In this document: positions 1-44,084 of the stretch, piece by piece
Layout: every line of letters starts with the position of its first letter
How positions within the stretch are numbered: the first letter of the stretch is position 1
Source of the DNA: a bacterium
GTDB lineage: Bacteria > Bacillota > Clostridia > Christensenellales > CAG-917
DNA: 44,084 nt
Direction of reading: 5' to 3'
Assembly: GCA_963620965.1 (NCBI GenBank)
Contig: CAVFCJ010000001.1
Span: 1-44,084 of the forward strand
Made by a program: the position numbers and the translations under genes
Notes under the pieces: model-generated
The model's input: only the letters and a program-made list of their open reading frames with translations
The model's database searches: none
Told to the model about the DNA's origin: nothing

Positions 1-2042
1 ACACCGAAATGGGCAAAATCGCAAACGCCCTCACCCAAGCCAAAGAGGGCAAAACGCCCTTGCAACAGAAGTTGTCGCAACTGAGCAAAATCCTCACCTA
101 CCTTGTCATCGGCATCTGTGTGGTAATATTTGCAGTCAGCCTCATTCGCGCAGGCGTTGGCGGCACTCTCAAAGCGGACACGGCGACAACCATACTCAAC
201 ACGTTTATGATCGCGGTATCGTTGGCGGTTGCGGCGATTCCCGAAGGGCTTGCCACCGTCGTCACGATCGTGCTTTCGATAGGTGTGACGAATATGTCAA
301 AGCGCAACGCTATCATACGAAAACTCACCGCAGTGGAAACTCTCGGTTGCACTCAAATCATCTGCTCGGACAAGACGGGCACCCTCACCCAAAACAAAAT
401 GACCGTAGTGGACCACTACGGCAGTGACGAAAACCTGCTTGCAAACGCAATGTCGCTCTGCTCGGATGCCGAGTACGACGAGGAAAAAGGAGAAGCGACG
501 GGCGAGCCGACAGAGTGCGCGCTCGTAAATTACGCAAAATCCCTATCTTTTGACAAGAACGAGCAAAAGGAACTTTATCCGCGAGTGGGCGAAATACCTT
601 TCGACTCTATGCGCAAGATGATGACCACGATACACACAGATAATAACGGCGACGTGTTGCAATTCACCAAAGGTGCGCCCGACGAAATCGTAAAACGCTG
701 CGCCTTCTACCTCGAGGACGGAAAAGAAATGCCCATGACAGACGACATGCGCGAAGAAATTCTTTCCGCAAATAAGGAAATGGCAGACAGAGCGCTCCGT
801 GTGCTTGCGGTTGCGAAAAAGCGTCTTGACCAACAAAAGAGCGAATACACCACAGAACAAGACGAAAAAGATATGTGCTTTGTGGGGCTTGTCGGCATGA
901 TAGACCCGGTACGTCCCGAAGTCAAACCTGCAATCGACGAGTGTAGAAAAGCGGGTATCCGCCCCATTATGATAACGGGCGACCACAAAGATACGGCGGT
1001 TGCAATCGCAATGCAACTCGGCATAATCACCGACCCCTCCGAGGCAATCACCGGTGCGGAACTCGACAAGATAAGCGACGAAGATTTTGCAAACGACGTG
1101 GAGAAATATTCGGTATACGCGCGCGTTCAACCCGAACATAAGACGAGAATCGTCAACGCATGGCGCGCAAAGGGCTACATCACGGCAATGACAGGCGACG
1201 GCGTGAACGACGCACCGTCCATCAAAAACGCGGACATCGGCGTGGGCATGGGCATAACGGGTACGGACGTGACCAAGAACGTTGCGGATATGATTCTCAC
1301 CGACGACAACTTCGCAACAATCGTATCGGCGGTCGGCGAAGGCAGACGTATTTACGACAATATTCGCAAATCCATTCAATTTCTGCTCGCGTCCAACCTC
1401 TCGGAAGTGCTGTCTATCTTTATCGCAACGCTTGCGGATTTCACGATATTCAAGCCCGCACATTTGCTTTGGATAAACCTCATCACCGACTGCTTCCCCG
1501 CCCTCTCGCTCGGCATGGAAGCGCCCGAGCGCGATATTATGAATCGTCCGCCGAGAAACAGCAAGGACGGCATCTTCGCAAGCGGTATGGGCGGCGCAAT
1601 CGGCTATCAAGGCGTGCTTATCACCCTCATCACTATAGCATCCTATTTTATCGGCGCAGAAGTGCTTGCAAAAATGCATCATGCCGAAGCAATCGAAAGC
1701 GGCGCATACAGCGCGAAAACGCTCGGCTCGTCTATGGCGTTTTTGACCCTCTCTATGGCGGAAATCTTCCATGCGTTCAATATGCGTTCCTTGCACGGCT
1801 CCATTTTCAAAATCAAGAAACAAAACTGGTGGCTGTGGGGCGCAGGCGTGCTTTCGCTGCTCCTTACCACTCTCGTCGTAGAAGTGCCGTTCCTTGCACA
1901 AGCGTTTGAACTTGCAGAACTCGACGGCGAAGAGTACGGCATCGCAATCGCGCTTGCAATCTCGATCATTCCTATGGTTGAAATCGTAAAAGCAATCGCA
2001 AGAGCGGTGCGCAAAAAGAAAGGCATTGTCCTTTCTGCATAA
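1..2042 (+). CDS. P-type cation-transporting ATPase, P2A (Ca2+-ATPase-like); 5' end cut by the window edge
   Basis: ORF 9..2042, with the frame open back to base 3 (TEMGKIA...). Contains the DKTGTLT phosphorylation motif, KGAPDEI, MITGDHKDTA, the TGDGVNDAPS hinge motif and C-terminal TM helices. Confidence 0.93.
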   Translation, partial: TEMGKIANALTQAKEGKTPLQQKLSQLSKILTYLVIGICVVIFAVSLIRAGVGGTLKADTATTILNTFMIAVSLAVAAIPEGLATVVTIVLSIGVTNMSKRNAIIRKLTAVETLGCTQIICSDKTGTLTQNKMTVVDHYGSDENLLANAMSLCSDAEYDEEKGEATGEPTECALVNYAKSLSFDKNEQKELYPRVGEIPFDSMRKMMTTIHTDNNGDVLQFTKGAPDEIVKRCAFYLEDGKEMPMTDDMREEILSANKEMADRALRVLAVAKKRLDQQKSEYTTEQDEKDMCFVGLVGMIDPVRPEVKPAIDECRKAGIRPIMITGDHKDTAVAIAMQLGIITDPSEAITGAELDKISDEDFANDVEKYSVYARVQPEHKTRIVNAWRAKGYITAMTGDGVNDAPSIKNADIGVGMGITGTDVTKNVADMILTDDNFATIVSAVGEGRRIYDNIRKSIQFLLASNLSEVLSIFIATLADFTIFKPAHLLWINLITDCFPALSLGMEAPERDIMNRPPRNSKDGIFASGMGGAIGYQGVLITLITIASYFIGAEVLAKMHHAEAIESGAYSAKTLGSSMAFLTLSMAEIFHAFNMRSLHGSIFKIKKQNWWLWGAGVLSLLLTTLVVEVPFLAQAFELAELDGEEYGIAIALAISIIPMVEIVKAIARAVRKKKGIVLSA

Positions 2043-2066
2043 CACGAAAAAAATAACGATAAAAAC

Positions 2067-2097
2067 AAAACCCCGAAAGATTTGCTTTCGGGGTTTT
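2067..2097. terminator. Bidirectional intrinsic terminator between the convergent ATPase and esterase genes
   Basis: Perfect 13-bp stem aaaaccccgaaag / ctttcggggtttt with loop atttg. A-run upstream and T-run downstream. Lies between the stop codons at 2042 and 2116. Confidence 0.8.
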
Positions 2098-2115
2098 GTT
2101 TTATGGATGTTGCAA

Positions 2116-3354
2116 TCAATAAAATTCTTTCGACGTGTTCAGTTTCCATTCGTCATAGCCTTGCGGATTGGGCGACTGCGTTTTGACAAATTCGCAATAT
2201 CTCTTGCGAATCTCGTCTGCAAGTTTGTAATCCTCCTCTCCGAATTTGCGCCACGGATGCTGATTCAAGCCGAATATATACCACAAATCCGCACTGTGCC
2301 ACGCGCCCTTGTCGTCACCGGGCAGCGGATGATAGAAATGCGACAGCCAAACCTTGCCTTTGCCTTTTTTCATCATTGTTTTCGCAATGCGTTCGAGATA
2401 CGGCGCGAGCAAGTCGTTTTTGGTAACGCCGAGAATACACGGAATTTGCTCGTCTTTGTATGCGTTTTTATAGAGGTCTTTTCTCACGATCTCGCCGTCG
2501 AAAACGGGCATCGTGGACAGCATAGACAATGCAAGATTCTTCTTGTTTTGTCTGTACCAAGCAAGGTAGAGGTCTTGCGAGTTGCAAGTTTTGGGGTCGA
2601 GACCTCTCTTTTGCAAATCCTTGCGCACTCTTGCAAAGAAGCGTTTTGCACGTTTAAGCGACTTGGGTGCAAATATACCGCGCACGCTTGCGCCGCCCGA
2701 AAGCATAATCGCGCCTTTGACCATCTCTTTTACCTTTGGCAACAGCACGAGGTTTTGCAAAGAAATCGCGCCCGCGCTCTGCCCCATAAGCGTTATACTC
2801 GACGGGTCGCCGCCGAAAACGGATATATTCTCTTTCACCCACTCGATTGCGCAAATCATATCGTAAAACGCGAGATTTTGCGCACCCTCGTCGGCATTGT
2901 ATCCGAACACGTTGAGCCGATAATTCGCGCAAACGCAAACCACGCCCTCTTTTGCTATTTCCGTTCCGTCAAAAGGACGCTCGTCGCTCGAACATATCAC
3001 GAACGCGCCTCCGTGAATATACAGCAAAACGGGCAGATTTTGCGCGTTTTTCGGCGCATAAATATTGAGATTCAAACAGTCTTCCGAGTGATGAAAAGTC
3101 AAACCTTGCCTAAACTCTTTATAGTAGAAAATATCCTGTTTGGATTTCGACTTGCTTTCGTCGAAAAACTGTCTGAATTGAGGACATCCGTCCCCTCTGC
3201 GCATAGCGTCGACTTCTTTTCCGAGCGGTTGCAAAAGCGGTTTTCGGAATCTTTCGCCCTTTGCGAATCTGATACCCAAAAACGCCGCCGTATCGCCCCT
3301 GTCGATGCCTCTTATAACATGATTTTGATTGTTGATAACGTATTCCATTTCCAA
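2116..3354 (-). CDS. Carboxylesterase, type-B family (alpha/beta hydrolase)
   Basis: 412-aa ORF with an HGGAF oxyanion-hole motif (YIHGGAFV) and a GQSAG nucleophile elbow (LMGQSAGAIS). The codon at 3354 is TTG, so the ATG at 3348 (MEYVINN) is an alternative start. Confidence 0.8.
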   Translation of the reverse strand: MEMEYVINNQNHVIRGIDRGDTAAFLGIRFAKGERFRKPLLQPLGKEVDAMRRGDGCPQFRQFFDESKSKSKQDIFYYKEFRQGLTFHHSEDCLNLNIYAPKNAQNLPVLLYIHGGAFVICSSDERPFDGTEIAKEGVVCVCANYRLNVFGYNADEGAQNLAFYDMICAIEWVKENISVFGGDPSSITLMGQSAGAISLQNLVLLPKVKEMVKGAIMLSGGASVRGIFAPKSLKRAKRFFARVRKDLQKRGLDPKTCNSQDLYLAWYRQNKKNLALSMLSTMPVFDGEIVRKDLYKNAYKDEQIPCILGVTKNDLLAPYLERIAKTMMKKGKGKVWLSHFYHPLPGDDKGAWHSADLWYIFGLNQHPWRKFGEEDYKLADEIRKRYCEFVKTQSPNPQGYDEWKLNTSKEFY

Positions 3355-3399
3355 ATTTATTTTATTTTCAAATGCGTTTGCCTACTACTTTAAATAAAA

Positions 3400-3805
3400 C
3401 TTCCCCCTTCCTCACGTGTTTGGTTCTTCCCCTACAAAGGTGTAGCGACGTGTACCCTAAAAAACACATCACCCCTTCCCTTCGGGCTTTCCCCTATTGC
3501 TCAAACTAACGCCAATTCTCTGCAAGTTTGCACATCGTTCGCAAGAGGGGAAGTCGGCACTCACATAGATAGGTATCGTTCTCTCATTATGCCACTGCGC
3601 TTTGTGCGCCAGGCAGTGGCCAACAGACGGCGCAGTCGCTTGTACTGTTCGTCAAGTTCGGCGCTCATAGGCTCGCCGCCGTTGCGGCTCGTGTTCCGTC
3701 TGCGAATTGGCATATTCCGCTTATGAGTAGACTACGAATAAGTTTTCATTTAACCGCTTGCGCACGAAGTGCGCTCTACCAAGCAGATAATCTTGCGAAA
3801 CTGCG
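3400..3805 (-). ncRNA. Candidate large structured ncRNA, copy 1 (family not identified)
   Basis: No ORF of 60 aa or more on either strand across 3394..4002. Hairpins: 3591-3598/3613-3620 (8 bp) and a gcgcac-ttcg-tgcgc hairpin near 3755-3772. Long-range helix cagacgg/ccgtctg (3624-3630 with 3696-3702). Blocks 3682..3708 and 3714..3742 recur in reverse complement at 44058..44084 and 43927..43955. The ends are approximate. Confidence 0.4.
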
Positions 3806-3810
3806 GCTTG

Positions 3811-3839
3811 ATTATTTATCCGTCTTGTTTTGATAGCAA
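3811..3839 (-). promoter_or_regulatory. Putative promoter for ncRNA copy 1
   Basis: Minus strand reads TTGCTA-N17-AATAAT. The same -10 hexamer and spacing occur upstream of copy 2. Tentative. Confidence 0.25.
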
Positions 3840-4002
3840 AGATTCTCTGCGCGGTTAGCGAAATGGTAAACACGCTTTAAAAAACGCGATATTTGAGCGT
3901 CAGACAAGAAAGCGTCCCTCGAACGGCAATCCTAATGTACAAATAGTACATGAATTGACGGTCGAGGTGCGCTGACGATGTATCACGCCAAATAGCGCGT
4001 TT

Positions 4003-5112
4003 TTACCATTTGTTCTCACAGTACTCGCAAAAAGCATACATATCCCTCACCTCGACTTTCGTGCCGTCATCGAGGATTGCCGTTCCGTTCCAGATGCCAT
4101 GGACTTGATGGCAATGCATGCGAAGAAGATTGAGGACGTTGAGGTCGCCGTGATGGTCGTAGAACGGAGTCATCGTGAAATCGAAACGACCGTCTTGCGA
4201 AACAAAGTGCCACGGCTCGGAGAATTTGTCGGGTTTGGGGAAAACTTCGACGTCGACGGGTCCGAATTTGTGCGCTTTGCCGTCCCAGAAGATTGCGGTT
4301 TCGGTGGCGTTTGACTCGTCGCCGATGCCCCACGTGATTTCAAAGCCGAACATATGGTCTTTTCCGTCGGGTCCTTGAACGACTTTCGAGCCGTTGCCCC
4401 AGTACCAAACCATTTTGTAGGGGGTGTTGACTCTGCCCCAGTCGAGGAAGGCAAACGTGTCCTTTTTGTCGAATTTCCAAACCTTTTCGCCCCAACGGAA
4501 AGTGCCTTCGCAGGGCATACAGTTTTGTTTGGTGGTCATAAAGTATCTTGTAGGATTGTCTTTGAACGGAAGCACGGTTGTGATGTTTTCAAGTCCGTCC
4601 ATAATGTCCATAGTGAAGTTTGCCTCGACCTCTTTACCCTTGAACTTACCCTTGAAATACATCGTTCTGACGTTGGTTTCGGTGACGACTTTCATATGCG
4701 TTTTGCCGACGGTGTGGTCGAGAACGTTCGGTTCGTCGCCCTTCGGCGGAAGCATATATTTTTTGCCGCCCAAGAACAGCGCGGTACATTCGAGAATCGT
4801 GCCCGAATGGATTTTGCTATTCTTATGCGCGTGGTGAAGGTCGGTTATGGACGCTTGTGCGTATCCGCCGATAGAGATGTTTGCAAAACTGATTTGCACC
4901 ATAAATTCGCCGTTCGAGATTTGATAGAAATCCCATTCTTTTTTACGGTTTGCGGGTTTCGCTTTTTCGCGGTCGTATTCGAACACGTTGTGTCTTGCCC
5001 AACCGGGTGCGAGCAATTTACCGTCGTCGCCGAGCAGCTTTGTAGGCTTCGTATACTCGGTTTGCTTGCTGTTGAGTTGACCCTCTAACCAACTCGGATA
5101 AGTTCTTTTCAT
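4003..5112 (-). CDS. DUF2804-family protein (function unknown)
   Basis: 369-aa ORF with a GGAGG RBS (plus strand cctcc at 5119-5123). The N-terminal pattern ...GKLLAPGWARH...KEWDFYQI... matches my recollection of DUF2804 proteins. Assignment is from memory of the family. Confidence 0.6.
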   Translation of the reverse strand: MKRTYPSWLEGQLNSKQTEYTKPTKLLGDDGKLLAPGWARHNVFEYDREKAKPANRKKEWDFYQISNGEFMVQISFANISIGGYAQASITDLHHAHKNSKIHSGTILECTALFLGGKKYMLPPKGDEPNVLDHTVGKTHMKVVTETNVRTMYFKGKFKGKEVEANFTMDIMDGLENITTVLPFKDNPTRYFMTTKQNCMPCEGTFRWGEKVWKFDKKDTFAFLDWGRVNTPYKMVWYWGNGSKVVQGPDGKDHMFGFEITWGIGDESNATETAIFWDGKAHKFGPVDVEVFPKPDKFSEPWHFVSQDGRFDFTMTPFYDHHGDLNVLNLLRMHCHQVHGIWNGTAILDDGTKVEVRDMYAFCEYCENKW

Positions 5113-5444
5113 AATTTCCTCCGTCCTATCAAAATTTTATATCGATAAGATATAAAAGATTATACGAAAAGTATAAAACAAAAATGCCGTCATTTCAAGA
5201 GCGATTTTTTACAAAAGTACGATAACTTCGACCTTGCGGCAAAACACCGAACAAGTGCGGAAACGTATTTCGTTCGATTTAAAAATAGATATCCGAATGC
5301 CGCAGCGAAAGCGCATATCGAAAGCCCGTATAAATCGCCGTAAAAAAACGATGAAAAATCACATTGAAAACTCTCATTGAAAAGTCTATGAAAAACTAGA
5401 AAATCGTGTTATTATTTTTGTGTCAACAACGATTCGAGGCAGAT

Positions 5445-6110
5445 ATGGAAATAAAACCGATTGCAATCATTCATACGCCGTTCAAGGAAAAGTTCGGAAT
5501 ACCGCGCCAAAGCGGCAAAGTCGCGACCAAAAGCACCGTCGTGTTTGAAAAGGAATATCGCAACCCCGACGCTTTGAGAGGAATCGAGGGCTTTTCGCAC
5601 TTGTGGCTGATATTCGATTTTTCAAAAGCGCATCGCGACGAGTTTTGCGCGACGGTACGTCCGCCCCGTCTTGGAGGCAACACGAAAATGGGCGTTTTCG
5701 CCACACGCTCGCCCTTCCGCCCCAACTCGCTGGGATTGAGTTTGGTCAAACTCGTAGGCGTGGAGGACACCGAGCAAGGCAAAGCGTTGATTGTGGAAGG
5801 CGCAGACATTTTGGACGGAACGCCGATTTACGACGTAAAACCGTATCTCAAAACCGATTGCGTACCGAGCGCGGTTTGCGGATTCGCAGAGGACATAACC
5901 CACCTTTTGGAAGTGGAAAACGTTGAGGTTTTGGGTGATTTGAAAGAGGATATAAAGCAAGAAATCGTGTCTTGCATAGCGCAAGACCCTCGCCCGTCCT
6001 ATCAAGACGACGACAGAATTTACGGTATGAAATTCGATTGCTACAACGTTAGATTCACCGTTAAAGACGGCGTTGCGACTATCCTCGATTATCAAAAGTC
6101 GGAAGATTAA
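5445..6110 (+). CDS. trmO: tRNA (t6A37-N6)-methyltransferase TrmO (YaeB family)
   Basis: Motifs IAIIHTPF..FGIPRQSG, GFSHLWLIFDF, RPPRLGGN..GVFATRSPFRPN and DGTPIYDVKPY. The ATG at 5445 has GAGG 7 nt upstream, whereas the track ORF starts at a GTG at 5406. Confidence 0.88.
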   Translation: MEIKPIAIIHTPFKEKFGIPRQSGKVATKSTVVFEKEYRNPDALRGIEGFSHLWLIFDFSKAHRDEFCATVRPPRLGGNTKMGVFATRSPFRPNSLGLSLVKLVGVEDTEQGKALIVEGADILDGTPIYDVKPYLKTDCVPSAVCGFAEDITHLLEVENVEVLGDLKEDIKQEIVSCIAQDPRPSYQDDDRIYGMKFDCYNVRFTVKDGVATILDYQKSED

Positions 6111-6149
6111 ATTTGACAACAAATATTCAAAACAAGCGTTTTAACAAGC

Positions 6150-6178
6150 AAAAACACGCATTTTAAGTGCGTGTTTTG
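6150..6178. terminator. Bidirectional intrinsic terminator (trmO / eamA convergent)
   Basis: Stem acacgca (6154-6160) / tgcgtgt (6168-6174), flanked by an A-run and a T-run. Confidence 0.7.
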
Positions 6179-6212
6179 TGTTTTACATATTTTTTATCGC
6201 AAACTAATCCTG

Positions 6213-7145
6213 TCAATCTATAAAGAACTTGCTGTGATTTGCTTTGAGCATAGTGTGCGGCACGCTCAGTTGCGCAAGGAACACCGAAAGCAACACTATT
6301 ATGCAACCTACAAACTCTTTTGCCGAATAACTCTCGTGCAAAAACGCAACGCCGCCGATAAACGCTATGACGGATTCGAGAGACATAATGAGCGTTGCAA
6401 GTTCGGGCGGCGCGTACTTCTGCCCTAAGGTTTGGAAAGTGAATCCCACGCCTGCCGACATTATGCCGACGTAGAGAACAGGGATTATGTTTTGTGCCAC
6501 CGCACTCGCCGCCGGAAAGCCCTCGATTGCCATTGCGGGCAAACTCAAAAGACTTGCCACGACAAACTGCACGAAGGTGAGTTTAATCGGGTCGCACTCG
6601 TCGACGTACACGTCTATGAACATAATTTGAAGGGAAAACATAATCGCGCAAAGCAACAACATTGCGTCCGCATAGGTGAGTCCGCTGTCGCCGTTTATGC
6701 ACATAATGTAAAATCCGAGCACCGCAAACACGATTGCGAATTTTCCGTTTGTGGGAATACGCCTTCTCAAAAGCACGCTCAAAAGCGGCACGATGACAAT
6801 GTACAGCGCGGTGATAAAGCCCGTCTTGCCGACGGTGGTATGCGCAATGCCGTACTGTTGCAGATTGTTTGCCACAAACAAACACAATCCGCATAGTGCT
6901 CCGCCTATCAAAGTGGATTTGTTCCACCCAGTGCGACTTGCGCCCTTCTTTTTGTCAACGAGCATATTTATCAAAATAAATATGCCTATAACACCGACTG
7001 CAAGCGAAAACCTTAATCCGTTGAACGTGAAAGTAGGCACACCGGAAGCGGCGGATTGCTGTGCCAAGAAGGCAAAGCCCCAAATCAGCGCGCACAATGA
7101 GCAGAACAGTATTCCCGTTAAGTTGTGAGATTTATGCTTGACCAT
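6213..7145 (-). CDS. EamA/DMT-superfamily transporter
   Basis: 310-aa polytopic membrane protein with about 10 hydrophobic helices in two EamA-like halves. Starts 5 nt downstream of the rsmA stop, so probably in the same operon. Confidence 0.8.
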   Translation of the reverse strand: MVKHKSHNLTGILFCSLCALIWGFAFLAQQSAASGVPTFTFNGLRFSLAVGVIGIFILINMLVDKKKGASRTGWNKSTLIGGALCGLCLFVANNLQQYGIAHTTVGKTGFITALYIVIVPLLSVLLRRRIPTNGKFAIVFAVLGFYIMCINGDSGLTYADAMLLLCAIMFSLQIMFIDVYVDECDPIKLTFVQFVVASLLSLPAMAIEGFPAASAVAQNIIPVLYVGIMSAGVGFTFQTLGQKYAPPELATLIMSLESVIAFIGGVAFLHESYSAKEFVGCIIVLLSVFLAQLSVPHTMLKANHSKFFID

Positions 7146-7150
7146 ACTTC

Positions 7151-7993
7151 TTATTTTATGTGCTTTTCAAGCGTTTTTGACAAATTTTTGTAGTCCTCGA
7201 GCGACAACGCTTCCCCTCTTACGAGCGGCGGAAATCCCGCCTCCTCGACGATTTGAGTCGCCTCTTGCTTTTCAAGCGAGAACGCAACCGAAAGATTGTT
7301 TGCAAGCGTTTTCCTTCTCATAGCGAAAGACGAGCGCGCAAGTTTGTGCAGAAGCCCCTTATTTTCGCCGTCGAGTTTGTGACGGTTGATGTCTATGCGC
7401 ACTACTGCGCTGTCGACATTCGGCACAGGATAAAACATATTTCTCGACACGTTTCTAGCTATCTGCGCGTCGCCCGCCATCTCGATTGCGAGCGTAATTG
7501 CAGAATAGTCTGGCGTGTTCGGCTTTGCGACGAAGCGAAGCGCAACTTCCTTTTGCACCATAATGGTTATGGATTGAACGTCGAGCGTGCTTTCGATAAA
7601 GCGCATAGCAAGCGGTGTGGTGATATAATACGGCAAATTCGCAACCACTTTGAATTTACTTCCCACGATTGCGGCGAGTTCGTCGTCCTTCATTTTGAGG
7701 ACGTCGCGGAACACGACTTCGGCATTTTCGACGCCTTGAAGCGAGAGCGCAAGCACCGGCTCTAAATTGCGGTCCACCTCGAACGAGTACACCTTTTTTG
7801 CGACTTTGGCAATTGCGCGAGTGAGCGTACCCGCACCCGTGCCTATTTCGACGACGACGTCGTCGCCCGTTATTCCGCCGTTAGCAACGATTGCGTCAAG
7901 AAGGTTTGAGTCGGTGATGAAGTTTTGACCCAGAGCCTTGTTGAAGCGGAAGTTTACGCCGCGTATTATGTCTTTTATGCCGTTATTTTCCAT
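7151..7993 (-). CDS. rsmA: 16S rRNA (adenine1518/1519-N6)-dimethyltransferase RsmA/KsgA
   Basis: Motifs KALGQNFITD and VVEIGTGAGTLT (SAM binding) and NLPYYITTP. 280 aa. Confidence 0.95.
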   Translation of the reverse strand: MENNGIKDIIRGVNFRFNKALGQNFITDSNLLDAIVANGGITGDDVVVEIGTGAGTLTRAIAKVAKKVYSFEVDRNLEPVLALSLQGVENAEVVFRDVLKMKDDELAAIVGSKFKVVANLPYYITTPLAMRFIESTLDVQSITIMVQKEVALRFVAKPNTPDYSAITLAIEMAGDAQIARNVSRNMFYPVPNVDSAVVRIDINRHKLDGENKGLLHKLARSSFAMRRKTLANNLSVAFSLEKQEATQIVEEAGFPPLVRGEALSLEDYKNLSKTLEKHIK

Positions 7994-8103
7994 TTATTTC
8001 CTTTCAAAAGCGTGTATGTGCCGAGATGTTTGTCACATACTACTATCGTACCGAAGATAAAACGTCAAATCACATCGGACGAACTATCGAAGTACAAAAG
8101 ATA

Positions 8104-8137
8104 AAAAACAGTGGTCACGAGTTGCCTGCTGTTTTTT
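8104..8137 (-). terminator. Weak A/U-rich hairpin downstream of the radical SAM gene
   Basis: Minus strand reads aaaaaacag-N17-ctgtttttt directly after the stop at 8139. The stem is mostly A-U, so the call is uncertain. Confidence 0.4.
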
Positions 8138-8138
8138 C

Positions 8139-8756
8139 TTAATACTCTGTGTCTTCTCTTATCGTTTCGCGCACCTTGTAATGCGCGCCGACGCTCTTTG
8201 CGAGTTCGCCGCAAGCCTTGACTTCGTCCTCGCCGATAAAATCGACCACCGACATGGTGGTGTCTATGCCCGCTTCGACGCAGTCTTTGGTGAATTTGAG
8301 CATAGCGTCAAACGCCGCCTCACCGTACTTGCTTCTACAAATTTCCTGATACACTTCGGGCGTTGAAGCGTTGAGAGACACGGACACGCTGTCAATGTAG
8401 GGCGCAATGAGTTTTGCAACGTCGTCACGCTTGTTGATGAGATTGCCAAGTCCGTTCGTGTTGATACGGATTTTGCAACCTTTCTTTTTGAGGTAGGGCG
8501 CGATTTGCGAAATCATAGACAGATTGCACATCGGCTCGCCGAATCCGCAGAAAACAATCTCTTTGTACTTTGACAAATCACACATGGAGATGTCGTCCAC
8601 AAGTTCCTCGAACGTGGGTTCTTTCAGAAGCCAAAGATCGCTTCCGCTCACGCCGTTCTTGATGTTGCGAATGCAAAATTCGCAGTTGTTCGGACAACGG
8701 TTGGTGATGTTGAGATACAAACTGTCGCCGAATTCATAAACGTAATTGTTTGTCAT
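8139..8756 (-). CDS. Radical SAM protein, TatD-associated family
   Basis: CxxxCxxC cluster motif (NRCPNNCEFC) near the N-terminus. 205 aa, lying immediately downstream of tatD, which is the context the TatD-associated radical SAM family is named for. Confidence 0.8.
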   Translation of the reverse strand: MTNNYVYEFGDSLYLNITNRCPNNCEFCIRNIKNGVSGSDLWLLKEPTFEELVDDISMCDLSKYKEIVFCGFGEPMCNLSMISQIAPYLKKKGCKIRINTNGLGNLINKRDDVAKLIAPYIDSVSVSLNASTPEVYQEICRSKYGEAAFDAMLKFTKDCVEAGIDTTMSVVDFIGEDEVKACGELAKSVGAHYKVRETIREDTEY

Positions 8757-8828
8757 TATATACTCTCTAAATTCTGTTTTTTATCGTTATCGATTTTGAG
8801 ATTTTGTCAAAATCAAGGTTTTACATGT

Positions 8829-9602
8829 TTATTTTAGACATGTAAACAGCCGTTTTACATTTTTAGTGGTGAGTTCTTCGATTTCTTCCATGCTCACGTC
8901 AAGCACCTCCGCCGCCTTTTGCGCGACAAGCGCAACGTACTTAGGTTCGTTGATTTTGCCCCTAAACGGCACGGGCGTCATATACGGGCAATCGGTTTCC
9001 AAAAGCAATCTGTCTTTGGGCACAACTGCCAACGATTCGAGGTTATGCTTTGCGTTTTTGAAGGTTATTGCACCGCCGAATGCGTAGTATGCATCGAGTT
9101 TATCGAATATTTTCACATACTCGCTCGAGCCCGAATAGCAATGCAAAAGCAGTCCGTTTTGAATGTAATTTCTCATATCGAAAAGGATTTTCCTCGTATC
9201 CTCGTATGCGTCGCGGACGTGCAAAATCAGAGGCAAATTCGCTTGATTTGCAAGTTCGATTTGCTTTGCAAACGCGCTCTTTTGCACTTCTCTTTCGCTC
9301 AAATCGTAATAGTAATCGAGTCCGATTTCGCCGAATCCCACGATTTTGCCGTCCTTTGCAAGTTCGAGCAATCTTTGGCACGCTTCGTCGTCGAGAGTAT
9401 CGGCGTCGTGAGGATGCACCCCGACCGCCGCATACACTTTGTCATACTTTTTTGCAAGCGTAAGCGCAAGTTCACTCGACGGCATATCGTAGCCGACACA
9501 TATTGCGCTTTCGAGATTATCCTTTGCAAAATCATCTACGGTTCTGTTGACGTCGCAAAGCAGCTTCTCGTCGTTCAAGTGGCAATGAGTGTCAATCAAC
9601 AT
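8829..9602 (-). CDS. tatD: TatD-family metal-dependent hydrolase/DNase
   Basis: MLIDTHCHLND start motif and a HVRDA motif. The ATG at 9602 lies 7 nt after the metG stop. The track ORF start at 9671 would overlap metG and is rejected. Confidence 0.9.
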   Translation of the reverse strand: MLIDTHCHLNDEKLLCDVNRTVDDFAKDNLESAICVGYDMPSSELALTLAKKYDKVYAAVGVHPHDADTLDDEACQRLLELAKDGKIVGFGEIGLDYYYDLSEREVQKSAFAKQIELANQANLPLILHVRDAYEDTRKILFDMRNYIQNGLLLHCYSGSSEYVKIFDKLDAYYAFGGAITFKNAKHNLESLAVVPKDRLLLETDCPYMTPVPFRGKINEPKYVALVAQKAAEVLDVSMEEIEELTTKNVKRLFTCLK

Positions 9603-9609
9603 AGCAACC

Positions 9610-11619
9610 TTATCGCACCACGCTACCGCTTTCGACGGGCTTCTCGGGGGATACGAGCACCACTTCTTCACTACCGTCTTCTTTCTTAAAGCAAGCGCAA
9701 AGAAGCATTCCTTGGCTCTCTATTCCGCGAAGTTTGGCGGCTTTGAGGTTGTACACGACAACAACGTTTTTGCCCACCATTTCTTCGGGCGTGTAGTACT
9801 TTGCGATTCCGCTCACGATTGTGCGAATGTCGGTGCCTATCTGCACGGAAAATTTGAGGAGTTTGTCGGCTTTTTCAACCTTTTCGGCAGTGAGAATTTT
9901 TCCGACGCGCAGTTGAATCTTTGCAAAGTCCTCTATTGTGATTTCGCTCAAATCAACGACATTTTCCGCCTTCTTGTCTTCTTTCTTTTCCTCTTTTTTG
10001 TCCTCTTTTTCGGGCGTTTCTTCCTTGTCCTCTTTGACAATACCCTTTGCGAGTAAGTCTTTTTTCACCTTGTCAACGTCGATTCTCGCAAAAATGTGCG
10101 CGGGATTTTCCGCAACTTTCACTCCGTTTTGCAAAAGTCCGAATTTGTCAAGGTCTGCGTACTCTCTCAAAGTTGTTCCGCATTGCTCTACGACTTTTTG
10201 AGAAGTAGACGGCATAAACGGCGCAAGCAAACTCGCACAAATCACGATGGTTTCTGTGAGGTTGTAAAGCACGGTTGCAAGTCTGTCCTTTTGGTTCTCG
10301 TCCTTTGCAAGCACCCACGGCATTGTTTCGTCAATGTACTTGTTGGCTCTGCGCAAAACCGTAAATATGTCGCTCAATGCGTCTGCCGAGCGGTATGCGT
10401 CTATGTTGGCAAACACTTTGTCGCGCATCGCTTTTGCAACGGATTTAAGTTCGTCGTCAACGGGCTCTCTCACGCCTTTGTCGCAAACGATTCCACCAAA
10501 ATACTTGTTTGTCATCGCAATCGTGCGTTGTACGAGGTTGCCGTACACGTTGACGAGTTCGCTGTTTATGGTGTCCATAACGAGGTCCCAACTGATCACG
10601 CCGTCGTTGTCAAAAGGCATTTGCGAAAGAAGGAAATATCTCACGCTGTCCACGCCAAAATAGTCCACGAGGTCGTCGGCGTAAATGACGTTACCTTTGG
10701 ACTTGGACATCTTTCCGCCGTCTTGCAACAGCCACGGATGACCGAAAATCTGTTTTGGAAGCGGCTCGCCGAGTGCCATAAGGAAAATGGGCCAGTAAAT
10801 CGAGTGGAAACGCACGATGTCTTTGCCGATGATATGCACGTCGGCAGGCCATGCCTTTTTGTACAAGTCGCTTGAGTTGCCGTCTGCGTCGAAACCGATA
10901 CCCGTAATATAGTTGGTGAGCGCGTCGAGCCAGACATATACGACGTGGCGTTTGTCGAACGTCACGGGAATGCCCCAAGAGAACGACGTTCTCGACACGC
11001 AAAGGTCTTGAAGTCCGGGCTTTAAAAAGTTGTTGACCATCTCGTTTTTGCGGGACACGGGAACGATGAAATCGGGGTGTTCGTCGTAGTATTTCAAAAG
11101 GCGGTCGGCGTATTTGCTCATATTGAAGAAATACGCTTCTTCTTCCGCCATCTCGACTTTGCCGCCGCAGTCGGGGCATTTGCCGTCGACGAGTTGGCTT
11201 TCCGTCCAAAACGATTCGCAAGGCGTGCAGTACCAACCCTTGTACGAGCCTTTGTAGATGTCGCCTTGTTTATAGAATTTTTCAAATATCTTTTGCACCT
11301 GCTGCTCGTGCTCTTTGTCGGTGGTGCGGATAAACTTGTCATAAGTTGTGTCCATCAAATCCCATATGCGTTTGATGTCTGCGGCTTTTTGATCCACAAA
11401 TTCTTTGGGCGTCATCCCTGCCGCTTGCGCCTTGAGTTCGATTTTTTCACCGTGTTCGTCCGTGCCTGTTTGGAAAAACACGTCGTAACCTTCCATACGC
11501 TTTGCTCTTGCAACGAGATCGGAAAACACGATTTCATAGGTGTTTCCGATGTGGGGCTTGCCCGAAGCGTAGGCGATTGCCGTGGTCATATAAAATTTCT
11601 TTTTGTCTTGCATATTCAC
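9610..11619 (-). CDS. metG: Methionine--tRNA ligase with C-terminal EMAP/Trbp111-like tRNA-binding domain
   Basis: HIGN (KPHIGNTYE) and KMSKS (GKMSKSKGN) class-I signatures, a CxxC...CxxC zinc knuckle, and a C-terminal tRNA-binding domain (IEDFAKIQLRVGKI...). Confidence 0.96.
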   Translation of the reverse strand: MNMQDKKKFYMTTAIAYASGKPHIGNTYEIVFSDLVARAKRMEGYDVFFQTGTDEHGEKIELKAQAAGMTPKEFVDQKAADIKRIWDLMDTTYDKFIRTTDKEHEQQVQKIFEKFYKQGDIYKGSYKGWYCTPCESFWTESQLVDGKCPDCGGKVEMAEEEAYFFNMSKYADRLLKYYDEHPDFIVPVSRKNEMVNNFLKPGLQDLCVSRTSFSWGIPVTFDKRHVVYVWLDALTNYITGIGFDADGNSSDLYKKAWPADVHIIGKDIVRFHSIYWPIFLMALGEPLPKQIFGHPWLLQDGGKMSKSKGNVIYADDLVDYFGVDSVRYFLLSQMPFDNDGVISWDLVMDTINSELVNVYGNLVQRTIAMTNKYFGGIVCDKGVREPVDDELKSVAKAMRDKVFANIDAYRSADALSDIFTVLRRANKYIDETMPWVLAKDENQKDRLATVLYNLTETIVICASLLAPFMPSTSQKVVEQCGTTLREYADLDKFGLLQNGVKVAENPAHIFARIDVDKVKKDLLAKGIVKEDKEETPEKEDKKEEKKEDKKAENVVDLSEITIEDFAKIQLRVGKILTAEKVEKADKLLKFSVQIGTDIRTIVSGIAKYYTPEEMVGKNVVVVYNLKAAKLRGIESQGMLLCACFKKEDGSEEVVLVSPEKPVESGSVVR

Positions 11620-11735
11620 CTCGTCGGCAGACTAATGATGTCCGCCTTTTGGATTGATTTATACATTATACATCTTTTATTTATAAAAGTAAATCATAAG
11701 TGCATATGCGCGCGAAGCGAAAAATACAATATCGT

Positions 11736-12395
11736 ATGAACGTTGCATTTTTGTTGATAACGGCAATATCTTTGGTGCTGATGACCGTTCGCTCCCCCGA
11801 ATCCGCCTTCCCCACGATGATAGAAGGTGTACGTGGCGCAATCGAACTATCTTTCAAACTGTGCGCAATATACGCCGTGTGGCTGTCCGTTTTGAAAATG
11901 GTGGAAGCAACTGCCCTCGACAAAAAACTGTCGAAGATTCTGCGTCCAGTAGTATGCAAGATTTTCAAAAACGAATCGGACAACGCATATGACAAAATCT
12001 GCGTGAATCTTGCCGCAAATATGTTCGGAATGGGCGGCGTGGCAACCCCCGCAGGCATAAAGGCGATGAGCGCGATGAGCGACGGAAGCGACAGAGCGAC
12101 CGACAACATGATTATGTTGCTTGTGATAAACGCAACCTCCATTCAACTTGTTCCCGCAACCGTGATTGCGCTTAGGGCAAGCGCAAATTCGCAAAGTCCG
12201 TCCGACGTGATTTTGCCCACTTTGATATCCAGCGGCATAGCCACTTTGTGCGGAATGATTCTTTGCAAAGTGCTTTCGCTAAAAAAGAATAAAAACGATT
12301 CAAACGACAAAACAAGCGCTTTATTTAGCGTAAACCGCAAAATAAAACCTTCGTTTCGTAAATTCGGTGCAAAATCGCAAAGGGGTGAATTATGA
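11736..12395 (+). CDS. spmA: Spore maturation protein A / nucleoside-recognition-domain membrane protein
   Basis: MNVAFLLITAISL... followed by AIELSFKLCAIYAVWLSVLKM resembles SpmA. The start at ATG 11736 is preferred over 11700. The stop overlaps the spmB start as ATGA at 12392-12395. Confidence 0.75.
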   Translation: MNVAFLLITAISLVLMTVRSPESAFPTMIEGVRGAIELSFKLCAIYAVWLSVLKMVEATALDKKLSKILRPVVCKIFKNESDNAYDKICVNLAANMFGMGGVATPAGIKAMSAMSDGSDRATDNMIMLLVINATSIQLVPATVIALRASANSQSPSDVILPTLISSGIATLCGMILCKVLSLKKNKNDSNDKTSALFSVNRKIKPSFRKFGAKSQRGEL

Positions 12396-12904
12396 GCGGA
12401 AGCATGTATATACTGCCCGTCCTTCTCATACTTCTCATCATCGTTTGCATTGTCAAAAAGGTGAAAGTGTACGAGTGTTTTTTGCTCGGCACAAAAGACG
12501 GGCTAACCCTTGTCATTGACATCTTTCCCTACATTGCGTCCATATTCGTGTGTATAGAGATGTTCAAAGCAAGCGGACTTTCCGACATAATTTCGGGCTG
12601 GCTTGCAGTGCCGCTTGCCTATATCGGCATACCGAGCGAGGTTGCCGAAGTCCTCTTGCTTGTACCCCTTTCGGGCAACGGCACTATTGCCATACTCGAA
12701 GATATAATAACAAAATACGACGCTGATTCCTACATAGCAAGGTGCGCCTGCGTCATCGCGAGTGGCAGCGAAACCATATTATATATAACCGCCGTTTACT
12801 TCTCTGCGTGCAAGGTCAAGAAGTTGCGCTACGCTATCCCTGTGTCGCTTTTCTGTACCCTTTTGGGTGCGCTCATTGCGTGCGCTCTGTGCCGTTTTAT
12901 GTAA
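12392..12904 (+). CDS. spmB: Spore maturation protein B
   Basis: 170-aa membrane protein with N-terminus ...ILPVLLILLIIVCIVKKVKVYECFLLGTKDG typical of SpmB. AGGGGTG RBS at 12381. Translationally coupled to spmA. Confidence 0.75.
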   Translation: MSGSMYILPVLLILLIIVCIVKKVKVYECFLLGTKDGLTLVIDIFPYIASIFVCIEMFKASGLSDIISGWLAVPLAYIGIPSEVAEVLLLVPLSGNGTIAILEDIITKYDADSYIARCACVIASGSETILYITAVYFSACKVKKLRYAIPVSLFCTLLGALIACALCRFM

Positions 12905-13000
12905 AAACAACGCAAAAACCAAATTGAAACACGGGTGTGTACGCAAAAAAATTGCACACGTTTGAGAATCGACATGGCAAATCAATGAAAAACGGCATAA

Positions 13001-13030
13001 AAAAACGCTGAAAAACAGCGTTTCTTATGT
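13001..13030. terminator. Bidirectional intrinsic terminator (spmB / DUF1858 convergent)
   Basis: Stem aacgctg (13004-13010) / cagcgtt (13016-13022). A7 run upstream, which gives a U7 tail on the minus strand, and T-rich sequence downstream. Confidence 0.7.
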
Positions 13031-13118
13031 GTTTTTTGATGTTGTTTTGAAGTTTTCTTTGATGTTATTTTTCGATTGTTTTGTTGTTTTTTGCGGTTTT
13101 TTCTATGCGTTTATAGCG

Positions 13119-13319
13119 TTATTTTCCAATAGCCGCATTGAGTTTTGCAACGAGTTCGTCAACGTCGATGCCGTGCACTGCCGCCGCTTCTTCGAGAGTT
13201 TCGCCGTGTGCGAGCATACAATGCAAGCAATGCATTCCGCTCTCTTGCAACACTTGAGCGAGTTTGTCGGGGTCGCCTTGTGCGAGTACGTCGATGATGA
13301 GCATATCTTTTGTTACCAT
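13119..13319 (-). CDS. DUF1858 / hybrid-cluster-protein-associated redox disulfide domain protein
   Basis: 66 aa. The GMHCLHC motif followed by ETLEEAAAVHGIDVDELV is typical of this small-domain family. GGAGG RBS upstream. Confidence 0.75.
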   Translation of the reverse strand: MVTKDMLIIDVLAQGDPDKLAQVLQESGMHCLHCMLAHGETLEEAAAVHGIDVDELVAKLNAAIGK

Positions 13320-13422
13320 TGTTTTTACCTCCGTTTGTAGACTGTATGTTATGTTTTGTTTTTTGTTGTATTATGCGCCGAAAGCGAGCGAATCTCTCAC
13401 TGCCGCACGGGAAGCGCGCAGT

Positions 13423-14502
13423 TTATTCGAAGTCAAGATATCCGTTGAGATACAGCCACACAGCAAGCACGATAAGCCCGAGTGCAACAAGCACGGTGAA
13501 GATGACTTTGAGCGGCGATACGGGCGATTTGCCTGTTGACTTGCCCGTCCTGCCGTTTATGATGAAGCGATAACCTTTTTTGCGATAAATATATGCGCAA
13601 ACCCAAAGCGGCAACATCATATAGCGGAAGGCAGTGTCCGAGTAGGTCGTATGAACGTTAAGATAATCCACAACGTCCGCACCGTAACTGTTGATGATGC
13701 GTTTTCGAATGGCATCATCCATCTGGTCTTTTGCGATGCCGAATCCGTCCTCGAGCGAAGTGTCGTACTTCTCTGCCGAAAAGCCTGCGATGTAATCCTT
13801 GTTGTAAGCTTCGAGGTTGTCGGTGTCGTAGGGCAAAATCTTATTCATCTCTTTTTGGTTGAGTTGCGTGCTTGCCTCAACCGCCATATCCTCAAAGTGA
13901 TTGTTGGTCGAGCCTTTGACATTGTACCACTCGATATAGGTTTCTATATGTCGATCCTTGCCGCTTCCCACCGTTCTCGTGCGGCGTTCTCCGAGTCGTC
14001 CGTCATAAGTGGAGTCTGCGTTTGTGGTGAACGCATAGGACGGAATGTACACCCCCTTGAAATTTTCCACCTTGAAACTTTTTTTTAATTTAATAGGTGC
14101 AAAAATCTTCTTTTTTATCCACTTTTTGCCCGCCGCCGAAGCCTGATTTTGAGAAAGCGCAAACGGAAGAATGCTGTCGGGTTTAAGTCCTTCCATATCT
14201 TCGAGCTTGACAACGTTCGTACCGCCGCAATATGGACATTTGAGCGCAGTGTCGAAAGGTGCGAGTTGGATATCGGCGCCGCAGTTGGGACATTTGTAGG
14301 TTGCGTTGTCAACCTTCACTTCGCCCTCCTTGAGCGATGTTTCGTCGTAGACTCGCTTTATACAAACCTTTTTGTCGATTGTACGAGTTGCGTCGCAATA
14401 GGCGCAATGAAGCGCTCCTTTTTCGGGATCGTAAACCATATCCGCGCCGCAGTTTTGGCACTTTACTACAGCCGAAACGCTGTATTCAAAATCGCTTGCC
14501 AT
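13423..14502 (-). CDS. Zinc-ribbon membrane protein (YdjG-like), C-terminal TM anchor
   Basis: Two CxxC...CxxC ribbons (CQNCGA...CAYC; CPNCGA...CPYCGG) and a C-terminal hydrophobic helix VIFTVLVALGLIVLAVWLYL. Lies 28 nt downstream of the SPFH gene. Confidence 0.6.
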   Translation of the reverse strand: MASDFEYSVSAVVKCQNCGADMVYDPEKGALHCAYCDATRTIDKKVCIKRVYDETSLKEGEVKVDNATYKCPNCGADIQLAPFDTALKCPYCGGTNVVKLEDMEGLKPDSILPFALSQNQASAAGKKWIKKKIFAPIKLKKSFKVENFKGVYIPSYAFTTNADSTYDGRLGERRTRTVGSGKDRHIETYIEWYNVKGSTNNHFEDMAVEASTQLNQKEMNKILPYDTDNLEAYNKDYIAGFSAEKYDTSLEDGFGIAKDQMDDAIRKRIINSYGADVVDYLNVHTTYSDTAFRYMMLPLWVCAYIYRKKGYRFIINGRTGKSTGKSPVSPLKVIFTVLVALGLIVLAVWLYLNGYLDFE

Positions 14503-14530
14503 ATGTGATAAAACCTATCTTTGCCCTCTA

Positions 14531-15646
14531 TCAGCCGATTTTTGCGCCGCATTCGGGGCAGAATTTCATGCCTGGTTTGACTTTTGCACCGCATTTTGGA
14601 CAAGAAACGCTCATAGGCTGCCCGCACTCTGCGCAGAATTTTGCGCTTTGAGGAACGTTTGCGCCGCATTTGGGGCATTTGACCGTTTCCTCTGCACCGA
14701 CTTTCGCACCGCATTCGGGACAGAATTTAGCACCGGATTTGACGGACGCACCGCATCTTGAGCATTTGACTTTCTGCGTTTGCGCATCGTCGAGATTTTG
14801 TGCAAATTGATTGCCCACTCTTGCACCCATTCCAAGACCGATACCCGCCGCGCCGAACATACCACCCATTCCGGGATTCTTTGCCGCGTCACGCATTGCT
14901 TGCACGGATTCGTATTGAGCATACTCGCCCATCTTGCCGTCAAATACACCGAGCGTGGTGCGTTGATCCATCGCTTTTTCGACAGATTCGGGCAACTTGA
15001 AGTTGCGCACGATGACGGAGTCGATGTCAAGACCGAGTTCATTGAATCGGGGCTTCACTTCCTTGCAAACCGTGTCGCCGATTTCAAGATAATTTGCCGC
15101 AAGTTCGAGTGCGGGAATCTCACATTCGCCGAGCATATCGGTGAGTTGAGCAAGCACCAGAGATTTGAGATGCTCCTCGATGTCCTCCGTCTTGTAGGAA
15201 TGCGTTGCGCCGAAAATCTCTTTCATGAAGACTTGCGGATTCATAACATGGAAGGAGTACTCTCCGTGGCCTGCGATGCGAATCATTCCGAAGTCTTTGT
15301 CACGCATCATAACGGGATTGGGCGTGCCCCACTTCATTTGAGTGAATCTCTTCAAACTGACGAAGTACACTTCGATTTGTTTGGGATTTTCAAATGCGTA
15401 TTTCCAGTTTGCGAGCGCGGTGAGCACAGGCGTCGAACCTTCGTCAAGTTTCCAACTGCCCTCCGTGAAAACATCGCATATGCTTCCGCGATACACGAAT
15501 ATGGCGGCTTGCGACGGACGAACGATAAGTTCGGATCCCTTCATAATCGCATATCTGTCGTCGCATTCAAACTTGTGTACTAATGTGTTTTGTGAACTGT
15601 CTTCCCAACCGATGACTTTGAGGAGTTGTCTTTTGATGAGTCCCAT
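14531..15646 (-). CDS. SPFH/band-7 domain protein with three C-terminal zinc ribbons (YdjI/COG4260-like)
   Basis: The N-terminus MGLIKRQLLKVIGWED...LVHKF is typical of the YdjI-type SPFH family. The ATG at 15646 has a GGAGG RBS, and the 38-codon upstream extension in the track ORF is rejected. Confidence 0.8.
   Translation of the reverse strand: MGLIKRQLLKVIGWEDSSQNTLVHKFECDDRYAIMKGSELIVRPSQAAIFVYRGSICDVFTEGSWKLDEGSTPVLTALANWKYAFENPKQIEVYFVSLKRFTQMKWGTPNPVMMRDKDFGMIRIAGHGEYSFHVMNPQVFMKEIFGATHSYKTEDIEEHLKSLVLAQLTDMLGECEIPALELAANYLEIGDTVCKEVKPRFNELGLDIDSVIVRNFKLPESVEKAMDQRTTLGVFDGKMGEYAQYESVQAMRDAAKNPGMGGMFGAAGIGLGMGARVGNQFAQNLDDAQTQKVKCSRCGASVKSGAKFCPECGAKVGAEETVKCPKCGANVPQSAKFCAECGQPMSVSCPKCGAKVKPGMKFCPECGAKIG
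14534..14773 (-). repeat. Three tandem zinc-ribbon units in the SPFH protein C-terminus
   Basis: KCSRCGASVKSGAKFCPECGAKV / KCPKCGANVPQSAKFCAECGQPM / SCPKCGAKVKPGMKFCPECGAKI. The DNA shows a recurring gcaccgcat(t/c)... unit roughly every 75-80 nt. Confidence 0.85.
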
Positions 15647-15674
15647 AGGTGCCTCCGTTGCTTTTGTTATATGT

Positions 15675-15702
15675 ATTATATCACAAGCAAAGATATTTTC
15701 AA
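15675..15702 (-). promoter_or_regulatory. Promoter of the SPFH/zinc-ribbon operon
   Basis: Minus strand reads TTGAAA-N16-TATAAT with an extended -10 (TGaTATAAT), about 30 nt upstream of the start at 15646. Confidence 0.6.
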
Positions 15703-15758
15703 TAAAAATTTGCATTTGCACTGTTTCTGTTGCCAAAAAAATCCGCTCGTGACAAAGC

Positions 15759-15784
15759 AAAAGCCCCGCTTTTGCGAGGCTTTC
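15759..15784 (-). terminator. Intrinsic terminator of the giant gene
   Basis: Minus strand reads aaaGCCUCGC-aaaa-GCGGGGCuuuugcuuug. Seven-bp GC-rich stem (15763-15769 / 15774-15780) with a U-rich tail, 28 nt after the stop at 15812. Confidence 0.8.
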
Positions 15785-15811
15785 GGTTTTTGTTTAATCA
15801 TACGCTTTCAA

Positions 15812-18800
15812 TCAGCCGTTGATTGTAATTGTTGCCATGTCGGACAAAACTTGATACTCGGGTATGGTTTGTCCTTCTTCAACTGCGGTGTGCGAATCTG
15901 CAAAGTCCTTTGTTGCCGGTTGAGTTGTCACGACCGTGCCGTTGCCGTCCACAACCGTGCCTATCGCTGCATAGAGTTTGTAAACAACCTTGCGGTCTGC
16001 GTATGTGGGAAGCGTTACATTTGCGCCGGAGGACGAGAACATGACCGCATATGTTGCGGCAGCATTCACCTTGTCGCTGACCAAATAGACTTCAACGGTG
16101 CCGAACCAAACTATGTTGACGCTTGCTCCGCTTACGGTTGTTGTCATGTTGAGCGTAGTGCCGCTGTACAAACTCGACACCGCCAGTTTGGTCGGTTGAA
16201 GCGTTGAGTTGGTTTGATCGATATTCACCGAGATGCGTTCTTGGTCGCCGAGTTGGACGGTTGCATTGCTTCCGCTTGCGCTTGTCGTGATTCCGCTTGA
16301 CGTGACGGTGTATTGCTCGTCGGCAGGCATAGACACGATTGCATAGAAGAATTCAATCTCAGTTGTCGTGGACGCCGTCTCCGGATACGTAACCGTGCCG
16401 TCTATCGCATTGTACGTCGGATTGTAGACGTTGAACTTGCCGATGTAGGTGAACGGCATTGTCAATCTGTTCGGATCGTTGGGATCGACGCTGAACGCAC
16501 TGTCTGCAACGCCCGACGAGATGCTCGAACTGTAACCGCCAGACTTCGCCGTGAGTTTGGTCACCCCGCCCGTGACGGTGGTTTGAGCCTCCGTGATGTT
16601 GGTTGCTTCCATCTTCTGGACGAGGAACGGAATCTTGTAGGTTTGGACGTTTCCGTCAACGCCGATAAGTTTTGCAGTGACGTAAATCACGCCGCCGTTG
16701 TAGGAAGGTCTAAATTCATCAAACGACCATGCCAGTTTTCTCGTATCGCTTGTTGTCGAGTACGTTTGAGCCGTATATGTTCCGTCCGCCTGACGCTCAT
16801 TGAGAGAAATCGAGGTTGGCATCGTCGGCTTGATATACTCATACGGATTGATGTAAGCCGCAACGCCACTGTTTACGCCATAGGCGTAACCTGCAAGTTT
16901 CTTGAGTTCGGTTTCGTTTGCGATGCCGTCTTTGCCTGCCTTGACGCTTCTGTCAATCACGTTGACGGTGAATTTGATACGCTGCGTGCCGACTTCGTTT
17001 GCAGAAGTCGAATCTGTTGCAGTGTAGTTGTACTTACCGTCGTAGTTGACGATTGCGTATGCATAGTATTCGCCGCCCGCATACGTCACGTTGACACCGC
17101 TGAAATCCCACGTTACAGGCACGTCGACCTTGGTTCCGTTTGCAAGCGTGACGGTGAGTCTTGTCGGGAAGTTTGCGTAATCTCTGTTGAGTTCGTCTTC
17201 GCTGAGAAGCACATATTGTCCGTTGACAAGTTTGTATGTTCCGTCAAGATTGTTCTTGACATAAGTGCCCTCATCCGTTGTGGACGGCTCATAGCGATCG
17301 CCGCTGTAACCCGTCTTTCTTTCAAAGACATTGCCATCTGCATACGGGTCGATGACGAATTTGCCACCGGACAACAAGCCGCAGGTGTCGCCTTCTACGA
17401 GCGTTGCGTCGCCTGTCGCTTTGCTGTTGTTGACGTGTATGGTGACATCGACTTTCGATGTTGCGCTGTTGCCCGAAGCATTGCTTGTGAGAGTTGCCTC
17501 TACTGCAACGTTGCCTCCTCTATAGGTGTAGTTTACGCTGCTCGCATCCCAACTTGCGTTGAGTGTTTGAGTTGTCACGTAAACGAGGATGTAGAGGTCT
17601 TGTCCGCTTTCGCTCTTATAGGTCGTGTCCGCAGATGCGTACGTCACCTCGCCGGTGTACAGAATGTAGTTCTTGGTGTCGGCATTGTAGGTGTAGAATT
17701 TGACGCCGGTGTAGTTTCCTTCCTGACCTTCCGCCTTAAACTCGTTATTCGCAGAGTACACGCTGTAGATTCCGGGATAAACTTCGCCGTCGGTGTCGGT
17801 GAATCCGTGACGTTTGGTGTAGGTGCTGTTGTAGGTGAATTTACCTGCATTTTCGGATCTGCCTTCCGTCCACCAAGTTTGTGCAAGCATAAATTGTGCG
17901 CCGACGTAGAACGTTGCCGTTTGAGCATATTTGCTTGTGTCATAGACGGTGTTTTCTCTGTCTGCATACACGTCTTTGTTGTACTTGTACGAGCCGACCG
18001 ACATATCGTTGTATGCAAGGTCGCTGTTTGTGAGCGTAACCTTGGACACGCGAATCTTGATGGTCATTTCAAACGCATCCGTAACCTCGATTTCTTTGGC
18101 TTCCGAGTTCCACACATGTACGATCATCTTTCTCTCGAGAGTTGACGTAAGCCCTGCGAGGTCGCTTGCCGAAGGCGCGTTTTCATAAGTGATGTGGTAT
18201 TCGCCGACATCGCCGTTTGCAAACGTAAGTTGCATCGTATCAGGCAGTTTGTCTGCGCCGACGTATGCAAAGTGGTTGTAGTAGACGTATTGTTCGGGCA
18301 TACCGGTCGTCTTGTTGTAGACGATGTCGATGTATCTGCCGTCACCGTCGGTATTGTCGATGAGCGTGTCGGTGATTGTGGAATACTTGCTCGTGTCAGA
18401 ATACAGATATCTGAGGCCAGTGTCGTCAAGCAAGAGTTCCGCGTCCACAATCGTGCGATCGAGCACCGTGACCGGTATGTTGACACGTTGTTTTGCGAGC
18501 ATATATCTCGTTTCATCAGTGAGGGCGAAGTTCGCATCCGTCTTTTGCTTGTACTCGATGTAATCCTCGATTGCGACGTAAGTCGGGTTGACCTTGTTGT
18601 CGTCGGTGATATCCTCAAGGACGTAGCCGCCGTTTGCTTTCTCGATGCCAACAATCGCAGTCGCCATATATGCCGAGTTGCTCTTGCCGCTCTTGATGAG
18701 TTTGTCAACATCGGACCAGTCGAAGTACGCGTCGAACGTGTCGCCGCCCATCGTCGTGATTCTCATCCAATTGTCGAGATAAGAAGCGTCTTTGTTGAGG

Positions 18801-21800
18801 AACGTATCCACCACAATCGAGCGATTTGCGTAGTCGGACATAAACATAATGTTTCTGTTAACGACGTACACTTCTATTTCGCCGGTTTCGACGTTGGCGT
18901 TCTTGCCCGCGTTGTACTTGTAGGTCACCGCAACTTTGAACTTCTTGCCGAAGGACGAAGCGATGTTGTCATAGAACGCTTGATCATCTAATTCGTATTC
19001 GACAATGGCGTATTGCGTGTTATCGCTGCCGCTGACGTTGACTTCTTGCAAACTGCCCGATTCAAAGAGCGTGCCGCTCTTTGCATACGGATCAAGGACG
19101 TATTTTTGTCCTGCCGCAAGACCGGTGATGCCTGCGGATTCGACCTTTACAGCCACATTCACAACACTTTCGAGCACGACTTCGTCGCCGTCTTTGGATG
19201 TGATTGTGAGAGCCATATTGCCGTCAAAGCCGCTCTGTGCGGTGTAGTCGTCGCTCCATGCAAGCGTGACGGGGATGGTCTTTGTGCCGACCTTGACGTT
19301 TGCGCTCTTGGGCAAGCCTTGATAGAAGTTGTCTTTTGCAACATTGATTGCAAAGTTGTCTGCCTTGTAGCCGCCCGTAAGTTTGTCAATCGTAAAGTCG
19401 TTGTTGATTGTCACGGTGTAGTCGCTGTAAATATCTTGACCTTCAACGTATACGCCGAGCACATACATCTTGCGAGTGAAACTGCCCTGATTGATTTCGT
19501 CCGCAGTCGGCATAGCCGTGCTCTCCCAGTGGATAGGAACGTTGTAATATGTCGTGTCGCCGACTTTGACGGTTGCGGTGCGAGCAAACTCGAACTTGTC
19601 GAATACGTCGTAGTTGCGGCTCATTCCGTTCGGTTCGATTGTTACGTTCGTATTGAAGCCTTCAAGATAAATCTTTGCAGTGAACGCACCTGCGCTCGGA
19701 TAGCGCATGGAAAGTCCGTCGAAGAAGAAGTACTCGCGCTCAACGTACAACTTGCCGTCCTCGTCCGACTTCAATTCGTCTTTGTTAGGAGCAGCATAGT
19801 CAACCCACTTGACGTCAATGGTGATTTCGCCGACGCCTTGTGCGGTTTGTACGGTCGCTTTGCTTGGCAACTTCCACTCGTTAAACACGTTGTAGTTGAA
19901 TTGCAACATGTCGCCGTCCGTGCCTGCGACTTTGCCGTCTACAAATGCGAGTGTTGTGTCGCTCATCGTGCCGTCTGTGAACTCATAACTCGGGATGTTG
20001 ACGTTGAATTGAACTTTATCGTTGCCTATCGTCATATAGACGGTTTGCACTTTGTCGGTGCCGTCGATGCCCTTGCTCGAAACGACAGTGTCAAACGCTC
20101 TGACGTATGCGATGTAGGAATCGCCCTTAACCAAGTTGATCTTGACAGGCGTGCCGCCGATCGCGTCGCCCCAATCGCTCGTCTTGAAGTAGTCGCTCGG
20201 GTTGGTTGCGAAGTTGATCGGATCGATGCCGAACGCAGTGCCGTCACTGACGTGCGTTTGTTGATATACACTGCCGGTGTAGTTGCTTATATCCGCAAGT
20301 TTTGCTTTGAGCTCGGCAAGTTTCGCTTCGTCGTTTGCATACTTTCTGACATATGCCGCAACGTCGCCGATTGTCTCGTCATAGAAGAAGTTTACGGATT
20401 GTATGGTTTGTTGTTCGACGTTGAGTCGGAGGGTGATCTTTTGCGCCGAATAAATAGGCTCGCCGTTCTCGTCCGTCTTGCCAGTGTTGACAAGCGCGAG
20501 TTTCGTGCCGTTCTTCGTGCCGTCCGCAGTTGCGTAGGCTTCGACTTGCGCGTAAATCGTACCGCCGTCAAAGATGTTTTGTTGCGATTTGAGTTTCGTG
20601 CAAGCGGCGTTGGTGTAATACTGCACCGTCGTCCAGTCGGGGAACATAGTGTACGTGTTCATACCGACAGAAACGTTGAACTTTTCATAGGCCTCGCTCT
20701 CGTACCAAGTCGGGTTGAGAGTGTTGTCATGCTCGACAGTGAGCGACACGGCCGAAGGCTTAATTTCGTTCACTTCGATGGGAACGTAAACCTCTTGCTT
20801 GCCGCTGTACTCTGTGCCGATGACGAGTTTTGCATAGAGCGGATATGTCCTTTGATTGCTGTAACCCTCATAGGTGATTTCGTCGGACTTGAGGTCATGC
20901 ACACCGTTGCTGTACGCATTGTGATAGGTTTCGCCCACCTTGATGAACGGTGCTTCGACAAAGAGTCCGTTGCCGACAGTCAAGTTTTCGACGCTCGTGT
21001 TGCCCTGTGCGTCTTTGACGTTGATTTGGTATGCCGTGCCGAAGGAATCAGCCGTTATATTCTCATATTGATATTGATCGAATACGAGCGATTTTGCCAT
21101 CGAATCGAACACATAGGGTTTGATTACGATTCTGACATCGACTTCTTGTGCAAACTTGCCTGCGAAGCTCTCGCTCTTGCCGACAAAGCCCGTCTTGTCT
21201 GTAGAGGTAGACGTCTTTGTCACCGACGTGAAGATGCTGAATCTATCGCCGCCGACCTTTGCCTTGATTGTCACGTCAAGACCCTTGTAGAAGTTTACGA
21301 CAGCGTTGCCGTTCGAATCTTTGGTGGTGATTGCTTGAAGCGCTTTTTCGAGTTCTGCCGTATCCCACTCGACGTCGAAGCCCGACATCGAACTTTCGCT
21401 TGTAAACTTGCCGCTTACATATTTGAAGCCGCTCAGATATGTCACAAGGTTTTGCATATCGGCATCGATATCCATAGCCTTAATTTCGAGAACCGTCGTG
21501 TAGTTTCCGTCAGAATCGCGTTCGCTCTTGAGCGTTTGCGAAGTCGTGCCGCTTGCGTCCGTAGACATTGACGTGAGCCTTGAAATCTTGTAGTTCTTCG
21601 CGGTCAACGAAATTGTGTCTTCAACTGCCTTGCCAAGACCCCATTGGTATGTGAATCCGACTTGGACAGTGCTGGTTGCGCCACTTGACCAATCGGTGGA
21701 GCCTTGCCAATCGTACTTGAAGTCGTCGGTGTTCCAATCGATTGTTCCTGCAGGGAACGCTTTGCCCGTGGGCAACTTGCTGCGGCTGAGGACATAGTAT

Positions 21801-24800
21801 TCGACTTGAGTGCCGTCCTCGTTTGAAACCTTAACCGTCTTGTAAACGTCGTTGCCGTTGCTGTCCTTTTCAGTCACAAGACCTGCGATGTATGCAGGCA
21901 TCAGCAAGAACTTGTTGCCGTCCGTATTGACGTTTGCTTCTGCGCCAGCGGTGATTTCATCTGCCGTGGGTTGAACAAGAATCTGATAGGCACTGCCGTT
22001 GATTGTTTCAGACGGCGCACTGCTTATCGGGTCGATGATTGCATACGCCATGTTGCCTGCAGAATCCTTGAGGTAGGTTGCAAACGTCTGCTTACCGCCC
22101 GTTCTGAACGGAATTCTCACAAGGTCGGGCAATTCCGCCATATACTTGGAACTGTTGGTGTCGATGTCGATTCCCAGTGCCTTTTCGGTATACTTGCCGT
22201 TTATGTTGTAGTATCCCTTGATGGATTGCGTTTGTGCTTCCTTGTCGTTGGTGACGTAGACGGGGATTGCATAAAGCACCACGTTGAGTGCGTAGCCGTA
22301 TACATAACCTGCAAGTCGTCTGCCGTTTTCGTCTTCGGAAGTTGCCGCAGTCAAATCGACGGTTGCCGCATCCCAAACGATTTGCGAGCCGGGTGCGTCA
22401 TTGTAACTGCCTGAGTTGTCATAGGACACCATTTGTTTTCCGCTAAGGACAACGGGGAATTTGACGTTGGCATATTGCGGGAACACCGTTGCGTCCAAGA
22501 ACGCACTGTCGCGCAAGGTGATAGCCGTTGTCGAACCGTCAGCCTTCACCGCATTGCCCGATCTGGTTGCCGGATCGTCGATGACGATTTCGGATGGCGG
22601 TGTGACTTGGGTTGCGATTGGGTCTGCACTTTCCGCCTCGTCGAAATACAACAAACCGGTGTTGAATGTATTGTCAACCGTGCTGTACGGCGTGATGCGA
22701 ATCATAAAGAAGTCCCACGCCTCTCCCAAATTCGTTGTAGTGCCGGATGCACCACCGCCGTTTGCCATGGTGCTCATGGAACTCATTGTGGTGGTTTTTG
22801 CTTTGTTGTACTTCATCGATTCCGACGCGCCGATGCCGGTCTTCTCTGCATTGACCATAATTTCGATGGCTTGAATGCCGGGTTTTACGGTTTGACCGCT
22901 CGTGCAGCCGTATTCGCTTGCCGTCGGATTGAGGTCGATATAGAGATTGATGGACGGATCGATGTCGCCGGTTGCAAACGGAATGGGAAGAATGCCGCCG
23001 AGAAGGAAGTTCAAGTCTTCGATGACTTCGCTTGCAACATTCTTGATTGTGCCGAAACTAAGCGATACGCCTGCCGCGTCGAGTGCAAACAGCAATGCCC
23101 ACTTTGTCATAGACACAGGCAATGATCTAGCAATCGGTTCCAAATACTCAACTTTTTCATCCGTTGAAGCATTCCTGTCAACCATACCTTGAAGCGTATT
23201 GAAAATATTGGTGATTTCATTGGATTTTCCAACACCACTGATGAGGACATCGCCTATCTCGTGTTGTTCCCAAACCAAACCACTCGTTGTTTCGTAGCCA
23301 CGCGCCTGTTGAACGTCGCCGAAATACGCTTCATTATCTTTTTCAACCACATCTTTCATCAAGCCGAGAACCACAGTTATAACCTTGATGATAAGTTCAT
23401 TGTAAGCGTCCTTGTTGAGTTTGACCTTGACGGAAATCTTGCCTGCGCCGTTGGACACTGCGGTTGCACCGCTGAAATACGGCCAATATCCGTTGTCGTT
23501 GAACAAGTTGACCTCAATGCTCTTGATGAGATTTTCAAGGTTGAGAGGATATGTGTAGCCGGAATCTGCCGCTGCCGTAGCGGTGTCCGAAGCCGTCTTT
23601 GCAGTCGGATATTCATAGGTTGCGTCGTCGCCGTCAGTGCCTTTTACGAGCGCGAGAAGCGGCGAACTACCGAGCATACTGCCGAGGTCAAGACAGTTGA
23701 GTGCGGAAATCAACGGTGCGACCGTACCGACCAAGCCGCCCGAAGGAAGCGTGATGTTGGTGATAAAGATGTTGTTGCCACCCAATATTGCGGAAAGTCC
23801 GGTATCTGCCCTATTGCTCTCCAAATCAAGACGAATATTGTATTTTTGAGGTGAAGAATCCGGGATATTGGTTGACGTGAGAACCTTTTTGCCGCTGAGC
23901 GTTATGCTGGAATCCTGATACAACGTAGCAACACCTTTTGCCTGCGTCAACTGCCACACTTTGTTTTGGATGTTAATGGAAAGACCCGGCTTCAAACTGT
24001 CAATGACGTTTTGGACAAGGGACATCAAGCCCGACGTCTTCGAATAGGTCAAGCCGGTGTAGCCTGTCTTGACTTCTTCGATGAGGTTTTCATTGTCCAC
24101 CATGCTCTTGCCCAAGGCAATGTCAAAGTCGCTTATCTTGATGTTCGCGCCCGTGCCAACACTGTCGAGTTGCGCGTTGAGGTTGATTGAATCCAGTCCC
24201 TTTGCGCCGAGGTTCACGTCAAGTTTGACCGATTTGATGGGCGGAAGTTCGATGTCGCCAAGGTCGAGTCCGAGCATTCCGATAAGCGTTGTGATAAACG
24301 CATTGTCAAACGTCACACCGAGACGTCCGTTTTGGATGTCGACTTGCAAGTAAAGCGCATTGCTTGCCGCAGTGTCTGCGTCGGATGTCGTTGCGTCTGC
24401 GCTTACGCTTGCGCCGGATGCCGCCTTTGCGTCATAACTCGGAGTTGCACCGAGCAAACCTGCGATGCCTTGAAGTTTGATTTTGCCAAGGCCCAAGCCG
24501 CTGGCGTCAATGTAGAGTGCATCGGAATAGATTTCATTGGATGTATATGTGGCACTTGTTGCCACACTGAGTTCCCAGTTCGTGCCGTTCTTCTTCATAA
24601 GTCTGGACGAGCCGAGATAGTAGAGACTGATAAGATTGCTGCCTACGGGTTTGCCCAACGAGATGTCAACTGCGATGTCGCTGTACAAAATGCCGCCGAT
24701 GCCGTATGCGAGAATAGGCGCAAGGTTGACGTTTGCAGCGATGTCAATGGTGAGGTTGATCTCGTTTGCCATCGTGATGTTGACGTCGGCAAGAGTGTAC

Positions 24801-27800
24801 TTGTAGTAAGTCGTGCCGCTGACATACGTCTTTTCGGAGTGGAGGATGTAGTCGCCACTCGAATTTTTGGTGTAGACCTTGCCCGTATAGACCGACGAGC
24901 CGTCGTTGAGCGTGTTTGCGTCCACATATGTAAGTGCAGTAAACTTGCCCAAGAGTGCCGTGCCGCCAAGCAGATTTGCAAGCAAATCTTGCACCCAGCC
25001 TGCCAACGATTCATCGTAGCCGTTTTGTCCGGGTTTGAGATTCTTTGACGTCATAGTGAGGTTGAGCGACGCTTTGAGACCGATTGTAGGCAAATTGAGC
25101 GAGGATATGTCAAACGTACCCGTGCCATTGATGAGAGAGTCGAGGTCGAGAGAGAGAATTTCGATATAATCTCTCGGCACTTGTGCCGTGTGAGTGTGTC
25201 TGTAATACGTCTTGCTTTCGTCAACGGGGTTTTCGTCGAGGACATACTCGCCTGCTGCATTCTTGACATATTTTTCTTGCGACGGATTTGCTGCAAGTTC
25301 ATCTTGCGTGAGTTGCTTATAGAACTTCTTGTCTTCAGTGGAAAGTCCGAAGTGAGTCGCAATGCTCTCGCTTATGTCTTTTGTGATGCTTGCAGACGGA
25401 ATGTCGAGGCAGAAGTACAAGCCGTCGCTGAATCTAAGATTCAAGCTGATAGTAGTCTTGCCGCTTGTTGCGTCCATTCTGACAAGCAAGTCGCCGATGT
25501 CGGGGATCAAATCCTTTTGTTCGAGTCCGCGAATCGCCATAATCTTCTTGTAGATCGCGTTGACAAAGTCCGCATTGAGTTGCAGCAAGAGTTTTTGCGG
25601 CGTGACGTTGATCATAAAGTATGCGTAATCCTTCAAATGATCTTTGTTTTCTTCGATTGTGCCGATATCGTCTTTGCTTGCAATGCTTGCGCCGGACGCG
25701 TCGGTTGCGTCATCTTCGGCAAGGAACTTGCCGAGCACGCCTTCGAGCAAACCGTCAAGGTTGAGGTCGGTCACCGCAATCTTCGCCGTTTCGCCGAGTA
25801 TGCCGCTGAGGTCGACGTACACTGCGTTTTCAACAAGGTAAAGTCCAAGCAACGTCTTTTCGGTCGCCATGCTTGCCGTCTTCTTGTTGAGTTCGAGTCC
25901 GAGTTCCACTTTGTAAGTTTCAACATCGATGTTCGCAACAAGGTCGAGCGTGAGGAACGCGCCGCTGTTGTTGCCGAATTCGTTGGCGATGTTGAGTTTG
26001 AGTTGAGAGCCGCTGATTGCGCTGTTGGGGTTGATGAGCCCCATGATCAAGTCGAGGATTTCGCTCAAATCAATTATGTTGGCGTTGCCCGCATTGCCGC
26101 TGCTGTACATCGAAATTTCAATGGACATCTCGAGATGCGCCGTTGCGTTTTGCAACTTCACATAGTTGCCGTAGGACGCTTGTTTTGCGTAATGCACTTC
26201 TTCGATGTCCGCATCCGTTGCAAGACGATACGTTCCGCCCGCATCCTTGACGTATTCGCCGTCTTTGGATTCGACATAGACGTACTTGATGGAATTGTCT
26301 GCGTTTCTGTCGGCAAATTTCTCGTCTTTGTCGACGGAGAAGTCTTTGTTGACCGTCGCATAGAGTTTGCCAAGGGAAATTGCGATTGCGAAGTCGCCTT
26401 GTTTGAGATATGCGCCCTTCGTATCGCTTGCGGTGTGCTTTGTAAATGTATTTGTCGCCGCGACGTAGTCGTAGGTGTCGCCTGCCCATGCCGGATATGC
26501 GTACGCAACGAGTGCGTAATCGTCGGTGGATACGAGGACATATGTGTTGTCGTCATCTGCGCCATTGCCAACTGTGTATTCGCCGTCCGATTCCTTCTTG
26601 AACGTTGCGCCCGACCAGTCGCTTCCCTTGAAGTACTTGCCGCTTGCGCCGTACATCGCATTGTAGTTGTTGACCGTCTCATAGTAGAGCGTGCCGACCT
26701 TGAAGCCGAGGTTGATGTCGATACTGGGCGAGTTGCCGTAGAAGTTGATGGTGATACCGCTGGTGTCCTTCGTGTCGGTTGTGTAGAGTTTTGGCAAGAA
26801 CTCGCTGATGCCTTGAAGCACTGCGCTGTCGCTGTCCGCAAGCATACCGACGAGGTCTGCGATAAGAGTTTCGTTGAGTCCGACCGTGATAAAGTCGTTT
26901 GCGATGAGCAATCTGCCGAGAACGACGTTGAGAATGCTCCAGATGTTTGCAGGAATCAAACCGGTGTTGACTTCCTCCTCGTCGTCCGCCGCCGTCAACG
27001 CTTGCGCACTTGCGGTGGTTGCGATGCTGCCGAGTATGCTCGAAAGATCGAGACCGTCGACAACGCCGTAGGAGAAGAAGTCGCCCCAACCGACAATGTC
27101 GCCGATTTGGCTCGCGTCGATGTTGAGATAGAGTTTGCCGTCTTTCACTTCAACCCACAAGAGCGCCTTGGGCTTCTCGTTGCCGTGGAAGTTGGTTTCA
27201 TACGTCAACTCGAGATAAATCTTCGCACCTTCGAGAACTTGCAGGATGCCCACGCTGTTGTCGCCTGCGATCATCTTGACGAGGTTTGCCGTCTTCAAAT
27301 ACACTTTGAGATCGAGGTTCAAGCCGATGAGGCTTTGGAATTCCTTGCTGTTTTCAAGCGAGGTCGCGATGAAGTAGAAGTATTCGCCGATTTGCGGATC
27401 GTCAATGAACTGCGTGAATTGATACGTCCAGTTGATGACGTCGTCGAGCGTCATTCTGATGTCGAGGTTCAAGCCGAGTTCGACGCATTCGAGGTCGGCA
27501 AGTACGCTTGCAACGTCAAACGTGCCGCCGCCGAGCAAATCGCCGAGATTGAGCGCCAACGCTTTGGTGTAGTTGGTGAAATCGGTGACTTGTTTGTAGA
27601 CCTTGACGTTCGGATATTGCGCTGCGAAAGCATCCGCTTCGCTCATATCGGTGTATCCGTTTTCGTTGGGGTCGATCGGATAGTACTCTTGTCCGTTGTA
27701 CACAACCTTTTTGCCCGTTTCGTATGCGGATGCGCCGGTATAGTCGCTTGCAAGAGCGTATTGCAAATTGCCCTCGCCCGTGAAGCCTTGAAGGATGTCT

Positions 27801-30800
27801 TTGTCCGTCTTGACGAAGTTGCCGTTGTTGTCAACCGTGTAGAGCGTGCCCGTGAAGGTTGCAAATTGCTCGCTCTTGACAAGGTTTCTGTACTCTCTGT
27901 AAGTGTCTTCGTCGAGATTGTTGTTGCCTGCGATGTCGTTGAGGCGTTTGTAAACAAGCACATACACGCCTTCAACGTCGGTATAAATGTCGCCTTCGTA
28001 TGCCAACTGTCTCGAAGCAAGCACTTCGCTCATAACGGGCGCGGCTTTCATATATCTGTCTTCGGGACCTGCAACCGTCTTGCCGTCTGCGTCTTTGCCC
28101 GTGTAGAGCTCGCCGTCCGCATTTTCGATATAATCGTAACCCGTCGTCGGGTCATGGAAGAGTTTGACGTAGTCTTTGGCGTTGTAGTTCTTTCCGTAGT
28201 AGTTGTCGTAATCCGTGTTGCCGTTGTCGCGGTAGAAGTTCGCATAGTAGAAGATTGCGTTGGAGCCTTGTTGCATTGCCAAAATGTCTTCTTTTCTACC
28301 AAACTCTATGGACGAGGATTCGCCCTCCACGCCGTTGAGCCCTTGAATGTTGAGTCCGAGATTGAGCACGGGGATATCGCCCTCCTCGTTGAAGAGGATT
28401 GCGCCTATCGTGATGTCGTACGGATTGAGGTTTTGTTTGAGATATACCTTGAGGTTGGGCAACATATCCGCAATGCTTGCGTTGTCGGGCAAAAGTTCTC
28501 TGATGAGGACTTTCGCAAAGCCCGACGTGACGTTGAGCGCAAGAGCGTTGGTGAATATGTTGACAAACAAACTCGTCGTGTCTGCGCTTTGTTTGTCGGG
28601 GTTGAGCGCCGTCACGCTGTCGGAAGCAACGGACGCATCGGTTGCGCTCGCGTCTTCGCCGATGCCTGCCACAAGACCTGTGATCACATCTTCGAGAGAG
28701 TACTCGCTCATATCCACAAAGAGTTTTGCGTCTTTGCCGAGCAATGCCTCGGCGTCAACATACAGACCCGCTTTGCCAGTGTCTTTGTCGTTGTCATAAT
28801 AGATGCCGAGGATGTGGGGCTTGGTGCCGTCGAGGAGTTTGCCGCTGTAGTTGTTTGCGTCTCTGTCTTCGCTCGTGACATAATTGCCGTTTTCCATCAA
28901 GTCGTTCTGTTCGCCCCAAACGTCGATTGCAACGTCAAGGTCGCGAACGTCGATGCCGAACGACGGGAGAATGTAGAGTTTGAAGCCGAGGTTCAATCTG
29001 AGCGAGAAGTAGACGTTGAACGTCATATCCTCTGTGATTTGGATTTTGCCGGTCATTGCGCCGAGCAAACTGCCCAAAACGTCGCCGAGTGCTTCGTTCA
29101 CGCCGCTGTACTTCTCGTCAAGTTCTCCGTTTAGCAAAACATACAAACCGTTGTTGGCTTTGAGCGTTGCGATTTCTGTTGTATCGGTGACTTTGACGTA
29201 GTCGCCTTGGAACTTCTTGTATGCAATCTTCGCAAGAACGCTGTCCGGAACTTCCTGATACAAACTCTCATCGGTTATCTTGTTGACGACAGAGTTGTAC
29301 ACTCCCTTGTACGTTGCATAGTCGAAGTAAATCTTGCCCGCTTGCAAGAACAGGCTGCCTCTCAATGCAAGAGAGATGTAGTAGAGATTGTCGCTGTCAA
29401 CGTACTCCTTGTATGCGTAATCCGCATATTCGGGCTTATTGAAGTCGGGTTGTTGAATCGAACTTGCCTGTTGAACTTTGATGTAGTAGTTTTCGGACTC
29501 GCAAGCGTCGGTTGCGGACAGAAGAACTTTCTTTTGGGAATTGTATGTGTTCTTCTTGTAGACAAACGTTCTTTGCAGACGCACATACGCAGTTTTTGCC
29601 GTGTTTTCGACGTAGTATTCCTTATCGTTGTTCTCGATTTCCGCGATGAAGTCGGGGAACAAAGCCCAATCCGTCACAATCGGATTTGCGTTTTCGTCCA
29701 CCGCTGCGGCAGGAATATATTTCGTGCCGTTCTTGACAAACAACGAATCTTTGGTGATTGCGATAAGTTCGCCTCTATACTCGTAGTAACGAGGACCTGC
29801 GTAGTTTTCAGCATCCGAGTACTTTTGCACATCGAATTTGCCTGTTCCGTCGTAGTAATCGAACTTCCAGTTGCTCAAGCCGTCGGCTTCTTTGTCAACG
29901 CTGGTGTAGATGTCTTCGTCGGTGTTGACGTAGCGTGCGCCCGCCGCAATGCTCTTGATCGAGTACTGTGGATCTGCCGACGCGGCATCGTCAATGGCTT
30001 CTTGTCTCGTGATGTATTGGAACTCGGTGACGCTCACAGACGGTGCGTTGATTGCAACCGACAACTTGTGATTCCACAAATAGAGGTTGACAGAGAGGAA
30101 CTCGTTACGCGATTTAAGCGGAATGACAACGCTCAAAGAGCCTCTTGCTTGCTTGTATTCCGTCTTCACCGTGCCACCTTCCGTTGTGGTGAATTTTTCG
30201 TAAAGGAGCGGAACCTTGGAGCCGCGATCGAGCAAGTCTGCAACTTTTTCGCTGTTGTTGATTTGCGATTGCGTTGCGTCTGCGTAGAGAATATATGTGT
30301 CGCTGCCTTGCAACTTGATGTAGGTGTCGACTCTCTTTATGTCGTAGTAACTTGCAGTGCCTGCTTCAACCTTTGCGTCATATGCTTTGCGCTCGACGGT
30401 GGCCATTTCGGATTTTTGAGCATAAGAGCCGTCTTCCGCCTTGTAGTAAACGCCTTGTTTAGATGCGCCGGTTCCCTTGTATTCGGTGATGTCATACAGG
30501 TATTTGGACTTGCCCAAAACTTTTTCGATTTCTCTTCTCGCCGCCTTCTTTTCATCGTTTGTCGCGCTGGTGTCATATGCCTCGATAAACTTCGTGACGA
30601 CATTCTCTGCCGTATCATACGCATATCTCGTGTTGTCCGTGTAAAGCGTGACGTTGGGTTGGTTGACAAACTTCGCTTCGTCGAATTGGATCGCATTTTC
30701 GCCCATTACGAGAGAGAGAATGCTGTTGATATAGTCTGTGTTGGCAATAACTTTGATGTATCTCGACGTGATTTGCAAGCCATATGCAAACGTTCTGATG

Positions 30801-33800
30801 TAGCCGAGAATGCTGTCGTCTTTGACGAGCGGGAAGGTGCTTTCCTCTTCGTCCGCAGCCGCTTGTGCGTCGGCGGATGTCGAAGCAAGAACGCTGCTCA
30901 CGAGTTTGCGGATTTCGTTTGCGTCGACGCGCAAAGACGGAATGTTGAAGTAACTGAGGTCAACAAACAAGCCGCCGTTTACGCGCTTGTAGTTGCCATT
31001 TTCGTTCTTGTAGCAATAACTCGAGTCGTAGGAATACCTCGTACCTGCAAAGGTGTCGGAAGTTATGTACTTGTACTCGCCTGTTGTTTCGTCGAGATAG
31101 TAACTGCCGTTCTTCGTTTCGAAGTAGTGGTCGTATCTCTCGCTCGGGTCGACGTAGTTTTCGCCCGTTACGTTGGTCTTTTCGTCTGGCGAGAGCAACT
31201 CGAACGTGCCGCCCACCATATAAATGCCGAGCATATCGTGGTATTCCGTGTCGTTGCCGCCCTTCGTTTGAAGTCTAACGCTTAGGTTGACGTAACTTGC
31301 GATGTCCGCAATCAAACTTACCAACTGATCGGTGTTGTTCTTAAATTGTTCGATGACTTGTTTAAGCAAATCGATGACTGCAAACAAATCCATATCGCCG
31401 TCGAATTGATCGCCGTCGGCAGTGTACTTGACAAGTTCGGTGCGCATGAAGTTGAGCAATGCCGCAACTTGAATGTCAACGTCCAAAACCAGTTGCAATG
31501 AACGATTTACGTCGCCACCGTCGTCCGCTTGCGCCTTGATGACGAGCAGTTGCTCGTCGGTGAGGCTCGGGAAGAACGCTTGAAGCACTGCGCTCAAATC
31601 GATGTCGTTGTCGTTGCCGCTCTTGAATTGCGTTGTGATGTCAATGGTTTCGCTGAGCGTGAAGCGATCGACGTCGTCCATATTGGTATACTCTGCAAGT
31701 TCGTCGCCGCTGAGGACATATGTGCGAGAGTTGGTGAATGCGACGTTGAGATTCTTGATTGCAAGTCCGAGTTCGAGCGTCATGTCGTACTTGCCGCCGT
31801 CACTGACGTATGCATTGTTTGCAACTGCGCCCGCATCGTACTTATAAATCACAACCGATGTTTTGCCGTCTTCGAGCATCGGATATTTGGTCGTGTCGAG
31901 TTTTTGGCTGCCGTCGCCCTTTTCGTTGTCGACAACTTTGAGCAAATACGGAGTATTTACGCCTTCGTCAAACGCAACTTTGTACTTGGCATAGCGATCG
32001 CTTGCTCCTACGCTGTTTGCTTCCTTAGAGGTGATTGCACGGACATAGTTGCCGTTGTCGCTCTTGATGTAGTTGCCGTTTGCGTCTTGTCTGAAAACAT
32101 AGTATTGTGCGCTGTTGACTTTGCTTGCAAGGCTTGCCTTTTCTGCATCCGTTCCCGCATAGTCGGAATCTTTGTTGTATCTGTCGCCGTCAAGACCGAG
32201 CGCAACGTCAACCGAGAGGTTGAGGCTGTCCGACGTATTGAGTTCGACTTGCAATCCGCCGTTGAGTTCGTTATAGAACAATTCCTTGATGTCGAATCCG
32301 AGCAAATCTTCGGGGATATATTCGAGGATGGTGTCAAAGAGTTTGTCGCCGAGTTTCAAGGTGAGCAAATCTCTGTTGATGAGCATCGAAAGAGCAAGGT
32401 CTCTGTCGCTGAGGTCAACCGTGCTTGTTTGTGCGCCGCTTGCCACAAGCGCTTCGCTCGTGGACGAGGCTTGCGCTCCGCCCGCAACGAAGTATTCGTC
32501 ATCCGAATCGAAGTCGATGATGTAGTCTTTGAGAATTTCTGCGATGTTAAGACCGCCGATCGCGAACTTTTGAATGTTGAACGCTTCTTCGAGGTTGACG
32601 TAAATCGTGTTGTTGATGTAGTATGCACCGAGCCACAAACTCTCATAACCGGTTTCTGTCTCGTTGATAAGTTCTATTTTGAGTTCGGACTTTGTGAGAT
32701 CGTAAATGTCAACCATCAGCGACACGTCAAGTCTGAAGTGCGCGGAAGAATAACCCTTCGCAGTAGAGGGCATTTCAATCACAACGCCGGTGAGGTCGCC
32801 GATTATGCTGCTCAAAATCTTGCCGAGGTCGAGCGTGCCTTCGGTGATGCCGAGTTCGAGTTCAACCGAGAAGCCCACTGTGATGATGGTGTCGTAGAAC
32901 ATATTTGTCGGGACATCTTCAAAGGCATACGAATTCTTGGTTTCGTCGGTGTACTCGATTTCCTTGCCGTCGTTGAAATAGGAGTGCGCTTTGCCGTCGC
33001 GGATGTATGCGGGGAGCAATTCATCGCCTGCGCCGAAGCCTATTTCGATTCCGCCGAGTTTGAGACCCATATTGACGCAACCGATTGCGATGTCAAGCCC
33101 AAGATAGTAATCGCTGATTTGGTCGTAGAGGTCGATTGTTCTGTAATATTCGCCGTTTTCGTCCTTGACGTAGCCGAACAGACGAGTTCTCAACTGCTCG
33201 ATTTGTCTTTCTTCGCCGCCAAAGCGGATATATGTGTTGCCTGCGATGTAAGTGTCGGTGACGCTTTCAACGCCGTCCGTTCTTCTGTACATTCTGTAAC
33301 TGCGCAAACTTACGGGTTTGTCGATGTTTTCGACCTTCGCATAGTAGTTTGCGTTGGAATGGATGTACTTGCCTTGCACCTTGCCCGAAATCACGACGTA
33401 TTTGCCGTTTTCGAGGATTGCGTAGGTCTTGCCTGTTTCGCCGTTGCCGTCCTCGAATCTGTGTTTCTCGCCGTCAACCGGTGTGACGTTGTCGCCATCG
33501 ACCGTCACTTCGTAAACGTACGTCGTGCTTGCAAGATAGTATGCGTTGCCTGCAACATAGTAGGTGTCCGTTGCGGGTGTATTGCTGTAATCTTCGGTTG
33601 TGTACTTCTTGTATCTGTCGCCCTTGTACTCGTTTTGGAATTTATTGTACAAATCGAGATCGGTTGCTTTCAAATCATCCACGCTCTTGTACACGGGTTG
33701 ACCGAGATCGACGCCCAAAGAGATGTTGAACACGTCAAACACTTCTTCGAGAGATCCGAGATCGGGCAGGAACGTTGCAAGCACAAACGAGAGCAACGCT

Positions 33801-36800
33801 TTGGTGATTTGGATTTGGAATTGAGAATCGCTGTATGCGAGCAACAACACCGCGTCGCGTTGGATCGAACGATTTTGCACGCTGTCGCTTGCCGTTTGCG
33901 CGCCGTTTTCTTCATTGTCACCGCCGATCGAGCCGAGTTTGTCAACGACTTTCTTTGCAAAGTCAATGAAGTTTTCAATCTTCGAGTAGTTTTCCGCAGT
34001 GGAAACAAGGCCCGTGAGGTCAAGATAGAGCGTGCCGCCACTCAAATACAAGCCGCCCAGCACCTTTTCGTTGCCGTTGCCGATTTCGTTTGCGGTGTCG
34101 TATTTTGCAAAGTAGCCCTTGTCGTCAACTTCGACAAATTCGATTGCGAGTTCCACTTTGCTCATATCGCTGTTGTTGATGAAGTCGCCAAACGAACCGC
34201 CCGACGCAAGTCCTTGCAAATCGAGTGCCGCAAGGTCGATGTTTGCCGAAACTCTCAAACCGATGCCTACGTTGAATGCGGACAACGTTTGCAAATTGAT
34301 AATCATATCGCGGAACGCATTGGGAAGCAAACCGCCTGCATTGACGACTTCCGCGCTTGAAGAATTGAAGTAAATCAAGCCGCTTACGCTCAGAGATACG
34401 TTTTGATCCTGATATGCGCTCTTTCCGCACTTGTTGTAGAGTTTGACTTCGCTTGCAAGAGCATTGCGAGTGACATCGTTGCCGTCTGCGTCCTTTTCGG
34501 TGACTGTCATCGGAATGTCGACTCTCGAATAGAACGTGTCTCTTGCGAGTGCGGAAGCGTCGTTCTTGTTGACATAGATGTCGTTTTCAACGTCATAGAC
34601 ATAGTTGCCGTTGGAGTCAACGTTGTATTTGACGGTGTATGCGTATTGCTTGCCGTCCTCGCCCGTCTTTACGGTTGCGTAGGAGCGAGAATACATTTGA
34701 ACGTCTGTGAGATCCTCTTTGGCATAACGCTTCGTGCCTTCGGGGAGGACTTCTCCGTCGTTTATGAGCCTATATTCGCCGTCCTCGCCAAGAATGTATG
34801 CACCGTTTGCGTCAACCGTGAAGTTGGGCTTGCGGTACATGCCCGTCTTGAGCAAGTATTCGCCGTTTGCGTCCGTGTCGAACGCATAGTATATTGCATT
34901 GTCGGTGAGATCCTTTTCTCTTTCGTAGTTTTCACCGCTGAATCCGCCGATCAATTTGACGATGTTTTCGATGTAGTCGTCAAGCGAAATGAATTCGAGT
35001 TTGTCGTCGTTGTCTAGAAGCGGTTGGTTTGTATCGACGCTGATAAGACCGACTTTTGCGTCAAGTCCGAGATTGAGGTCGATGAGATATTGAGAATCCG
35101 AAGAAAGGTTACCCTCGGAATCGATCGGGGCTTTCTTGTTTGCAAATGCGAGTTTGAGTTGCAAAGCGAGCGATTCGTTCATGCCGTACGCTTTGAACTT
35201 ATCCGTTTGCGGATATAGGAACAAACCGCTTTGAGATTCGTCCATAACCAAATTGTCGGAATCGACAACCGTTTCAAACAACATCGAGAACAAGTCGTTG
35301 AGGAAGTTTGAACGCACAAACACGCCCAAGTATTTTATTCTCTTGACGCCGTCGTCGCCTATCCACGGCTTGCCTGCAAGCACGATCTTCGACACGATCA
35401 TGTTGAGGATTGTGCCGACGCTCGAGTTGCCGTCTGTCATATCCGCCGCCGTGCTTGCGTCGCTGTTGCCGCCGAGTTCCACGCCGAGTTTTGCAAGCAA
35501 GTCGAGCAAATCGACCTGTATACGCGGACCGCCGATGCCTTCCAAATCGGCAAATACTACGCCGTCTTCGAGATAGACGCCGATTTTGGTGTTGCCTTCA
35601 GCTTCATAGTCGAAAGTGATGCCGATGTACGCTTCCAAGCCTTTGAGGATGGTTTCGATGTCAAGATTGAGATTGTTAAGGTCTATCTTCGACAAGTCTT
35701 CCATGCCTATCTTTTGGAGGTTGAGTCTTGCCTTGACGTCGAGTTTGAAACCGTCGTCCATCTTGTCGGAAAGCACGAGATTGAGTCCCAAACGTTTGAG
35801 CAAATCGCCGACGCTGAACTTGTTTTGTTGCACTTCGAATCCGATTTCCTCATTGTCTGTGTTGATGCGAATCTGCGGAAGCATGGTTGCAAGAATGTCT
35901 TGCAAACTGTCCATGTTGAGGAGAATGTCGAGCAATTGGTCTAATGCGAAACCTTCGCGGACGTATGTGCCGTTGTTGTCTTGCACAAATCTTTGCTCGT
36001 TTGTGCTGTACGAATATCTATCAAGCGGCGAAACTGCTTCGAGAGCGCGCTGGTCGGTGACGAGAGTGTACGTTGCGCTTGCATAGTAGTCGACGATCAA
36101 ACTGAGGTCGATTGCGATGATATGCGCATTGGTCATCGATGTGTAGTAACTTCTATACTCGCCGTCTTCCGCTTCAACGAACGCGCCGCCGACTTTCTTG
36201 TACTTCGTGCCGGTGTAATTTGCCTTTTCGTCTGTCGTCAAAAGGACAAACTTATCCTCGCCCCTTATACCCTTTTGCGCTTTTTCGCGAATGGTTGCGT
36301 ATGCGCTGCTCGTTGTGCCGGTTGCAATATCGATATTGTCAACGCTCACACCTAGTGCGAGGAGGTTGCTGTCGATATTAACGTCTATCGCAATTGACGG
36401 GTCAAGTTGCAAATCAACACCAACGGAAATGTCGAGGTCGAGTTTTTCAATGATTTCGGCAATGTCAAGGCTGCTGCCGCCTTCTTCGCTGTCGTTTTGC
36501 GTGAGAGCCGCAATAAGTCCCACAAGGACGTTTTGCATGACGAGTACGCCGAGTTTGCCGTCCGCAATGTTGAGGATGAGTTGCATTTGCTCGTCCGCAC
36601 TGTTGGAGAGCAATTCGTCCGCCGCCGTGGACGCGTCGCCGCCATTAATGATGGAATTGAGATCGCCGAGTGCGTCCGTGATGAACTTGCAGAGCACGTC
36701 GCAGAGGTTTGTTCCTTCGAGATAAATAGGCTCGCGACCGAGACTTCCGAAGTCGAAATAGATCTTCTCGCCTTCGACGAAAGCTGCTAATATATTCTTA

Positions 36801-39800
36801 TTTGTTATTTTATTTTTAATTTCAAGAACAATATTGCTATCGTTCGGCTCGTTGAGCGCGAGGTTTGCGCCGAGACTCACTCCGAGATTGTATTCGATGT
36901 CGTCAAACACATCCAGCCCGAGTTTGATGCCGAGTTCGGAAGCAAACAAATCGATGTATTTTTCAAGACGGATTTGCTCGTCTTGTCCTTTGAGTTGCAA
37001 ATCGAGTCCGAGATCGACGTTGAGAGAAAGCGTATTGAGATTTTCCGCCGTCGTATAGATGGTCGGGTCGAAATCCTCGGGCAATACGCCGTTTTCTTTG
37101 CCGAGCGCGAGTTTTACGGAACTGAGTTCCAAACCGACGTACGCGGGGTCGATTTGAAGATTGAGTACGAGTTTATAATCGTTCTTCCACGCAAACGCAA
37201 GATAACTTCTGTCCGAATTGAGTTTGATGAATTTTTCCGGGTCGACTTGCTTGCCTGCGAGCATTTGGACGAGGGTTGTCACAAGTCCTTCCGCAAAGTT
37301 GATTTGCAAACCTTCGGTGTCAACGCCGACATAACTTATGATGCCGCCAAGCACTTTGCCGAGAATACCCATAAGGTCGATTCCGCCGCCCTCATCTGCC
37401 GCTACGGCTGCCGTGCCGCCGGCGCTGCTCGAATCGTCGGTCATCAAACCGCCGATCAATGCGCCCAGATCGATGTTGGACAATGCAAGATGGAAGTCAT
37501 CGCTCAAATCGAGGTAGACCGTGCTTACCGATTGACCTTGCGCGTTTTCACCCGTGCTTTGCAAACGCAATGCGAGGATAACGTGTTCGAGTCTTTCGGC
37601 ATTAGACATCTTGTCCACAAGAGTCATCTTCTCGTTGTAGATTTCGATTGCAATGTCGCTGTGAGATACGATGTATGCTATGTCGAGCAAACTTGCCGCA
37701 GTGTAAATTTGTTCGTTTGCATATTGTTCTTGATTTTCGTCGGTGACGTTGATCTTGACATAGTTTCCGTCAACGAGGACGTAACCTTCGCCTCTGTAAT
37801 TGAGATCAGTCACTTCTGTGAGCGCAATGCCGCACGCAATATATTGTTTGAGATATACGTCACCCTCGAACGTATTGCGTTCGTCGTCGGTGAGAAGGAC
37901 GTATTTCGCACCGCTGAGTTTGTAGACTTCGACGTATTTTGCGAGGTCTGCAAGTTTTGAACTTTCATACTTCTTGAACACTACGTTTTGAGTGAGGTCA
38001 ACGGGAACGTCGGGATTGAGATGTGCGTTGAGAGCAATGCGGAATCCGATGTTTGCGCCCGCTTCGACAGGCACTTTGTAGGTGAGAAGAAGTTGTCTTA
38101 TGAACGAATTGAGTTCGGGATTGCTGTCATCGAGGAAGGAAGCAATCCATTCGCCGAGCGTCCAAGACTTGTTGCCTTGAAGCGCGCCGACCGTAAACGT
38201 GCCTTGAATTTCGGCGTAAATACTGGGAATGGTGATGTCGCCGTAGTCGTTGAACAATTCAACGTCTTCGAACACGTTGCCTTCGCTTTGAACGTAGGCA
38301 GTCATTTCTTGCATTTTTTGTCCGTCGCGGACAATCTTGATGGATTCGACCGCGTCACCGCCGATTTCGAGGTTGAGCGGAGCGAGCGTAATGCCGTCCT
38401 CCCCTTTTACGACCGTGCCGATATAGATTTCCGCGCCACCGATTTGTTGACCTGCGTCATTGTTGACGTCAAGCGCGATACGGATGGGTTTGTTGTCGAA
38501 TTTATCTTTTACGCTCGCCCAAGCGATTTGCGCCCAAGCGGTGATATCGCTTGCGTCGATTCCTATGAGTTGATAAAGGATATCGGTCAAACCTTTTGCG
38601 ATTTGCAATTTAACATTGTCGGAAGAAAGCGCCGCGATAATGTCGAGAGCAAGAGCCTTCCTTGCATCGGCAGCGCCTTGATCGACAAAGTCTTCCGCCG
38701 CCATTGCTTCCGCACCGACCGAGCCGTTGACTGTAACGGCCGAGTCTTTTGCAAGCAATGCGAGAATGACCTCATAGAGGTCAATGTCCGTTCTGACCTT
38801 ATCCAAACCGAAGTTGCTCGCGTCGATGTAGAGCGAACCGCCCGTGTAATAAAGTCCGAGCAAAACTTCGCGTTCGGCAGTCGCTTGACCGCTGATATCG
38901 CTTGACTTTTTGCCCGTAAGTTCGATCAACAGCTCGCTGACGTTACCATTCGTGTTGATTTGGGGTGCGCCGAGCAAGTATTCTACGATAGGCGAAAGGT
39001 CGAGTTGACCCGCAACGCGCAACTCGTAGTTGAGATCCATCGGCTCATCGAATGCGAGAGTCGCTTTGGTTATGTTTTCTTCTTGATATATGCCGTCGGA
39101 ATCTTTGTAATAAAGTTTGCCGCTATATCCGTCGGGAACAGGCGTTTCTTCGATTTCGACATACTTGCCGTTTGAATCAAGCCAATATTTACCCTCGCCA
39201 AACACGAGTTCTCTTGCGCCTTGATCTGCCGCGAAGTCAAGACCGAGCGTAAGGTCGAGTCCGATGAAGGGATATTCGAGAATCTCGGTGAAATCGTCGC
39301 CTTGACGATTGTCTTTGACAAGATAATCCGTCGCTTTGTCGTTCAAACCTGCGGACAAGCCGTTGAGCGACACGTTGAGGTTGACATTGTTGCCCAAAGA
39401 TACAAACACGCCAAGTTGAAGTTCGGTCAAATTGAGCCCGTCGTTGAGCGCGAGGCGGATTCCGCCGTCGAATTCGGTGCTTGCAAATTCAATCTTTACG
39501 CCGTCGATGTCGAGAAGTCCGAGGACTTGTTCGAAGAGGTTGGAAGCAAGCACTATTTCAAGAGCGTGATTGCCGAGTTTTAATCCGTCGACGATGCCCG
39601 CCACAAATCCGAGCACTTCATTGACGTTCATGCCGCCGTCTTCTTCGGTTTCATCTGCAACGAGAGCCTGATTGCTCGACGAATCGTTCGAATCCGAGCC
39701 GATCAAGTCGATGAGTTCTCTGACGTTGAGCTTGATTTGTTTTGCACTTATGCAGAGAATGTCCGCTTTGAGATACACCCAACCATCTTGCAAATAAAGC

Positions 39801-42289
39801 ACAAGCACTTCTTCGTTGTTGGATTGCTTGTGAATTGCGATCTTTGCAGACGATTTCAAAAGCAAATCGAGAATTTGGATGTTGTCCAAACCGCCGGTAA
39901 GGTCGAGGTCGGCGTTGATGTCGAGTCTAAGACCGCCGTCGATGTTTCCGAGTTCGATCAACGCTTTGATCAAAATACCCTTAAACAACGTGCCGATTTC
40001 CTGATCGGGCATGTTGACTTCGATCTTTGCAAGCTCGCCTTTGAGGGTTTCGAGGTCGAGAGTAAGTCCCGTGGACACATTGACGTGGAGCAAATCCGTG
40101 TTCAACGCACCGTTTTTGAGAATGGGCAAATACGCGTCCTCGTTTTGAGCAAGTTCGTTTTCGAGTTTGTCGAAAGACGCCTCGAAATCAACCAAATTGT
40201 TGATTTTACCAAAGGTAATGTCAACGCCCAACACAAGTCCGATGAGCGGATCGAGGCTGTATTCGGTGTTTTCTTCATTGTATTCTCTCACGCCGAGTTC
40301 CGCACTCAAAGTGAGCGTCTTGTTCTGCTGCGCGCCGTTGTTGACATACTTTAGTAATGCGCCGGTGATGGGAATGTCCGCACCTGCGTTATCGCCTGTG
40401 AACACAAGCGAGAAAATTGCGTCGAGAATATCCCTCGACAAATCTACGCTTATATCTCTGATGTTGAAGATGTTCCCGTCCATATTGAGATTGATATGGT
40501 CGAGAATCATGCTTACAAGAGTCAAAACATCAACCGATCCTTCGCCTTCCGCCGCAGAGTATGCGCCGTGTTGAATGACGATTTCGCCGTTGTCGACAAA
40601 CGTCTGTTGAATATTTTGAGCGGTCGCTCCGCCTTTAAGACCGTCGATTGCTCCCTTGACGGTGTCAAACACGGTGTTTACGAGGTCGCCCAGAAGTTCG
40701 TTTATGTTGATGTCGTCAATCTTGAACTTCGTTCCGTTGTAACCGAGCAGACCGCCCGCGTCGATATACACACCTTCTCTTGCGCCGGTGTAGTACGCCG
40801 TCAAGCGTTTTGCGCCGTCACGGCCGAGAATTTCCGCCGCAAGTCTTGTCTTTTTGGAATCTCTAGTGTTGATTTCCGCTTGAAGTTTGATTGTGAGAGG
40901 CACTTCTCCGCTGGCAAAATCGATTTCTTTTGCAAACAACGGTTTGAGTGCTTCGAGCATTTCGGGATCGAGATTATTGGTGAGAAGATTTGAAAGGAGA
41001 GTGCCGAAAGAGCCTATCACGTTGTCGATAGACACTTTCTTTTCGTTGAAGTTGAGAGTGAGAGAGATTTCGCCGTCGAGAGTGAGGAAAGAATATTTTT
41101 CCGCGCTTTCGTTCACGACGTCGTAAAGAGATTTTTCACCGTCTTGACGAGCGGTGTTGTTTTCGTTGCGATTTTTGAGAAGTCCGGGATTTTCGTCGCT
41201 GCCGACTAAATTGAGGTCGGGGGCACCTGCAAAGTCTGCTTTGGCATAGCCGAGTTTAATGCCGAATTCGGATTGGAACGTGCCGTACTTTTCTTCAACG
41301 CCTTCTACGCCATAGGAGTTGAGGTTTACGTCGATGTCGAACGTCGTGCCTTCGAGAGCGCCGTTCATGATGTCGGCTTCCATATAAAGAGCCACACCGG
41401 CGAGTGCGCCGAGTTTGCCCAAATCGAGACCGAGCACGTCTTTGACGAGTCCGATGATGTTTTCGGGAATAAGACCTTGAATGAGCGGAATTATGCTGAC
41501 GATAAGTCCGAGATCGCAAGGCATACGCAACACTTGATGTCCGTTGCCGTAGTCAACGCGCGTGCCCTTGCTTGCGCCGAACAATACGTTGACAAGCAAC
41601 TGTTCGACGGTCAAATGTGCCAAATCGATGTTGATAAGGCTGTTGATGAGTCCGCCGATGTCATAACCCATCAAAGTGTCATACAACATAGAGGAAAGAT
41701 CGAGTTGTTCGAGAGCGTCCGCAAATTTCGACACGAATTTTGTCATGTCGATCGTGTCGGTATAAACGACGTGGACGCCGTCACCCTTCTTGATTCCGCG
41801 CATATCCGCAACAAGTTTACCTTCGTAATAATACGCGCCGAAAAGCAGAGTCCCTTCACCGTTTTTTGCCATCGTGCAAATGGTGTCTTGGTCGATGGTT
41901 CTGCCGTTTATTTCGGCTGTCAACTTGCGGAATTCAACAAGTATTTCGCTGTTGGAATCCTCGACAGTGTCGATGTCGCCTGCAAAGCGAGCAACGATAA
42001 GCGAATCGGACGAATCCTTGGAAAAGCCCATCACGAACGCCGTGTCGACTCTTATGTAGCGCTTATCTTTTTCTTCGTCCGCTTTTTGCAATGCTGCGGC
42101 TTTGAATGCGTTCCAAAAATCCTGCGCTCCGATGTACTCGGCATTGTCGATGTCCGGATTGGGCGTCGGCGTAGGAATGACAGGAGTGTCGACGTTCCCG
42201 TCAGCTTTCGGATTGCACGCTACGAGACCGAACAGCATTACGCTGACCAGCACGAGCAACAATACGAGTGATAACTTTCTCATTCTCAT
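15812..42289 (-). CDS. Giant surface lipoprotein, about 8,825 aa (26.5 kb), modular, family unknown
   Basis: Uninterrupted ORF 15812..42616. The probable start is ATG 42289 (MRMRKLSLVLLLVLVSVMLFGLVAC), with GGAGGA 4 nt upstream. It has a lipobox signal peptide, repeated modules and Ig-like C-terminal repeats, and is bounded by its own promoter and terminator. Confidence 0.9.
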   Translation of the reverse strand: MRMRKLSLVLLLVLVSVMLFGLVACNPKADGNVDTPVIPTPTPNPDIDNAEYIGAQDFWNAFKAAALQKADEEKDKRYIRVDTAFVMGFSKDSSDSLIVARFAGDIDTVEDSNSEILVEFRKLTAEINGRTIDQDTICTMAKNGEGTLLFGAYYYEGKLVADMRGIKKGDGVHVVYTDTIDMTKFVSKFADALEQLDLSSMLYDTLMGYDIGGLINSLINIDLAHLTVEQLLVNVLFGASKGTRVDYGNGHQVLRMPCDLGLIVSIIPLIQGLIPENIIGLVKDVLGLDLGKLGALAGVALYMEADIMNGALEGTTFDIDVNLNSYGVEGVEEKYGTFQSEFGIKLGYAKADFAGAPDLNLVGSDENPGLLKNRNENNTARQDGEKSLYDVVNESAEKYSFLTLDGEISLTLNFNEKKVSIDNVIGSFGTLLSNLLTNNLDPEMLEALKPLFAKEIDFASGEVPLTIKLQAEINTRDSKKTRLAAEILGRDGAKRLTAYYTGAREGVYIDAGGLLGYNGTKFKIDDININELLGDLVNTVFDTVKGAIDGLKGGATAQNIQQTFVDNGEIVIQHGAYSAAEGEGSVDVLTLVSMILDHINLNMDGNIFNIRDISVDLSRDILDAIFSLVFTGDNAGADIPITGALLKYVNNGAQQNKTLTLSAELGVREYNEENTEYSLDPLIGLVLGVDITFGKINNLVDFEASFDKLENELAQNEDAYLPILKNGALNTDLLHVNVSTGLTLDLETLKGELAKIEVNMPDQEIGTLFKGILIKALIELGNIDGGLRLDINADLDLTGGLDNIQILDLLLKSSAKIAIHKQSNNEEVLVLYLQDGWVYLKADILCISAKQIKLNVRELIDLIGSDSNDSSSNQALVADETEEDGGMNVNEVLGFVAGIVDGLKLGNHALEIVLASNLFEQVLGLLDIDGVKIEFASTEFDGGIRLALNDGLNLTELQLGVFVSLGNNVNLNVSLNGLSAGLNDKATDYLVKDNRQGDDFTEILEYPFIGLDLTLGLDFAADQGARELVFGEGKYWLDSNGKYVEIEETPVPDGYSGKLYYKDSDGIYQEENITKATLAFDEPMDLNYELRVAGQLDLSPIVEYLLGAPQINTNGNVSELLIELTGKKSSDISGQATAEREVLLGLYYTGGSLYIDASNFGLDKVRTDIDLYEVILALLAKDSAVTVNGSVGAEAMAAEDFVDQGAADARKALALDIIAALSSDNVKLQIAKGLTDILYQLIGIDASDITAWAQIAWASVKDKFDNKPIRIALDVNNDAGQQIGGAEIYIGTVVKGEDGITLAPLNLEIGGDAVESIKIVRDGQKMQEMTAYVQSEGNVFEDVELFNDYGDITIPSIYAEIQGTFTVGALQGNKSWTLGEWIASFLDDSNPELNSFIRQLLLTYKVPVEAGANIGFRIALNAHLNPDVPVDLTQNVVFKKYESSKLADLAKYVEVYKLSGAKYVLLTDDERNTFEGDVYLKQYIACGIALTEVTDLNYRGEGYVLVDGNYVKINVTDENQEQYANEQIYTAASLLDIAYIVSHSDIAIEIYNEKMTLVDKMSNAERLEHVILALRLQSTGENAQGQSVSTVYLDLSDDFHLALSNIDLGALIGGLMTDDSSSAGGTAAVAADEGGGIDLMGILGKVLGGIISYVGVDTEGLQINFAEGLVTTLVQMLAGKQVDPEKFIKLNSDRSYLAFAWKNDYKLVLNLQIDPAYVGLELSSVKLALGKENGVLPEDFDPTIYTTAENLNTLSLNVDLGLDLQLKGQDEQIRLEKYIDLFASELGIKLGLDVFDDIEYNLGVSLGANLALNEPNDSNIVLEIKNKITNKNILAAFVEGEKIYFDFGSLGREPIYLEGTNLCDVLCKFITDALGDLNSIINGGDASTAADELLSNSADEQMQLILNIADGKLGVLVMQNVLVGLIAALTQNDSEEGGSSLDIAEIIEKLDLDISVGVDLQLDPSIAIDVNIDSNLLALGVSVDNIDIATGTTSSAYATIREKAQKGIRGEDKFVLLTTDEKANYTGTKYKKVGGAFVEAEDGEYRSYYTSMTNAHIIAIDLSLIVDYYASATYTLVTDQRALEAVSPLDRYSYSTNEQRFVQDNNGTYVREGFALDQLLDILLNMDSLQDILATMLPQIRINTDNEEIGFEVQQNKFSVGDLLKRLGLNLVLSDKMDDGFKLDVKARLNLQKIGMEDLSKIDLNNLNLDIETILKGLEAYIGITFDYEAEGNTKIGVYLEDGVVFADLEGIGGPRIQVDLLDLLAKLGVELGGNSDASTAADMTDGNSSVGTILNMIVSKIVLAGKPWIGDDGVKRIKYLGVFVRSNFLNDLFSMLFETVVDSDNLVMDESQSGLFLYPQTDKFKAYGMNESLALQLKLAFANKKAPIDSEGNLSSDSQYLIDLNLGLDAKVGLISVDTNQPLLDNDDKLEFISLDDYIENIVKLIGGFSGENYEREKDLTDNAIYYAFDTDANGEYLLKTGMYRKPNFTVDANGAYILGEDGEYRLINDGEVLPEGTKRYAKEDLTDVQMYSRSYATVKTGEDGKQYAYTVKYNVDSNGNYVYDVENDIYVNKNDASALARDTFYSRVDIPMTVTEKDADGNDVTRNALASEVKLYNKCGKSAYQDQNVSLSVSGLIYFNSSSAEVVNAGGLLPNAFRDMIINLQTLSAFNVGIGLRVSANIDLAALDLQGLASGGSFGDFINNSDMSKVELAIEFVEVDDKGYFAKYDTANEIGNGNEKVLGGLYLSGGTLYLDLTGLVSTAENYSKIENFIDFAKKVVDKLGSIGGDNEENGAQTASDSVQNRSIQRDAVLLLAYSDSQFQIQITKALLSFVLATFLPDLGSLEEVFDVFNISLGVDLGQPVYKSVDDLKATDLDLYNKFQNEYKGDRYKKYTTEDYSNTPATDTYYVAGNAYYLASTTYVYEVTVDGDNVTPVDGEKHRFEDGNGETGKTYAILENGKYVVISGKVQGKYIHSNANYYAKVENIDKPVSLRSYRMYRRTDGVESVTDTYIAGNTYIRFGGEERQIEQLRTRLFGYVKDENGEYYRTIDLYDQISDYYLGLDIAIGCVNMGLKLGGIEIGFGAGDELLPAYIRDGKAHSYFNDGKEIEYTDETKNSYAFEDVPTNMFYDTIITVGFSVELELGITEGTLDLGKILSSIIGDLTGVVIEMPSTAKGYSSAHFRLDVSLMVDIYDLTKSELKIELINETETGYESLWLGAYYINNTIYVNLEEAFNIQKFAIGGLNIAEILKDYIIDFDSDDEYFVAGGAQASSTSEALVASGAQTSTVDLSDRDLALSMLINRDLLTLKLGDKLFDTILEYIPEDLLGFDIKELFYNELNGGLQVELNTSDSLNLSVDVALGLDGDRYNKDSDYAGTDAEKASLASKVNSAQYYVFRQDANGNYIKSDNGNYVRAITSKEANSVGASDRYAKYKVAFDEGVNTPYLLKVVDNEKGDGSQKLDTTKYPMLEDGKTSVVIYKYDAGAVANNAYVSDGGKYDMTLELGLAIKNLNVAFTNSRTYVLSGDELAEYTNMDDVDRFTLSETIDITTQFKSGNDNDIDLSAVLQAFFPSLTDEQLLVIKAQADDGGDVNRSLQLVLDVDIQVAALLNFMRTELVKYTADGDQFDGDMDLFAVIDLLKQVIEQFKNNTDQLVSLIADIASYVNLSVRLQTKGGNDTEYHDMLGIYMVGGTFELLSPDEKTNVTGENYVDPSERYDHYFETKNGSYYLDETTGEYKYITSDTFAGTRYSYDSSYCYKNENGNYKRVNGGLFVDLSYFNIPSLRVDANEIRKLVSSVLASTSADAQAAADEEESTFPLVKDDSILGYIRTFAYGLQITSRYIKVIANTDYINSILSLVMGENAIQFDEAKFVNQPNVTLYTDNTRYAYDTAENVVTKFIEAYDTSATNDEKKAARREIEKVLGKSKYLYDITEYKGTGASKQGVYYKAEDGSYAQKSEMATVERKAYDAKVEAGTASYYDIKRVDTYIKLQGSDTYILYADATQSQINNSEKVADLLDRGSKVPLLYEKFTTTEGGTVKTEYKQARGSLSVVIPLKSRNEFLSVNLYLWNHKLSVAINAPSVSVTEFQYITRQEAIDDAASADPQYSIKSIAAGARYVNTDEDIYTSVDKEADGLSNWKFDYYDGTGKFDVQKYSDAENYAGPRYYEYRGELIAITKDSLFVKNGTKYIPAAAVDENANPIVTDWALFPDFIAEIENNDKEYYVENTAKTAYVRLQRTFVYKKNTYNSQKKVLLSATDACESENYYIKVQQASSIQQPDFNKPEYADYAYKEYVDSDNLYYISLALRGSLFLQAGKIYFDYATYKGVYNSVVNKITDESLYQEVPDSVLAKIAYKKFQGDYVKVTDTTEIATLKANNGLYVLLNGELDEKYSGVNEALGDVLGSLLGAMTGKIQITEDMTFNVYFSLRLNLGFKLYILPSFGIDVRDLDVAIDVWGEQNDLMENGNYVTSEDRDANNYSGKLLDGTKPHILGIYYDNDKDTGKAGLYVDAEALLGKDAKLFVDMSEYSLEDVITGLVAGIGEDASATDASVASDSVTALNPDKQSADTTSLFVNIFTNALALNVTSGFAKVLIRELLPDNASIADMLPNLKVYLKQNLNPYDITIGAILFNEEGDIPVLNLGLNIQGLNGVEGESSSIEFGRKEDILAMQQGSNAIFYYANFYRDNGNTDYDNYYGKNYNAKDYVKLFHDPTTGYDYIENADGELYTGKDADGKTVAGPEDRYMKAAPVMSEVLASRQLAYEGDIYTDVEGVYVLVYKRLNDIAGNNNLDEDTYREYRNLVKSEQFATFTGTLYTVDNNGNFVKTDKDILQGFTGEGNLQYALASDYTGASAYETGKKVVYNGQEYYPIDPNENGYTDMSEADAFAAQYPNVKVYKQVTDFTNYTKALALNLGDLLGGGTFDVASVLADLECVELGLNLDIRMTLDDVINWTYQFTQFIDDPQIGEYFYFIATSLENSKEFQSLIGLNLDLKVYLKTANLVKMIAGDNSVGILQVLEGAKIYLELTYETNFHGNEKPKALLWVEVKDGKLYLNIDASQIGDIVGWGDFFSYGVVDGLDLSSILGSIATTASAQALTAADDEEEVNTGLIPANIWSILNVVLGRLLIANDFITVGLNETLIADLVGMLADSDSAVLQGISEFLPKLYTTDTKDTSGITINFYGNSPSIDINLGFKVGTLYYETVNNYNAMYGASGKYFKGSDWSGATFKKESDGEYTVGNGADDDNTYVLVSTDDYALVAYAYPAWAGDTYDYVAATNTFTKHTASDTKGAYLKQGDFAIAISLGKLYATVNKDFSVDKDEKFADRNADNSIKYVYVESKDGEYVKDAGGTYRLATDADIEEVHYAKQASYGNYVKLQNATAHLEMSIEISMYSSGNAGNANIIDLSEILDLIMGLINPNSAISGSQLKLNIANEFGNNSGAFLTLDLVANIDVETYKVELGLELNKKTASMATEKTLLGLYLVENAVYVDLSGILGETAKIAVTDLNLDGLLEGVLGKFLAEDDATDASGASIASKDDIGTIEENKDHLKDYAYFMINVTPQKLLLQLNADFVNAIYKKIMAIRGLEQKDLIPDIGDLLVRMDATSGKTTISLNLRFSDGLYFCLDIPSASITKDISESIATHFGLSTEDKKFYKQLTQDELAANPSQEKYVKNAAGEYVLDENPVDESKTYYRHTHTAQVPRDYIEILSLDLDSLINGTGTFDISSLNLPTIGLKASLNLTMTSKNLKPGQNGYDESLAGWVQDLLANLLGGTALLGKFTALTYVDANTLNDGSSVYTGKVYTKNSSGDYILHSEKTYVSGTTYYKYTLADVNITMANEINLTIDIAANVNLAPILAYGIGGILYSDIAVDISLGKPVGSNLISLYYLGSSRLMKKNGTNWELSVATSATYTSNEIYSDALYIDASGLGLGKIKLQGIAGLLGATPSYDAKAASGASVSADATTSDADTAASNALYLQVDIQNGRLGVTFDNAFITTLIGMLGLDLGDIELPPIKSVKLDVNLGAKGLDSINLNAQLDSVGTGANIKISDFDIALGKSMVDNENLIEEVKTGYTGLTYSKTSGLMSLVQNVIDSLKPGLSINIQNKVWQLTQAKGVATLYQDSSITLSGKKVLTSTNIPDSSPQKYNIRLDLESNRADTGLSAILGGNNIFITNITLPSGGLVGTVAPLISALNCLDLGSMLGSSPLLALVKGTDGDDATYEYPTAKTASDTATAAADSGYTYPLNLENLIKSIEVNLFNDNGYWPYFSGATAVSNGAGKISVKVKLNKDAYNELIIKVITVVLGLMKDVVEKDNEAYFGDVQQARGYETTSGLVWEQHEIGDVLISGVGKSNEITNIFNTLQGMVDRNASTDEKVEYLEPIARSLPVSMTKWALLFALDAAGVSLSFGTIKNVASEVIEDLNFLLGGILPIPFATGDIDPSINLYIDLNPTASEYGCTSGQTVKPGIQAIEIMVNAEKTGIGASESMKYNKAKTTTMSSMSTMANGGGASGTTTNLGEAWDFFMIRITPYSTVDNTFNTGLLYFDEAESADPIATQVTPPSEIVIDDPATRSGNAVKADGSTTAITLRDSAFLDATVFPQYANVKFPVVLSGKQMVSYDNSGSYNDAPGSQIVWDAATVDLTAATSEDENGRRLAGYVYGYALNVVLYAIPVYVTNDKEAQTQSIKGYYNINGKYTEKALGIDIDTNSSKYMAELPDLVRIPFRTGGKQTFATYLKDSAGNMAYAIIDPISSAPSETINGSAYQILVQPTADEITAGAEANVNTDGNKFLLMPAYIAGLVTEKDSNGNDVYKTVKVSNEDGTQVEYYVLSRSKLPTGKAFPAGTIDWNTDDFKYDWQGSTDWSSGATSTVQVGFTYQWGLGKAVEDTISLTAKNYKISRLTSMSTDASGTTSQTLKSERDSDGNYTTVLEIKAMDIDADMQNLVTYLSGFKYVSGKFTSESSMSGFDVEWDTAELEKALQAITTKDSNGNAVVNFYKGLDVTIKAKVGGDRFSIFTSVTKTSTSTDKTGFVGKSESFAGKFAQEVDVRIVIKPYVFDSMAKSLVFDQYQYENITADSFGTAYQINVKDAQGNTSVENLTVGNGLFVEAPFIKVGETYHNAYSNGVHDLKSDEITYEGYSNQRTYPLYAKLVIGTEYSGKQEVYVPIEVNEIKPSAVSLTVEHDNTLNPTWYESEAYEKFNVSVGMNTYTMFPDWTTVQYYTNAACTKLKSQQNIFDGGTIYAQVEAYATADGTKNGTKLALVNTGKTDENGEPIYSAQKITLRLNVEQQTIQSVNFFYDETIGDVAAYVRKYANDEAKLAELKAKLADISNYTGSVYQQTHVSDGTAFGIDPINFATNPSDYFKTSDWGDAIGGTPVKINLVKGDSYIAYVRAFDTVVSSKGIDGTDKVQTVYMTIGNDKVQFNVNIPSYEFTDGTMSDTTLAFVDGKVAGTDGDMLQFNYNVFNEWKLPSKATVQTAQGVGEITIDVKWVDYAAPNKDELKSDEDGKLYVEREYFFFDGLSMRYPSAGAFTAKIYLEGFNTNVTIEPNGMSRNYDVFDKFEFARTATVKVGDTTYYNVPIHWESTAMPTADEINQGSFTRKMYVLGVYVEGQDIYSDYTVTINNDFTIDKLTGGYKADNFAINVAKDNFYQGLPKSANVKVGTKTIPVTLAWSDDYTAQSGFDGNMALTITSKDGDEVVLESVVNVAVKVESAGITGLAAGQKYVLDPYAKSGTLFESGSLQEVNVSGSDNTQYAIVEYELDDQAFYDNIASSFGKKFKVAVTYKYNAGKNANVETGEIEVYVVNRNIMFMSDYANRSIVVDTFLNKDASYLDNWMRITTMGGDTFDAYFDWSDVDKLIKSGKSNSAYMATAIVGIEKANGGYVLEDITDDNKVNPTYVAIEDYIEYKQKTDANFALTDETRYMLAKQRVNIPVTVLDRTIVDAELLLDDTGLRYLYSDTSKYSTITDTLIDNTDGDGRYIDIVYNKTTGMPEQYVYYNHFAYVGADKLPDTMQLTFANGDVGEYHITYENAPSASDLAGLTSTLERKMIVHVWNSEAKEIEVTDAFEMTIKIRVSKVTLTNSDLAYNDMSVGSYKYNKDVYADRENTVYDTSKYAQTATFYVGAQFMLAQTWWTEGRSENAGKFTYNSTYTKRHGFTDTDGEVYPGIYSVYSANNEFKAEGQEGNYTGVKFYTYNADTKNYILYTGEVTYASADTTYKSESGQDLYILVYVTTQTLNASWDASSVNYTYRGGNVAVEATLTSNASGNSATSKVDVTIHVNNSKATGDATLVEGDTCGLLSGGKFVIDPYADGNVFERKTGYSGDRYEPSTTDEGTYVKNNLDGTYKLVNGQYVLLSEDELNRDYANFPTRLTVTLANGTKVDVPVTWDFSGVNVTYAGGEYYAYAIVNYDGKYNYTATDSTSANEVGTQRIKFTVNVIDRSVKAGKDGIANETELKKLAGYAYGVNSGVAAYINPYEYIKPTMPTSISLNERQADGTYTAQTYSTTSDTRKLAWSFDEFRPSYNGGVIYVTAKLIGVDGNVQTYKIPFLVQKMEATNITEAQTTVTGGVTKLTAKSGGYSSSISSGVADSAFSVDPNDPNRLTMPFTYIGKFNVYNPTYNAIDGTVTYPETASTTTEIEFFYAIVSMPADEQYTVTSSGITTSASGSNATVQLGDQERISVNIDQTNSTLQPTKLAVSSLYSGTTLNMTTTVSGASVNIVWFGTVEVYLVSDKVNAAATYAVMFSSSGANVTLPTYADRKVVYKLYAAIGTVVDGNGTVVTTQPATKDFADSHTAVEEGQTIPEYQVLSDMATITING
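15815..22669 (-). other. C-terminal zone of the giant protein: array of Ig-like (Big_4-like) beta-sandwich repeats
   Basis: Recurrent LPxxVxVxxxxGxxxxVxVxW-type motifs: LPSKATVQTAQGVGEITIDVKW, FARTATVKVGDTTYYNVPIHW, LPKSANVKVGTKTIPVTLAW, FPTRLTVTLANGTKVDVPVTW, LPDTMQLTFANGDVGEYHITY. Domain boundaries were not determined. Confidence 0.55.
23558..41869 (-). repeat. Zone of at least 14 long degenerate protein modules (about 250-750 aa each) in the giant protein
   Basis: The anchor motif hhG(L/A)Y(Y/L)xxGx(L/V)Y(I/V/L)D recurs, with first codons near nt 41848, 40804, 39808, 38866, 37528, 36793, 35587, 34063, 32638, 31234, 28816, 27166, 25852 and 24634. Most are followed by an acidic Ala/Ser/Thr linker and an amphipathic hydrophobic segment. 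Confidence 0.7.
42215..42289 (-). other. Lipoprotein (SPase II) signal peptide of the giant protein
   Basis: MRMRK n-region, LSLVLLLVLVSVMLFG h-region and lipobox L-V-A-C, followed by a Pro/Thr-rich spacer NPKADGNVDTPVIPTPTPNPDID. Confidence 0.8.
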
Positions 42290-42353
42290 AATCTCCTCCG
42301 AAACATACGCTTCTACGCGTGTAGCGCATATGTGTAGATTATTATACAAGTTA

Positions 42354-42382
42354 ATTATACATTTTTCTCGCGTGTTTGTCAA
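42354..42382 (-). promoter_or_regulatory. Consensus sigma-A promoter of the giant gene
   Basis: Minus strand reads TTGACA (42382-42377)-N17-TATAAT (42359-42354), an exact match to both consensus hexamers at optimal spacing. Predicts a 5' UTR of about 55-60 nt. Confidence 0.75.
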
Positions 42383-42757
42383 TATTAATCTTGTTAGTAC
42401 ACCGATAACTATACCTTGTGGTAGAGCGGTTTTCAAAGCACAATTTGTAGTGGAATCAGCCCGGTTTTCGCGCTTTTTCGCCCTCTTAGCGGCAAATTTT
42501 TCCTGTTTTGCCGCATTTTTTTGCTTTCGCTTCTTATAACACGCGATTTTTTTGGTTTTCGACATTCTATCGCATTGTTTCCATATTTTTACTGTCGCTC
42601 GCTCACACATTTTCATACGGTTAGAATCAATGAAAAAATTTTTCGTCGCCGAAATTTTTTATTTTTCGTTTTTTTGCGATATTTCGCTTTTATTTTGCAA
42701 GATTCGCATATCTATCCGTGCGGTTTTTCTCACATCGCTCGCTTGCCTTGCCGTTCG

Positions 42758-42786
42758 TTGACAGCAAAAGCGAATGGTGTTATATT
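42758..42786 (+). promoter_or_regulatory. Promoter of the DUF1624 gene, positioned for a leaderless mRNA
   Basis: TTGACA (42758-42763)-N17-TATATT (42781-42786), preceded by TGt (extended -10). The ATG at 42793 begins 7 nt after the -10 and has no Shine-Dalgarno sequence. Confidence 0.6.
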
Positions 42787-42792
42787 CATTTT

Positions 42793-43848
42793 ATGCAATC
42801 GAACGTACAAAAAAATCCGCTCGTCTCGGACGATGCGCAAATCACCCTCCTTCCCAAAAGAACACGCAATCGAATTTGGGAAATCGACTTTTTGCGAGGC
42901 ATTTGCGTATTACTTATGATTCTCGACCATTTGGCAATTCTTGTCGGGCCGTATTTTGGCACGCAGTGGTACGGATACGGATTCGTTCGCAGAAGCGTCG
43001 GTGACGCTTTCACGACTTTTTGCTACAACTGGGTGAGCGGAAGCGCAAGCGGCGTAAGAGATATAATCCACCCCATAGTTTTGTTCGTTTTCTTTTCAAT
43101 TTCGGGTATATCCTGCACATTTTCACGCAACAACGCAAAGCGCGGCGCACAACTGCTCGTCATTGCTTTGATTTACACGCTCGGCTCGTACATAGCGCAA
43201 TATCAAATGGGTATCGACGGTGTTTTCGTAGCGTTCGGCGTGCTCGATTTCCTCGCTTTTTCTATGCTCTTGTACGCACTTATATCCTTTGTGGTGCGCG
43301 ACAACAGATGGGCGATGGTCGGCGCAAGTATTGCGCTTATAATTGTCACGCTGTGTCTGTATTTTTGCTACACGCCGCCCGAAACCACGCCAAAAATATT
43401 CGCCATCGTGTTTCCGCCTAACGACTTTTGGGGCAACTCGTCGCTATTCTATTCGCAAACCGAGTTCTCACCGGGGGATTTGTTTACGCTCATACCCTAC
43501 ACCGCCTTCTATTTCGCAGGCGTGCTGATAGGCGAATTGTTCTACTATGAACGCCTGTCCCTCGTGCGTTTTGAACTTACAAAAGCACTCTACAAAAAAA
43601 CTTGCGACGCACTTTATGCAAACGTCGAAAGCGAAAAGAAATCTCTGCGAGATTTTTCCATAAATACCCTCAATTTTATGCTCGGTGCAGGCAAGGTCAC
43701 TACGGCGATTGCCAAATGGATAGAAAAGGCGGTTTGCTTCTTCGGCAAGCATGCGCTCATAGTCTATGTCGTCCACGTCGTCCTTCTCGCCGTCCTTTTG
43801 AGCCTCATAAGCGGCTTGTTTATCACCCCCGGGAACTTTGGAATTTAG
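42793..43848 (+). CDS. DUF1624 / heparan-alpha-glucosaminide N-acetyltransferase-like polytopic membrane protein
   Basis: RIWEIDFLRGICVLLMILDH N-terminal motif and multiple TM helices. Start at ATG 42793 (MQSNVQKN...) rather than the track start at 42718. Confidence 0.75.
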   Translation: MQSNVQKNPLVSDDAQITLLPKRTRNRIWEIDFLRGICVLLMILDHLAILVGPYFGTQWYGYGFVRRSVGDAFTTFCYNWVSGSASGVRDIIHPIVLFVFFSISGISCTFSRNNAKRGAQLLVIALIYTLGSYIAQYQMGIDGVFVAFGVLDFLAFSMLLYALISFVVRDNRWAMVGASIALIIVTLCLYFCYTPPETTPKIFAIVFPPNDFWGNSSLFYSQTEFSPGDLFTLIPYTAFYFAGVLIGELFYYERLSLVRFELTKALYKKTCDALYANVESEKKSLRDFSINTLNFMLGAGKVTTAIAKWIEKAVCFFGKHALIVYVVHVVLLAVLLSLISGLFITPGNFGI

Positions 43849-43869
43849 TTTTTCCCGTAGGGGAAAAAA
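43849..43869 (+). terminator. Hairpin immediately after the DUF1624 stop
   Basis: tttttccc-gta-ggggaaaaaa. Short GC core with T/A flanks and no clear U tail on the plus strand. Confidence 0.35.
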
Positions 43870-43898
43870 TTGATAATTAATAATGAATAATTAATAAT
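43870..43898 (+). promoter_or_regulatory. Putative promoter for ncRNA copy 2
   Basis: TTGATA-N17-AATAAT in an AT-rich tract, with the same -10 hexamer as upstream of copy 1. Tentative. Confidence 0.3.
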
Positions 43899-43899
43899 T

Positions 43900-44084
43900 G
43901 CGGAAGGCGAAGCCTTAATCCGAACACTTATTCGGAGGCTACTCATACACGGAATCTGCTCGTTCAAAGACGAGATGAAAACCGCCGTCCGCGAACTTGC
44001 AGAGCGGACTTTTTTAACGCAAACTCATTCGAAGCGTACTTATTAACGGTATGTGCTAATTCGCAGACGGAACACGAGCCGCAA
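43900..44084 (+). ncRNA. Candidate large structured ncRNA, copy 2 (partial, runs off the window edge)
   Basis: 43927..43955 matches the reverse complement of 3714..3742 at 25/29 positions. 44058..44084 matches the reverse complement of 3682..3708 at 27/27. Hairpins aaggc-gaa-gcctt, ccgaa-cactta-ttcgg, ctcgt-tcaaag-acgag and gtccgc-N11-gcggac. No ORF. Confidence 0.4.

Follow-up and report, generated by a model that had tools for sequence, protein, structure and literature searches.

The window, which is the whole 44,084-nt stretch of DNA that was analysed, contains a non-coding interval (3355-4002) between two genes that share the minus strand, a DUF2804 gene upstream and a carboxylesterase gene (2116..3354) downstream. 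We found this interval to be made up of interspersed non-coding repeats, a composite whose modules all lie on the minus strand and are specific to a clade of uncultured human-gut Clostridia, and that a partial second array occupies the far end of the window on the plus strand. The features are listed below, those of the interval in the 5' to 3' order of the minus strand.

3880..4003, minus strand: PAL, a 124-nt palindromic, MITE-like and terminator-like repeat that starts at the stop codon of the DUF2804 gene and has the ends AAAAACGCGCTATTTGG ... CAAATATCGCGTTTTT
3860..3875, minus strand: 3' stem arm, pairing with the end of the DUF2804 gene (3997-4011) and enclosing PAL; unique sequence, outside the repeats
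3754..3858, minus strand: M1 module, an internal fragment of a ~470-nt type B element, holding a promoter-like site and a GCGCAC-UUCG-UGCGC hairpin
3704..3753, minus strand: linker and box, a ~50-nt junction sequence that stands before most units and is degenerate here; family consensus AACGAACAC-TTATTCAAGGCGTACTTATAAACGGAATGTGCTAATTC
3423..3703, minus strand: A unit, a structured module of ~280 nt
3392..3422, minus strand: tail, CAAACACGUGAGGAAGGGGGAAG..., a 3'-terminal piece common to type B elements and gamma-type A units
3355..3391, minus strand: unique 5' region of the carboxylesterase gene, whose start codon is at 3354; BLAST coverage falls here to one locus, the orthologue L034
43870..44084, plus strand: partial second array, delimited by BLAST matches to the interval and direct reading of the sequence
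Start of the second array, plus strand: AT-rich promoter-like module TTGATA-N17-AATAAT, with 10/12 matches in the promoter scan
43900-43927, plus strand: hairpin, read from the sequence
43928-43959, plus strand: box, from a BLAST match and the sequence
43987-44015, plus strand: small hairpin and then a terminator-like GUCCGC...GCGGAC-U6, read from the sequence
~44026-44062, plus strand: second box, followed by the opening 22 nt of a 5' domain that the window end cuts

That the interval is non-coding, is present in multiple copies and carries conserved RNA-type secondary structure on the minus strand, as the preliminary description had proposed, was supported by our analyses. Neither strand holds an ORF of 60 aa or more (the longest has 50 aa), and the sole ORF that overlaps the interval is an antisense shadow ORF at 2026..3393. 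The small ORFs of 45-50 aa were rejected as genes on account of the 1-nt and other non-triplet indels that separate homologues within the conserved core. No tRNA or tmRNA was found. What failed was the picture of a single RNA gene of ~400-650 nt: at least two unrelated repeat families, PAL and the composite of M1, box, A unit and tail, are gained and lost independently in sister genomes.

Several of the helices put forward at the outset are present in the sequence. These include the GCGCAC-UUCG-UGCGC hairpin (~3757-3771), a GCCGC-AACG-GCGGC hairpin (~3671-3684), and the CUUCCCCU run opposite AGGGGAA, which corresponds to inverted repeat I4 (3489-3500 / 3541-3552, 92%). The 8-bp pair 3591-3598 / 3613-3620 (gccactgc / gcagtggc) is likewise there, as one of two alternative pairings within a variable hairpin, VH1. 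The long-range 7-bp pair 3624-3630 / 3696-3702 (cagacgg / ccgtctg) is also present, but no more than some of the VH1 type 1 copies have its partner, and it was rejected as a conserved element. The promoter that had been suggested, TTGCTA-N17-AATAAT at 3839..3811, lost its standing: it has 9/12 consensus matches, at which level ~1.3 sites are expected by chance in the region, it belongs to M1, a module found midway along longer elements at other loci, and M1 copies do not keep its -10 hexamer. The second copy reported for the end of the window is real but partial, the shared sequence consisting only of the junction box plus the opening 22 nt of the 5' domain. Specifically, 44013-44084 is the reverse complement of 3682-3753 (82%, with an exact 27-mer) and 43922-43972 forms a third partial match to the interval, both by BLAST.

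The box profile is a position-by-position consensus from 68 copies. A by-eye check of the box for ECF-type, sigma-54 and sigma-70 promoter patterns gave a weak CGAACA-N17-TATAAA as the sole candidate. A 14-nt helix (3389-3402 / 3740-3753) that would close the box and unit was rejected; it is 79% complementary, is uncompensated in L034 and shows no covariation in type B copies. The tail sequence terminates type B elements and many A units.

In the case of PAL, the terminal arms (3880-3895 / 3989-4004, 16 nt) are 94% complementary and the region is self-complementary over ~125 nt; we describe it as terminator-like because its ends are an A-run and a T-run. It is the only long palindrome in the interval, and it combines terminal inverted repeats, small size, lack of an ORF and many copies, as do MITEs. 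There are 55 copies in 44 fetched loci, many beginning at a stop codon. PAL is present in the sister strains L001 and L002 and missing from L034. The stem around it (inverted repeat I2, 15 nt, 93% complementary) is kept in L034 via a compensatory A>G / T>C change, and there encloses a small hairpin, not PAL. No target-site duplication or clean empty site was seen for PAL, a different 52-nt hairpin standing in its place in L034. The M1 module, which has BLAST coverage in 40-50 loci, lies mid-element in the type B elements of L004, L013, L027, L028, L042, L054, L076, L079 and L080, and its hairpin stem varies among copies (GCGCA/UGCGC, GCGUG/CACGC, GCACA/UGUGC). PAL-like hairpins occur downstream of several type B elements.

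The predicted fold of the A unit

The A unit starts with GCAGACGG and comprises, from 5' to 3', a 5' domain (GCAGACGGAACACGAGCCGCAACGGCGGCGAG, helices P1-P3), VH1 (type 1 here), P5, P6, P7, P9 and a 3' tail ending in GUAGGGGAAGAAC; in the window copy, the multi-helix domain P6 is of the alpha version. Covariance model R2 scores 119.3 bits on 3554-3703 and model R1 165.9 bits on 3423-3562.

The preliminary description had proposed a search for homologues; this recovered copies beyond the source genome, with covariation well above both controls. In the 5' half, 93.1% of cells are paired and 22 of 35 pairs have changed on both sides, giving a covariation score of 0.211 as against 0.098 in shuffles (0 of 500 reach the score) and at most 0.065 with partners slid. 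The inner pairs of VH1 show 3-5 pair types at 9 of 9. In the 3' half, 84.8% of cells are paired, 13 pairs have changed on both sides, and the score is 0.178 versus 0.116 and at most 0.084 in the two controls. Helices are thus kept through compensatory changes, as in structured non-coding RNAs generally, and the indels are incompatible with coding, including 1-nt indels in the conserved core (GCAA-GG versus GCAACGG) and varying hairpin lengths. Across 13 assemblies the helices covary, and the unpaired core motifs hardly change at all. Taken as comparative sequence evidence, these patterns show that the A unit has a predicted multi-helix RNA fold that is conserved. From a plain MAFFT alignment, RNAalifold retrieved no more than the invariant 5' helices, owing to misalignment of the variable domains. 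For the interval as a whole, the folding z-score (-2.25 on the minus strand, -1.15 on the plus strand) is by itself weak as a sign of more-than-chance structure, and we take the homologues and their covariation to be decisive.

Since the unit folding z-scores do not differ between the strands (-2.3 for either one), and were set aside as uninformative, the strand call rests on G-U counts and gene orientation. G-U cells outnumber A-C cells 135 to 58, the alignments having been fitted to the sense strand. In 29 of 35 units it is the sense strand that has the lower minimum free energy.

Copies, genomic setting and turnover

More than 100 copies of the A unit were present in the fetched DNA, which comprised 13 gut Clostridia assemblies and mostly human-gut metagenome contigs. 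The 20-mer GCAGACGGAACACGAGCCGC was located at 81 loci in the 13 assemblies, many at contig ends, while nhmmer returned 122 matches and model R2 109 matches in 89 loci. Among metagenome loci, 56 of 120 held true copies, mostly from human-gut assemblies. The host assemblies carry labels that include Christensenella sp. UBA6880 and Firmicutes bacterium CAG:238 / CAG:475. Plasmid and phage records gave no BLAST match to the element, and an 18-mer search of viral contigs gave one chance match, inside a coding region. The acyltransferase protein, queried with two alternative start codons to reach the source contig past the window end, had no record.

Nearly all nhmmer matches (112/122) are intergenic. 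The upstream gene is co-oriented with the element in 75 cases versus 29, the element is co-oriented with tandem gene pairs in 25 versus 8, and element-bearing gaps are convergent in 15 cases versus divergent in 6. Replication-strand bias could produce an orientation bias, but the asymmetry between upstream and downstream genes fits transcription units better. Many copies begin 0-25 nt from the upstream stop codon, and most are without a recognisable promoter. The AT-rich module TTGATA-N17-AATAAT, which follows terminators, precedes 13 other copies. The element lies at widely varying distances from downstream starts, and many of the genes that come after it run the other way, observations on which the purine-rich 3' tail was rejected as a ribosome-binding site for the next gene; the Shine-Dalgarno-like GGGGUGAU is moreover missing from the beta and gamma versions. 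ORF clustering around ~190 copies exposed no linked transposase or reverse transcriptase. No ORF family near copies exceeded 16 of 138 loci, the most frequent one resembling an ABC transporter, and the 1079 ORFs within 2.5 kb of copies (clusters inspected by eye) included no IscB/IsrB/TnpB-like cluster.

Comparison with the orthologue L034 gave identities of 98% (5' domain), 91.5%, 92.9% and 96.8% (tail) across the A unit and tail, the corresponding values being 78% for third codon positions in the adjacent esterase gene, 75.7% for M1 and 78.4% for the box. M1 is at about the neutral rate, and the A unit evolves far more slowly than synonymous sites nearby; purifying selection could be mimicked in this comparison by gene conversion between copies. 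VH1 has four versions and P6 three, of which 10 of the 12 possible combinations were seen, showing peripheral domains that have been swapped almost freely among copies.

The locus itself has turned over. The window has PAL and the composite, L034 only the composite, and L001 and L002 only PAL, the latter two having a different ~100-nt spacer in the composite's place with no duplication visible. In sister genomes the spacer is replaced, not simply filled or empty, and their comparison revealed no clean insertion boundaries or target-site duplications for the repeats. At one orthologous ABC-transporter locus the unit is forward, inverted or replaced by type B, depending on the species. Tandem units occur at L023, L029 and L062, and truncated, inverted and nested copies are common, with breakpoints that cluster in the 5' hairpin. 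No terminal inverted repeats join the ends of 3423-3703, and the 3' end GAAGAACAA is common to the A unit family and the PAL arm.

What the A unit may be

We consider it fairly probable that the A unit is a cis-acting or semi-selfish structured RNA repeat within a composite of interspersed modules. It would be transcribed in the direction of the upstream gene, either as part of that gene's 3' or intercistronic transcript or as the product of its own promoter module where one is present. The RNA may then act in cis, as a folded RNA or a protein-binding module, affecting the end, stability or processing of the transcript in the manner presumed for REP/BIME and pneumococcal BOX elements. The family would persist as a semi-selfish repeat that owes its spread and reshuffling to recombination among copies, or else to some mobilising activity that another part of the genome encodes.

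A rather unlikely alternative, which nevertheless accounts for several observations, is a family of stand-alone, trans-acting non-coding RNA genes. Here the A unit, type B and Gut-1 modules would be ribonucleoprotein (RNP) or catalytic RNAs with their own promoter modules and PAL-like terminators, in several paralogues per genome that differ in peripheral domains. The near invariance of the unpaired core in 13 assemblies, among covarying helices, exceeds what a REP- or BOX-like stabiliser would need, and a trans-acting RNP RNA or ribozyme therefore fits this feature better. Some arrays have promoter-like and terminator-like modules, which suggests stand-alone RNA genes rather than UTR elements: the sigma-70-like AT-rich module (10/12) stands after terminators and before at least 13 arrays, and PAL-like hairpins follow several type B elements. 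Conservation of the A unit beyond that of synonymous sites points the same way, and Weinberg et al. (2010, PMC2864571) considered the co-resident Gut-1 likely to be a non-coding RNA in its own right. However, the scarcity of recognisable promoters, the many starts within 0-25 nt of an upstream stop codon, and the position of the window copy between two co-oriented genes, behind a decaying box and M1, all argue against such genes. So do the lack of a linked partner protein gene and the frequency of truncated, inverted and nested copies, which would be unusual for a housekeeping RNA gene.

It is unlikely, to our minds, that the A unit, type B and Gut-1 modules form the RNA part of an unrecognised RNP or RNA-based mobile system in gut Christensenellales-like bacteria. 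The RNA could in that case be a scaffold or guide for a protein encoded elsewhere, for which HEARO is a precedent, or a self-processing RNA; the invariant junctions would be the active or protein-binding core, and the swappable peripheral domains would tune specificity.

We are more doubtful about a non-autonomous mobile element on whose folded strand an enzyme encoded elsewhere in the genome would act, be it a hairpin-recognising single-stranded DNA transposase of the IS200/IS605 or RAYT type or a reverse transcriptase, the latter implying SINE-like retroposition with mosaics formed by template switching. Mobility would explain the dozens of copies per clade and matches at contig ends, the differences in presence and orientation at orthologous sites, the copies that are nested or in tandem, whose breakpoints gather in the 5' hairpin, the 3' end that is common with the PAL arm, and the MITE-like terminal inverted repeats of the palindromic PAL. 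Yet no transposase or reverse transcriptase was found beside any of the ~190 copies, the A unit is without terminal inverted repeats, neither a target-site duplication nor a clean empty site was found, and the gene-orientation asymmetry is better explained by transcription units than by replication-strand bias.

Two further readings are far weaker. A gene-specific 5' leader (riboswitch or attenuator) of the carboxylesterase gene, suggested by an A unit whose end lies ~70 nt ahead of the esterase start codon, both on one strand, in an arrangement kept in L034, is highly improbable given that the sister strains L001 and L002 have both genes without the element, that A units adjoin unrelated genes at no fixed distance and with the downstream gene often opposite (15 convergent cases), and that no riboswitch family matches. 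The original proposal of one ~400-nt ornate RNA (ROOL, GOLLD, OLE, raiA) or an ORF-less group II intron fragment driven from 3839..3811 drew on size, hairpin density and multi-copy nature, and is scarcely credible for an interval made of independently segregating modules, with a promoter match at chance level and an unconserved -10 hexamer in M1 copies, and with no Rfam 15 match at gathering score nor a relevant one at E <= 10 (3200-4200 and homologous arrays).

If the preferred reading of a cis-acting or semi-selfish RNA repeat is true, a clade of human-gut Clostridia that are abundant but uncultured possesses large, modular structured RNA repeats of a family not catalogued before, with more than 100 copies in the fetched sequence and a core under constraint. 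The arrays would give a genomic home and context to the orphan Gut-1, known since 2010 only from gut metagenomes, and would account for intergenic breaks in assemblies of these genomes. They would also form a natural data set of alternative domains on a fixed core for the study of RNA module exchange, which could point to a protein partner or mobilising enzyme. Were the family only a selfish repeat, its annotation would still prevent such intervals from being called novel single-copy RNA genes.

Comparison with known systems

The expectation that the interval would match no known family was borne out in Rfam 15, which gave no match in the whole window at gathering thresholds. At E <= 10, 3200-4200 gave only two chance-level matches (mir-23c and a Pseudomonas RNA thermometer), and the homologous arrays L023 (tandem) and L027 (type B) gave nothing relevant. 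The covariance models of ROOL, GOLLD, OLE, raiA and group II introns had no match in the window or, even at E <= 10, in 3200-4200, leaving no footing for the identities first suggested. Group II introns are recognised by a 5' GUGYG and a domain V with the catalytic AGC triad, often with an intron-encoded reverse transcriptase. The A unit starts with a different sequence (given above), matches neither Intron_gpII nor group-II-D1D4, and has no reverse-transcriptase-like ORF family near its copies, and a group II intron was rejected. The A unit belongs to no named large-RNA class. Literature on Christensenellales yielded no specific described repeat or RNA, and none of the A-unit core strings occurs in the first 200 of the 438 supplementary files of the 2010 motif survey.

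Weinberg et al. (2010, PMC2864571) reported Gut-1 (RF01706) from the 'human gut only', with no sequenced organism carrying it. Its hallmarks are three hairpins with GUGAAAU-type spacers and a score of at least 50 bits; related arrays scored 50.9 bits (L063), 46.9 and 42.6 bits (L029) and 41.6 bits (L059), while neither the window nor the interval had a match. The human-gut habitat is shared, as are arrays and orientation in L063, L029, L059, L018 and L065, in which Gut-1 sits ~85 nt upstream of the A-unit 5' domain. In contrast, Gut-1 is a 77-nt row of three hairpins that shares neither sequence nor architecture with the A unit. It is thus a neighbouring module of the same arrays in related genomes, and not the same RNA.

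HEARO RNA (RF02033) is the omega-RNA of IscB and was found by comparative genomics before its function was known. Like the A unit, it is multi-copy, ~300 nt long and strongly structured, often with many copies per genome and in mobile contexts. Unlike HEARO, A units have no such Rfam match at E <= 10 and, among ORF clusters inspected by eye, no IscB-, IsrB- or TnpB-like ORF adjoining their copies, on which grounds both IscB and TnpB omega-RNA identities were rejected, and no evidence of a variable guide segment was seen in the A unit.

For PAL, the closest systems are MITEs, which it resembles in its ~124 bp, 16-nt terminal inverted repeats, single long hairpin, abundance and intergenic location. 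It differs in having no identified target-site duplication or parent insertion sequence, in usually adjoining a stop codon, and in its A and T runs, which resemble a bidirectional terminator.

The pneumococcal repeats BOX (boxA-boxB(n)-boxC), RUP and SPRITE include, in BOX, modules of 45-60 nt that are restricted to streptococci. BOX and the A unit are both modular non-coding intergenic repeats of variable module number and order, for which stable RNA structures and co-transcription with neighbours are predicted. They have no sequence similarity, and BOX has neither a conserved multi-domain core nor the swapping of alternative domains.

REPs are simple palindromes of ~35 nt, mobilised by RAYT transposases and assembled into the BIMEs of Enterobacteria and Pseudomonas. 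Like these, the A unit is extragenic and high in copy number, occurs in mosaics of few module types in varying order and orientation, lies mostly at the 3' ends of transcription units with no linked gene, and folds as RNA. In form the two differ: where REP/BIME arrays are short palindromes (~20-40 nt) that alternate with fixed linkers, the A unit is no simple palindrome but a ~280-nt module that combines nine or more helices with long-range pairing and with unpaired motifs that do not vary.

Module composition of the interval

No ORF within the interval at 3355-4002 reached 60 aa, and all of the hairpins reported in the preliminary description were present at their coordinates. Its minus strand folded slightly better than shuffled sequences (z = -2.25), while the plus strand was weaker (-1.15). 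Searched against Rfam 15, the interval gave no match at any of the thresholds tried. The feature and its structure are real and new to Rfam, but they belong to a repeat family and not to a unique RNA gene. Read on the minus strand, the interval resolved into modules, of which M1, box, A unit and tail together form a composite:

Features of the interval and its neighbours (coordinates, strand, description)
4003..5112, minus: DUF2804 gene, upstream neighbour of the interval
3880-4003, minus: PAL, a 124-nt palindrome with 16-nt terminal arms and A/T runs, beginning at the DUF2804 stop codon
3860-3875, minus: unique-sequence arm, pairing with the DUF2804 gene end (3997-4011)
3754-3858, minus: M1, which elsewhere forms the central part of type B elements (~470 nt)
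3704-3753, minus: linker and junction box
3423-3703, minus: A unit, ~280 nt
3392-3422, minus: tail
3355-3391, minus: unique esterase leader sequence
2116..3354, minus: carboxylesterase gene, downstream neighbour of the interval

The promoter proposed earlier proved to be a chance-level match within M1. PAL constituted a separate repeat family (55 copies in 44 fetched loci), frequently located directly after a stop codon, and is probably a bidirectional terminator. It is also MITE-like, with A-run and T-run ends and a typical start at a gene's stop codon. Here PAL was enclosed by a stem (3997-4011 / 3861-3875) between the last codons and stop of the DUF2804 gene and a downstream 15-mer. In the orthologous locus L034, this stem persisted through compensation, a synonymous AAA>AAG change in the gene end being offset by T>C in the opposite arm; there it enclosed a small hairpin in PAL's stead. 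Type B elements and A units had the 5′ domain and 3′ tail in common.

The second copy reported at the other end of the window was a real inverted match of 72 nt (44013-44084), although partial, being ended by the window edge; another partial match lay at 43922-43972. An AT-rich module with TAATAAT repeats (43870-43898, plus strand) scored 10/12 as a sigma-70 promoter (TTGATA-N17-AATAAT), and was conserved at 13 related loci or arrays (e.g., L027, L039, L066, L080). As the module is frequently found after a terminator and ahead of a hairpin plus box, certain arrays may constitute transcription units in their own right. Additionally, a terminator-like hairpin, GUCCGC-GAACUUGCAGA-GCGGAC followed by U4-6 (43987-44015, plus strand; also at ~17 related loci), sat between successive boxes, a layout that resembles a leader or attenuator ahead of the next unit. 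Elsewhere in the window lay an ORF of 8934 aa (15812-42616, minus strand), for which a Pfam search covering 7500 residues gave nothing at E <= 1e-5; the ORF carried a lipoprotein-type signal (MRMRKLSLVLLLVLVSVMLFGLVAC) ~110 residues past the first ATG and is probably a giant surface protein.

Distribution and turnover of the modules

The two window copies had an exact 27-mer in common, and a 20-mer from within it (GCAGACGGAACACGAGCCGC) occurred at 81 loci, many at contig ends, in 13 assemblies of gut Clostridia that are species representatives. Within this set there were 122 nhmmer matches to the window unit. Assembly titles included Christensenella sp. UBA6880, Firmicutes bacterium CAG:238, CAG:475 and several 'uncultured Clostridiales'. 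Two others, titled Phascolarctobacterium succinatutens and Anaeroplasmataceae bacterium, were at odds with these and may be mislabelled or contaminated bins. A looser pattern recovered true copies in at least 56 metagenome contigs (56 of 120 among the matches listed), mostly from human-gut assemblies; plasmid, phage and viral collections gave no matches. Units were single, tandem (L023, L029, L062), nested, inverted, or truncated after the 5′ hairpin.

Comparison of orthologous sites in three related genomes, with flanking genes 89-93% identical, exposed three states: PAL plus composite (the window), composite with a small hairpin replacing PAL (L034), and PAL with a different ~100-nt spacer replacing the composite (L001, L002). 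PAL and the composite are therefore gained or lost independently of each other. A hot spot for turnover of the repeats lies downstream of an orthologous ABC-transporter-like gene of ~980 aa (L079, L159, L178, L065, L017, L057): what follows PAL there differs between species, being either a type B element in forward orientation or an A unit in one of the two orientations, with the inverted A unit fused to PAL via a common GAAGAACAA motif. Modules are also exchanged between A-unit copies, in that the four versions of the variable hairpin VH1 and the three of domain P6 occurred in 10 of 12 combinations, often inside one genome. Some A units (L062 245-410, L017, L066, L071 and others) had an expansion domain at a constant position, a ~190-nt insertion into the loop that follows GAGCGCCGAACUU, with the stem CACGCACAAG / CUUGUGCGUG closing it.

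Fold, strand and constraint of the A unit

The same helices recurred in single-sequence folds of 25-35 A-unit copies. Covariance models of the 5′ half (R2, 35 pairs) and 3′ half (R1, 32 pairs) had 109 and 39 matches, respectively. In alignments that were both fitted to their models, 93.1% of R2 cells were paired, 22 pairs changed on both sides, and the covariation score was 0.211 versus 0.098 in shuffles (0/500 reached 0.211) and <=0.065 with slid partners; for R1, the values were 84.8%, 13 pairs, and 0.178 versus 0.116 and <=0.084 in two controls. All nine inner pairs of VH1 had 3-5 pair types (e.g., CG 45, GC 30, UA 11, AU 7, unpaired 1). The outer P6 helices had clean switches (e.g., UA 17 / CG 15), with the three P6 versions representing lineages and not independent events, while support was weak for the inner helices of P6 and for portions of P1. 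One-nucleotide indels in the conserved core ruled out a coding A unit.

With respect to strand, G-U cells exceeded A-C cells among R1 pairs (135 versus 58), and minimum free energy was lower on the sense strand in 29/35 units, with equal z-scores on both strands. The upstream gene was co-oriented with the element in 75 of 104 cases; between tandem gene pairs, co-oriented elements prevailed (25 versus 8), and convergent gaps outnumbered divergent ones (15 versus 6). Combined, the G-U excess, folding energy and gene orientation favour an RNA read in the upstream gene's direction. Possibly, the folded strand instead serves as a single-stranded DNA substrate on the upstream-gene strand.

Identity to L034 across A unit and tail was 98%, 91.5%, 92.9% and 96.8%, above that of the adjacent gene's third codon positions (78.0%), M1 (75.7%) and the box (78.4%). 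Therefore, the A unit is under constraint, or homogenised by gene conversion, while the upstream modules decay at this locus.

Possible roles and relation to known families

The family is multi-copy, intergenic and mosaic, with a constrained, folded ~280-nt core. We consider it reasonably probable that this core would act as RNA in cis on the upstream gene's transcript or, where a promoter module is present (e.g., 43870-43898), as an independent short RNA; recombination, or else an unlinked mobilising function, would account for how the family spreads and is reshuffled. That the A unit is instead a trans-acting RNP RNA seems unlikely. Still less likely is a non-autonomous element mobilised by an enzyme: no transposase, reverse transcriptase, IscB or TnpB-like ORF recurred near the ~190 copies (ORF clusters inspected by eye), and neither a clean empty site nor a target duplication was seen in the compared orthologous sites. 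An esterase leader and a named ornate-RNA class are, even jointly, very improbable.

Rfam 15 gave no match to a tandem array or to a type B element. Across related loci, one relevant family was found, Gut-1 (RF01706), which is absent from the window. It scored 50.9 bits in L063 (7814-7895, minus strand), above the gathering score, alongside three sub-threshold matches at L029 944-1025, L029 4926-4993 and L059 1588-1664. A 2010 study described Gut-1 as a likely non-coding RNA, known from human-gut metagenomes alone and from no sequenced organism (PMC2864571). The matches lie upstream of the 5′ domains of A units at a distance of ~85 nt and in identical orientation; Gut-1 is thus another module of the mosaic family, which places it in Christensenellales-like gut Clostridia. 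Given the constrained core and the link to Gut-1, the family may conceivably belong to an as yet unrecognised RNA-based system. Among known systems, BIME- and BOX-type mosaic repeats are the closest kinds, from which the family differs in its size and structural complexity.

Follow-up and report, generated by a model that had tools for sequence, protein, structure and literature searches.

A giant gene of uncultured gut Clostridia encodes a predicted lipoprotein of about 1 MDa that may form a lipid-tethered surface fibre

The minus strand of the analysed DNA stretch (44,084 nucleotides, the window) harbors a real, selected and probably monocistronic gene for a lipoprotein of about 1 MDa, as predicted from its signals and reading frame. 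Judged by sequence comparison, the protein is not unique, but a member of a widespread, unnamed family of giant lipoproteins. With about even odds, it is an adhesin or surface fibre that is extended, tethered by lipid and Ig-like at its distal end, a function that we infer.

The Giant Gene and Its Expression Signals

The ORF table contained a stop-free frame of 8,934 aa on the minus strand (15812..42616); the strand had been absent from the preliminary description of this DNA. The biological start is the ATG at position 42289, which has a GGAGGAG ribosome-binding site upstream, and thus the coding sequence comprises 26,478 nt. The following elements were located:

15812..42289, minus strand: complete coding sequence for the giant lipoprotein, 8,825 codons, with the stop codon at 15812-15814
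42293..42299, minus strand: GGAGGAG ribosome-binding site, read from the sequence; 3 nt separate it from the downstream ATG
42354..42382, minus strand: sigma-70-type promoter TTGACA-17-TATAAT, 12/12 consensus matches
15752..15793, minus strand: intrinsic-terminator-like hairpin followed by a U-rich tract (folding energy -21.9 kcal/mol, z = -3.3)

With a stop frequency of 0.047, calculated from the base composition of the gene, the probability that 8,934 codons are devoid of a stop is about 1e-187, in agreement with the earlier claim that one uninterrupted frame of about 8,825 aa is beyond chance. The strong ribosome-binding site, the perfect consensus promoter and the gene's own terminator, all of which had been proposed before, were verified. 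The terminator hairpin is GC-rich, is located directly past the stop codon and is followed by UUUUGCUUUG; it was found by RNA folding after a simple terminator scan had missed it. The encoded precursor of 8,825 aa has a calculated mass of 965 kDa, close to the 1 MDa estimated previously, and a pI of 4.38. Cysteine is indeed nearly absent, with 17 residues (0.19%). Codon usage (r = 0.84) and GC content are in line with the neighboring genes. Rfam and tRNA scans across the window yielded nothing. The host had been called a probable spore-former, a putative trait for which neighboring spmA/spmB-like genes are the sole basis.

Conservation and Selection

The giant gene was found in conserved synteny at 29 related loci from other assemblies. 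CP091723.1 carries an orthologue, and a nearly identical contig is present in the run SRR13434633. The frame was uninterrupted to the end of the DNA examined at 20 of 22 genome loci, 17 of which exceeded 4,400 aa, and at seven of eight metagenome loci the open frame exceeded 4,500 codons. From overlapping contigs, two full-length orthologues (9,048 and 8,936 aa) could be stitched independently. The dN/dS values were 0.17-0.23 in both halves of the gene, and the level of conservation is even along the protein. The flanking genes are conserved on both sides, which indicates a native core gene, and the gene has remained syntenic and vertically inherited across lineages that share only 30-90% identity. 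In a closed relative genome of 1.65 Mb, the orthologue of about 26 kb takes up about 1.6% of the coding capacity. A functional coupling with the adjacent acyltransferase gene was considered and set aside, because the whole upstream 10 kb are syntenic and the adjacency is thus unspecific. Taken together, these data show a genuine chromosomal gene that an uncultured lineage of gut Clostridia has inherited vertically.

Two other explanations were weighed against these data. The first is that the frame is an assembly chimera, or a pseudogene that is held open by composition bias. Three frameshifts in 13.5 kb of the orthologue from a closed long-read MAG (L011) would fit, and long antisense ORFs show that codon bias is able to keep frames open. 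However, the gene next door in L011 is also frameshifted, indicating that these are long-read indel errors, and the frame is open in independent short-read assemblies from many samples. The lipobox described below is retained in every orthologue. On the basis of the 29 syntenic loci, the two stitched orthologues and a dN/dS of about 0.2, the assembly artefact against which the preliminary description had cautioned was rejected; this explanation has practically no probability left and is effectively refuted already.

The second, which is also highly improbable, is that the gene is cargo of a mobile element or phage, or a toxin, e.g., a polymorphic toxin, a protein resembling tail fibres or one that acts in defence. 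The giant size and the fast evolution would be in accord with this, since sequence identity is about 80% for the giant gene versus 92-96% for its housekeeping neighbors. However, the chromosomal position between housekeeping genes is conserved and the codon usage is native, a PHROGs search gave 0 matches, a Foldseek search of the structural model described below against the predicted viral structures of BFVD had no match at E <= 1e-3, and Pfam revealed no toxin, Rhs or RTX domains. Neither a location of the giant gene on prophages or plasmids nor a C-terminal toxin-immunity pair was seen in relatives.

Signal Peptide and Anchoring

Lipoprotein signals, which are recognized in substrates of Lgt and LspA, consist of a positively charged n-region, a hydrophobic h-region and the motif [LVI][ASTVI][GAS]-C, in which the Cys is located no further than residue ~35. 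The N-terminus of the giant protein conforms to this scheme:

42215..42289, minus strand: lipoprotein signal peptide, aa 1-25, with the lipobox L-V-A-C (Cys25), assigned by pattern match and kept in 22/22 orthologous loci

The signal peptide MRMRKLSLVLLLVLVSVMLFGLVAC is composed of the n-region MRMRK, the h-region LSLVLLLVLVSVMLFG and the lipobox LVA-C25, so that the earlier description as a textbook lipobox signal peptide was adequate. The pattern, in the style of PROSITE PS51257, also matched at about aa 19-28 in 99 of 139 Met-starting family sequences (family representatives plus the fragments P0001-P0011). The signal peptide is the sole TM-like segment of the protein, and of the N- and C-terminal segments it alone is KD-positive. 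A sortase signal (LPXTG, hydrophobic segment and charged tail) is missing, as had been noted before, and the C-terminus ...SDMATITING lacks a hydrophobic segment. An SLH, choline-binding or other wall anchor was not matched by Pfam in the giant protein. Lipidation of Cys25 and surface exposure are predicted.

These results bear on the possibility that the protein is an envelope scaffold or sheath, which would not be a discrete adhesive fibre but would organize the wall-proximal zone or build a surface layer or matrix. Variants of this idea are an envelope spacer or ruler and a septum- or spore-associated scaffold. A lipid anchor would hold such a protein at the membrane, and the core, syntenic, vertically inherited gene in lineages at 30-90% identity, with its strong consensus promoter, a share of about 1.6% of a 1.65-Mb genome and purifying selection that is uniform over the full length and not just at a tip, also speaks for it. 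Against it, domains for wall binding or self-assembly, such as SLH or CWB2, were not detected by Pfam, and known S-layers are not built from a single lipid-anchored chain. A scaffold function is regarded as unlikely.

Domains and Internal Architecture

Database searches left nearly the entire protein without assignment. The sole domain supported by Pfam (E = 2.4e-5) makes up about 0.5% of the protein:

17048..17182, minus strand: Big_4 domain, aa 8370-8414 (Pfam, 24.2 bits versus a gathering cutoff of 22.1)

When the protein was searched in 10 tiles, RTX, Rhs/YD, cadherin or haemagglutinin repeats were matched neither in Pfam nor in NCBIfam, the latter giving only noise. Repeat families of Pfam had no match on aa 1-8100, and an adhesive or ligand-binding domain was present in neither database. 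Sequence-profile searches of the PDB with the profiles A2, A4 and A3 revealed nothing meaningful. The preliminary description had reported no RTX, cadherin, haemagglutinin, Rhs, SLH or choline-binding signature, in accord with the Pfam results, and a full-length match to a characterised adhesin, which it had named as a possible objection, did not turn up in the family searches. Its broader statement that no characterised family is recognisable holds for Pfam, NCBIfam, PHROGs and PDB with the exception of the single Big_4 domain.

A module of about 100 aa recurs in 12-13 copies with irregular spacing. The copies were retrieved by iterated hmmsearch and by HHsearch of orthologue profiles, while an iteration from one seed had at first given 2 copies. 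All of the following are based on both methods:

41711..41977, minus strand: module copy 1, aa 105-193
40592..40891, minus strand: module copy 2, aa 467-566
39638..39925, minus strand: module copy 3, aa 789-884
38666..38962, minus strand: module copy 4, aa 1110-1208
37391..37684, minus strand: module copy 5, aa 1536-1633
36593..36880, minus strand: module copy 6, aa 1804-1899
35420..35743, minus strand: module copy 7, aa 2183-2290
33863..34180, minus strand: module copy 8, aa 2704-2809
32441..32731, minus strand: module copy 9, aa 3187-3283
30836..30979, minus strand: module copy 10 (partial), aa 3771-3818
28601..28861, minus strand: module copy 11, aa 4477-4563
25649..25948, minus strand: module copy 12, aa 5448-5547
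24374..24562, minus strand: module copy 13 (partial), aa 5910-5972

The recurrent unit is made up of some five strands plus one helix and one loop. Self-BLAST and phmmer revealed only dispersed segments of 23-31% identity. The paralogous modules are only about 20-30% identical and lie 270-970 aa apart, and no DNA tandem repeats of note were found in the gene. In addition, 18 low-complexity stretches are present, which are acidic or rich in Ser/Ala/Thr, and several of them come after a module. Over its entire length, the protein is enriched in an alternating pattern of hydrophobic residues (281 versus 158 +/- 15). The C-terminal part is of a different kind:

15815..20092, minus strand: C-terminal beta-rich region, aa ~7400-8825 (sequence reading, internal similarity and motif matches)

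This region of about 1,400 aa contains degenerate Big_4-like Ig motifs, e.g., "ATVKVGDTTYYNVPIHW" and "RLTVTLANGTKVDVPVTW". Apart from aa 8370-8414 they score below the Pfam threshold, and a custom HMM of the motif found only 3 copies, so that the number of C-terminal Ig modules is approximate.

A Family of Giant Lipoproteins

The profile of the recurrent module retrieved at least 177 representative clusters. Many of them have a length of 5,000-7,900 aa, and nearly all complete members begin with a lipobox. The family, for which a homologue search had been suggested earlier, is widespread. The members examined carry no family or functional names, the only source label being "hypothetical protein"; a cluster look-up also gave no names, and a further homology search added only unnamed fragments. 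In relatives, Big_4 occurs close to the C-terminus and the lipobox is immediately followed by Flg_new, and no enzymatic or toxin domain was detected in the nine relatives scanned. In the literature on giant lipoproteins or giant proteins of Christensenellales or gut Clostridia, no description of this family was found.

Predicted Structure of the N-Terminal Head

An AlphaFold2 model was obtained for one conserved part of the protein:

40010..42172, minus strand: conserved N-terminal head, aa 40-760 (collinear in ~60 family representatives; AlphaFold2 model)

The model covers 8% of the protein (pLDDT 74.4, pTM 0.58). It predicts long amphipathic antiparallel beta-strands together with helices; the modelled strands span 12-18 residues, and their two faces are 77% versus 28% hydrophobic. 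A model of aa 1-1200 built from 5 sequences had a pLDDT of 37 and was discarded. Structure prediction and a Foldseek search, which had been recommended per module, were thus realized for aa 40-760, where strands and helices were seen and no convincing structural match was found. In the PDB, the matches were weak and partial; those above a probability of 0.6 were confined to ApoB-100, lipovitellin, LolB and an S. aureus protein of LolB size (9bd8_A, ApoB-100, E = 1.4e-4; 1lsh_A, probability 0.69; 9tpm and 4egd, 0.85-0.89). The superposition with ApoB and lipovitellin fails, with TMq values of 0.11-0.14, i.e., at noise level, and an rmsd of 20-27 Å. Repeating beta-groove proteins were absent from the top 50 matches.

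The nature of these matches raises the question of whether the protein handles lipids or other hydrophobic cargo. In that case its amphipathic sheets would make up an extended hydrophobic trough or belt, comparable to the AsmA/TamB/YhdP or VPS13 bridges or to the lipid-binding sheets of ApoB and lipovitellin. The lipid-anchored protein would then bind, store or conduct lipids or lipid-linked precursors across the envelope. Such a role would be compatible with the strongly hydrophobic strand face in the model, the enriched hydrophobic alternation over the whole protein, the recurrent unit of strands, helix and loop, and the identity of the Foldseek matches. However, the TMq values are noise, and many amphipathic helices could simply cap the hydrophobic sheet faces. 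In Pfam, the families AsmA, AsmA_2, TamB/DUF490, Chorein_N, DUF3971 and Vitellogenin had no match at E <= 0.1, and hhalign of E. coli TamB to the profiles A4 and A3 gave a probability of 0.4%, although the test is weak, since TamB entered it as one sequence only. Moreover, the host is presumed to be monoderm, so that a second membrane to which it could reach is not evident, and known lipid bridges are without C-terminal Ig-like modules. A lipid-handling function appears rather unlikely. A bolder version, which is a little more doubtful still, posits a previously unrecognised class of lipid-anchored megaproteins of monoderm gut Clostridia, in which a continuous amphipathic beta-trough or belt of thousands of residues, a counterpart of ApoB or VPS13/YhdP, would bind or conduct lipids or lipid-linked envelope precursors over tens of nanometres, while the Ig-like C-terminus would dock to the wall or to a partner cell.

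Discussion

The earlier suggestion of an unknown surface structure was reasonable, and in view of the conserved lipobox, the acidic pI, the few Cys residues and the C-terminal Big_4 domain it is still the best reading. In its most probable form, a lipid-tethered fibre, the 8,825-aa precursor would be exported via Sec, Cys25 would be lipidated by the Lgt/LspA lipoprotein pathway, and the protein would remain attached to the cytoplasmic membrane at its outer face. The mature acidic chain of about 960 kDa would fold into an extended, largely non-repetitive alpha/beta body of long amphipathic antiparallel beta-sheets with packing helices. It would be punctuated 12-13 times by a conserved beta-hairpin-helix module followed by an acidic, Ser/Ala-rich linker, and its last ~1,400 aa would be an array of Ig modules of the Big_4 kind. 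The body would serve as a stalk; with its help, the distal Ig-like end would cross the cell wall and extend past it, and may there bind glycans, host material or other cells. We infer both the extended shape and the adhesion.

A surface location is supported by the pI of 4.4, the near absence of Cys, the C-terminal Big_4 domain, the Big_4 and Flg_new domains of the relatives and the lack of enzymatic or toxin domains in the nine relatives. The architecture of a fibre is supported by the 12-13 modules, the 18 low-complexity stretches, the amphipathic strands and the hydrophobic alternation. However, several points weaken the case for a fibre. An adhesive domain or ligand was not found, and the stalk is without the tandem rigid repeats that are typical of known fibrillar adhesins. 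The moderate-probability Foldseek matches are lipid-binding beta-sheet proteins, which fit lipid handling at least equally well. Long fibres of Gram-positive bacteria normally use sortase/LPXTG or wall-binding repeats, and for them, lipid anchoring to the cytoplasmic membrane is unusual.

The hosts are uncultured inhabitants of human and ruminant gut, and at least one relative has a small genome. That so large a gene is kept under purifying selection at a fixed chromosomal position argues that it is important for these bacteria. Annotation does not see the family, and over 95% of the sequence lacks a Pfam domain; it represents a large block of structural dark matter, presumably at the surface of gut commensals. 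Its fold and partners could reveal a new lipid-anchored way for Gram-positive cells to make long surface structures or, alternatively, a new lipid-handling architecture. The protein would also serve as a surface marker or handle to enrich and culture these lineages.

Several known systems invite comparison. Like ApoB-100, lipovitellin and the LolA/LolB half-barrels, which gave the best Foldseek matches and are lipid-binding open amphipathic beta-sheets, the modelled head has amphipathic sheets, but TM-scores of 0.11-0.32 and rmsd values of 13-27 Å mean that there is no real superposition, and a sequence relationship is missing. Repeating beta-groove or AsmA-like lipid bridges are represented by TamB and YhdP and by the eukaryotic VPS13, ATG2 and BLTP1. 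Common features are the great length, amphipathic antiparallel strands with interspersed helices and loops, an N-terminal membrane tether and near-invisibility to sequence-family searches. In contrast to these bridges, the giant protein has a lipobox instead of a TM helix, a presumed monoderm host and a C-terminal Ig-like array, and it lacks an AsmA/TamB/Chorein match in Pfam.

West-Roberts et al. (2023, bioRxiv 10.1101/2023.11.21.568195) noted proteins of 10,000-30,000 aa in Clostridia of mammalian guts, which they describe as composed of recognisable repeats (RCC1, Listeria-Bacteroides repeat, YG repeats, dockerin and LRR). The giants of Omnitrophota in that work have numerous TM regions as well as SecA-like domains. 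The family reported here likewise comprises giant ORFs derived from metagenomes, but differs by its single lipobox and essentially no recognisable domains.

Giant fibrillar surface adhesins are known from several bacteria, e.g., Ebh of S. aureus, SiiE of Salmonella and LapA of Pseudomonas. In contrast to these, about 7,300 aa of the giant lipoprotein have only dispersed modules and no tandem recognisable stalk domain, an adhesive domain is not recognisable, and an N-terminal lipobox takes the place of LPXTG, a C-terminal TM segment or T1SS retention. What it has in common with them is a length of thousands of residues, secretion (predicted in the present case), an acidic and Cys-poor composition, anchoring at one end, Ig-like modules and an evolution that is faster than that of housekeeping genes.

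The giant gene and its expression signals

The ORF table of the window contains a frame on the minus strand that is open from 42616 to 15812 (8,934 codons), and the runner-up in all frames has a length of 1,317 aa. At the base composition of the giant gene a stop is expected at 4.7% of random codons, and the probability of 8,934 open codons is about 1e-187. The preliminary description, which had reported one uninterrupted gene of about 26.5 kb with an 8,825-aa product and a stop-free length beyond chance, was thus correct on both counts. The relevant features are:

42289-15812, minus strand: giant gene, 8,825 aa, 965 kDa, pI 4.38, 17 Cys (0.19%), 50% GC
42382-42354, minus (coding) strand: perfect consensus promoter TTGACA-17-TATAAT
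42718-43848, plus strand: membrane acyltransferase gene, divergently transcribed (Pfam HGSNAT_cat 8e-23, Acyl_transf_3, OpgC_C)
14531-15760, minus strand: gene of an SPFH/Band_7_1 protein with a C-terminal zinc-ribbon string, directly downstream
13423-14502, minus strand: downstream partner gene; its 359-aa product has zinc ribbons at the N-terminus and a TM segment at the C-terminus
aa 8370-8414 of the giant protein: Big_4 domain (Pfam, 24.2 bits, cutoff 22.1)

The ATG at 42289 was taken as the true start, because it is preceded by GGAGGAG (42293-42299) and the N-terminus MRMRKLSLV... is conserved in all orthologues. The strong ribosome binding site and the perfect promoter noted before were both found, and the same is true for the terminator: a scan for consensus terminators after the giant gene gave no match, but folding revealed a GC-rich hairpin in the 71 nt past the stop codon (-21.9 kcal/mol, z = -3.3), which is followed by UUUUGCUUUG. 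Judged from its own promoter, its terminator hairpin and the separate promoter-like site of the downstream SPFH gene, the giant gene looks monocistronic. The AT-rich intergenic region contains a second, weaker promoter-like site (TTGAAA-17-TATAGT, 42408-42436, minus strand, 10/12 matches), which precedes the perfect promoter by about 55 nt.

Opposite the giant gene, ORFs of 1,317, 943, 852, 692 and 610 aa are present on the plus strand between 16313 and 42271, all with TTG starts (e.g., 25181-29134, 31529-34360 and 19013-21571). Of the 8,825 sense codons, only 7 are TTA, 6 are CTA and 23 are TCA, the reverse complements of the stop codons. This codon bias of the sense frame accounts for the open antisense frames, which are almost certainly not genes.

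Orthologues, synteny and selection

The preliminary description had named phyletic spread and conserved neighbours as a check, and both could be established. Scanning a single genome for each GTDB species yielded 22 orthologous loci, which are 30-91% identical over aa 1-1200. They stem from uncultured gut Clostridia, with record titles such as Christensenella sp. UBA6880/UBA7588/UBA1260, Firmicutes CAG:238 and CAG:475, UMGS1042/1043/1170, Hadza and other human gut MAGs, and one water-buffalo reticulum MAG. In 20 of the 22 loci no stop interrupts the frame between the conserved lipobox and the end of the locus sequence, and in 17 of these 20 the open stretch exceeds 4,400 codons. One of the two exceptions, L005, contains a run of Ns. 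The other, L011 (CP091723.1, a closed long-read MAG of 1,647,214 bp; locus positions 10001-23541), has three frameshifts within 13.5 kb; the homology carries on past each break, and the adjacent acyltransferase gene is also split. The breaks probably stem from indel errors of long-read sequencing, less probably from pseudogenisation in that lineage. With the last 1,200 aa as query, 8 metagenome loci were retrieved, and 7 of them are open for more than 4,500 codons up to the homologous stop. Two pairs of N- and C-terminal loci overlap (100% identity over 665 nt; 99.8% over 410 nt), and stitching resulted in uninterrupted full-length orthologues of 9,048 and 8,936 aa, which together with the open frames argues against an assembly artefact.

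Compared with the 8,825 aa in the window these orthologues are longer, and three loci (L007, L014, L015) have insertions of about 220-300 aa relative to aa 780-1560 (37610-39952; 997-1,077 versus 781 aa). The body of the protein gains and loses segments.

The flanks are syntenic, with genes for SPFH, Zn-ribbon, SpmB, SpmA, MetG, TatD, radical-SAM, KsgA and EamA proteins downstream and, in all lineages, an acyltransferase-3 gene and several more genes upstream. Each of the 8 metagenome loci has the SPFH and 359-aa zinc-ribbon gene pair next to the giant gene. The acyltransferase gene is just upstream in 20 of 21 orthologous loci (4.4 kb off in L022); as the entire upstream 10 kb are syntenic, this adjacency alone shows no functional coupling. 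The spmA/spmB-like spore maturation genes (11700-12904, plus strand) are the sole sporulation hint within the window, and on their own they are no proof of a spore-forming organism. As listed, the ORFs of MetG and TatD share 62 nt (9610-9671), and TatD probably starts further downstream than the GTG at 9671. MetG has a linker rich in Lys and Glu and, at its C-terminus, a tRNA-binding-like extension; upstream of metG an Rfam search detected neither a T-box nor any other leader.

A comparison with 15 orthologous halves resulted in dN/dS values of 0.17-0.23 (Nei-Gojobori), conservation is even from end to end, and GC content and codon usage are like those of the neighbours (r = 0.84). The giant gene is real, selected and native, and syntenic flanks, dN/dS, even conservation and matching base and codon usage argue that it is a vertically inherited core gene of the clade. 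Readings as an artefact, a mobile element or a toxin are essentially excluded. An envelope scaffold, a rather unlikely reading, would fit the core-gene status and the uniform selection from end to end. At about 80% identity, against 92-96% for its housekeeping neighbours, the giant gene has diverged faster than they have, which is usual for surface proteins.

Domains, modules and predicted structure

The claim that the product belongs to no recognisable family held with one restriction. A Pfam scan of ten overlapping tiles (E <= 0.1) recognised the Big_4 domain, a bacterial Ig-like domain, and otherwise one sub-threshold DUF; NCBIfam gave only noise and PHROGs no match. The predicted mass of about 1 MDa and the near absence of Cys were borne out, and the signal peptide fits a PS51257-style lipobox pattern with Cys25. 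No further TM-like segment was found in the protein.

The giant gene is devoid of DNA tandem repeats, and self-comparison of the protein revealed only weak dispersed similarity (23-31%). Iterated HMM searches uncovered a module of about 100 aa in 12-13 copies at irregular intervals of 270-970 aa (aa 100-5,970), and an all-against-all HHsearch with 147 orthologue-profile tiles converged on the same module. It consists of a strand 'LDLxAxIDL', a strand 'xELxIEL', a hairpin 'LLGLYYxxG-xLYIDASGLG', a short strand 'KIxV', an amphipathic helix and an acidic Ser/Ala-rich low-complexity linker. Eighteen such low-complexity stretches are present, several directly behind a module. HxHxH alternation is enriched over the full length (281 versus 158 +/- 15 in shuffles). 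The C-terminal 1,400 aa or so are unlike the rest: they are rich in Tyr, Thr and Val, and motifs such as 'ATVKVGDTTYYNVPIHW' and 'RLTVTLANGTKVDVPVTW' are reminiscent of Big_4. Taken together, the protein is acidic, Cys-poor, beta-rich and by prediction extracytoplasmic, and has no known domains except Ig-like modules at its far end.

Structure prediction and Foldseek searches, already proposed in the preliminary description, were partly successful: aa 40-760 could be modelled, but no match had a meaningful TM-score. AlphaFold2 gave a poor model for aa 1-1200 with five sequences (pLDDT 37), and a mean pLDDT of 74.4 (pTM 0.58) for aa 40-760 with a 38-sequence family alignment. In the latter, hairpin strands of up to 18 residues alternate with helices, and the strands are 77% hydrophobic on one face versus 28% on the other. 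Against the PDB only two matches reached E <= 1e-3. Foldseek probabilities above 0.6 were obtained for the ApoB-100 beta-barrel (E = 1.4e-4, TMq 0.11), lipovitellin, LolB and a small S. aureus protein (TMt 0.25-0.32), and the remaining matches were porins and LptD with low probabilities. BFVD and sequence-profile searches of the PDB gave no match, and hhalign against E. coli TamB a probability of 0.4%. The modelled long curved amphipathic antiparallel sheets with helices resemble lipid-binding sheet proteins, too weakly for a claim of relationship. This long-strand architecture and the identity of the weak matches would speak for a lipid-handling trough or belt, which we regard as unlikely. 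A new structural class of lipid-handling megaprotein is quite improbable, and would be of high interest if true.

A large family of putative giant lipoproteins

Word-indexed searches of a 5.8-billion-protein set retrieved only unnamed fragments. Full HMMER with the module profile against 1.84 billion representatives matched 177 clusters at E <= 1e-3, of which 89 also passed E <= 1e-10. Many have 5,000-7,924 aa with 10-15 module copies, others 2,000-3,700 aa with 3-7, and about 60 members are collinear with the first 900 or so aa of the window protein. Among 139 Met-starting sequences (representatives and fragments P0001-P0011), 99 have a lipobox near residues 19-28, and a predicted lipoprotein-type signal is thus conserved throughout the family. 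None of the clusters looked up has a name.

In nine diverse members Pfam detected only Big_4 near the C-terminus and, in two, Flg_new directly after the lipobox, and no enzyme or toxin domain. Big_4 and Flg_new are extracellular domain types. The Flg_new (Listeria-Bacteroides) repeats are in the shorter members P0076 (aa 35-98) and P0060 (aa 40-102), and P0071 (5,548 aa) seems to have a hydrophobic segment at its C-terminus with Lys-rich residues behind it, showing that anchoring and N-terminal modules vary within the family. The P0030 cluster (7,879 aa) includes nine NCBI-derived members, all equally long, on contigs of 35-221 kb. Sequenced isolates, or else many MAGs of a single species, may therefore encode a related giant lipoprotein; an isolate could offer a culturable model.

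The giant protein would leave the cytoplasm through Sec, receive its lipid at Cys25 and stay tethered to the membrane's outer leaflet. Of the single readings, a tethered surface fibre or adhesin is the best, with about an even chance of being right; it is favoured by the distal position of the Ig-like modules, by the extracellular-type accessory domains of relatives and by a divergence faster than that of housekeeping genes. The family is wholly unannotated, and the giant gene makes up a large share of a small genome. Literature searches retrieved no published description of this giant lipoprotein family. Giant bacterial surface proteins as such are already known; what appears to be new, with no match found in the literature, is the combination of an N-terminal lipid anchor, a non-tandem, domain-less alpha/beta body of more than 7,000 aa with a dispersed module, and a C-terminal Big_4-like array. 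Giant Clostridia proteins from mammalian guts are included in the giant-gene survey of West-Roberts et al. (bioRxiv 10.1101/2023.11.21.568195), and, in contrast to the present family, they are described there as built of recognisable repeats.

Follow-up and report, generated by a model that had tools for sequence, protein, structure and literature searches.

The 44,084-nucleotide stretch of DNA analysed here (the window) encodes a giant protein built from 14 long, highly diverged tandem modules at aa 187-6151, possibly followed by a degenerate fifteenth, and this 14-module layout is a real, undescribed building plan. A single open reading frame of 8,934 codons (15812..42616, minus strand) holds the whole repeat region. 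We favour, with a probability of about 0.5, the interpretation that the product is a membrane-tethered surface fibre or envelope scaffold of ~1 MDa, acidic and of fixed length, which displays a variable Ig-like tail. The gene would take up ~1.6% of a ~1.65 Mb genome (the size being that of a related Christensenella-type MAG chromosome, CP091723) and is maintained under purifying selection in gut Clostridia related to Christensenellaceae, indicating that it is costly to the cell. Almost none of the 8,800 residues can be recognised through Pfam, NCBIfam or the PDB.

The gene and its tandem modules

The listed reading frame was found to be too long at its 5′ end by 109 codons. The real start is M110 at position 42289, where a GGAGGAG Shine-Dalgarno sequence lies 5 nt before the ATG. 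The predicted product is an 8,825-aa lipoprotein precursor, giving a mature protein of ~962 kDa with a pI of 4.4, in which 1,254 acidic residues (D+E) stand against 698 basic ones (K+R). Its signal peptide contains n- and h-regions followed by a lipobox of the form [LVI][ASTVI][GAS]C, and this peptide is the only strongly hydrophobic segment in the protein. Neither an LPXTG motif nor a hydrophobic C-terminus was present (the protein ends ...SDMATITING), and searches of Pfam and NCBIfam returned no adhesive domain or wall anchor (LPXTG, SLH, CWB, LysM). Four features lead us to infer a probable cell-surface location: the lipobox, the absence of any further hydrophobic segment, the acidity and the evolutionary rate.

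With a consensus promoter of its own and a terminator-like hairpin, the gene looks monocistronic; a consensus terminator scan made no call at the hairpin. Its neighbours, SPFH/Zn-ribbon genes and housekeeping genes, are in broadly conserved synteny. A functional link to the downstream SPFH/Zn-ribbon genes was considered and not adopted, because the entire neighbourhood as far as metG is syntenic and a promoter-like site was found for each gene.

Table 1. Features of the giant gene and its product in the window; residues (aa) are numbered along the 8,934-codon reading frame
Feature	Position	Strand	Remarks
Promoter-like site TTGACA-17-TATAAT	42354..42382	(-)	12/12 matches; upstream of M110, within the over-extended ORF
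Giant lipoprotein gene, start M110 to stop	15812..42289	(-)	8,825 codons; orthologue alignments begin at aa 110-112
Lipoprotein signal peptide MRMRKLSLVLLLVLVSVMLFGLVA/C	42215..42289	(-)	lipobox LVAC, Cys134 of the ORF
Module 1, aa 187-330	41627..42058	(-)	profile match partial
Module 2, aa 511-776	40289..41086	(-)	anchor LTAYYTGAREGVYIDA
Module 3, aa 875-1073	39398..39994	(-)	profile HMM
Module 4, aa 1189-1404	38405..39052	(-)	profile HMM
Module 5, aa 1585-1823	37148..37864	(-)	profile HMM
Module 6, aa 1863-2082	36371..37030	(-)	profile HMM
Module 7, aa 2282-2466	35219..35773	(-)	profile HMM
Module 8, aa 2777-2985	33662..34288	(-)	profile HMM
Module 9, aa 3249-3472	32201..32872	(-)	profile HMM
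Module 10, aa 3657-4003	30608..31648	(-)	anchor hairpin split by ~80-aa Tyr-rich insert
Module 11, aa 4491-4741	28394..29146	(-)	profile HMM
Module 12, aa 5084-5307	26696..27367	(-)	profile HMM
Module 13, aa 5493-5730	25427..26140	(-)	profile HMM
Module 14, aa 5949-6151	24164..24772	(-)	profile HMM
Possible degenerate module 15, aa ~6270-6400	23417..23809	(-)	AILGGNNIFITNITL, then TATAAADSG, then LNLENLIKSIEVNLF
C-terminal tail without modules, aa 6401-8934	15815..23416	(-)	β-rich, Thr/Tyr-rich
Terminator-like hairpin, then UUUUGCUUUG	15745..15800	(-)	-21.9 kcal/mol, z -4.5; ~15 nt past the stop

A profile HMM built from five units recovered nine units outside the seed (for example aa 521-734 at E = 4e-6 and aa 5936-6174 at E = 5.5e-8), and iteration converged at 14 units. 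Every unit was detected in leave-one-out searches, with E-values of 1e-5 to 1e-25, and reversed and shuffled controls gave nothing better than 4e-4. These results bear out the claim of the initial annotation that at least 14 long, highly diverged modules are arranged in tandem. BLASTP with 400-aa fragments was run fragment against fragment; a whole-protein self-BLAST culls off-diagonal HSPs inside the self match. The off-diagonal matches were weak but in register, with a top score of 34.7 bits compared with 23-29 bits in block-shuffled controls, and they numbered 449 compared with 117-169. The possible fifteenth module is based on a weak HMM match (E = 0.03) and the linker motif, the remainder having been assigned by eye.

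The module core spans ~220 aa and recurs with a period of 254 to ~830 aa, in agreement with the 245-750 aa first estimated. Module paralogues are 12-23% identical. Tandem and direct repeat finders returned nothing meaningful at the DNA level, indicating that the repeats are ancient. All of the anchor strings quoted at the outset were located in the protein (aa 258, 605, 937, 1251, 2852, 3328, 4602, 5151 and 5589), as were helices ending in ..L(V/I)GML (e.g. aa 1027, 1777, 5253 and 6106). The span originally assigned to the array (23558-41869) was broadly right, with both ends needing adjustment: unit 1 begins at aa 187 (42058), slightly upstream of 41869, while unit 14 ends at aa 6151 (24164) and the degenerate fifteenth may reach aa ~6400 (23417).

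Predicted fold and domain searches

Two AlphaFold2 models, of moderate confidence only (mean pLDDT 54 and 62), predicted antiparallel β-hairpins, two helices and a disordered acidic linker (pLDDT 30-40). DSSP assigned strands of 7-14 residues separated by tight turns. The strongest direct couplings (DCA) among 484 module sequences keep i+j constant (66-81, 64-81, 63-84, 84-89, 92-101, 90-103 and 156-165). Together, the predicted secondary structure and the couplings indicate that the module would be an antiparallel β-meander, and they speak against the parallel coils of the β-solenoid that had been suggested from the texture of the sequence. The architecture proposed alongside it, in which amphipathic β-strands lead into an hhGLYYxGGxLYID hairpin, an acidic linker and an amphipathic helix, was supported.

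Both helices keep their hydrophobic positions (columns 109-121 and 171-179), and weak couplings tie the post-linker elements to the anchor hairpin, suggesting a sheet whose hydrophobic side is covered, and modules that form closed domains and not an open groove. Within the linker, the motif E-A-x-T-A-A-D ranks second in conservation among the features of 587 modules, with Ala at column 132 in 72% of them. A pattern search found it in 12 of the 15 window units, and close variants were seen by eye in modules 4 and 14.

No match to the module was obtained from Pfam-A or NCBIfam, even at E <= 10 for single units. Likewise, PDB sequence searches with two alignments (A1 and A2) and with the C-terminal tail returned nothing, and Foldseek gave no significant match for either model against the PDB or for the three-module model against BFVD. 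No description of a family bearing this module was found in the literature. The initial view that the module is not a described domain is therefore upheld. The best Foldseek neighbours, hotdog-fold and MHC/CD1-like platforms, were non-significant (E 0.05-3, TM-score <=0.3); their antiparallel β-sheet cradling helices fits the predicted topology of the module, but this is a description of shape only and carries no evidence of homology or common function.

The C-terminal tail contains five Big_4-like domains of ~85 aa each between aa 7573 and 8562, as detected with an HMM built from the window itself. All five carry the Big_4-like signature P..A.V......V.V.W...G.Y. However, only one copy nears the Pfam threshold for Big_4 (PF07532; 21.3 bits against a cutoff of 22.1, E = 2e-4), and the five domains, which are not part of the module array, account for less than half of the tail.

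Family, orthology and selection

Searching 1.84 billion proteins with the module profile identified 148 cluster representatives, 29 of them at E <= 1e-30. A word-index protein search found three partial relatives with a 1,270-aa query and six with alignment A2; because the word index barely reaches the family, it was the exhaustive profile search that revealed it. The 587 module instances, the HMM consensus and two diagnostic motifs define a new domain family. The relatives come from Clostridia/Christensenella-type MAGs, and no source names any member as more than a hypothetical protein. The family appears to be undescribed and confined so far to uncultured gut-associated Clostridia of Christensenellales type.

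Many family members are 5,600-7,900 aa long, begin with a lipobox and contain 12-15 modules (mode 14). In the 19 relatives that exceed 5,000 aa, the modules are followed by a tail of 940-3,670 aa, and 18 have a lipobox of the form ..L[VAIT][AG]C within the first ~30 residues, its Cys being conserved. One relative (P0053) and a fragment (P0004) start with neither lipobox nor signal peptide and look 5′-truncated. Full-length collinear orthologues are ~28% identical overall and align from aa 112 to ~8,900; collinear orthologues of 7,300-7,900 aa were found on many independent contigs. All 14 modules pair one-to-one by position with those of three orthologues (P0005, P0007 and P0011), the best score exceeding the second best by 1.2-5x and mostly by 2-4x. 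This is an unusual mode of evolution, in which module number is fixed and positions are conserved while inserts and tail vary freely. Some orthologues carry Cys-rich inserts directly after the linker motif.

The C-terminal alignment contains no conserved stretch of 7-10 columns. A degenerate DNA probe made from a C-terminal motif hit 58 loci, of which 11 were real by tblastn; the other 47 were rejected as chance matches in other genomes, many of them high-GC actinobacteria.

The giant gene is under purifying selection, with dN/dS of 0.13-0.25 along its length, including against L060, a close relative with six frame changes along the gene; the neighbouring SPFH gene gave 0.07. Sequence identity across relatives is 24-82% for the giant protein but 62-95% for its SPFH neighbour, and such faster divergence is typical of exposed proteins.

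Models for the array

In the favoured model, Sec would export the precursor and the lipobox Cys would be lipidated, tethering the protein to the outer face of the cytoplasmic membrane. The 14 modules would follow in fixed order, each an antiparallel β-meander around an invariant Y..GG.LY.D hairpin, with the hydrophobic side of its sheet probably packed against two amphipathic helices and with E-A-x-T-A-A-D borne on a single acidic, disordered loop. The array as a whole would be an extended, strongly acidic stalk or scaffold with a defined length, and Tyr-rich hairpins inserted in a lineage-specific manner would decorate it. At the distal end would stand a fast-evolving, size-variable tail of Ig-like (Big_4-like) β-domains, which presumably makes contact with the wall or matrix, with other cells or with host glycans. 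Both the stalk or scaffold role and ligand binding by the tail are speculative. Like fibrillar adhesins, the protein combines an export signal with tandem repeats that could serve as a stalk, here a signal peptide and 14 modules, ahead of an Ig-like tail. Domains associated with surface proteins also favour this model: besides the five Big_4-like domains of the tail, a Pfam search of six other family members gave a single match, a sub-threshold Flg_new repeat in the distant member P0041, and Flg_new is typical of Firmicute surface proteins. Repeat numbers in adhesin stalks usually vary, however, so that a constant number of positionally orthologous modules would be atypical and counts against a stalk. 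In addition, a passive stalk leaves the conserved linker motif unexplained.

Giant surface proteins of Firmicutes (S. aureus Ebh, serine-rich repeat proteins and Apilactobacillus kunkeei Giant1-5; PMC12863079) share several properties with this protein: they are extracellular, acidic and modular, run to thousands of residues, occupy ~1-6% of a genome that is small, diverge more rapidly than the genes beside them and contain Ig-like or β-rich domains. In contrast, they use known domains (FIVAR/GA, β-solenoid binding regions, SRR), often in near-identical repeats of variable number, and usually have LPXTG or C-terminal anchors, whereas here the predicted anchor is an N-terminal lipid, the repeats are ancient (12-23% identical), their number is held at ~14 and no homologue of the module is known. 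The protein is a concrete target for studying how these heritable gut taxa contact host or other cells, and for studying the envelope of Gram-negative-staining, LPS-less Firmicutes, which is poorly understood.

An unlikely alternative is that the modules build a bridge-like hydrophobic conduit, analogous to the repeating-β-groove (RBG) proteins (AsmA, TamB and YhdP; eukaryotic VPS13, ATG2 and BLTP1) but of independent origin or diverged beyond recognition. A continuous antiparallel β-groove, anchored in the membrane at its N-terminus, would then pass lipids or another hydrophobic cargo on to an outer layer of the envelope or to a partner cell. The resemblance lies in the great length, the N-terminal membrane anchor, the fixed number of extremely diverged repeats with positions conserved between orthologues, as in BLTPs, and the repeat unit itself, in which a helix and a disordered loop come after several long antiparallel strands of amphipathic character. 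The envelope of the clade is also not fully understood, given that Christensenella minuta, an atypical Gram-negative-staining member of the Bacillota, is described as having a ‘Gram-negative cell wall structure’ with no LPS/OMP genes (PMC11448272). Nevertheless, no second membrane is known in the clade, and no search supported the AsmA/TamB kinship suggested by the initial annotation. Pfam models for AsmA, AsmA_2, TamB/DUF490, DUF748 and DUF3971 matched neither the whole protein (E <= 1) nor any of the 14 units (E <= 10), hhalign of alignment A1 against E. coli TamB gave a probability of 0.2%, and Foldseek against the PDB found nothing at E < 0.05 with either of the moderate-confidence models (pLDDT 54-62), and no TM-score above 0.2 for the three-module one. 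Moreover, a lipobox provides the anchor, unlike the transmembrane helix of RBG bridges, the protein ends distally in a soluble Ig-like tail with no membrane-docking element, and the module is larger (core ~220 aa, period 250-830 aa), its two amphipathic or hydrophobic helices probably covering the sheet and so suggesting closed domains.

We also regard as improbable a broader version, in which the array is an independently evolved and hitherto unrecognised envelope-spanning machine, BLTP/AsmA-like in function: a fixed-length β-sheet ruler or conduit, lipid-tethered to the cytoplasmic membrane, whose E-A-x-T-A-A-D loops would be sites of processing, modification or docking that organise an outer protein layer. 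If true, such a ruler or conduit would sit in Gram-negative-staining but LPS-less Clostridia.

Less probable still is a polyprotein precursor, cut at the E-A-x-T-A-A-D linkers into ~15 pieces that would form an S-layer-like outer protein layer. The conservation of the motif, its recurrence in most units and its position in predicted disorder are consistent with processing, and its small-x-small pattern followed by an acidic residue may resemble protease or signal-peptidase-type sites. However, the couplings between pre- and post-linker elements suggest that both sides of the linker belong to a single folded domain in which it forms a loop, and cleavage would then not separate the parts; no dedicated protease adjoins the gene, Cys-rich inserts are tolerated directly after the motif, and no precedent was found.

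Finally, the reading of the ORF as a chance or assembly product or a pseudogene, with modules arising from compositional bias, could draw on the over-extended 5′ end and the frame changes in L060 but is effectively refuted by the collinear orthologues, the positional orthology and the dN/dS values, and the reversed and shuffled controls also stand against it.

Diverged tandem modules and their family

The initial annotation had claimed at least 14 long, highly diverged tandem modules, each built around an anchor hairpin (hhGLYYxGGxLYID). All repeats lie within a single minus-strand ORF (15812..42616, 8,934 codons), and every anchor string and helix ending quoted was found in its translation. 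BLAST similarity between 400-aa fragments, though very weak, was in register and exceeded that of the controls (top score 34.7 bits versus 23-29; 449 hits versus 117-169). A profile HMM seeded with five units recovered nine others (e.g. at 4e-6 and 5.5e-8) and converged upon iteration on 14 units with leave-one-out E-values of 1e-5 to 1e-25, while neither the reversed sequence nor any of three block-shuffled ones gave a match better than 4e-4. Together these analyses confirm the internal repeats and their number, with minor boundary corrections; a degenerate 15th unit may follow module 14 (aa ~6270-6400). Paralogous units are only 12-23% identical, and no meaningful tandem or direct repeats were detected in the gene at the DNA level.

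The first reading had also failed to recognise the module as a known domain, and the searches agree: no match was found in Pfam-A for aa 1-6,300 (E ≤ 1), in NCBIfam, or among PDB sequences using profiles of one-unit and three-unit alignments, and nothing recurrent was found when each unit was searched alone against Pfam-A (E ≤ 10).

An exhaustive search of 1.84 billion cluster representatives with the 14-unit profile established that a family exists: 148 proteins scored E ≤ 1e-3, and 29 of them reached E ≤ 1e-30. Many members measure 5,000-7,900 aa and match the profile in 10-16 stretches; no source names any member. Among these relatives, P0005 and P0007-P0012 align collinearly with the giant; the alignable stretch extends between aa 112 and about 8,900, and identity is roughly 28%. 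Nineteen relatives exceed 5,000 aa, and 18 of them have a lipoprotein signal peptide at the N-terminus; P0004 and P0053 have none at their start and look 5′-truncated. Using an HMM sharpened on 587 module instances, relatives with a lipobox were found to carry 12-15 modules (mode 14) and a module-free tail of variable length (940 to 3,670 aa). Modules 1-14 of the window protein each matched best the module at the equal ordinal position in P0005, P0007 and P0011, scoring 1.2-5x (mostly 2-4x) above the second-best module. The array is thus ancient, fixed in number and conserved module by module, rather than an expanding or homogenised repeat. A shorter relative (P0041; 3,338 aa) has a lipobox, directly followed by a just sub-threshold Listeria-Bacteroides repeat (Flg_new, aa 40-102), and five modules, so the module also occurs in smaller surface lipoproteins.

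Features of the giant gene, its product and its surroundings (aa numbers count codons of the over-extended ORF or, for P numbers, of relatives; L numbers are related loci)
Feature	Position	Strand	Remark
ORF without Pfam match	2026-3393	+	455 aa
ORF without Pfam match	11681-12142	-	153 aa; conserved beside metG in L004, L054, L019
SPFH/Band-7 protein (C-terminal double Zn ribbons) and second Zn-ribbon protein	13423-15760	-	
Promoter-like site	15702..15675		SPFH ORF
Hairpin, then U-tract	~15 nt past giant stop		-21.9 kcal/mol, z = -4.5
Five Big_4-like Ig domains	16931-19900 (aa 7573-8562)	-	~85 aa each; C-terminal tail
Shine-Dalgarno GGAGGAG	5 nt upstream of M110 ATG at 42289	-	
Promoter-like site TTGACA-17-TATAAT	42382..42354	-	12/12 consensus match; inside over-extended ORF part
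Module core starts 1-7	aa 187, 511, 875, 1189, 1585, 1863, 2282		
Module core starts 8-14	aa 2777, 3249, 3657, 4491, 5084, 5493, 5949		3657 insert-split; last core ends aa 6151
Linker motif, examples	aa 1735, 1994, 2386, 3916, 5205		TAAVAAD, DASTAAD, DASTAAD, DAQAAAD, QALTAAD
Y-[VF]-L-L-[TS]-x-[DE]-E...Y	aa 1572, 2123, 3805, 5359, 8468		
Cys-rich inserts	P0010 aa ~1422; P0017 aa ~1493, 2467; P0034 aa ~578, 1257		
Consensus elements 1-3			alternating Leu/Asp-Asn strands; strand SELALELY; loop
Consensus elements 4-6			hairpin VLLGIYYvGGtLYIDLsG; strand KIKI; amphipathic helix 1 INLADLLADLLGGLL
Consensus elements 7-8			acidic Ser/Ala/Gly-rich linker; hairpin LLLGLLI-sdgg-LSVNL
Consensus elements 9-10			hydrophobic helix 2 DLINALLGLL; further alternating strands into next module

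Anchor, inserts and tail

The giant begins with MRMRKLSLVLLLVLVSVMLFGLVA followed by C, a classical lipoprotein signal peptide with lipobox and the sole strongly hydrophobic segment of the protein. The mature product has 8,801 aa (about 962 kDa, pI 4.4), with 1,254 acidic versus 698 basic residues, and its C-terminus has neither an LPXTG motif nor a hydrophobic end. The last ~2,500 aa abound in Thr and Tyr and are beta-rich; only one of the Big_4-like copies comes near the Pfam threshold, and the tail outside them matched nothing. The inserts between module cores are lineage-specific and enriched in Tyr, Asp, Gly and Asn; they explain why the window protein exceeds its orthologs by ~1,000 aa. 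They bear D-x-N-G-x-Y hairpin motifs (37 sites) and, repeatedly, the motif Y-[VF]-L-L-[TS]-x-[DE]-E. These Tyr-rich, beta-hairpin-like motifs, repeated in the inserts and present once in the C-terminal tail, are the source of the gene's only weak DNA repeats (families D1 and D4).

The best-supported reading, to which we assign a probability of roughly 0.5, is that the giant, tethered by lipid, serves as a very long, acidic fibre on the cell surface or as a scaffold of the envelope. We take as shown the repeats, the family, the lipobox, the modules' positional orthology, purifying selection and the lack of known domains; we infer the surface location and a stalk or display role, in which the 14-module array would form the constant part and the Ig-like tail the variable part, the latter probably interacting with ligands. 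Surveys of giant bacterial proteins, as far as searchable, do not describe the family. The nearest described lifestyle analogues are the giant surface proteins Giant1-5 of Apilactobacillus (PMC12863079); however, these are built from known beta-solenoid and SRR-type domains, whereas the window giant is built from an undescribed module. What appears new is a giant bacterial surface protein made of such a module in an unusual fixed-number architecture.

Predicted module fold and competing readings

The module consensus spans 216 columns. AlphaFold2 gave a pLDDT of 54 for one unit (alignment of the 14 paralogs) and 61.7 for three consecutive units (aa 1570-2470, 24 orthologous segments), the latter with beta-cores at 70-88 and linkers at 30-40; both models contain long strands separated by tight turns, plus helices. 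Mean-field DCA on 484 module sequences placed the strongest couplings at 66-81 (z = 8.9), 64-81, 63-84, 66-83 and 84-89, followed by 92-101, 90-103, 156-165 and 157-164, all of which form antiparallel ladders. Models and ladders argue against a parallel beta-solenoid; a beta-solenoid was one of the two folds suggested initially. The predicted strands and helices had no significant structural neighbour: in Foldseek against the PDB, the three-unit model reached E 0.05 at best (CD1/MHC platforms, TM ≤ 0.2) and the single-unit model E 0.5 (recurrent hotdog-fold thioesterases, TM ~0.3), both non-significant, and BFVD gave no match.

Kinship with AsmA/TamB is likewise unsupported, as hhalign of the module profile against E. 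coli TamB returned a probability of 0.2% and Foldseek against the PDB nothing significant. A BLTP/AsmA-like hydrophobic conduit, which the repeat design, fixed repeat number and N-terminal anchor would suit, is improbable: the homology tests are all contrary, the module has conserved helices, and there is no known second membrane. Christensenella minuta stains Gram-negative but has no LPS and OMP genes (PMC11448272). Model confidence being moderate, a purely analogous groove is conceivable.

The most conserved columns of the module, all in the anchor, are Y83 (75%), Y90 (84%) and D92 (71%). Next, unexpectedly, comes Ala132 (72%), within the motif E-A-x-[T/A]-A-[A/S]-D, which lies in the disordered acidic linker and is the second most conserved feature across the 587 modules. 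The pattern matches 12 of 15 window units, and close variants can be read by eye in modules 4 and 14. This motif could serve for cleavage, modification or docking; a polyprotein cut at these conserved motifs is less probable still than the conduit. Weaker DCA couplings tie both post-linker elements, hairpin and helix, to the anchor hairpin, a hint that the linker is an excursion loop inside a single folded domain. In some orthologs small Cys-rich inserts (..C....D.DG.CD.CG..) directly follow the motif, which shows that the linker can accommodate insertions; it probably lies exposed.

Gene limits, neighbourhood and distribution

The ORF is too long at its 5′ end. All ortholog alignments start at aa 110-112, the first 109 codons (42290-42616, minus strand) are non-coding, and the real start is M110. 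The hairpin and U-tract past the stop, together with a promoter-like site of the following gene's own, suggest that the giant gene is monocistronic. The SPFH ORF as listed probably starts ~33 codons too early.

In comparisons with close relatives, the giant has a dN/dS of 0.13-0.25 over its length, against 0.07 in SPFH; the giant is under purifying selection yet fast-evolving, as is typical of exposed proteins. An artefact or pseudogene is effectively refuted. In a collinear relative 77-90% identical (L060; Logan ERR4565262, 1364-18563), frame changes split the gene into at least six called ORFs; given the dN/dS values, assembly frameshifts are more likely than gene decay.

The neighbours are housekeeping genes in Firmicute-like order (metG, tatD, ksgA, trmO, P-type ATPase), with a divergent acyltransferase gene upstream of the giant and, just downstream, the SPFH/Band-7 and Zn-ribbon pair. 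This pair always follows the giant in L004, L010, L019, L025, L028, L031, L050, L054 and L055, in the kept order giant, SPFH, Zn-ribbon protein, (gate, orf), metG. The neighbours are far better conserved (SPFH identity is 62-95%, against 24-82% for the giant in the corresponding relatives). Since synteny reaches as far as metG, it does not establish a functional link between the giant and the pair.

Probing GTDB species representatives with a degenerate probe on a conserved C-terminal motif yielded 11 loci confirmed as real by tblastn. They belong to uncultured Clostridia/Clostridiales MAGs, including UMGS1043 and HGM11451 (names presumably from human-gut MAG catalogues), and two 'Christensenella sp.' MAGs, one a 1.65-Mb chromosome. 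Two more bins have doubtful labels: the GTDB representatives carrying L004 and L025 are labelled, inconsistently with each other, 'Phascolarctobacterium succinatutens' and 'Anaeroplasmataceae bacterium'. Their giants are 82% and the neighbours 94-95% identical, and the bins are likely mis-binned or mislabelled. The window metG shares 84.5% identity with its counterpart in a 'Christensenella sp.' MAG (L054).

Follow-up and report, generated by a model that had tools for sequence, protein, structure and literature searches.

Acidic, predicted disordered loops with a conserved short motif in a giant lipoprotein family of uncultured gut Clostridia

In a stretch of 44,084 nucleotides from a Christensenellales genome (the window), a single reverse-strand gene encodes a giant protein in which an earlier note had described recurrent acidic Ala/Ser/Thr linkers. 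We infer, with a probability of about one in two, that these linkers are conserved disordered acidic surface loops, one in each repeat unit, carrying a short linear motif as a recognition element.

The giant lipoprotein, its family, and its neighbors

The loops lie in an open reading frame of 8,934 codons (15812 to 42616, reverse strand). Its true start codon is probably M110, at about 42289, since the orthologues all open with MRKxKFAxLFVLVLCL...VAC, which aligns to MRMRKLSLVLLLVLVSVMLFGLVAC. Read for the lipobox pattern [LVI][ASTVI][GAS]C, the sequence contains ...MLFGLVAC, and the lipobox is kept in all inspected family members, distant ones included (LLVGC, FVAC). Judged from its sequence, the product is a surface lipoprotein of about 1 MDa with a predicted lipid anchor at the N terminus, and its gene takes up about 1.8% of the 1.45-Mb genome.

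The protein contains 13 ancient repeat units, each with one acidic loop, and neighboring units are separated by hypervariable β inserts rich in Tyr, Asn, and Gly. Self-BLAST of the intact protein revealed no internal repeat, and the repeats emerged once the protein was cut into pieces. Within the gene, no repeats were found at the DNA level (the best self-match was 35 nt at 83%), which rules out a DNA-level repeat or nucleic-acid function for the loops. Besides, no paralogue of the unit was found elsewhere in the same genome. When the whole protein and 10 loop-centered units were scanned against Pfam and NCBIfam, one weak Big_4 match was the sole result; it falls within an Ig-like array that takes up about 2,300 aa at the C terminus. 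A PDB sequence-profile search gave no match at an E value of ≤1.

The family is small, with 58 matches among 1.84 billion representative proteins (56 species genomes), and is confined to uncultured gut Christensenellales-type Clostridia, where it is without annotation; no description of the family or the motif was found in the literature searched. A fragment-protein search with the alignment query returned only 3 matches, and the multispecies loci were retrieved with a short alignment around loop J12. In 11 of 12 distant genomes, the giant gene is adjoined by a divergent gene for a membrane acyltransferase. In four of these, MetG is no longer next to it, and the linkage is thus tighter than background synteny. 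On the other side, the SPFH gene immediately follows the giant gene in 38 of the 56 species loci. By synteny, the acyltransferase and the SPFH/zinc-ribbon proteins are candidate partners of the giant protein.

We count 13 loops (J1 to J13), that is, two (J6 and J7) beyond those listed in the earlier note. All nine linker peptides quoted there occur once each in the translation of the open reading frame, seven of them at the exact coordinates; GEDASATDASVASDS (28616 to 28660) and TASAQALTAADDEEE (26972 to 27016) lie within the ranges that had been given (28574 to 28660 and 26963 to 27022, respectively). The two ranges given without a peptide, those of J12 and J13, translate as the sequences in the table.

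Table. Loops, giant gene, and neighboring genes in the window. Bits refer to the motif weight matrix unless a Pfam match is named.
Feature	Position	Strand	Remarks
J1	39632..39697	-	SDSNDSSSNQALVADETEEDGG; core NQALVADE; 16.0 bits
J2	38663..38749	-	KDSAVTVNGSVGAEAMAAEDFVDQGAADA; core AEAMAAED
J3	37382..37441	-	TDDSSSAGGTAAVAADEGGG; core TAAVAADE; 16.3 bits
J4	36587..36643	-	GGDASTAADELLSNSADEQ; core DASTAADE; ASTAAD at 36617-36634
J5	35420..35473	-	GGNSDASTAADMTDGNSS; core DASTAADM; ASTAAD at 35441-35458
J6	33869..33934	-	GSIGGDNEENGAQTASDSVQNR; core GAQTASDS; absent from the earlier list
J7	32417..32494	-	YFVAGGAQASSTSEALVASGAQTSTV; core SEALVASG; 15.2 bits; absent from the earlier list
J8	30836..30886	-	ASTSADAQAAADEEEST; core DAQAAADE; close relatives have EAMTAAD
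J9	28577..28660	-	GEDASATDASVASDSVTALNPDKQSADT; core DASVASDS
J10	26972..27016	-	TASAQALTAADDEEE; core AQALTAAD; best motif copy, 23.1 bits
J11	25667..25720	-	AEDDATDASGASIASKDD; core GASIASKD
J12	24359..24448	-	ATPSYDAKAASGASVSADATTSDADTAASN; core GASVSADA
J13	23558..23641	-	GTDGDDATYEYPTAKTASDTATAAADSG; core AKTASD; 28-73 aa among orthologues
Giant lipoprotein gene	15812..42289	-	~8,825 aa; frame stays open up to 42616
Predicted lipoprotein signal peptide and lipobox L-V-A-C	42215..42289	-	Lipobox Cys = aa 134 of the open reading frame
Big_4 (bacterial Ig-like group 4)	17048..17182	-	Pfam E 4.9e-5; 23.2 bits (cutoff 22.1)
HGSNAT_cat/Acyl_transf_3-type membrane acyltransferase	42718..43848	+	PF07786, 8.3e-23; divergent, upstream
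SPFH/Band_7_1 protein with three C-terminal zinc ribbons	14531..15760	-	PF13421, 5e-69; downstream, syntenic
Zinc-ribbon protein, second downstream neighbor	13423..14502	-	Syntenic in at least 21 loci (count limited by locus length)

Position and predicted disorder of the loops

The earlier note had placed the linkers at module junctions, a placement at variance with our alignments. The conserved unit is about 250 to 300 aa long and has its loop in the middle, 28 to 50 residues past the Y-x-D β-hairpin anchor. Alignments of paralogous units by hhalign run straight through the loop (median, -138 to +70 residues). An inter-loop segment modeled alone was not predicted as one compact domain (pTM, 0.44, with the pre-loop part at lower pLDDT), and the structural matches obtained with loop-spanning pieces disappear for it. 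These arguments, which are indirect, suggest that the unit is formed across the loop. The proposal that a polyprotein is cut into subunits at these points is thereby weakened, because cleavage inside a unit would nick it rather than free subunits. The simple polyprotein model fits badly with loops of this kind, and a role of the motif as a site separating free subunits is unlikely.

In composition the loops differ clearly from the body of the protein: Asp and Glu make up 21% of loop residues (body, 15%), Lys and Arg 2.5% (8%), and hydrophobic residues 13% (36%). Ala, Ser, Thr, and Gly account for 45 to 75% of the residues, and the net charge per loop ranges from -1 to -7. The loops are 15 to 30 aa long, with lengths varying among orthologues, and they are built in three parts, namely, a Gly/Ser-rich lead-in, the short motif, and an acidic tail free in length and sequence. 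Low hydrophobicity, high net charge, low complexity, fast drift, and length variation are all features of disordered segments. Indeed, in the AlphaFold2 (AF2) model, the segments with a pLDDT of <50 (aa 5196 to 5219, 5634 to 5665, and 6053 to 6085) coincide with J10, J11, and J12, respectively, the 3 of the 13 loops that were modeled (J4 and J5 are not among them). A short amphipathic helix is predicted on either side of each. The confidence of the AF2 model is moderate (mean pLDDT, 70.5; pTM, 0.52), and in J10 to J12 the motif itself has no confident structure, a helix appearing in J10 only (pLDDT of ~35 to 40). These low-confidence segments, together with the length variation and an indel density about twice that of the body (0.30 versus 0.16 indel columns per aa among close relatives), agree with the earlier description of the linkers as flexible.

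Enrichment and conservation of the motif

The core shared by the loops reads [S/G]-[E/D]-A-x-[T/V/I/A]-[A/S]-[A/D/S]-[D/E] (S-E-A-x-T-A-A-D type) and has the makeup expected of a short linear motif, namely, a core of 3 to 10 residues conserved across orthologues within a segment predicted to be disordered. This protein has 3 copies of a strict heptapeptide, [EQ]A[LVIM][TSVA]A[ADS][DEG], and several orthologues have 4 to 8, compared with 0.01 to 0.04 in shuffled sequences. With a weight matrix trained on orthologues only, 7 sites of at least 8 bits were found in the giant protein against 0.27 expected, 6 of them in the listed loops; roughly half of the motif copies in the window's own protein are degenerate (<8 bits). 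Elsewhere in the genome the matrix gave 2 matches at ≥12 bits, which rules out a genome-wide sequon, and among the other exported proteins the motif occurs in one lipoprotein only.

Conservation in orthologues had been named beforehand as a check on which the linkers would stand or fall, and they withstood it. All 13 loops hold their position in orthologues of about 30% identity, and alignments extend the conservation of motif and loop position to about 50 species, the motif being still present in the remotest members (6.5 kaa). Counted on alignment columns rather than by regular expression, Ala occupies motif position 1 in 33/37 and 35/37 nonredundant species, and Ala or Ser occupies position 4 in 32/37 and 37/37, while the adjoining loop columns are free; in J11, A5643 is Ala in 35/37 species and A5646 is Ala or Ser in 37/37. 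In alignment A1, A1995 and A1998 of J4 and A2387, T2389, and A2390 of J5 are invariant, and an 841-aa segment has just 45 invariant columns, motif residues among them. The NGAQTASD of J6 is close to invariant in the 10 closest species. Among close relatives, identity is 76% in the motif core (91% at the two key Ala/Ser positions), 61% in the remainder of the loop, and 75% in the body.

The hexapeptide ASTAAD is encoded as GCG TCC ACG GCG GCG GAC at aa 1995 and as GCA AGC ACG GCG GCG GAT at aa 2387, with 14 of 18 nucleotides identical and Ser specified by TCC in one and AGC in the other, as had been pointed out before. Because the gene lacks DNA repeats, loop position and motif are conserved across orthologues, and core identity exceeds that of the rest of the loop, sequence comparison indicates that the motif is under purifying selection. 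The earlier view that the likeness of the linkers is maintained by selection rather than by recent duplication is thus upheld.

Possible roles of the loops and the motif

In the reading we prefer, the loops would serve as hinges or lids, flexible and negatively charged, that may keep the hydrophobic β-rich units in solution and permit movement of the adjoining halves. The motif would be a docking or recognition element that could be read 13 times along the fiber, either by the unit itself, if an A-x-x-A face of small residues packs against the flanking helices or the mouth of a cavity, or by a dedicated extracytoplasmic partner. We note that an enzyme recognition site would also look like a conserved motif in a disordered loop.

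It is conceivable, albeit unlikely, that an extracytoplasmic protease, dedicated or general, cuts each loop, for example in a signal-peptidase-like manner at A-x-T-A|A-D, with recognition of small residues at -1 and at -3 or -4. The outcome would be a nicked, noncovalently held chain as in SEA/GAIN domains or surface fragments forming a ladder, as with mycoplasma surface lipoproteins and adhesins. The motif lies in an exposed loop predicted to be disordered and occurs once per repeat unit. Its two near-invariant small residues, spaced three apart and bordered by an acidic residue on either side, would suit small-residue-specific endopeptidases. A precedent exists in Mycoplasma pneumoniae, whose surface lipoproteins are extensively endoproteolyzed, with 14 proteoforms of MPN052 (PMC7990945). 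However, the conserved neighborhood of the giant gene is without a protease gene, and although the small residues A-x-T-A are present, the loops as read from the sequence lack the membrane-spanning-type hydrophobic h-region that signal peptidase I normally needs ahead of its site. Moreover, as the motif is found in no other exported protein save one lipoprotein, a general protease would be left with just this one target, and the intra-unit location of the loops is at odds with processing of a simple polyprotein.

Distinctly unlikely, in our estimate, is that O-glycosylation or O-acylation takes place on the Ser/Thr-rich loops, with the neighboring acyltransferase, of a type that transfers acyl groups onto extracytoplasmic acceptors, modifying the protein or its glycans. 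Such modification would accord with the Ala/Ser/Thr/Gly content of the loops, with Thr as the most frequent residue at motif position 3, and with the synteny of the acyltransferase. Ala/Ser/Thr-rich regions of Gram-positive surface proteins are O-glycosylated, as in Acm2 of Lactiplantibacillus plantarum. Yet the best-conserved motif residues are Ala, and position 3 frequently carries Val, Ala, or Ile, so that a hydroxyl group there is not obligatory. In addition, the gene cluster is without a glycosyltransferase, the motif is virtually confined to this protein, unlike general O-glycosylation sequons, and, to our knowledge, the acceptors of Acyl_transf_3 enzymes are sugars, not proteins. The possibility of a serine-rich repeat glycoprotein region was rejected, since the loops are only 15 to 30 aa long and no accessory Sec/Gtf genes adjoin the gene.

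A long shot, resting on the structural models, is that the unit is a LolA/LprG-like open half-barrel in which the loop would join lid helices and the motif would gate or latch the hydrophobic cavity by self-docking or through a partner. In Foldseek searches with the two-unit model, 4egd was matched with a probability of 1.00 and an E value of 1.2e-4, yet TM-scores were 0.25 to 0.29 and rmsd values 13 to 15 Å across the top matches; LprG (3mh9) followed at 0.90, Csa1B at 0.82, and LppX and RseB lower, with no match at the sequence level. The modeled likeness to LolA/LprG-type proteins is a lead, not membership. If the half-barrel were real, the protein would form a megadalton chain of pockets for lipids or hydrophobic ligands on small-genome (about 1.3 to 1.7 Mb) gut Christensenellales, and it might act jointly with the acyltransferase and SPFH/zinc-ribbon module, e.g., in lipid scavenging or hand-over. 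An AsmA/TamB/VPS13-type groove found no support, as such proteins are absent from the top Foldseek matches and the N terminus is a lipobox, not a transmembrane anchor; ApoB100 and LptD appeared with probabilities of ≤0.06.

Quite improbable is a role in binding Ca2+ or Mg2+, by which the loops would stiffen the fiber or bridge it to the anionic, teichoic-acid-rich wall, in the manner of the Ca2+ sites that lie between Ig-like domains in giant RTX and BIg adhesins. The net negative charge of each loop and the Asp/Glu cluster right after the motif in nearly all species would fit this role, but the acidic tail is variable both in length and in sequence and has no fixed Asp spacing, conservation sits on Ala/Thr instead of the acids, and disorder is predicted here, in contrast to the short, ordered Ca2+ linkers known. 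Sortase substrates were rejected: the 96%-complete genome has no PF04203 match (controls matched), and the loops are without a hydrophobic or basic tail. Hardly tenable is neutral low-complexity filler whose likeness is a by-product of composition, for although composition is biased and the tails are free to change in sequence and length, this is contradicted by motif enrichment at least 100-fold above shuffles, by Ala near-invariant at fixed positions in about 50 species, and by a core conserved like the folded body among close relatives when the remaining loop is less so.

Conserved 13-fold in each protein throughout a whole order, the motif offers a defined entry point for experiments on an unannotated family. 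Construct borders for the giant protein should be set around a loop, not between loops, and the motif supplies point mutations worth testing. In gut metaproteomes, there are exact peptides to seek, as semispecific N termini or mass shifts at ...E-A-x-T-A|A-D.... Should the motif turn out to serve cleavage, modification, or latching, a new recognition element would be added to those of the Gram-positive cell surface, whereas a conserved hinge and no more would amount to a modest structural detail.

Comparison with known systems

Among lipid-anchored surface proteins, mycoplasma lipoproteins and adhesins (MPN052 of M. pneumoniae and P97/P102 of M. hyopneumoniae) share with the giant protein their large size, location, and small-genome hosts. 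The mycoplasma cleavage motif, S/T-X-F|X-D/E, differs from the loop motif, and the loops are internal to a conserved unit, unlike mycoplasma processing sites. Cleavage of mycoplasma surface proteins is reported to occur in or close to disordered regions (PMC7990945).

The AST domain of Acm2 and serine-rich repeat adhesins share the Ala/Ser/Thr-rich low complexity, and SGASVSADATTSDAD resembles S-x dipeptide repeats, whereas the loops span 15 to 30 aa rather than hundreds, are acidic, and have a fixed nonhydroxyl core (Ala). LolA, LprG, LppX, RseB, and staphylococcal Csa1 (DUF576) are likewise lipoproteins of a β-sheet with lid helices, and in the giant protein the acidic loop connects two predicted helices. 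Each of the known proteins consists of one domain of about 200 aa and has no such loop, in contrast to the many units of the giant protein.

Short linear motifs in disordered loops have in common with the present case a conserved core of 6 to 8 residues in a fast-evolving, indel-rich, charged segment, here once per unit. They are reported mostly from eukaryotic intracellular proteins, whereas ours is a candidate motif in a bacterial surface lipoprotein, and the literature searched offered no precedent for a motif that such a protein repeats 13 times and that is retained throughout an order.

In megadalton size, many ancient tandem repeats, surface location, and partly Ig-like makeup, the protein resembles Ebh of Staphylococcus aureus, Embp of S. 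epidermidis, and SasG/Aap. Those proteins are anchored through LPXTG and sortase, whereas the giant protein has a predicted N-terminal lipid in a genome without sortase, and, unlike theirs, its repeat unit matched no Pfam or NCBIfam family. Finally, where Ebh, Embp, and SasG/Aap have short ordered linkers between domains, the units described here each carry an internal, predicted disordered acidic loop with the motif.

The giant lipoprotein and its acidic loops

A single ORF holds all of the flagged peptides, and its translation confirmed that each linker peptide quoted in the earlier note occurs once, at or inside the coordinates given there; the ASTAAD pair with different codons was also exactly as described (Ser as TCC versus AGC). 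Two additional loops, J6 and J7, bring the total to 13 (J1 to J13, numbered from the N-terminal side). The loops are 15 to 30 aa long with a net charge of -1 to -7 and are composed of 45 to 75% Ala, Ser, Thr, and Gly. Lys and Arg make up 2.5% of the loops versus 8% of the body (the protein outside the loops), and hydrophobic residues 13% versus 36%. DNA self-comparison of the gene revealed no repeat above noise (top match, 35 nt, 83%), so the likeness of the loops does not stem from recent duplication.

Features of the giant lipoprotein locus (window coordinates)
Feature	Position	Strand	Remark
Membrane acyltransferase, HGSNAT/Acyl_transf_3 type	42718-43848	+	Upstream of and divergent from giant gene
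Giant lipoprotein ORF	15812-42616	-	8,934 codons
Loop J4	36587-36643	-	
Loop J5	35420-35473	-	
Loop J6	33869-33934	-	Additional to earlier note
Loop J7	32417-32494	-	Additional to earlier note
Loop J10	26972-27016	-	
Loop J11	25667-25720	-	
Loop J12	24359-24448	-	
SPFH/Band_7_1 protein with three zinc ribbons	14531-15760	-	Downstream of giant gene
Second zinc-ribbon protein	13423-14502	-	Downstream of giant gene

Orthologues begin at the equivalent of codon 110 of the ORF (MRMRKLSLVLLLVLVSVMLFGLVAC), which argues that the true product is almost certainly a lipoprotein precursor of ~8,825 aa, with a lipobox LVAC. Translation almost certainly begins with the Met at 42289, directly before the lipoprotein signal peptide. 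Codons 1 to 109 (42290-42616, minus strand; MKMCERATVKIW...) are matched by nothing in the orthologues. Residues 1 to ~6,300 gave no Pfam or NCBIfam match, and the sole match in the protein is a weak Big_4 in the C-terminal Ig-like tail. The gene alone occupies ~1.8% of its genome (1.45 Mb, 96% complete, 47% GC, without a sortase); the genomes of 11 other carriers of the family measure 1.1 to 1.7 Mb.

Conservation and enrichment of the loop motif

When nine family members sharing ~30% identity with the window's protein were aligned over their full length, all 13 loops were in register, and every loop carried near its start the motif [S/G]-[E/D]-A-x-[T/V/I/A]-[A/S]-[A/D/S]-[D/E] (position 1, first conserved Ala; position 4, second Ala/Ser), followed by a tail that varies freely in length. 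Of the columns in an 841-aa segment that surrounds the flagged region, only 45 are invariant, including A1995 and A1998 in J4 and A2387, T2389, and A2390 in J5. We further thinned a 50-species alignment to 37 rows with less than 80% identity and tallied residues per column, not by pattern. Position 1 was Ala in 33 (J10) and 35 (J11) of the 37 rows, position 4 was Ala or Ser in 32 and 37, respectively, position -1 was Glu or Asp, and the loop columns beside the motif were essentially free. At position 3, Thr was the commonest residue, with Val, Ala, or Ile next; the motif therefore does not require a hydroxyl there, which weakens the proposal that the loops are sites of O-linked modification.

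Among the ten closest species, identity was 76% in the motif core, 91% at its two key positions, 61% in the remaining loop, and 75% in the body, and indel columns were twice as dense in the loops as in the body. Besides, the motif is still present in the most distant members, which are 6.5-kaa lipoproteins. The linkers are thus conserved in orthologues, the opposite of the outcome that the earlier note gave as refuting its view, loops and motif being kept from relatives of ~30% identity to 50 species. This conservation, together with the absence of DNA repeats, agrees with the earlier view that the likeness is held by selection and not by recent duplication, and selection acting on the motif is well supported.

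The family was present in 56 species of a species-representative genome collection, nearly all of them uncultured Clostridia, labelled Christensenella or Christensenellales, from the guts of humans, rabbits, and ruminants, and it is narrow (58 matches among 1.84 billion representative proteins). The closest database relative, P0002 (5,149 aa, Logan-assembled), has a C terminus that runs out of frame (…GWATSSPTASSTVSTCPCCSS…) shortly before loop J10, probably owing to an assembly or sequencing frameshift and not because the protein is naturally shorter.

The loops are sharper in orthologues (e.g., GASEAVTAADG, SSSEAITADD, and NQALSAADGE), and about half of the motif copies are degenerate in the window's own lineage (e.g., DASTAAD, GASIASK, and DASVASD). 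The window's protein contains 3 copies of the strict pattern [EQ]A[LVIM][TSVA]A[ADS][DEG] and orthologues have as many as 8, compared with 0.01 to 0.04 copies after shuffling. A weight matrix trained on other species only scored seven sites in the window's protein at 8 bits or more (0.27 expected), and six of these fall in listed loops. When every ORF in the 1.45-Mb genome was scored, six sites reached 12 bits or more (four in the giant protein, one in a second, small lipoprotein on contig C5, and one in a doubtful 95-aa ORF), and the motif is unlikely to be a genome-wide sequon. The C5 lipoprotein, a 369-aa minus-strand ORF (MKKTLVSVLALVLVVSLSLVAFVAC...) with motif-like AASGASAAAEDD ~35 aa past the lipobox Cys, is the sole credible match outside the giant protein among the genome's ORFs. 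The unit profiles did not pick it up as a paralogue, and no paralogue of the repeat unit was found elsewhere in the genome.

Position of the loops within the repeat unit

Profile-profile comparison of loop-centred windows gave true paralogous alignments (probability, 90 to 98%) that cross the loop, from ~138 residues before it to ~70 after it, so the conserved unit is centred on the loop. The linkers therefore lie inside units and not, as the earlier note had assumed, at module junctions; neighbouring units are separated by hypervariable Tyr/Asn/Gly-rich inserts. A two-unit profile matched full-length members in 9 to 14 separate stretches, independently confirming the repeat number. In an AlphaFold2 model of aa 5130 to 6150 built with the 50-species alignment (mean pLDDT, 70.5; pTM, 0.52), the low-confidence segments were J10, J11, J12, and one more variable loop (aa 6003 to 6030), in accordance with the suggested flexibility of the linkers; each of the three loops is flanked by a helix on either side in a beta-rich body.

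The J10-J11 segment folded alone reached a pTM of 0.44, with a confident central insert and weaker ends. The two-unit model matched the LolA/LprG/LppX/RseB/Csa1 class of small lipid-binding lipoproteins with Foldseek probabilities of up to 1.00, although with TM scores of only 0.25 to 0.29, whereas the inter-loop segment alone gave no Foldseek match to this class. The alignments that cross the loop, the poor folding of the inter-loop piece, and its loss of these matches together indicate, indirectly, that the halves before and after the loop build one unit and that the acidic loop lies at the surface between two helices. The LolA/LprG resemblance, without support at the sequence level, may serve as a lead only. 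The Tyr/Asn/Gly-rich insert itself (aa ~5310 to 5490; window ~26150 to 26700) is the most confident part of the J10-J11 segment (pLDDT, ~90), and Foldseek matched it only weakly, to lobes of the surface lipoproteins TbpB/LbpB (probability, ≤0.28).

This anatomy is at odds with a polyprotein cut into subunits at the linkers, since cleavage inside a unit would nick units and not free subunits. Sortase-type processing is excluded, no sortase having been found in the 96%-complete genome while positive controls matched. The best-supported reading is that every unit carries one conserved, disordered, acidic loop and that each loop presents a putative short linear motif.

Gene neighbourhood

The acyltransferase adjoins the giant gene in 11 of 12 distant genomes, whereas for MetG, 4 kb farther out, adjacency was seen in just 7 of 11; the four-gene cluster (acyltransferase, giant lipoprotein, SPFH/Band_7_1 protein, and zinc-ribbon protein) is thus tighter than background synteny, which makes the acyltransferase a candidate partner, but one with no specific link to the loops. 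Distant genomes that have lost MetG synteny still keep the cluster. After the giant gene, the SPFH/Band_7_1 protein is found in at least 38 of the 56 species loci and the second zinc-ribbon protein in at least 21. This SPFH and zinc-ribbon pair is reminiscent of YdjI/YdjG of the Bacillus subtilis PspA membrane-stress module.
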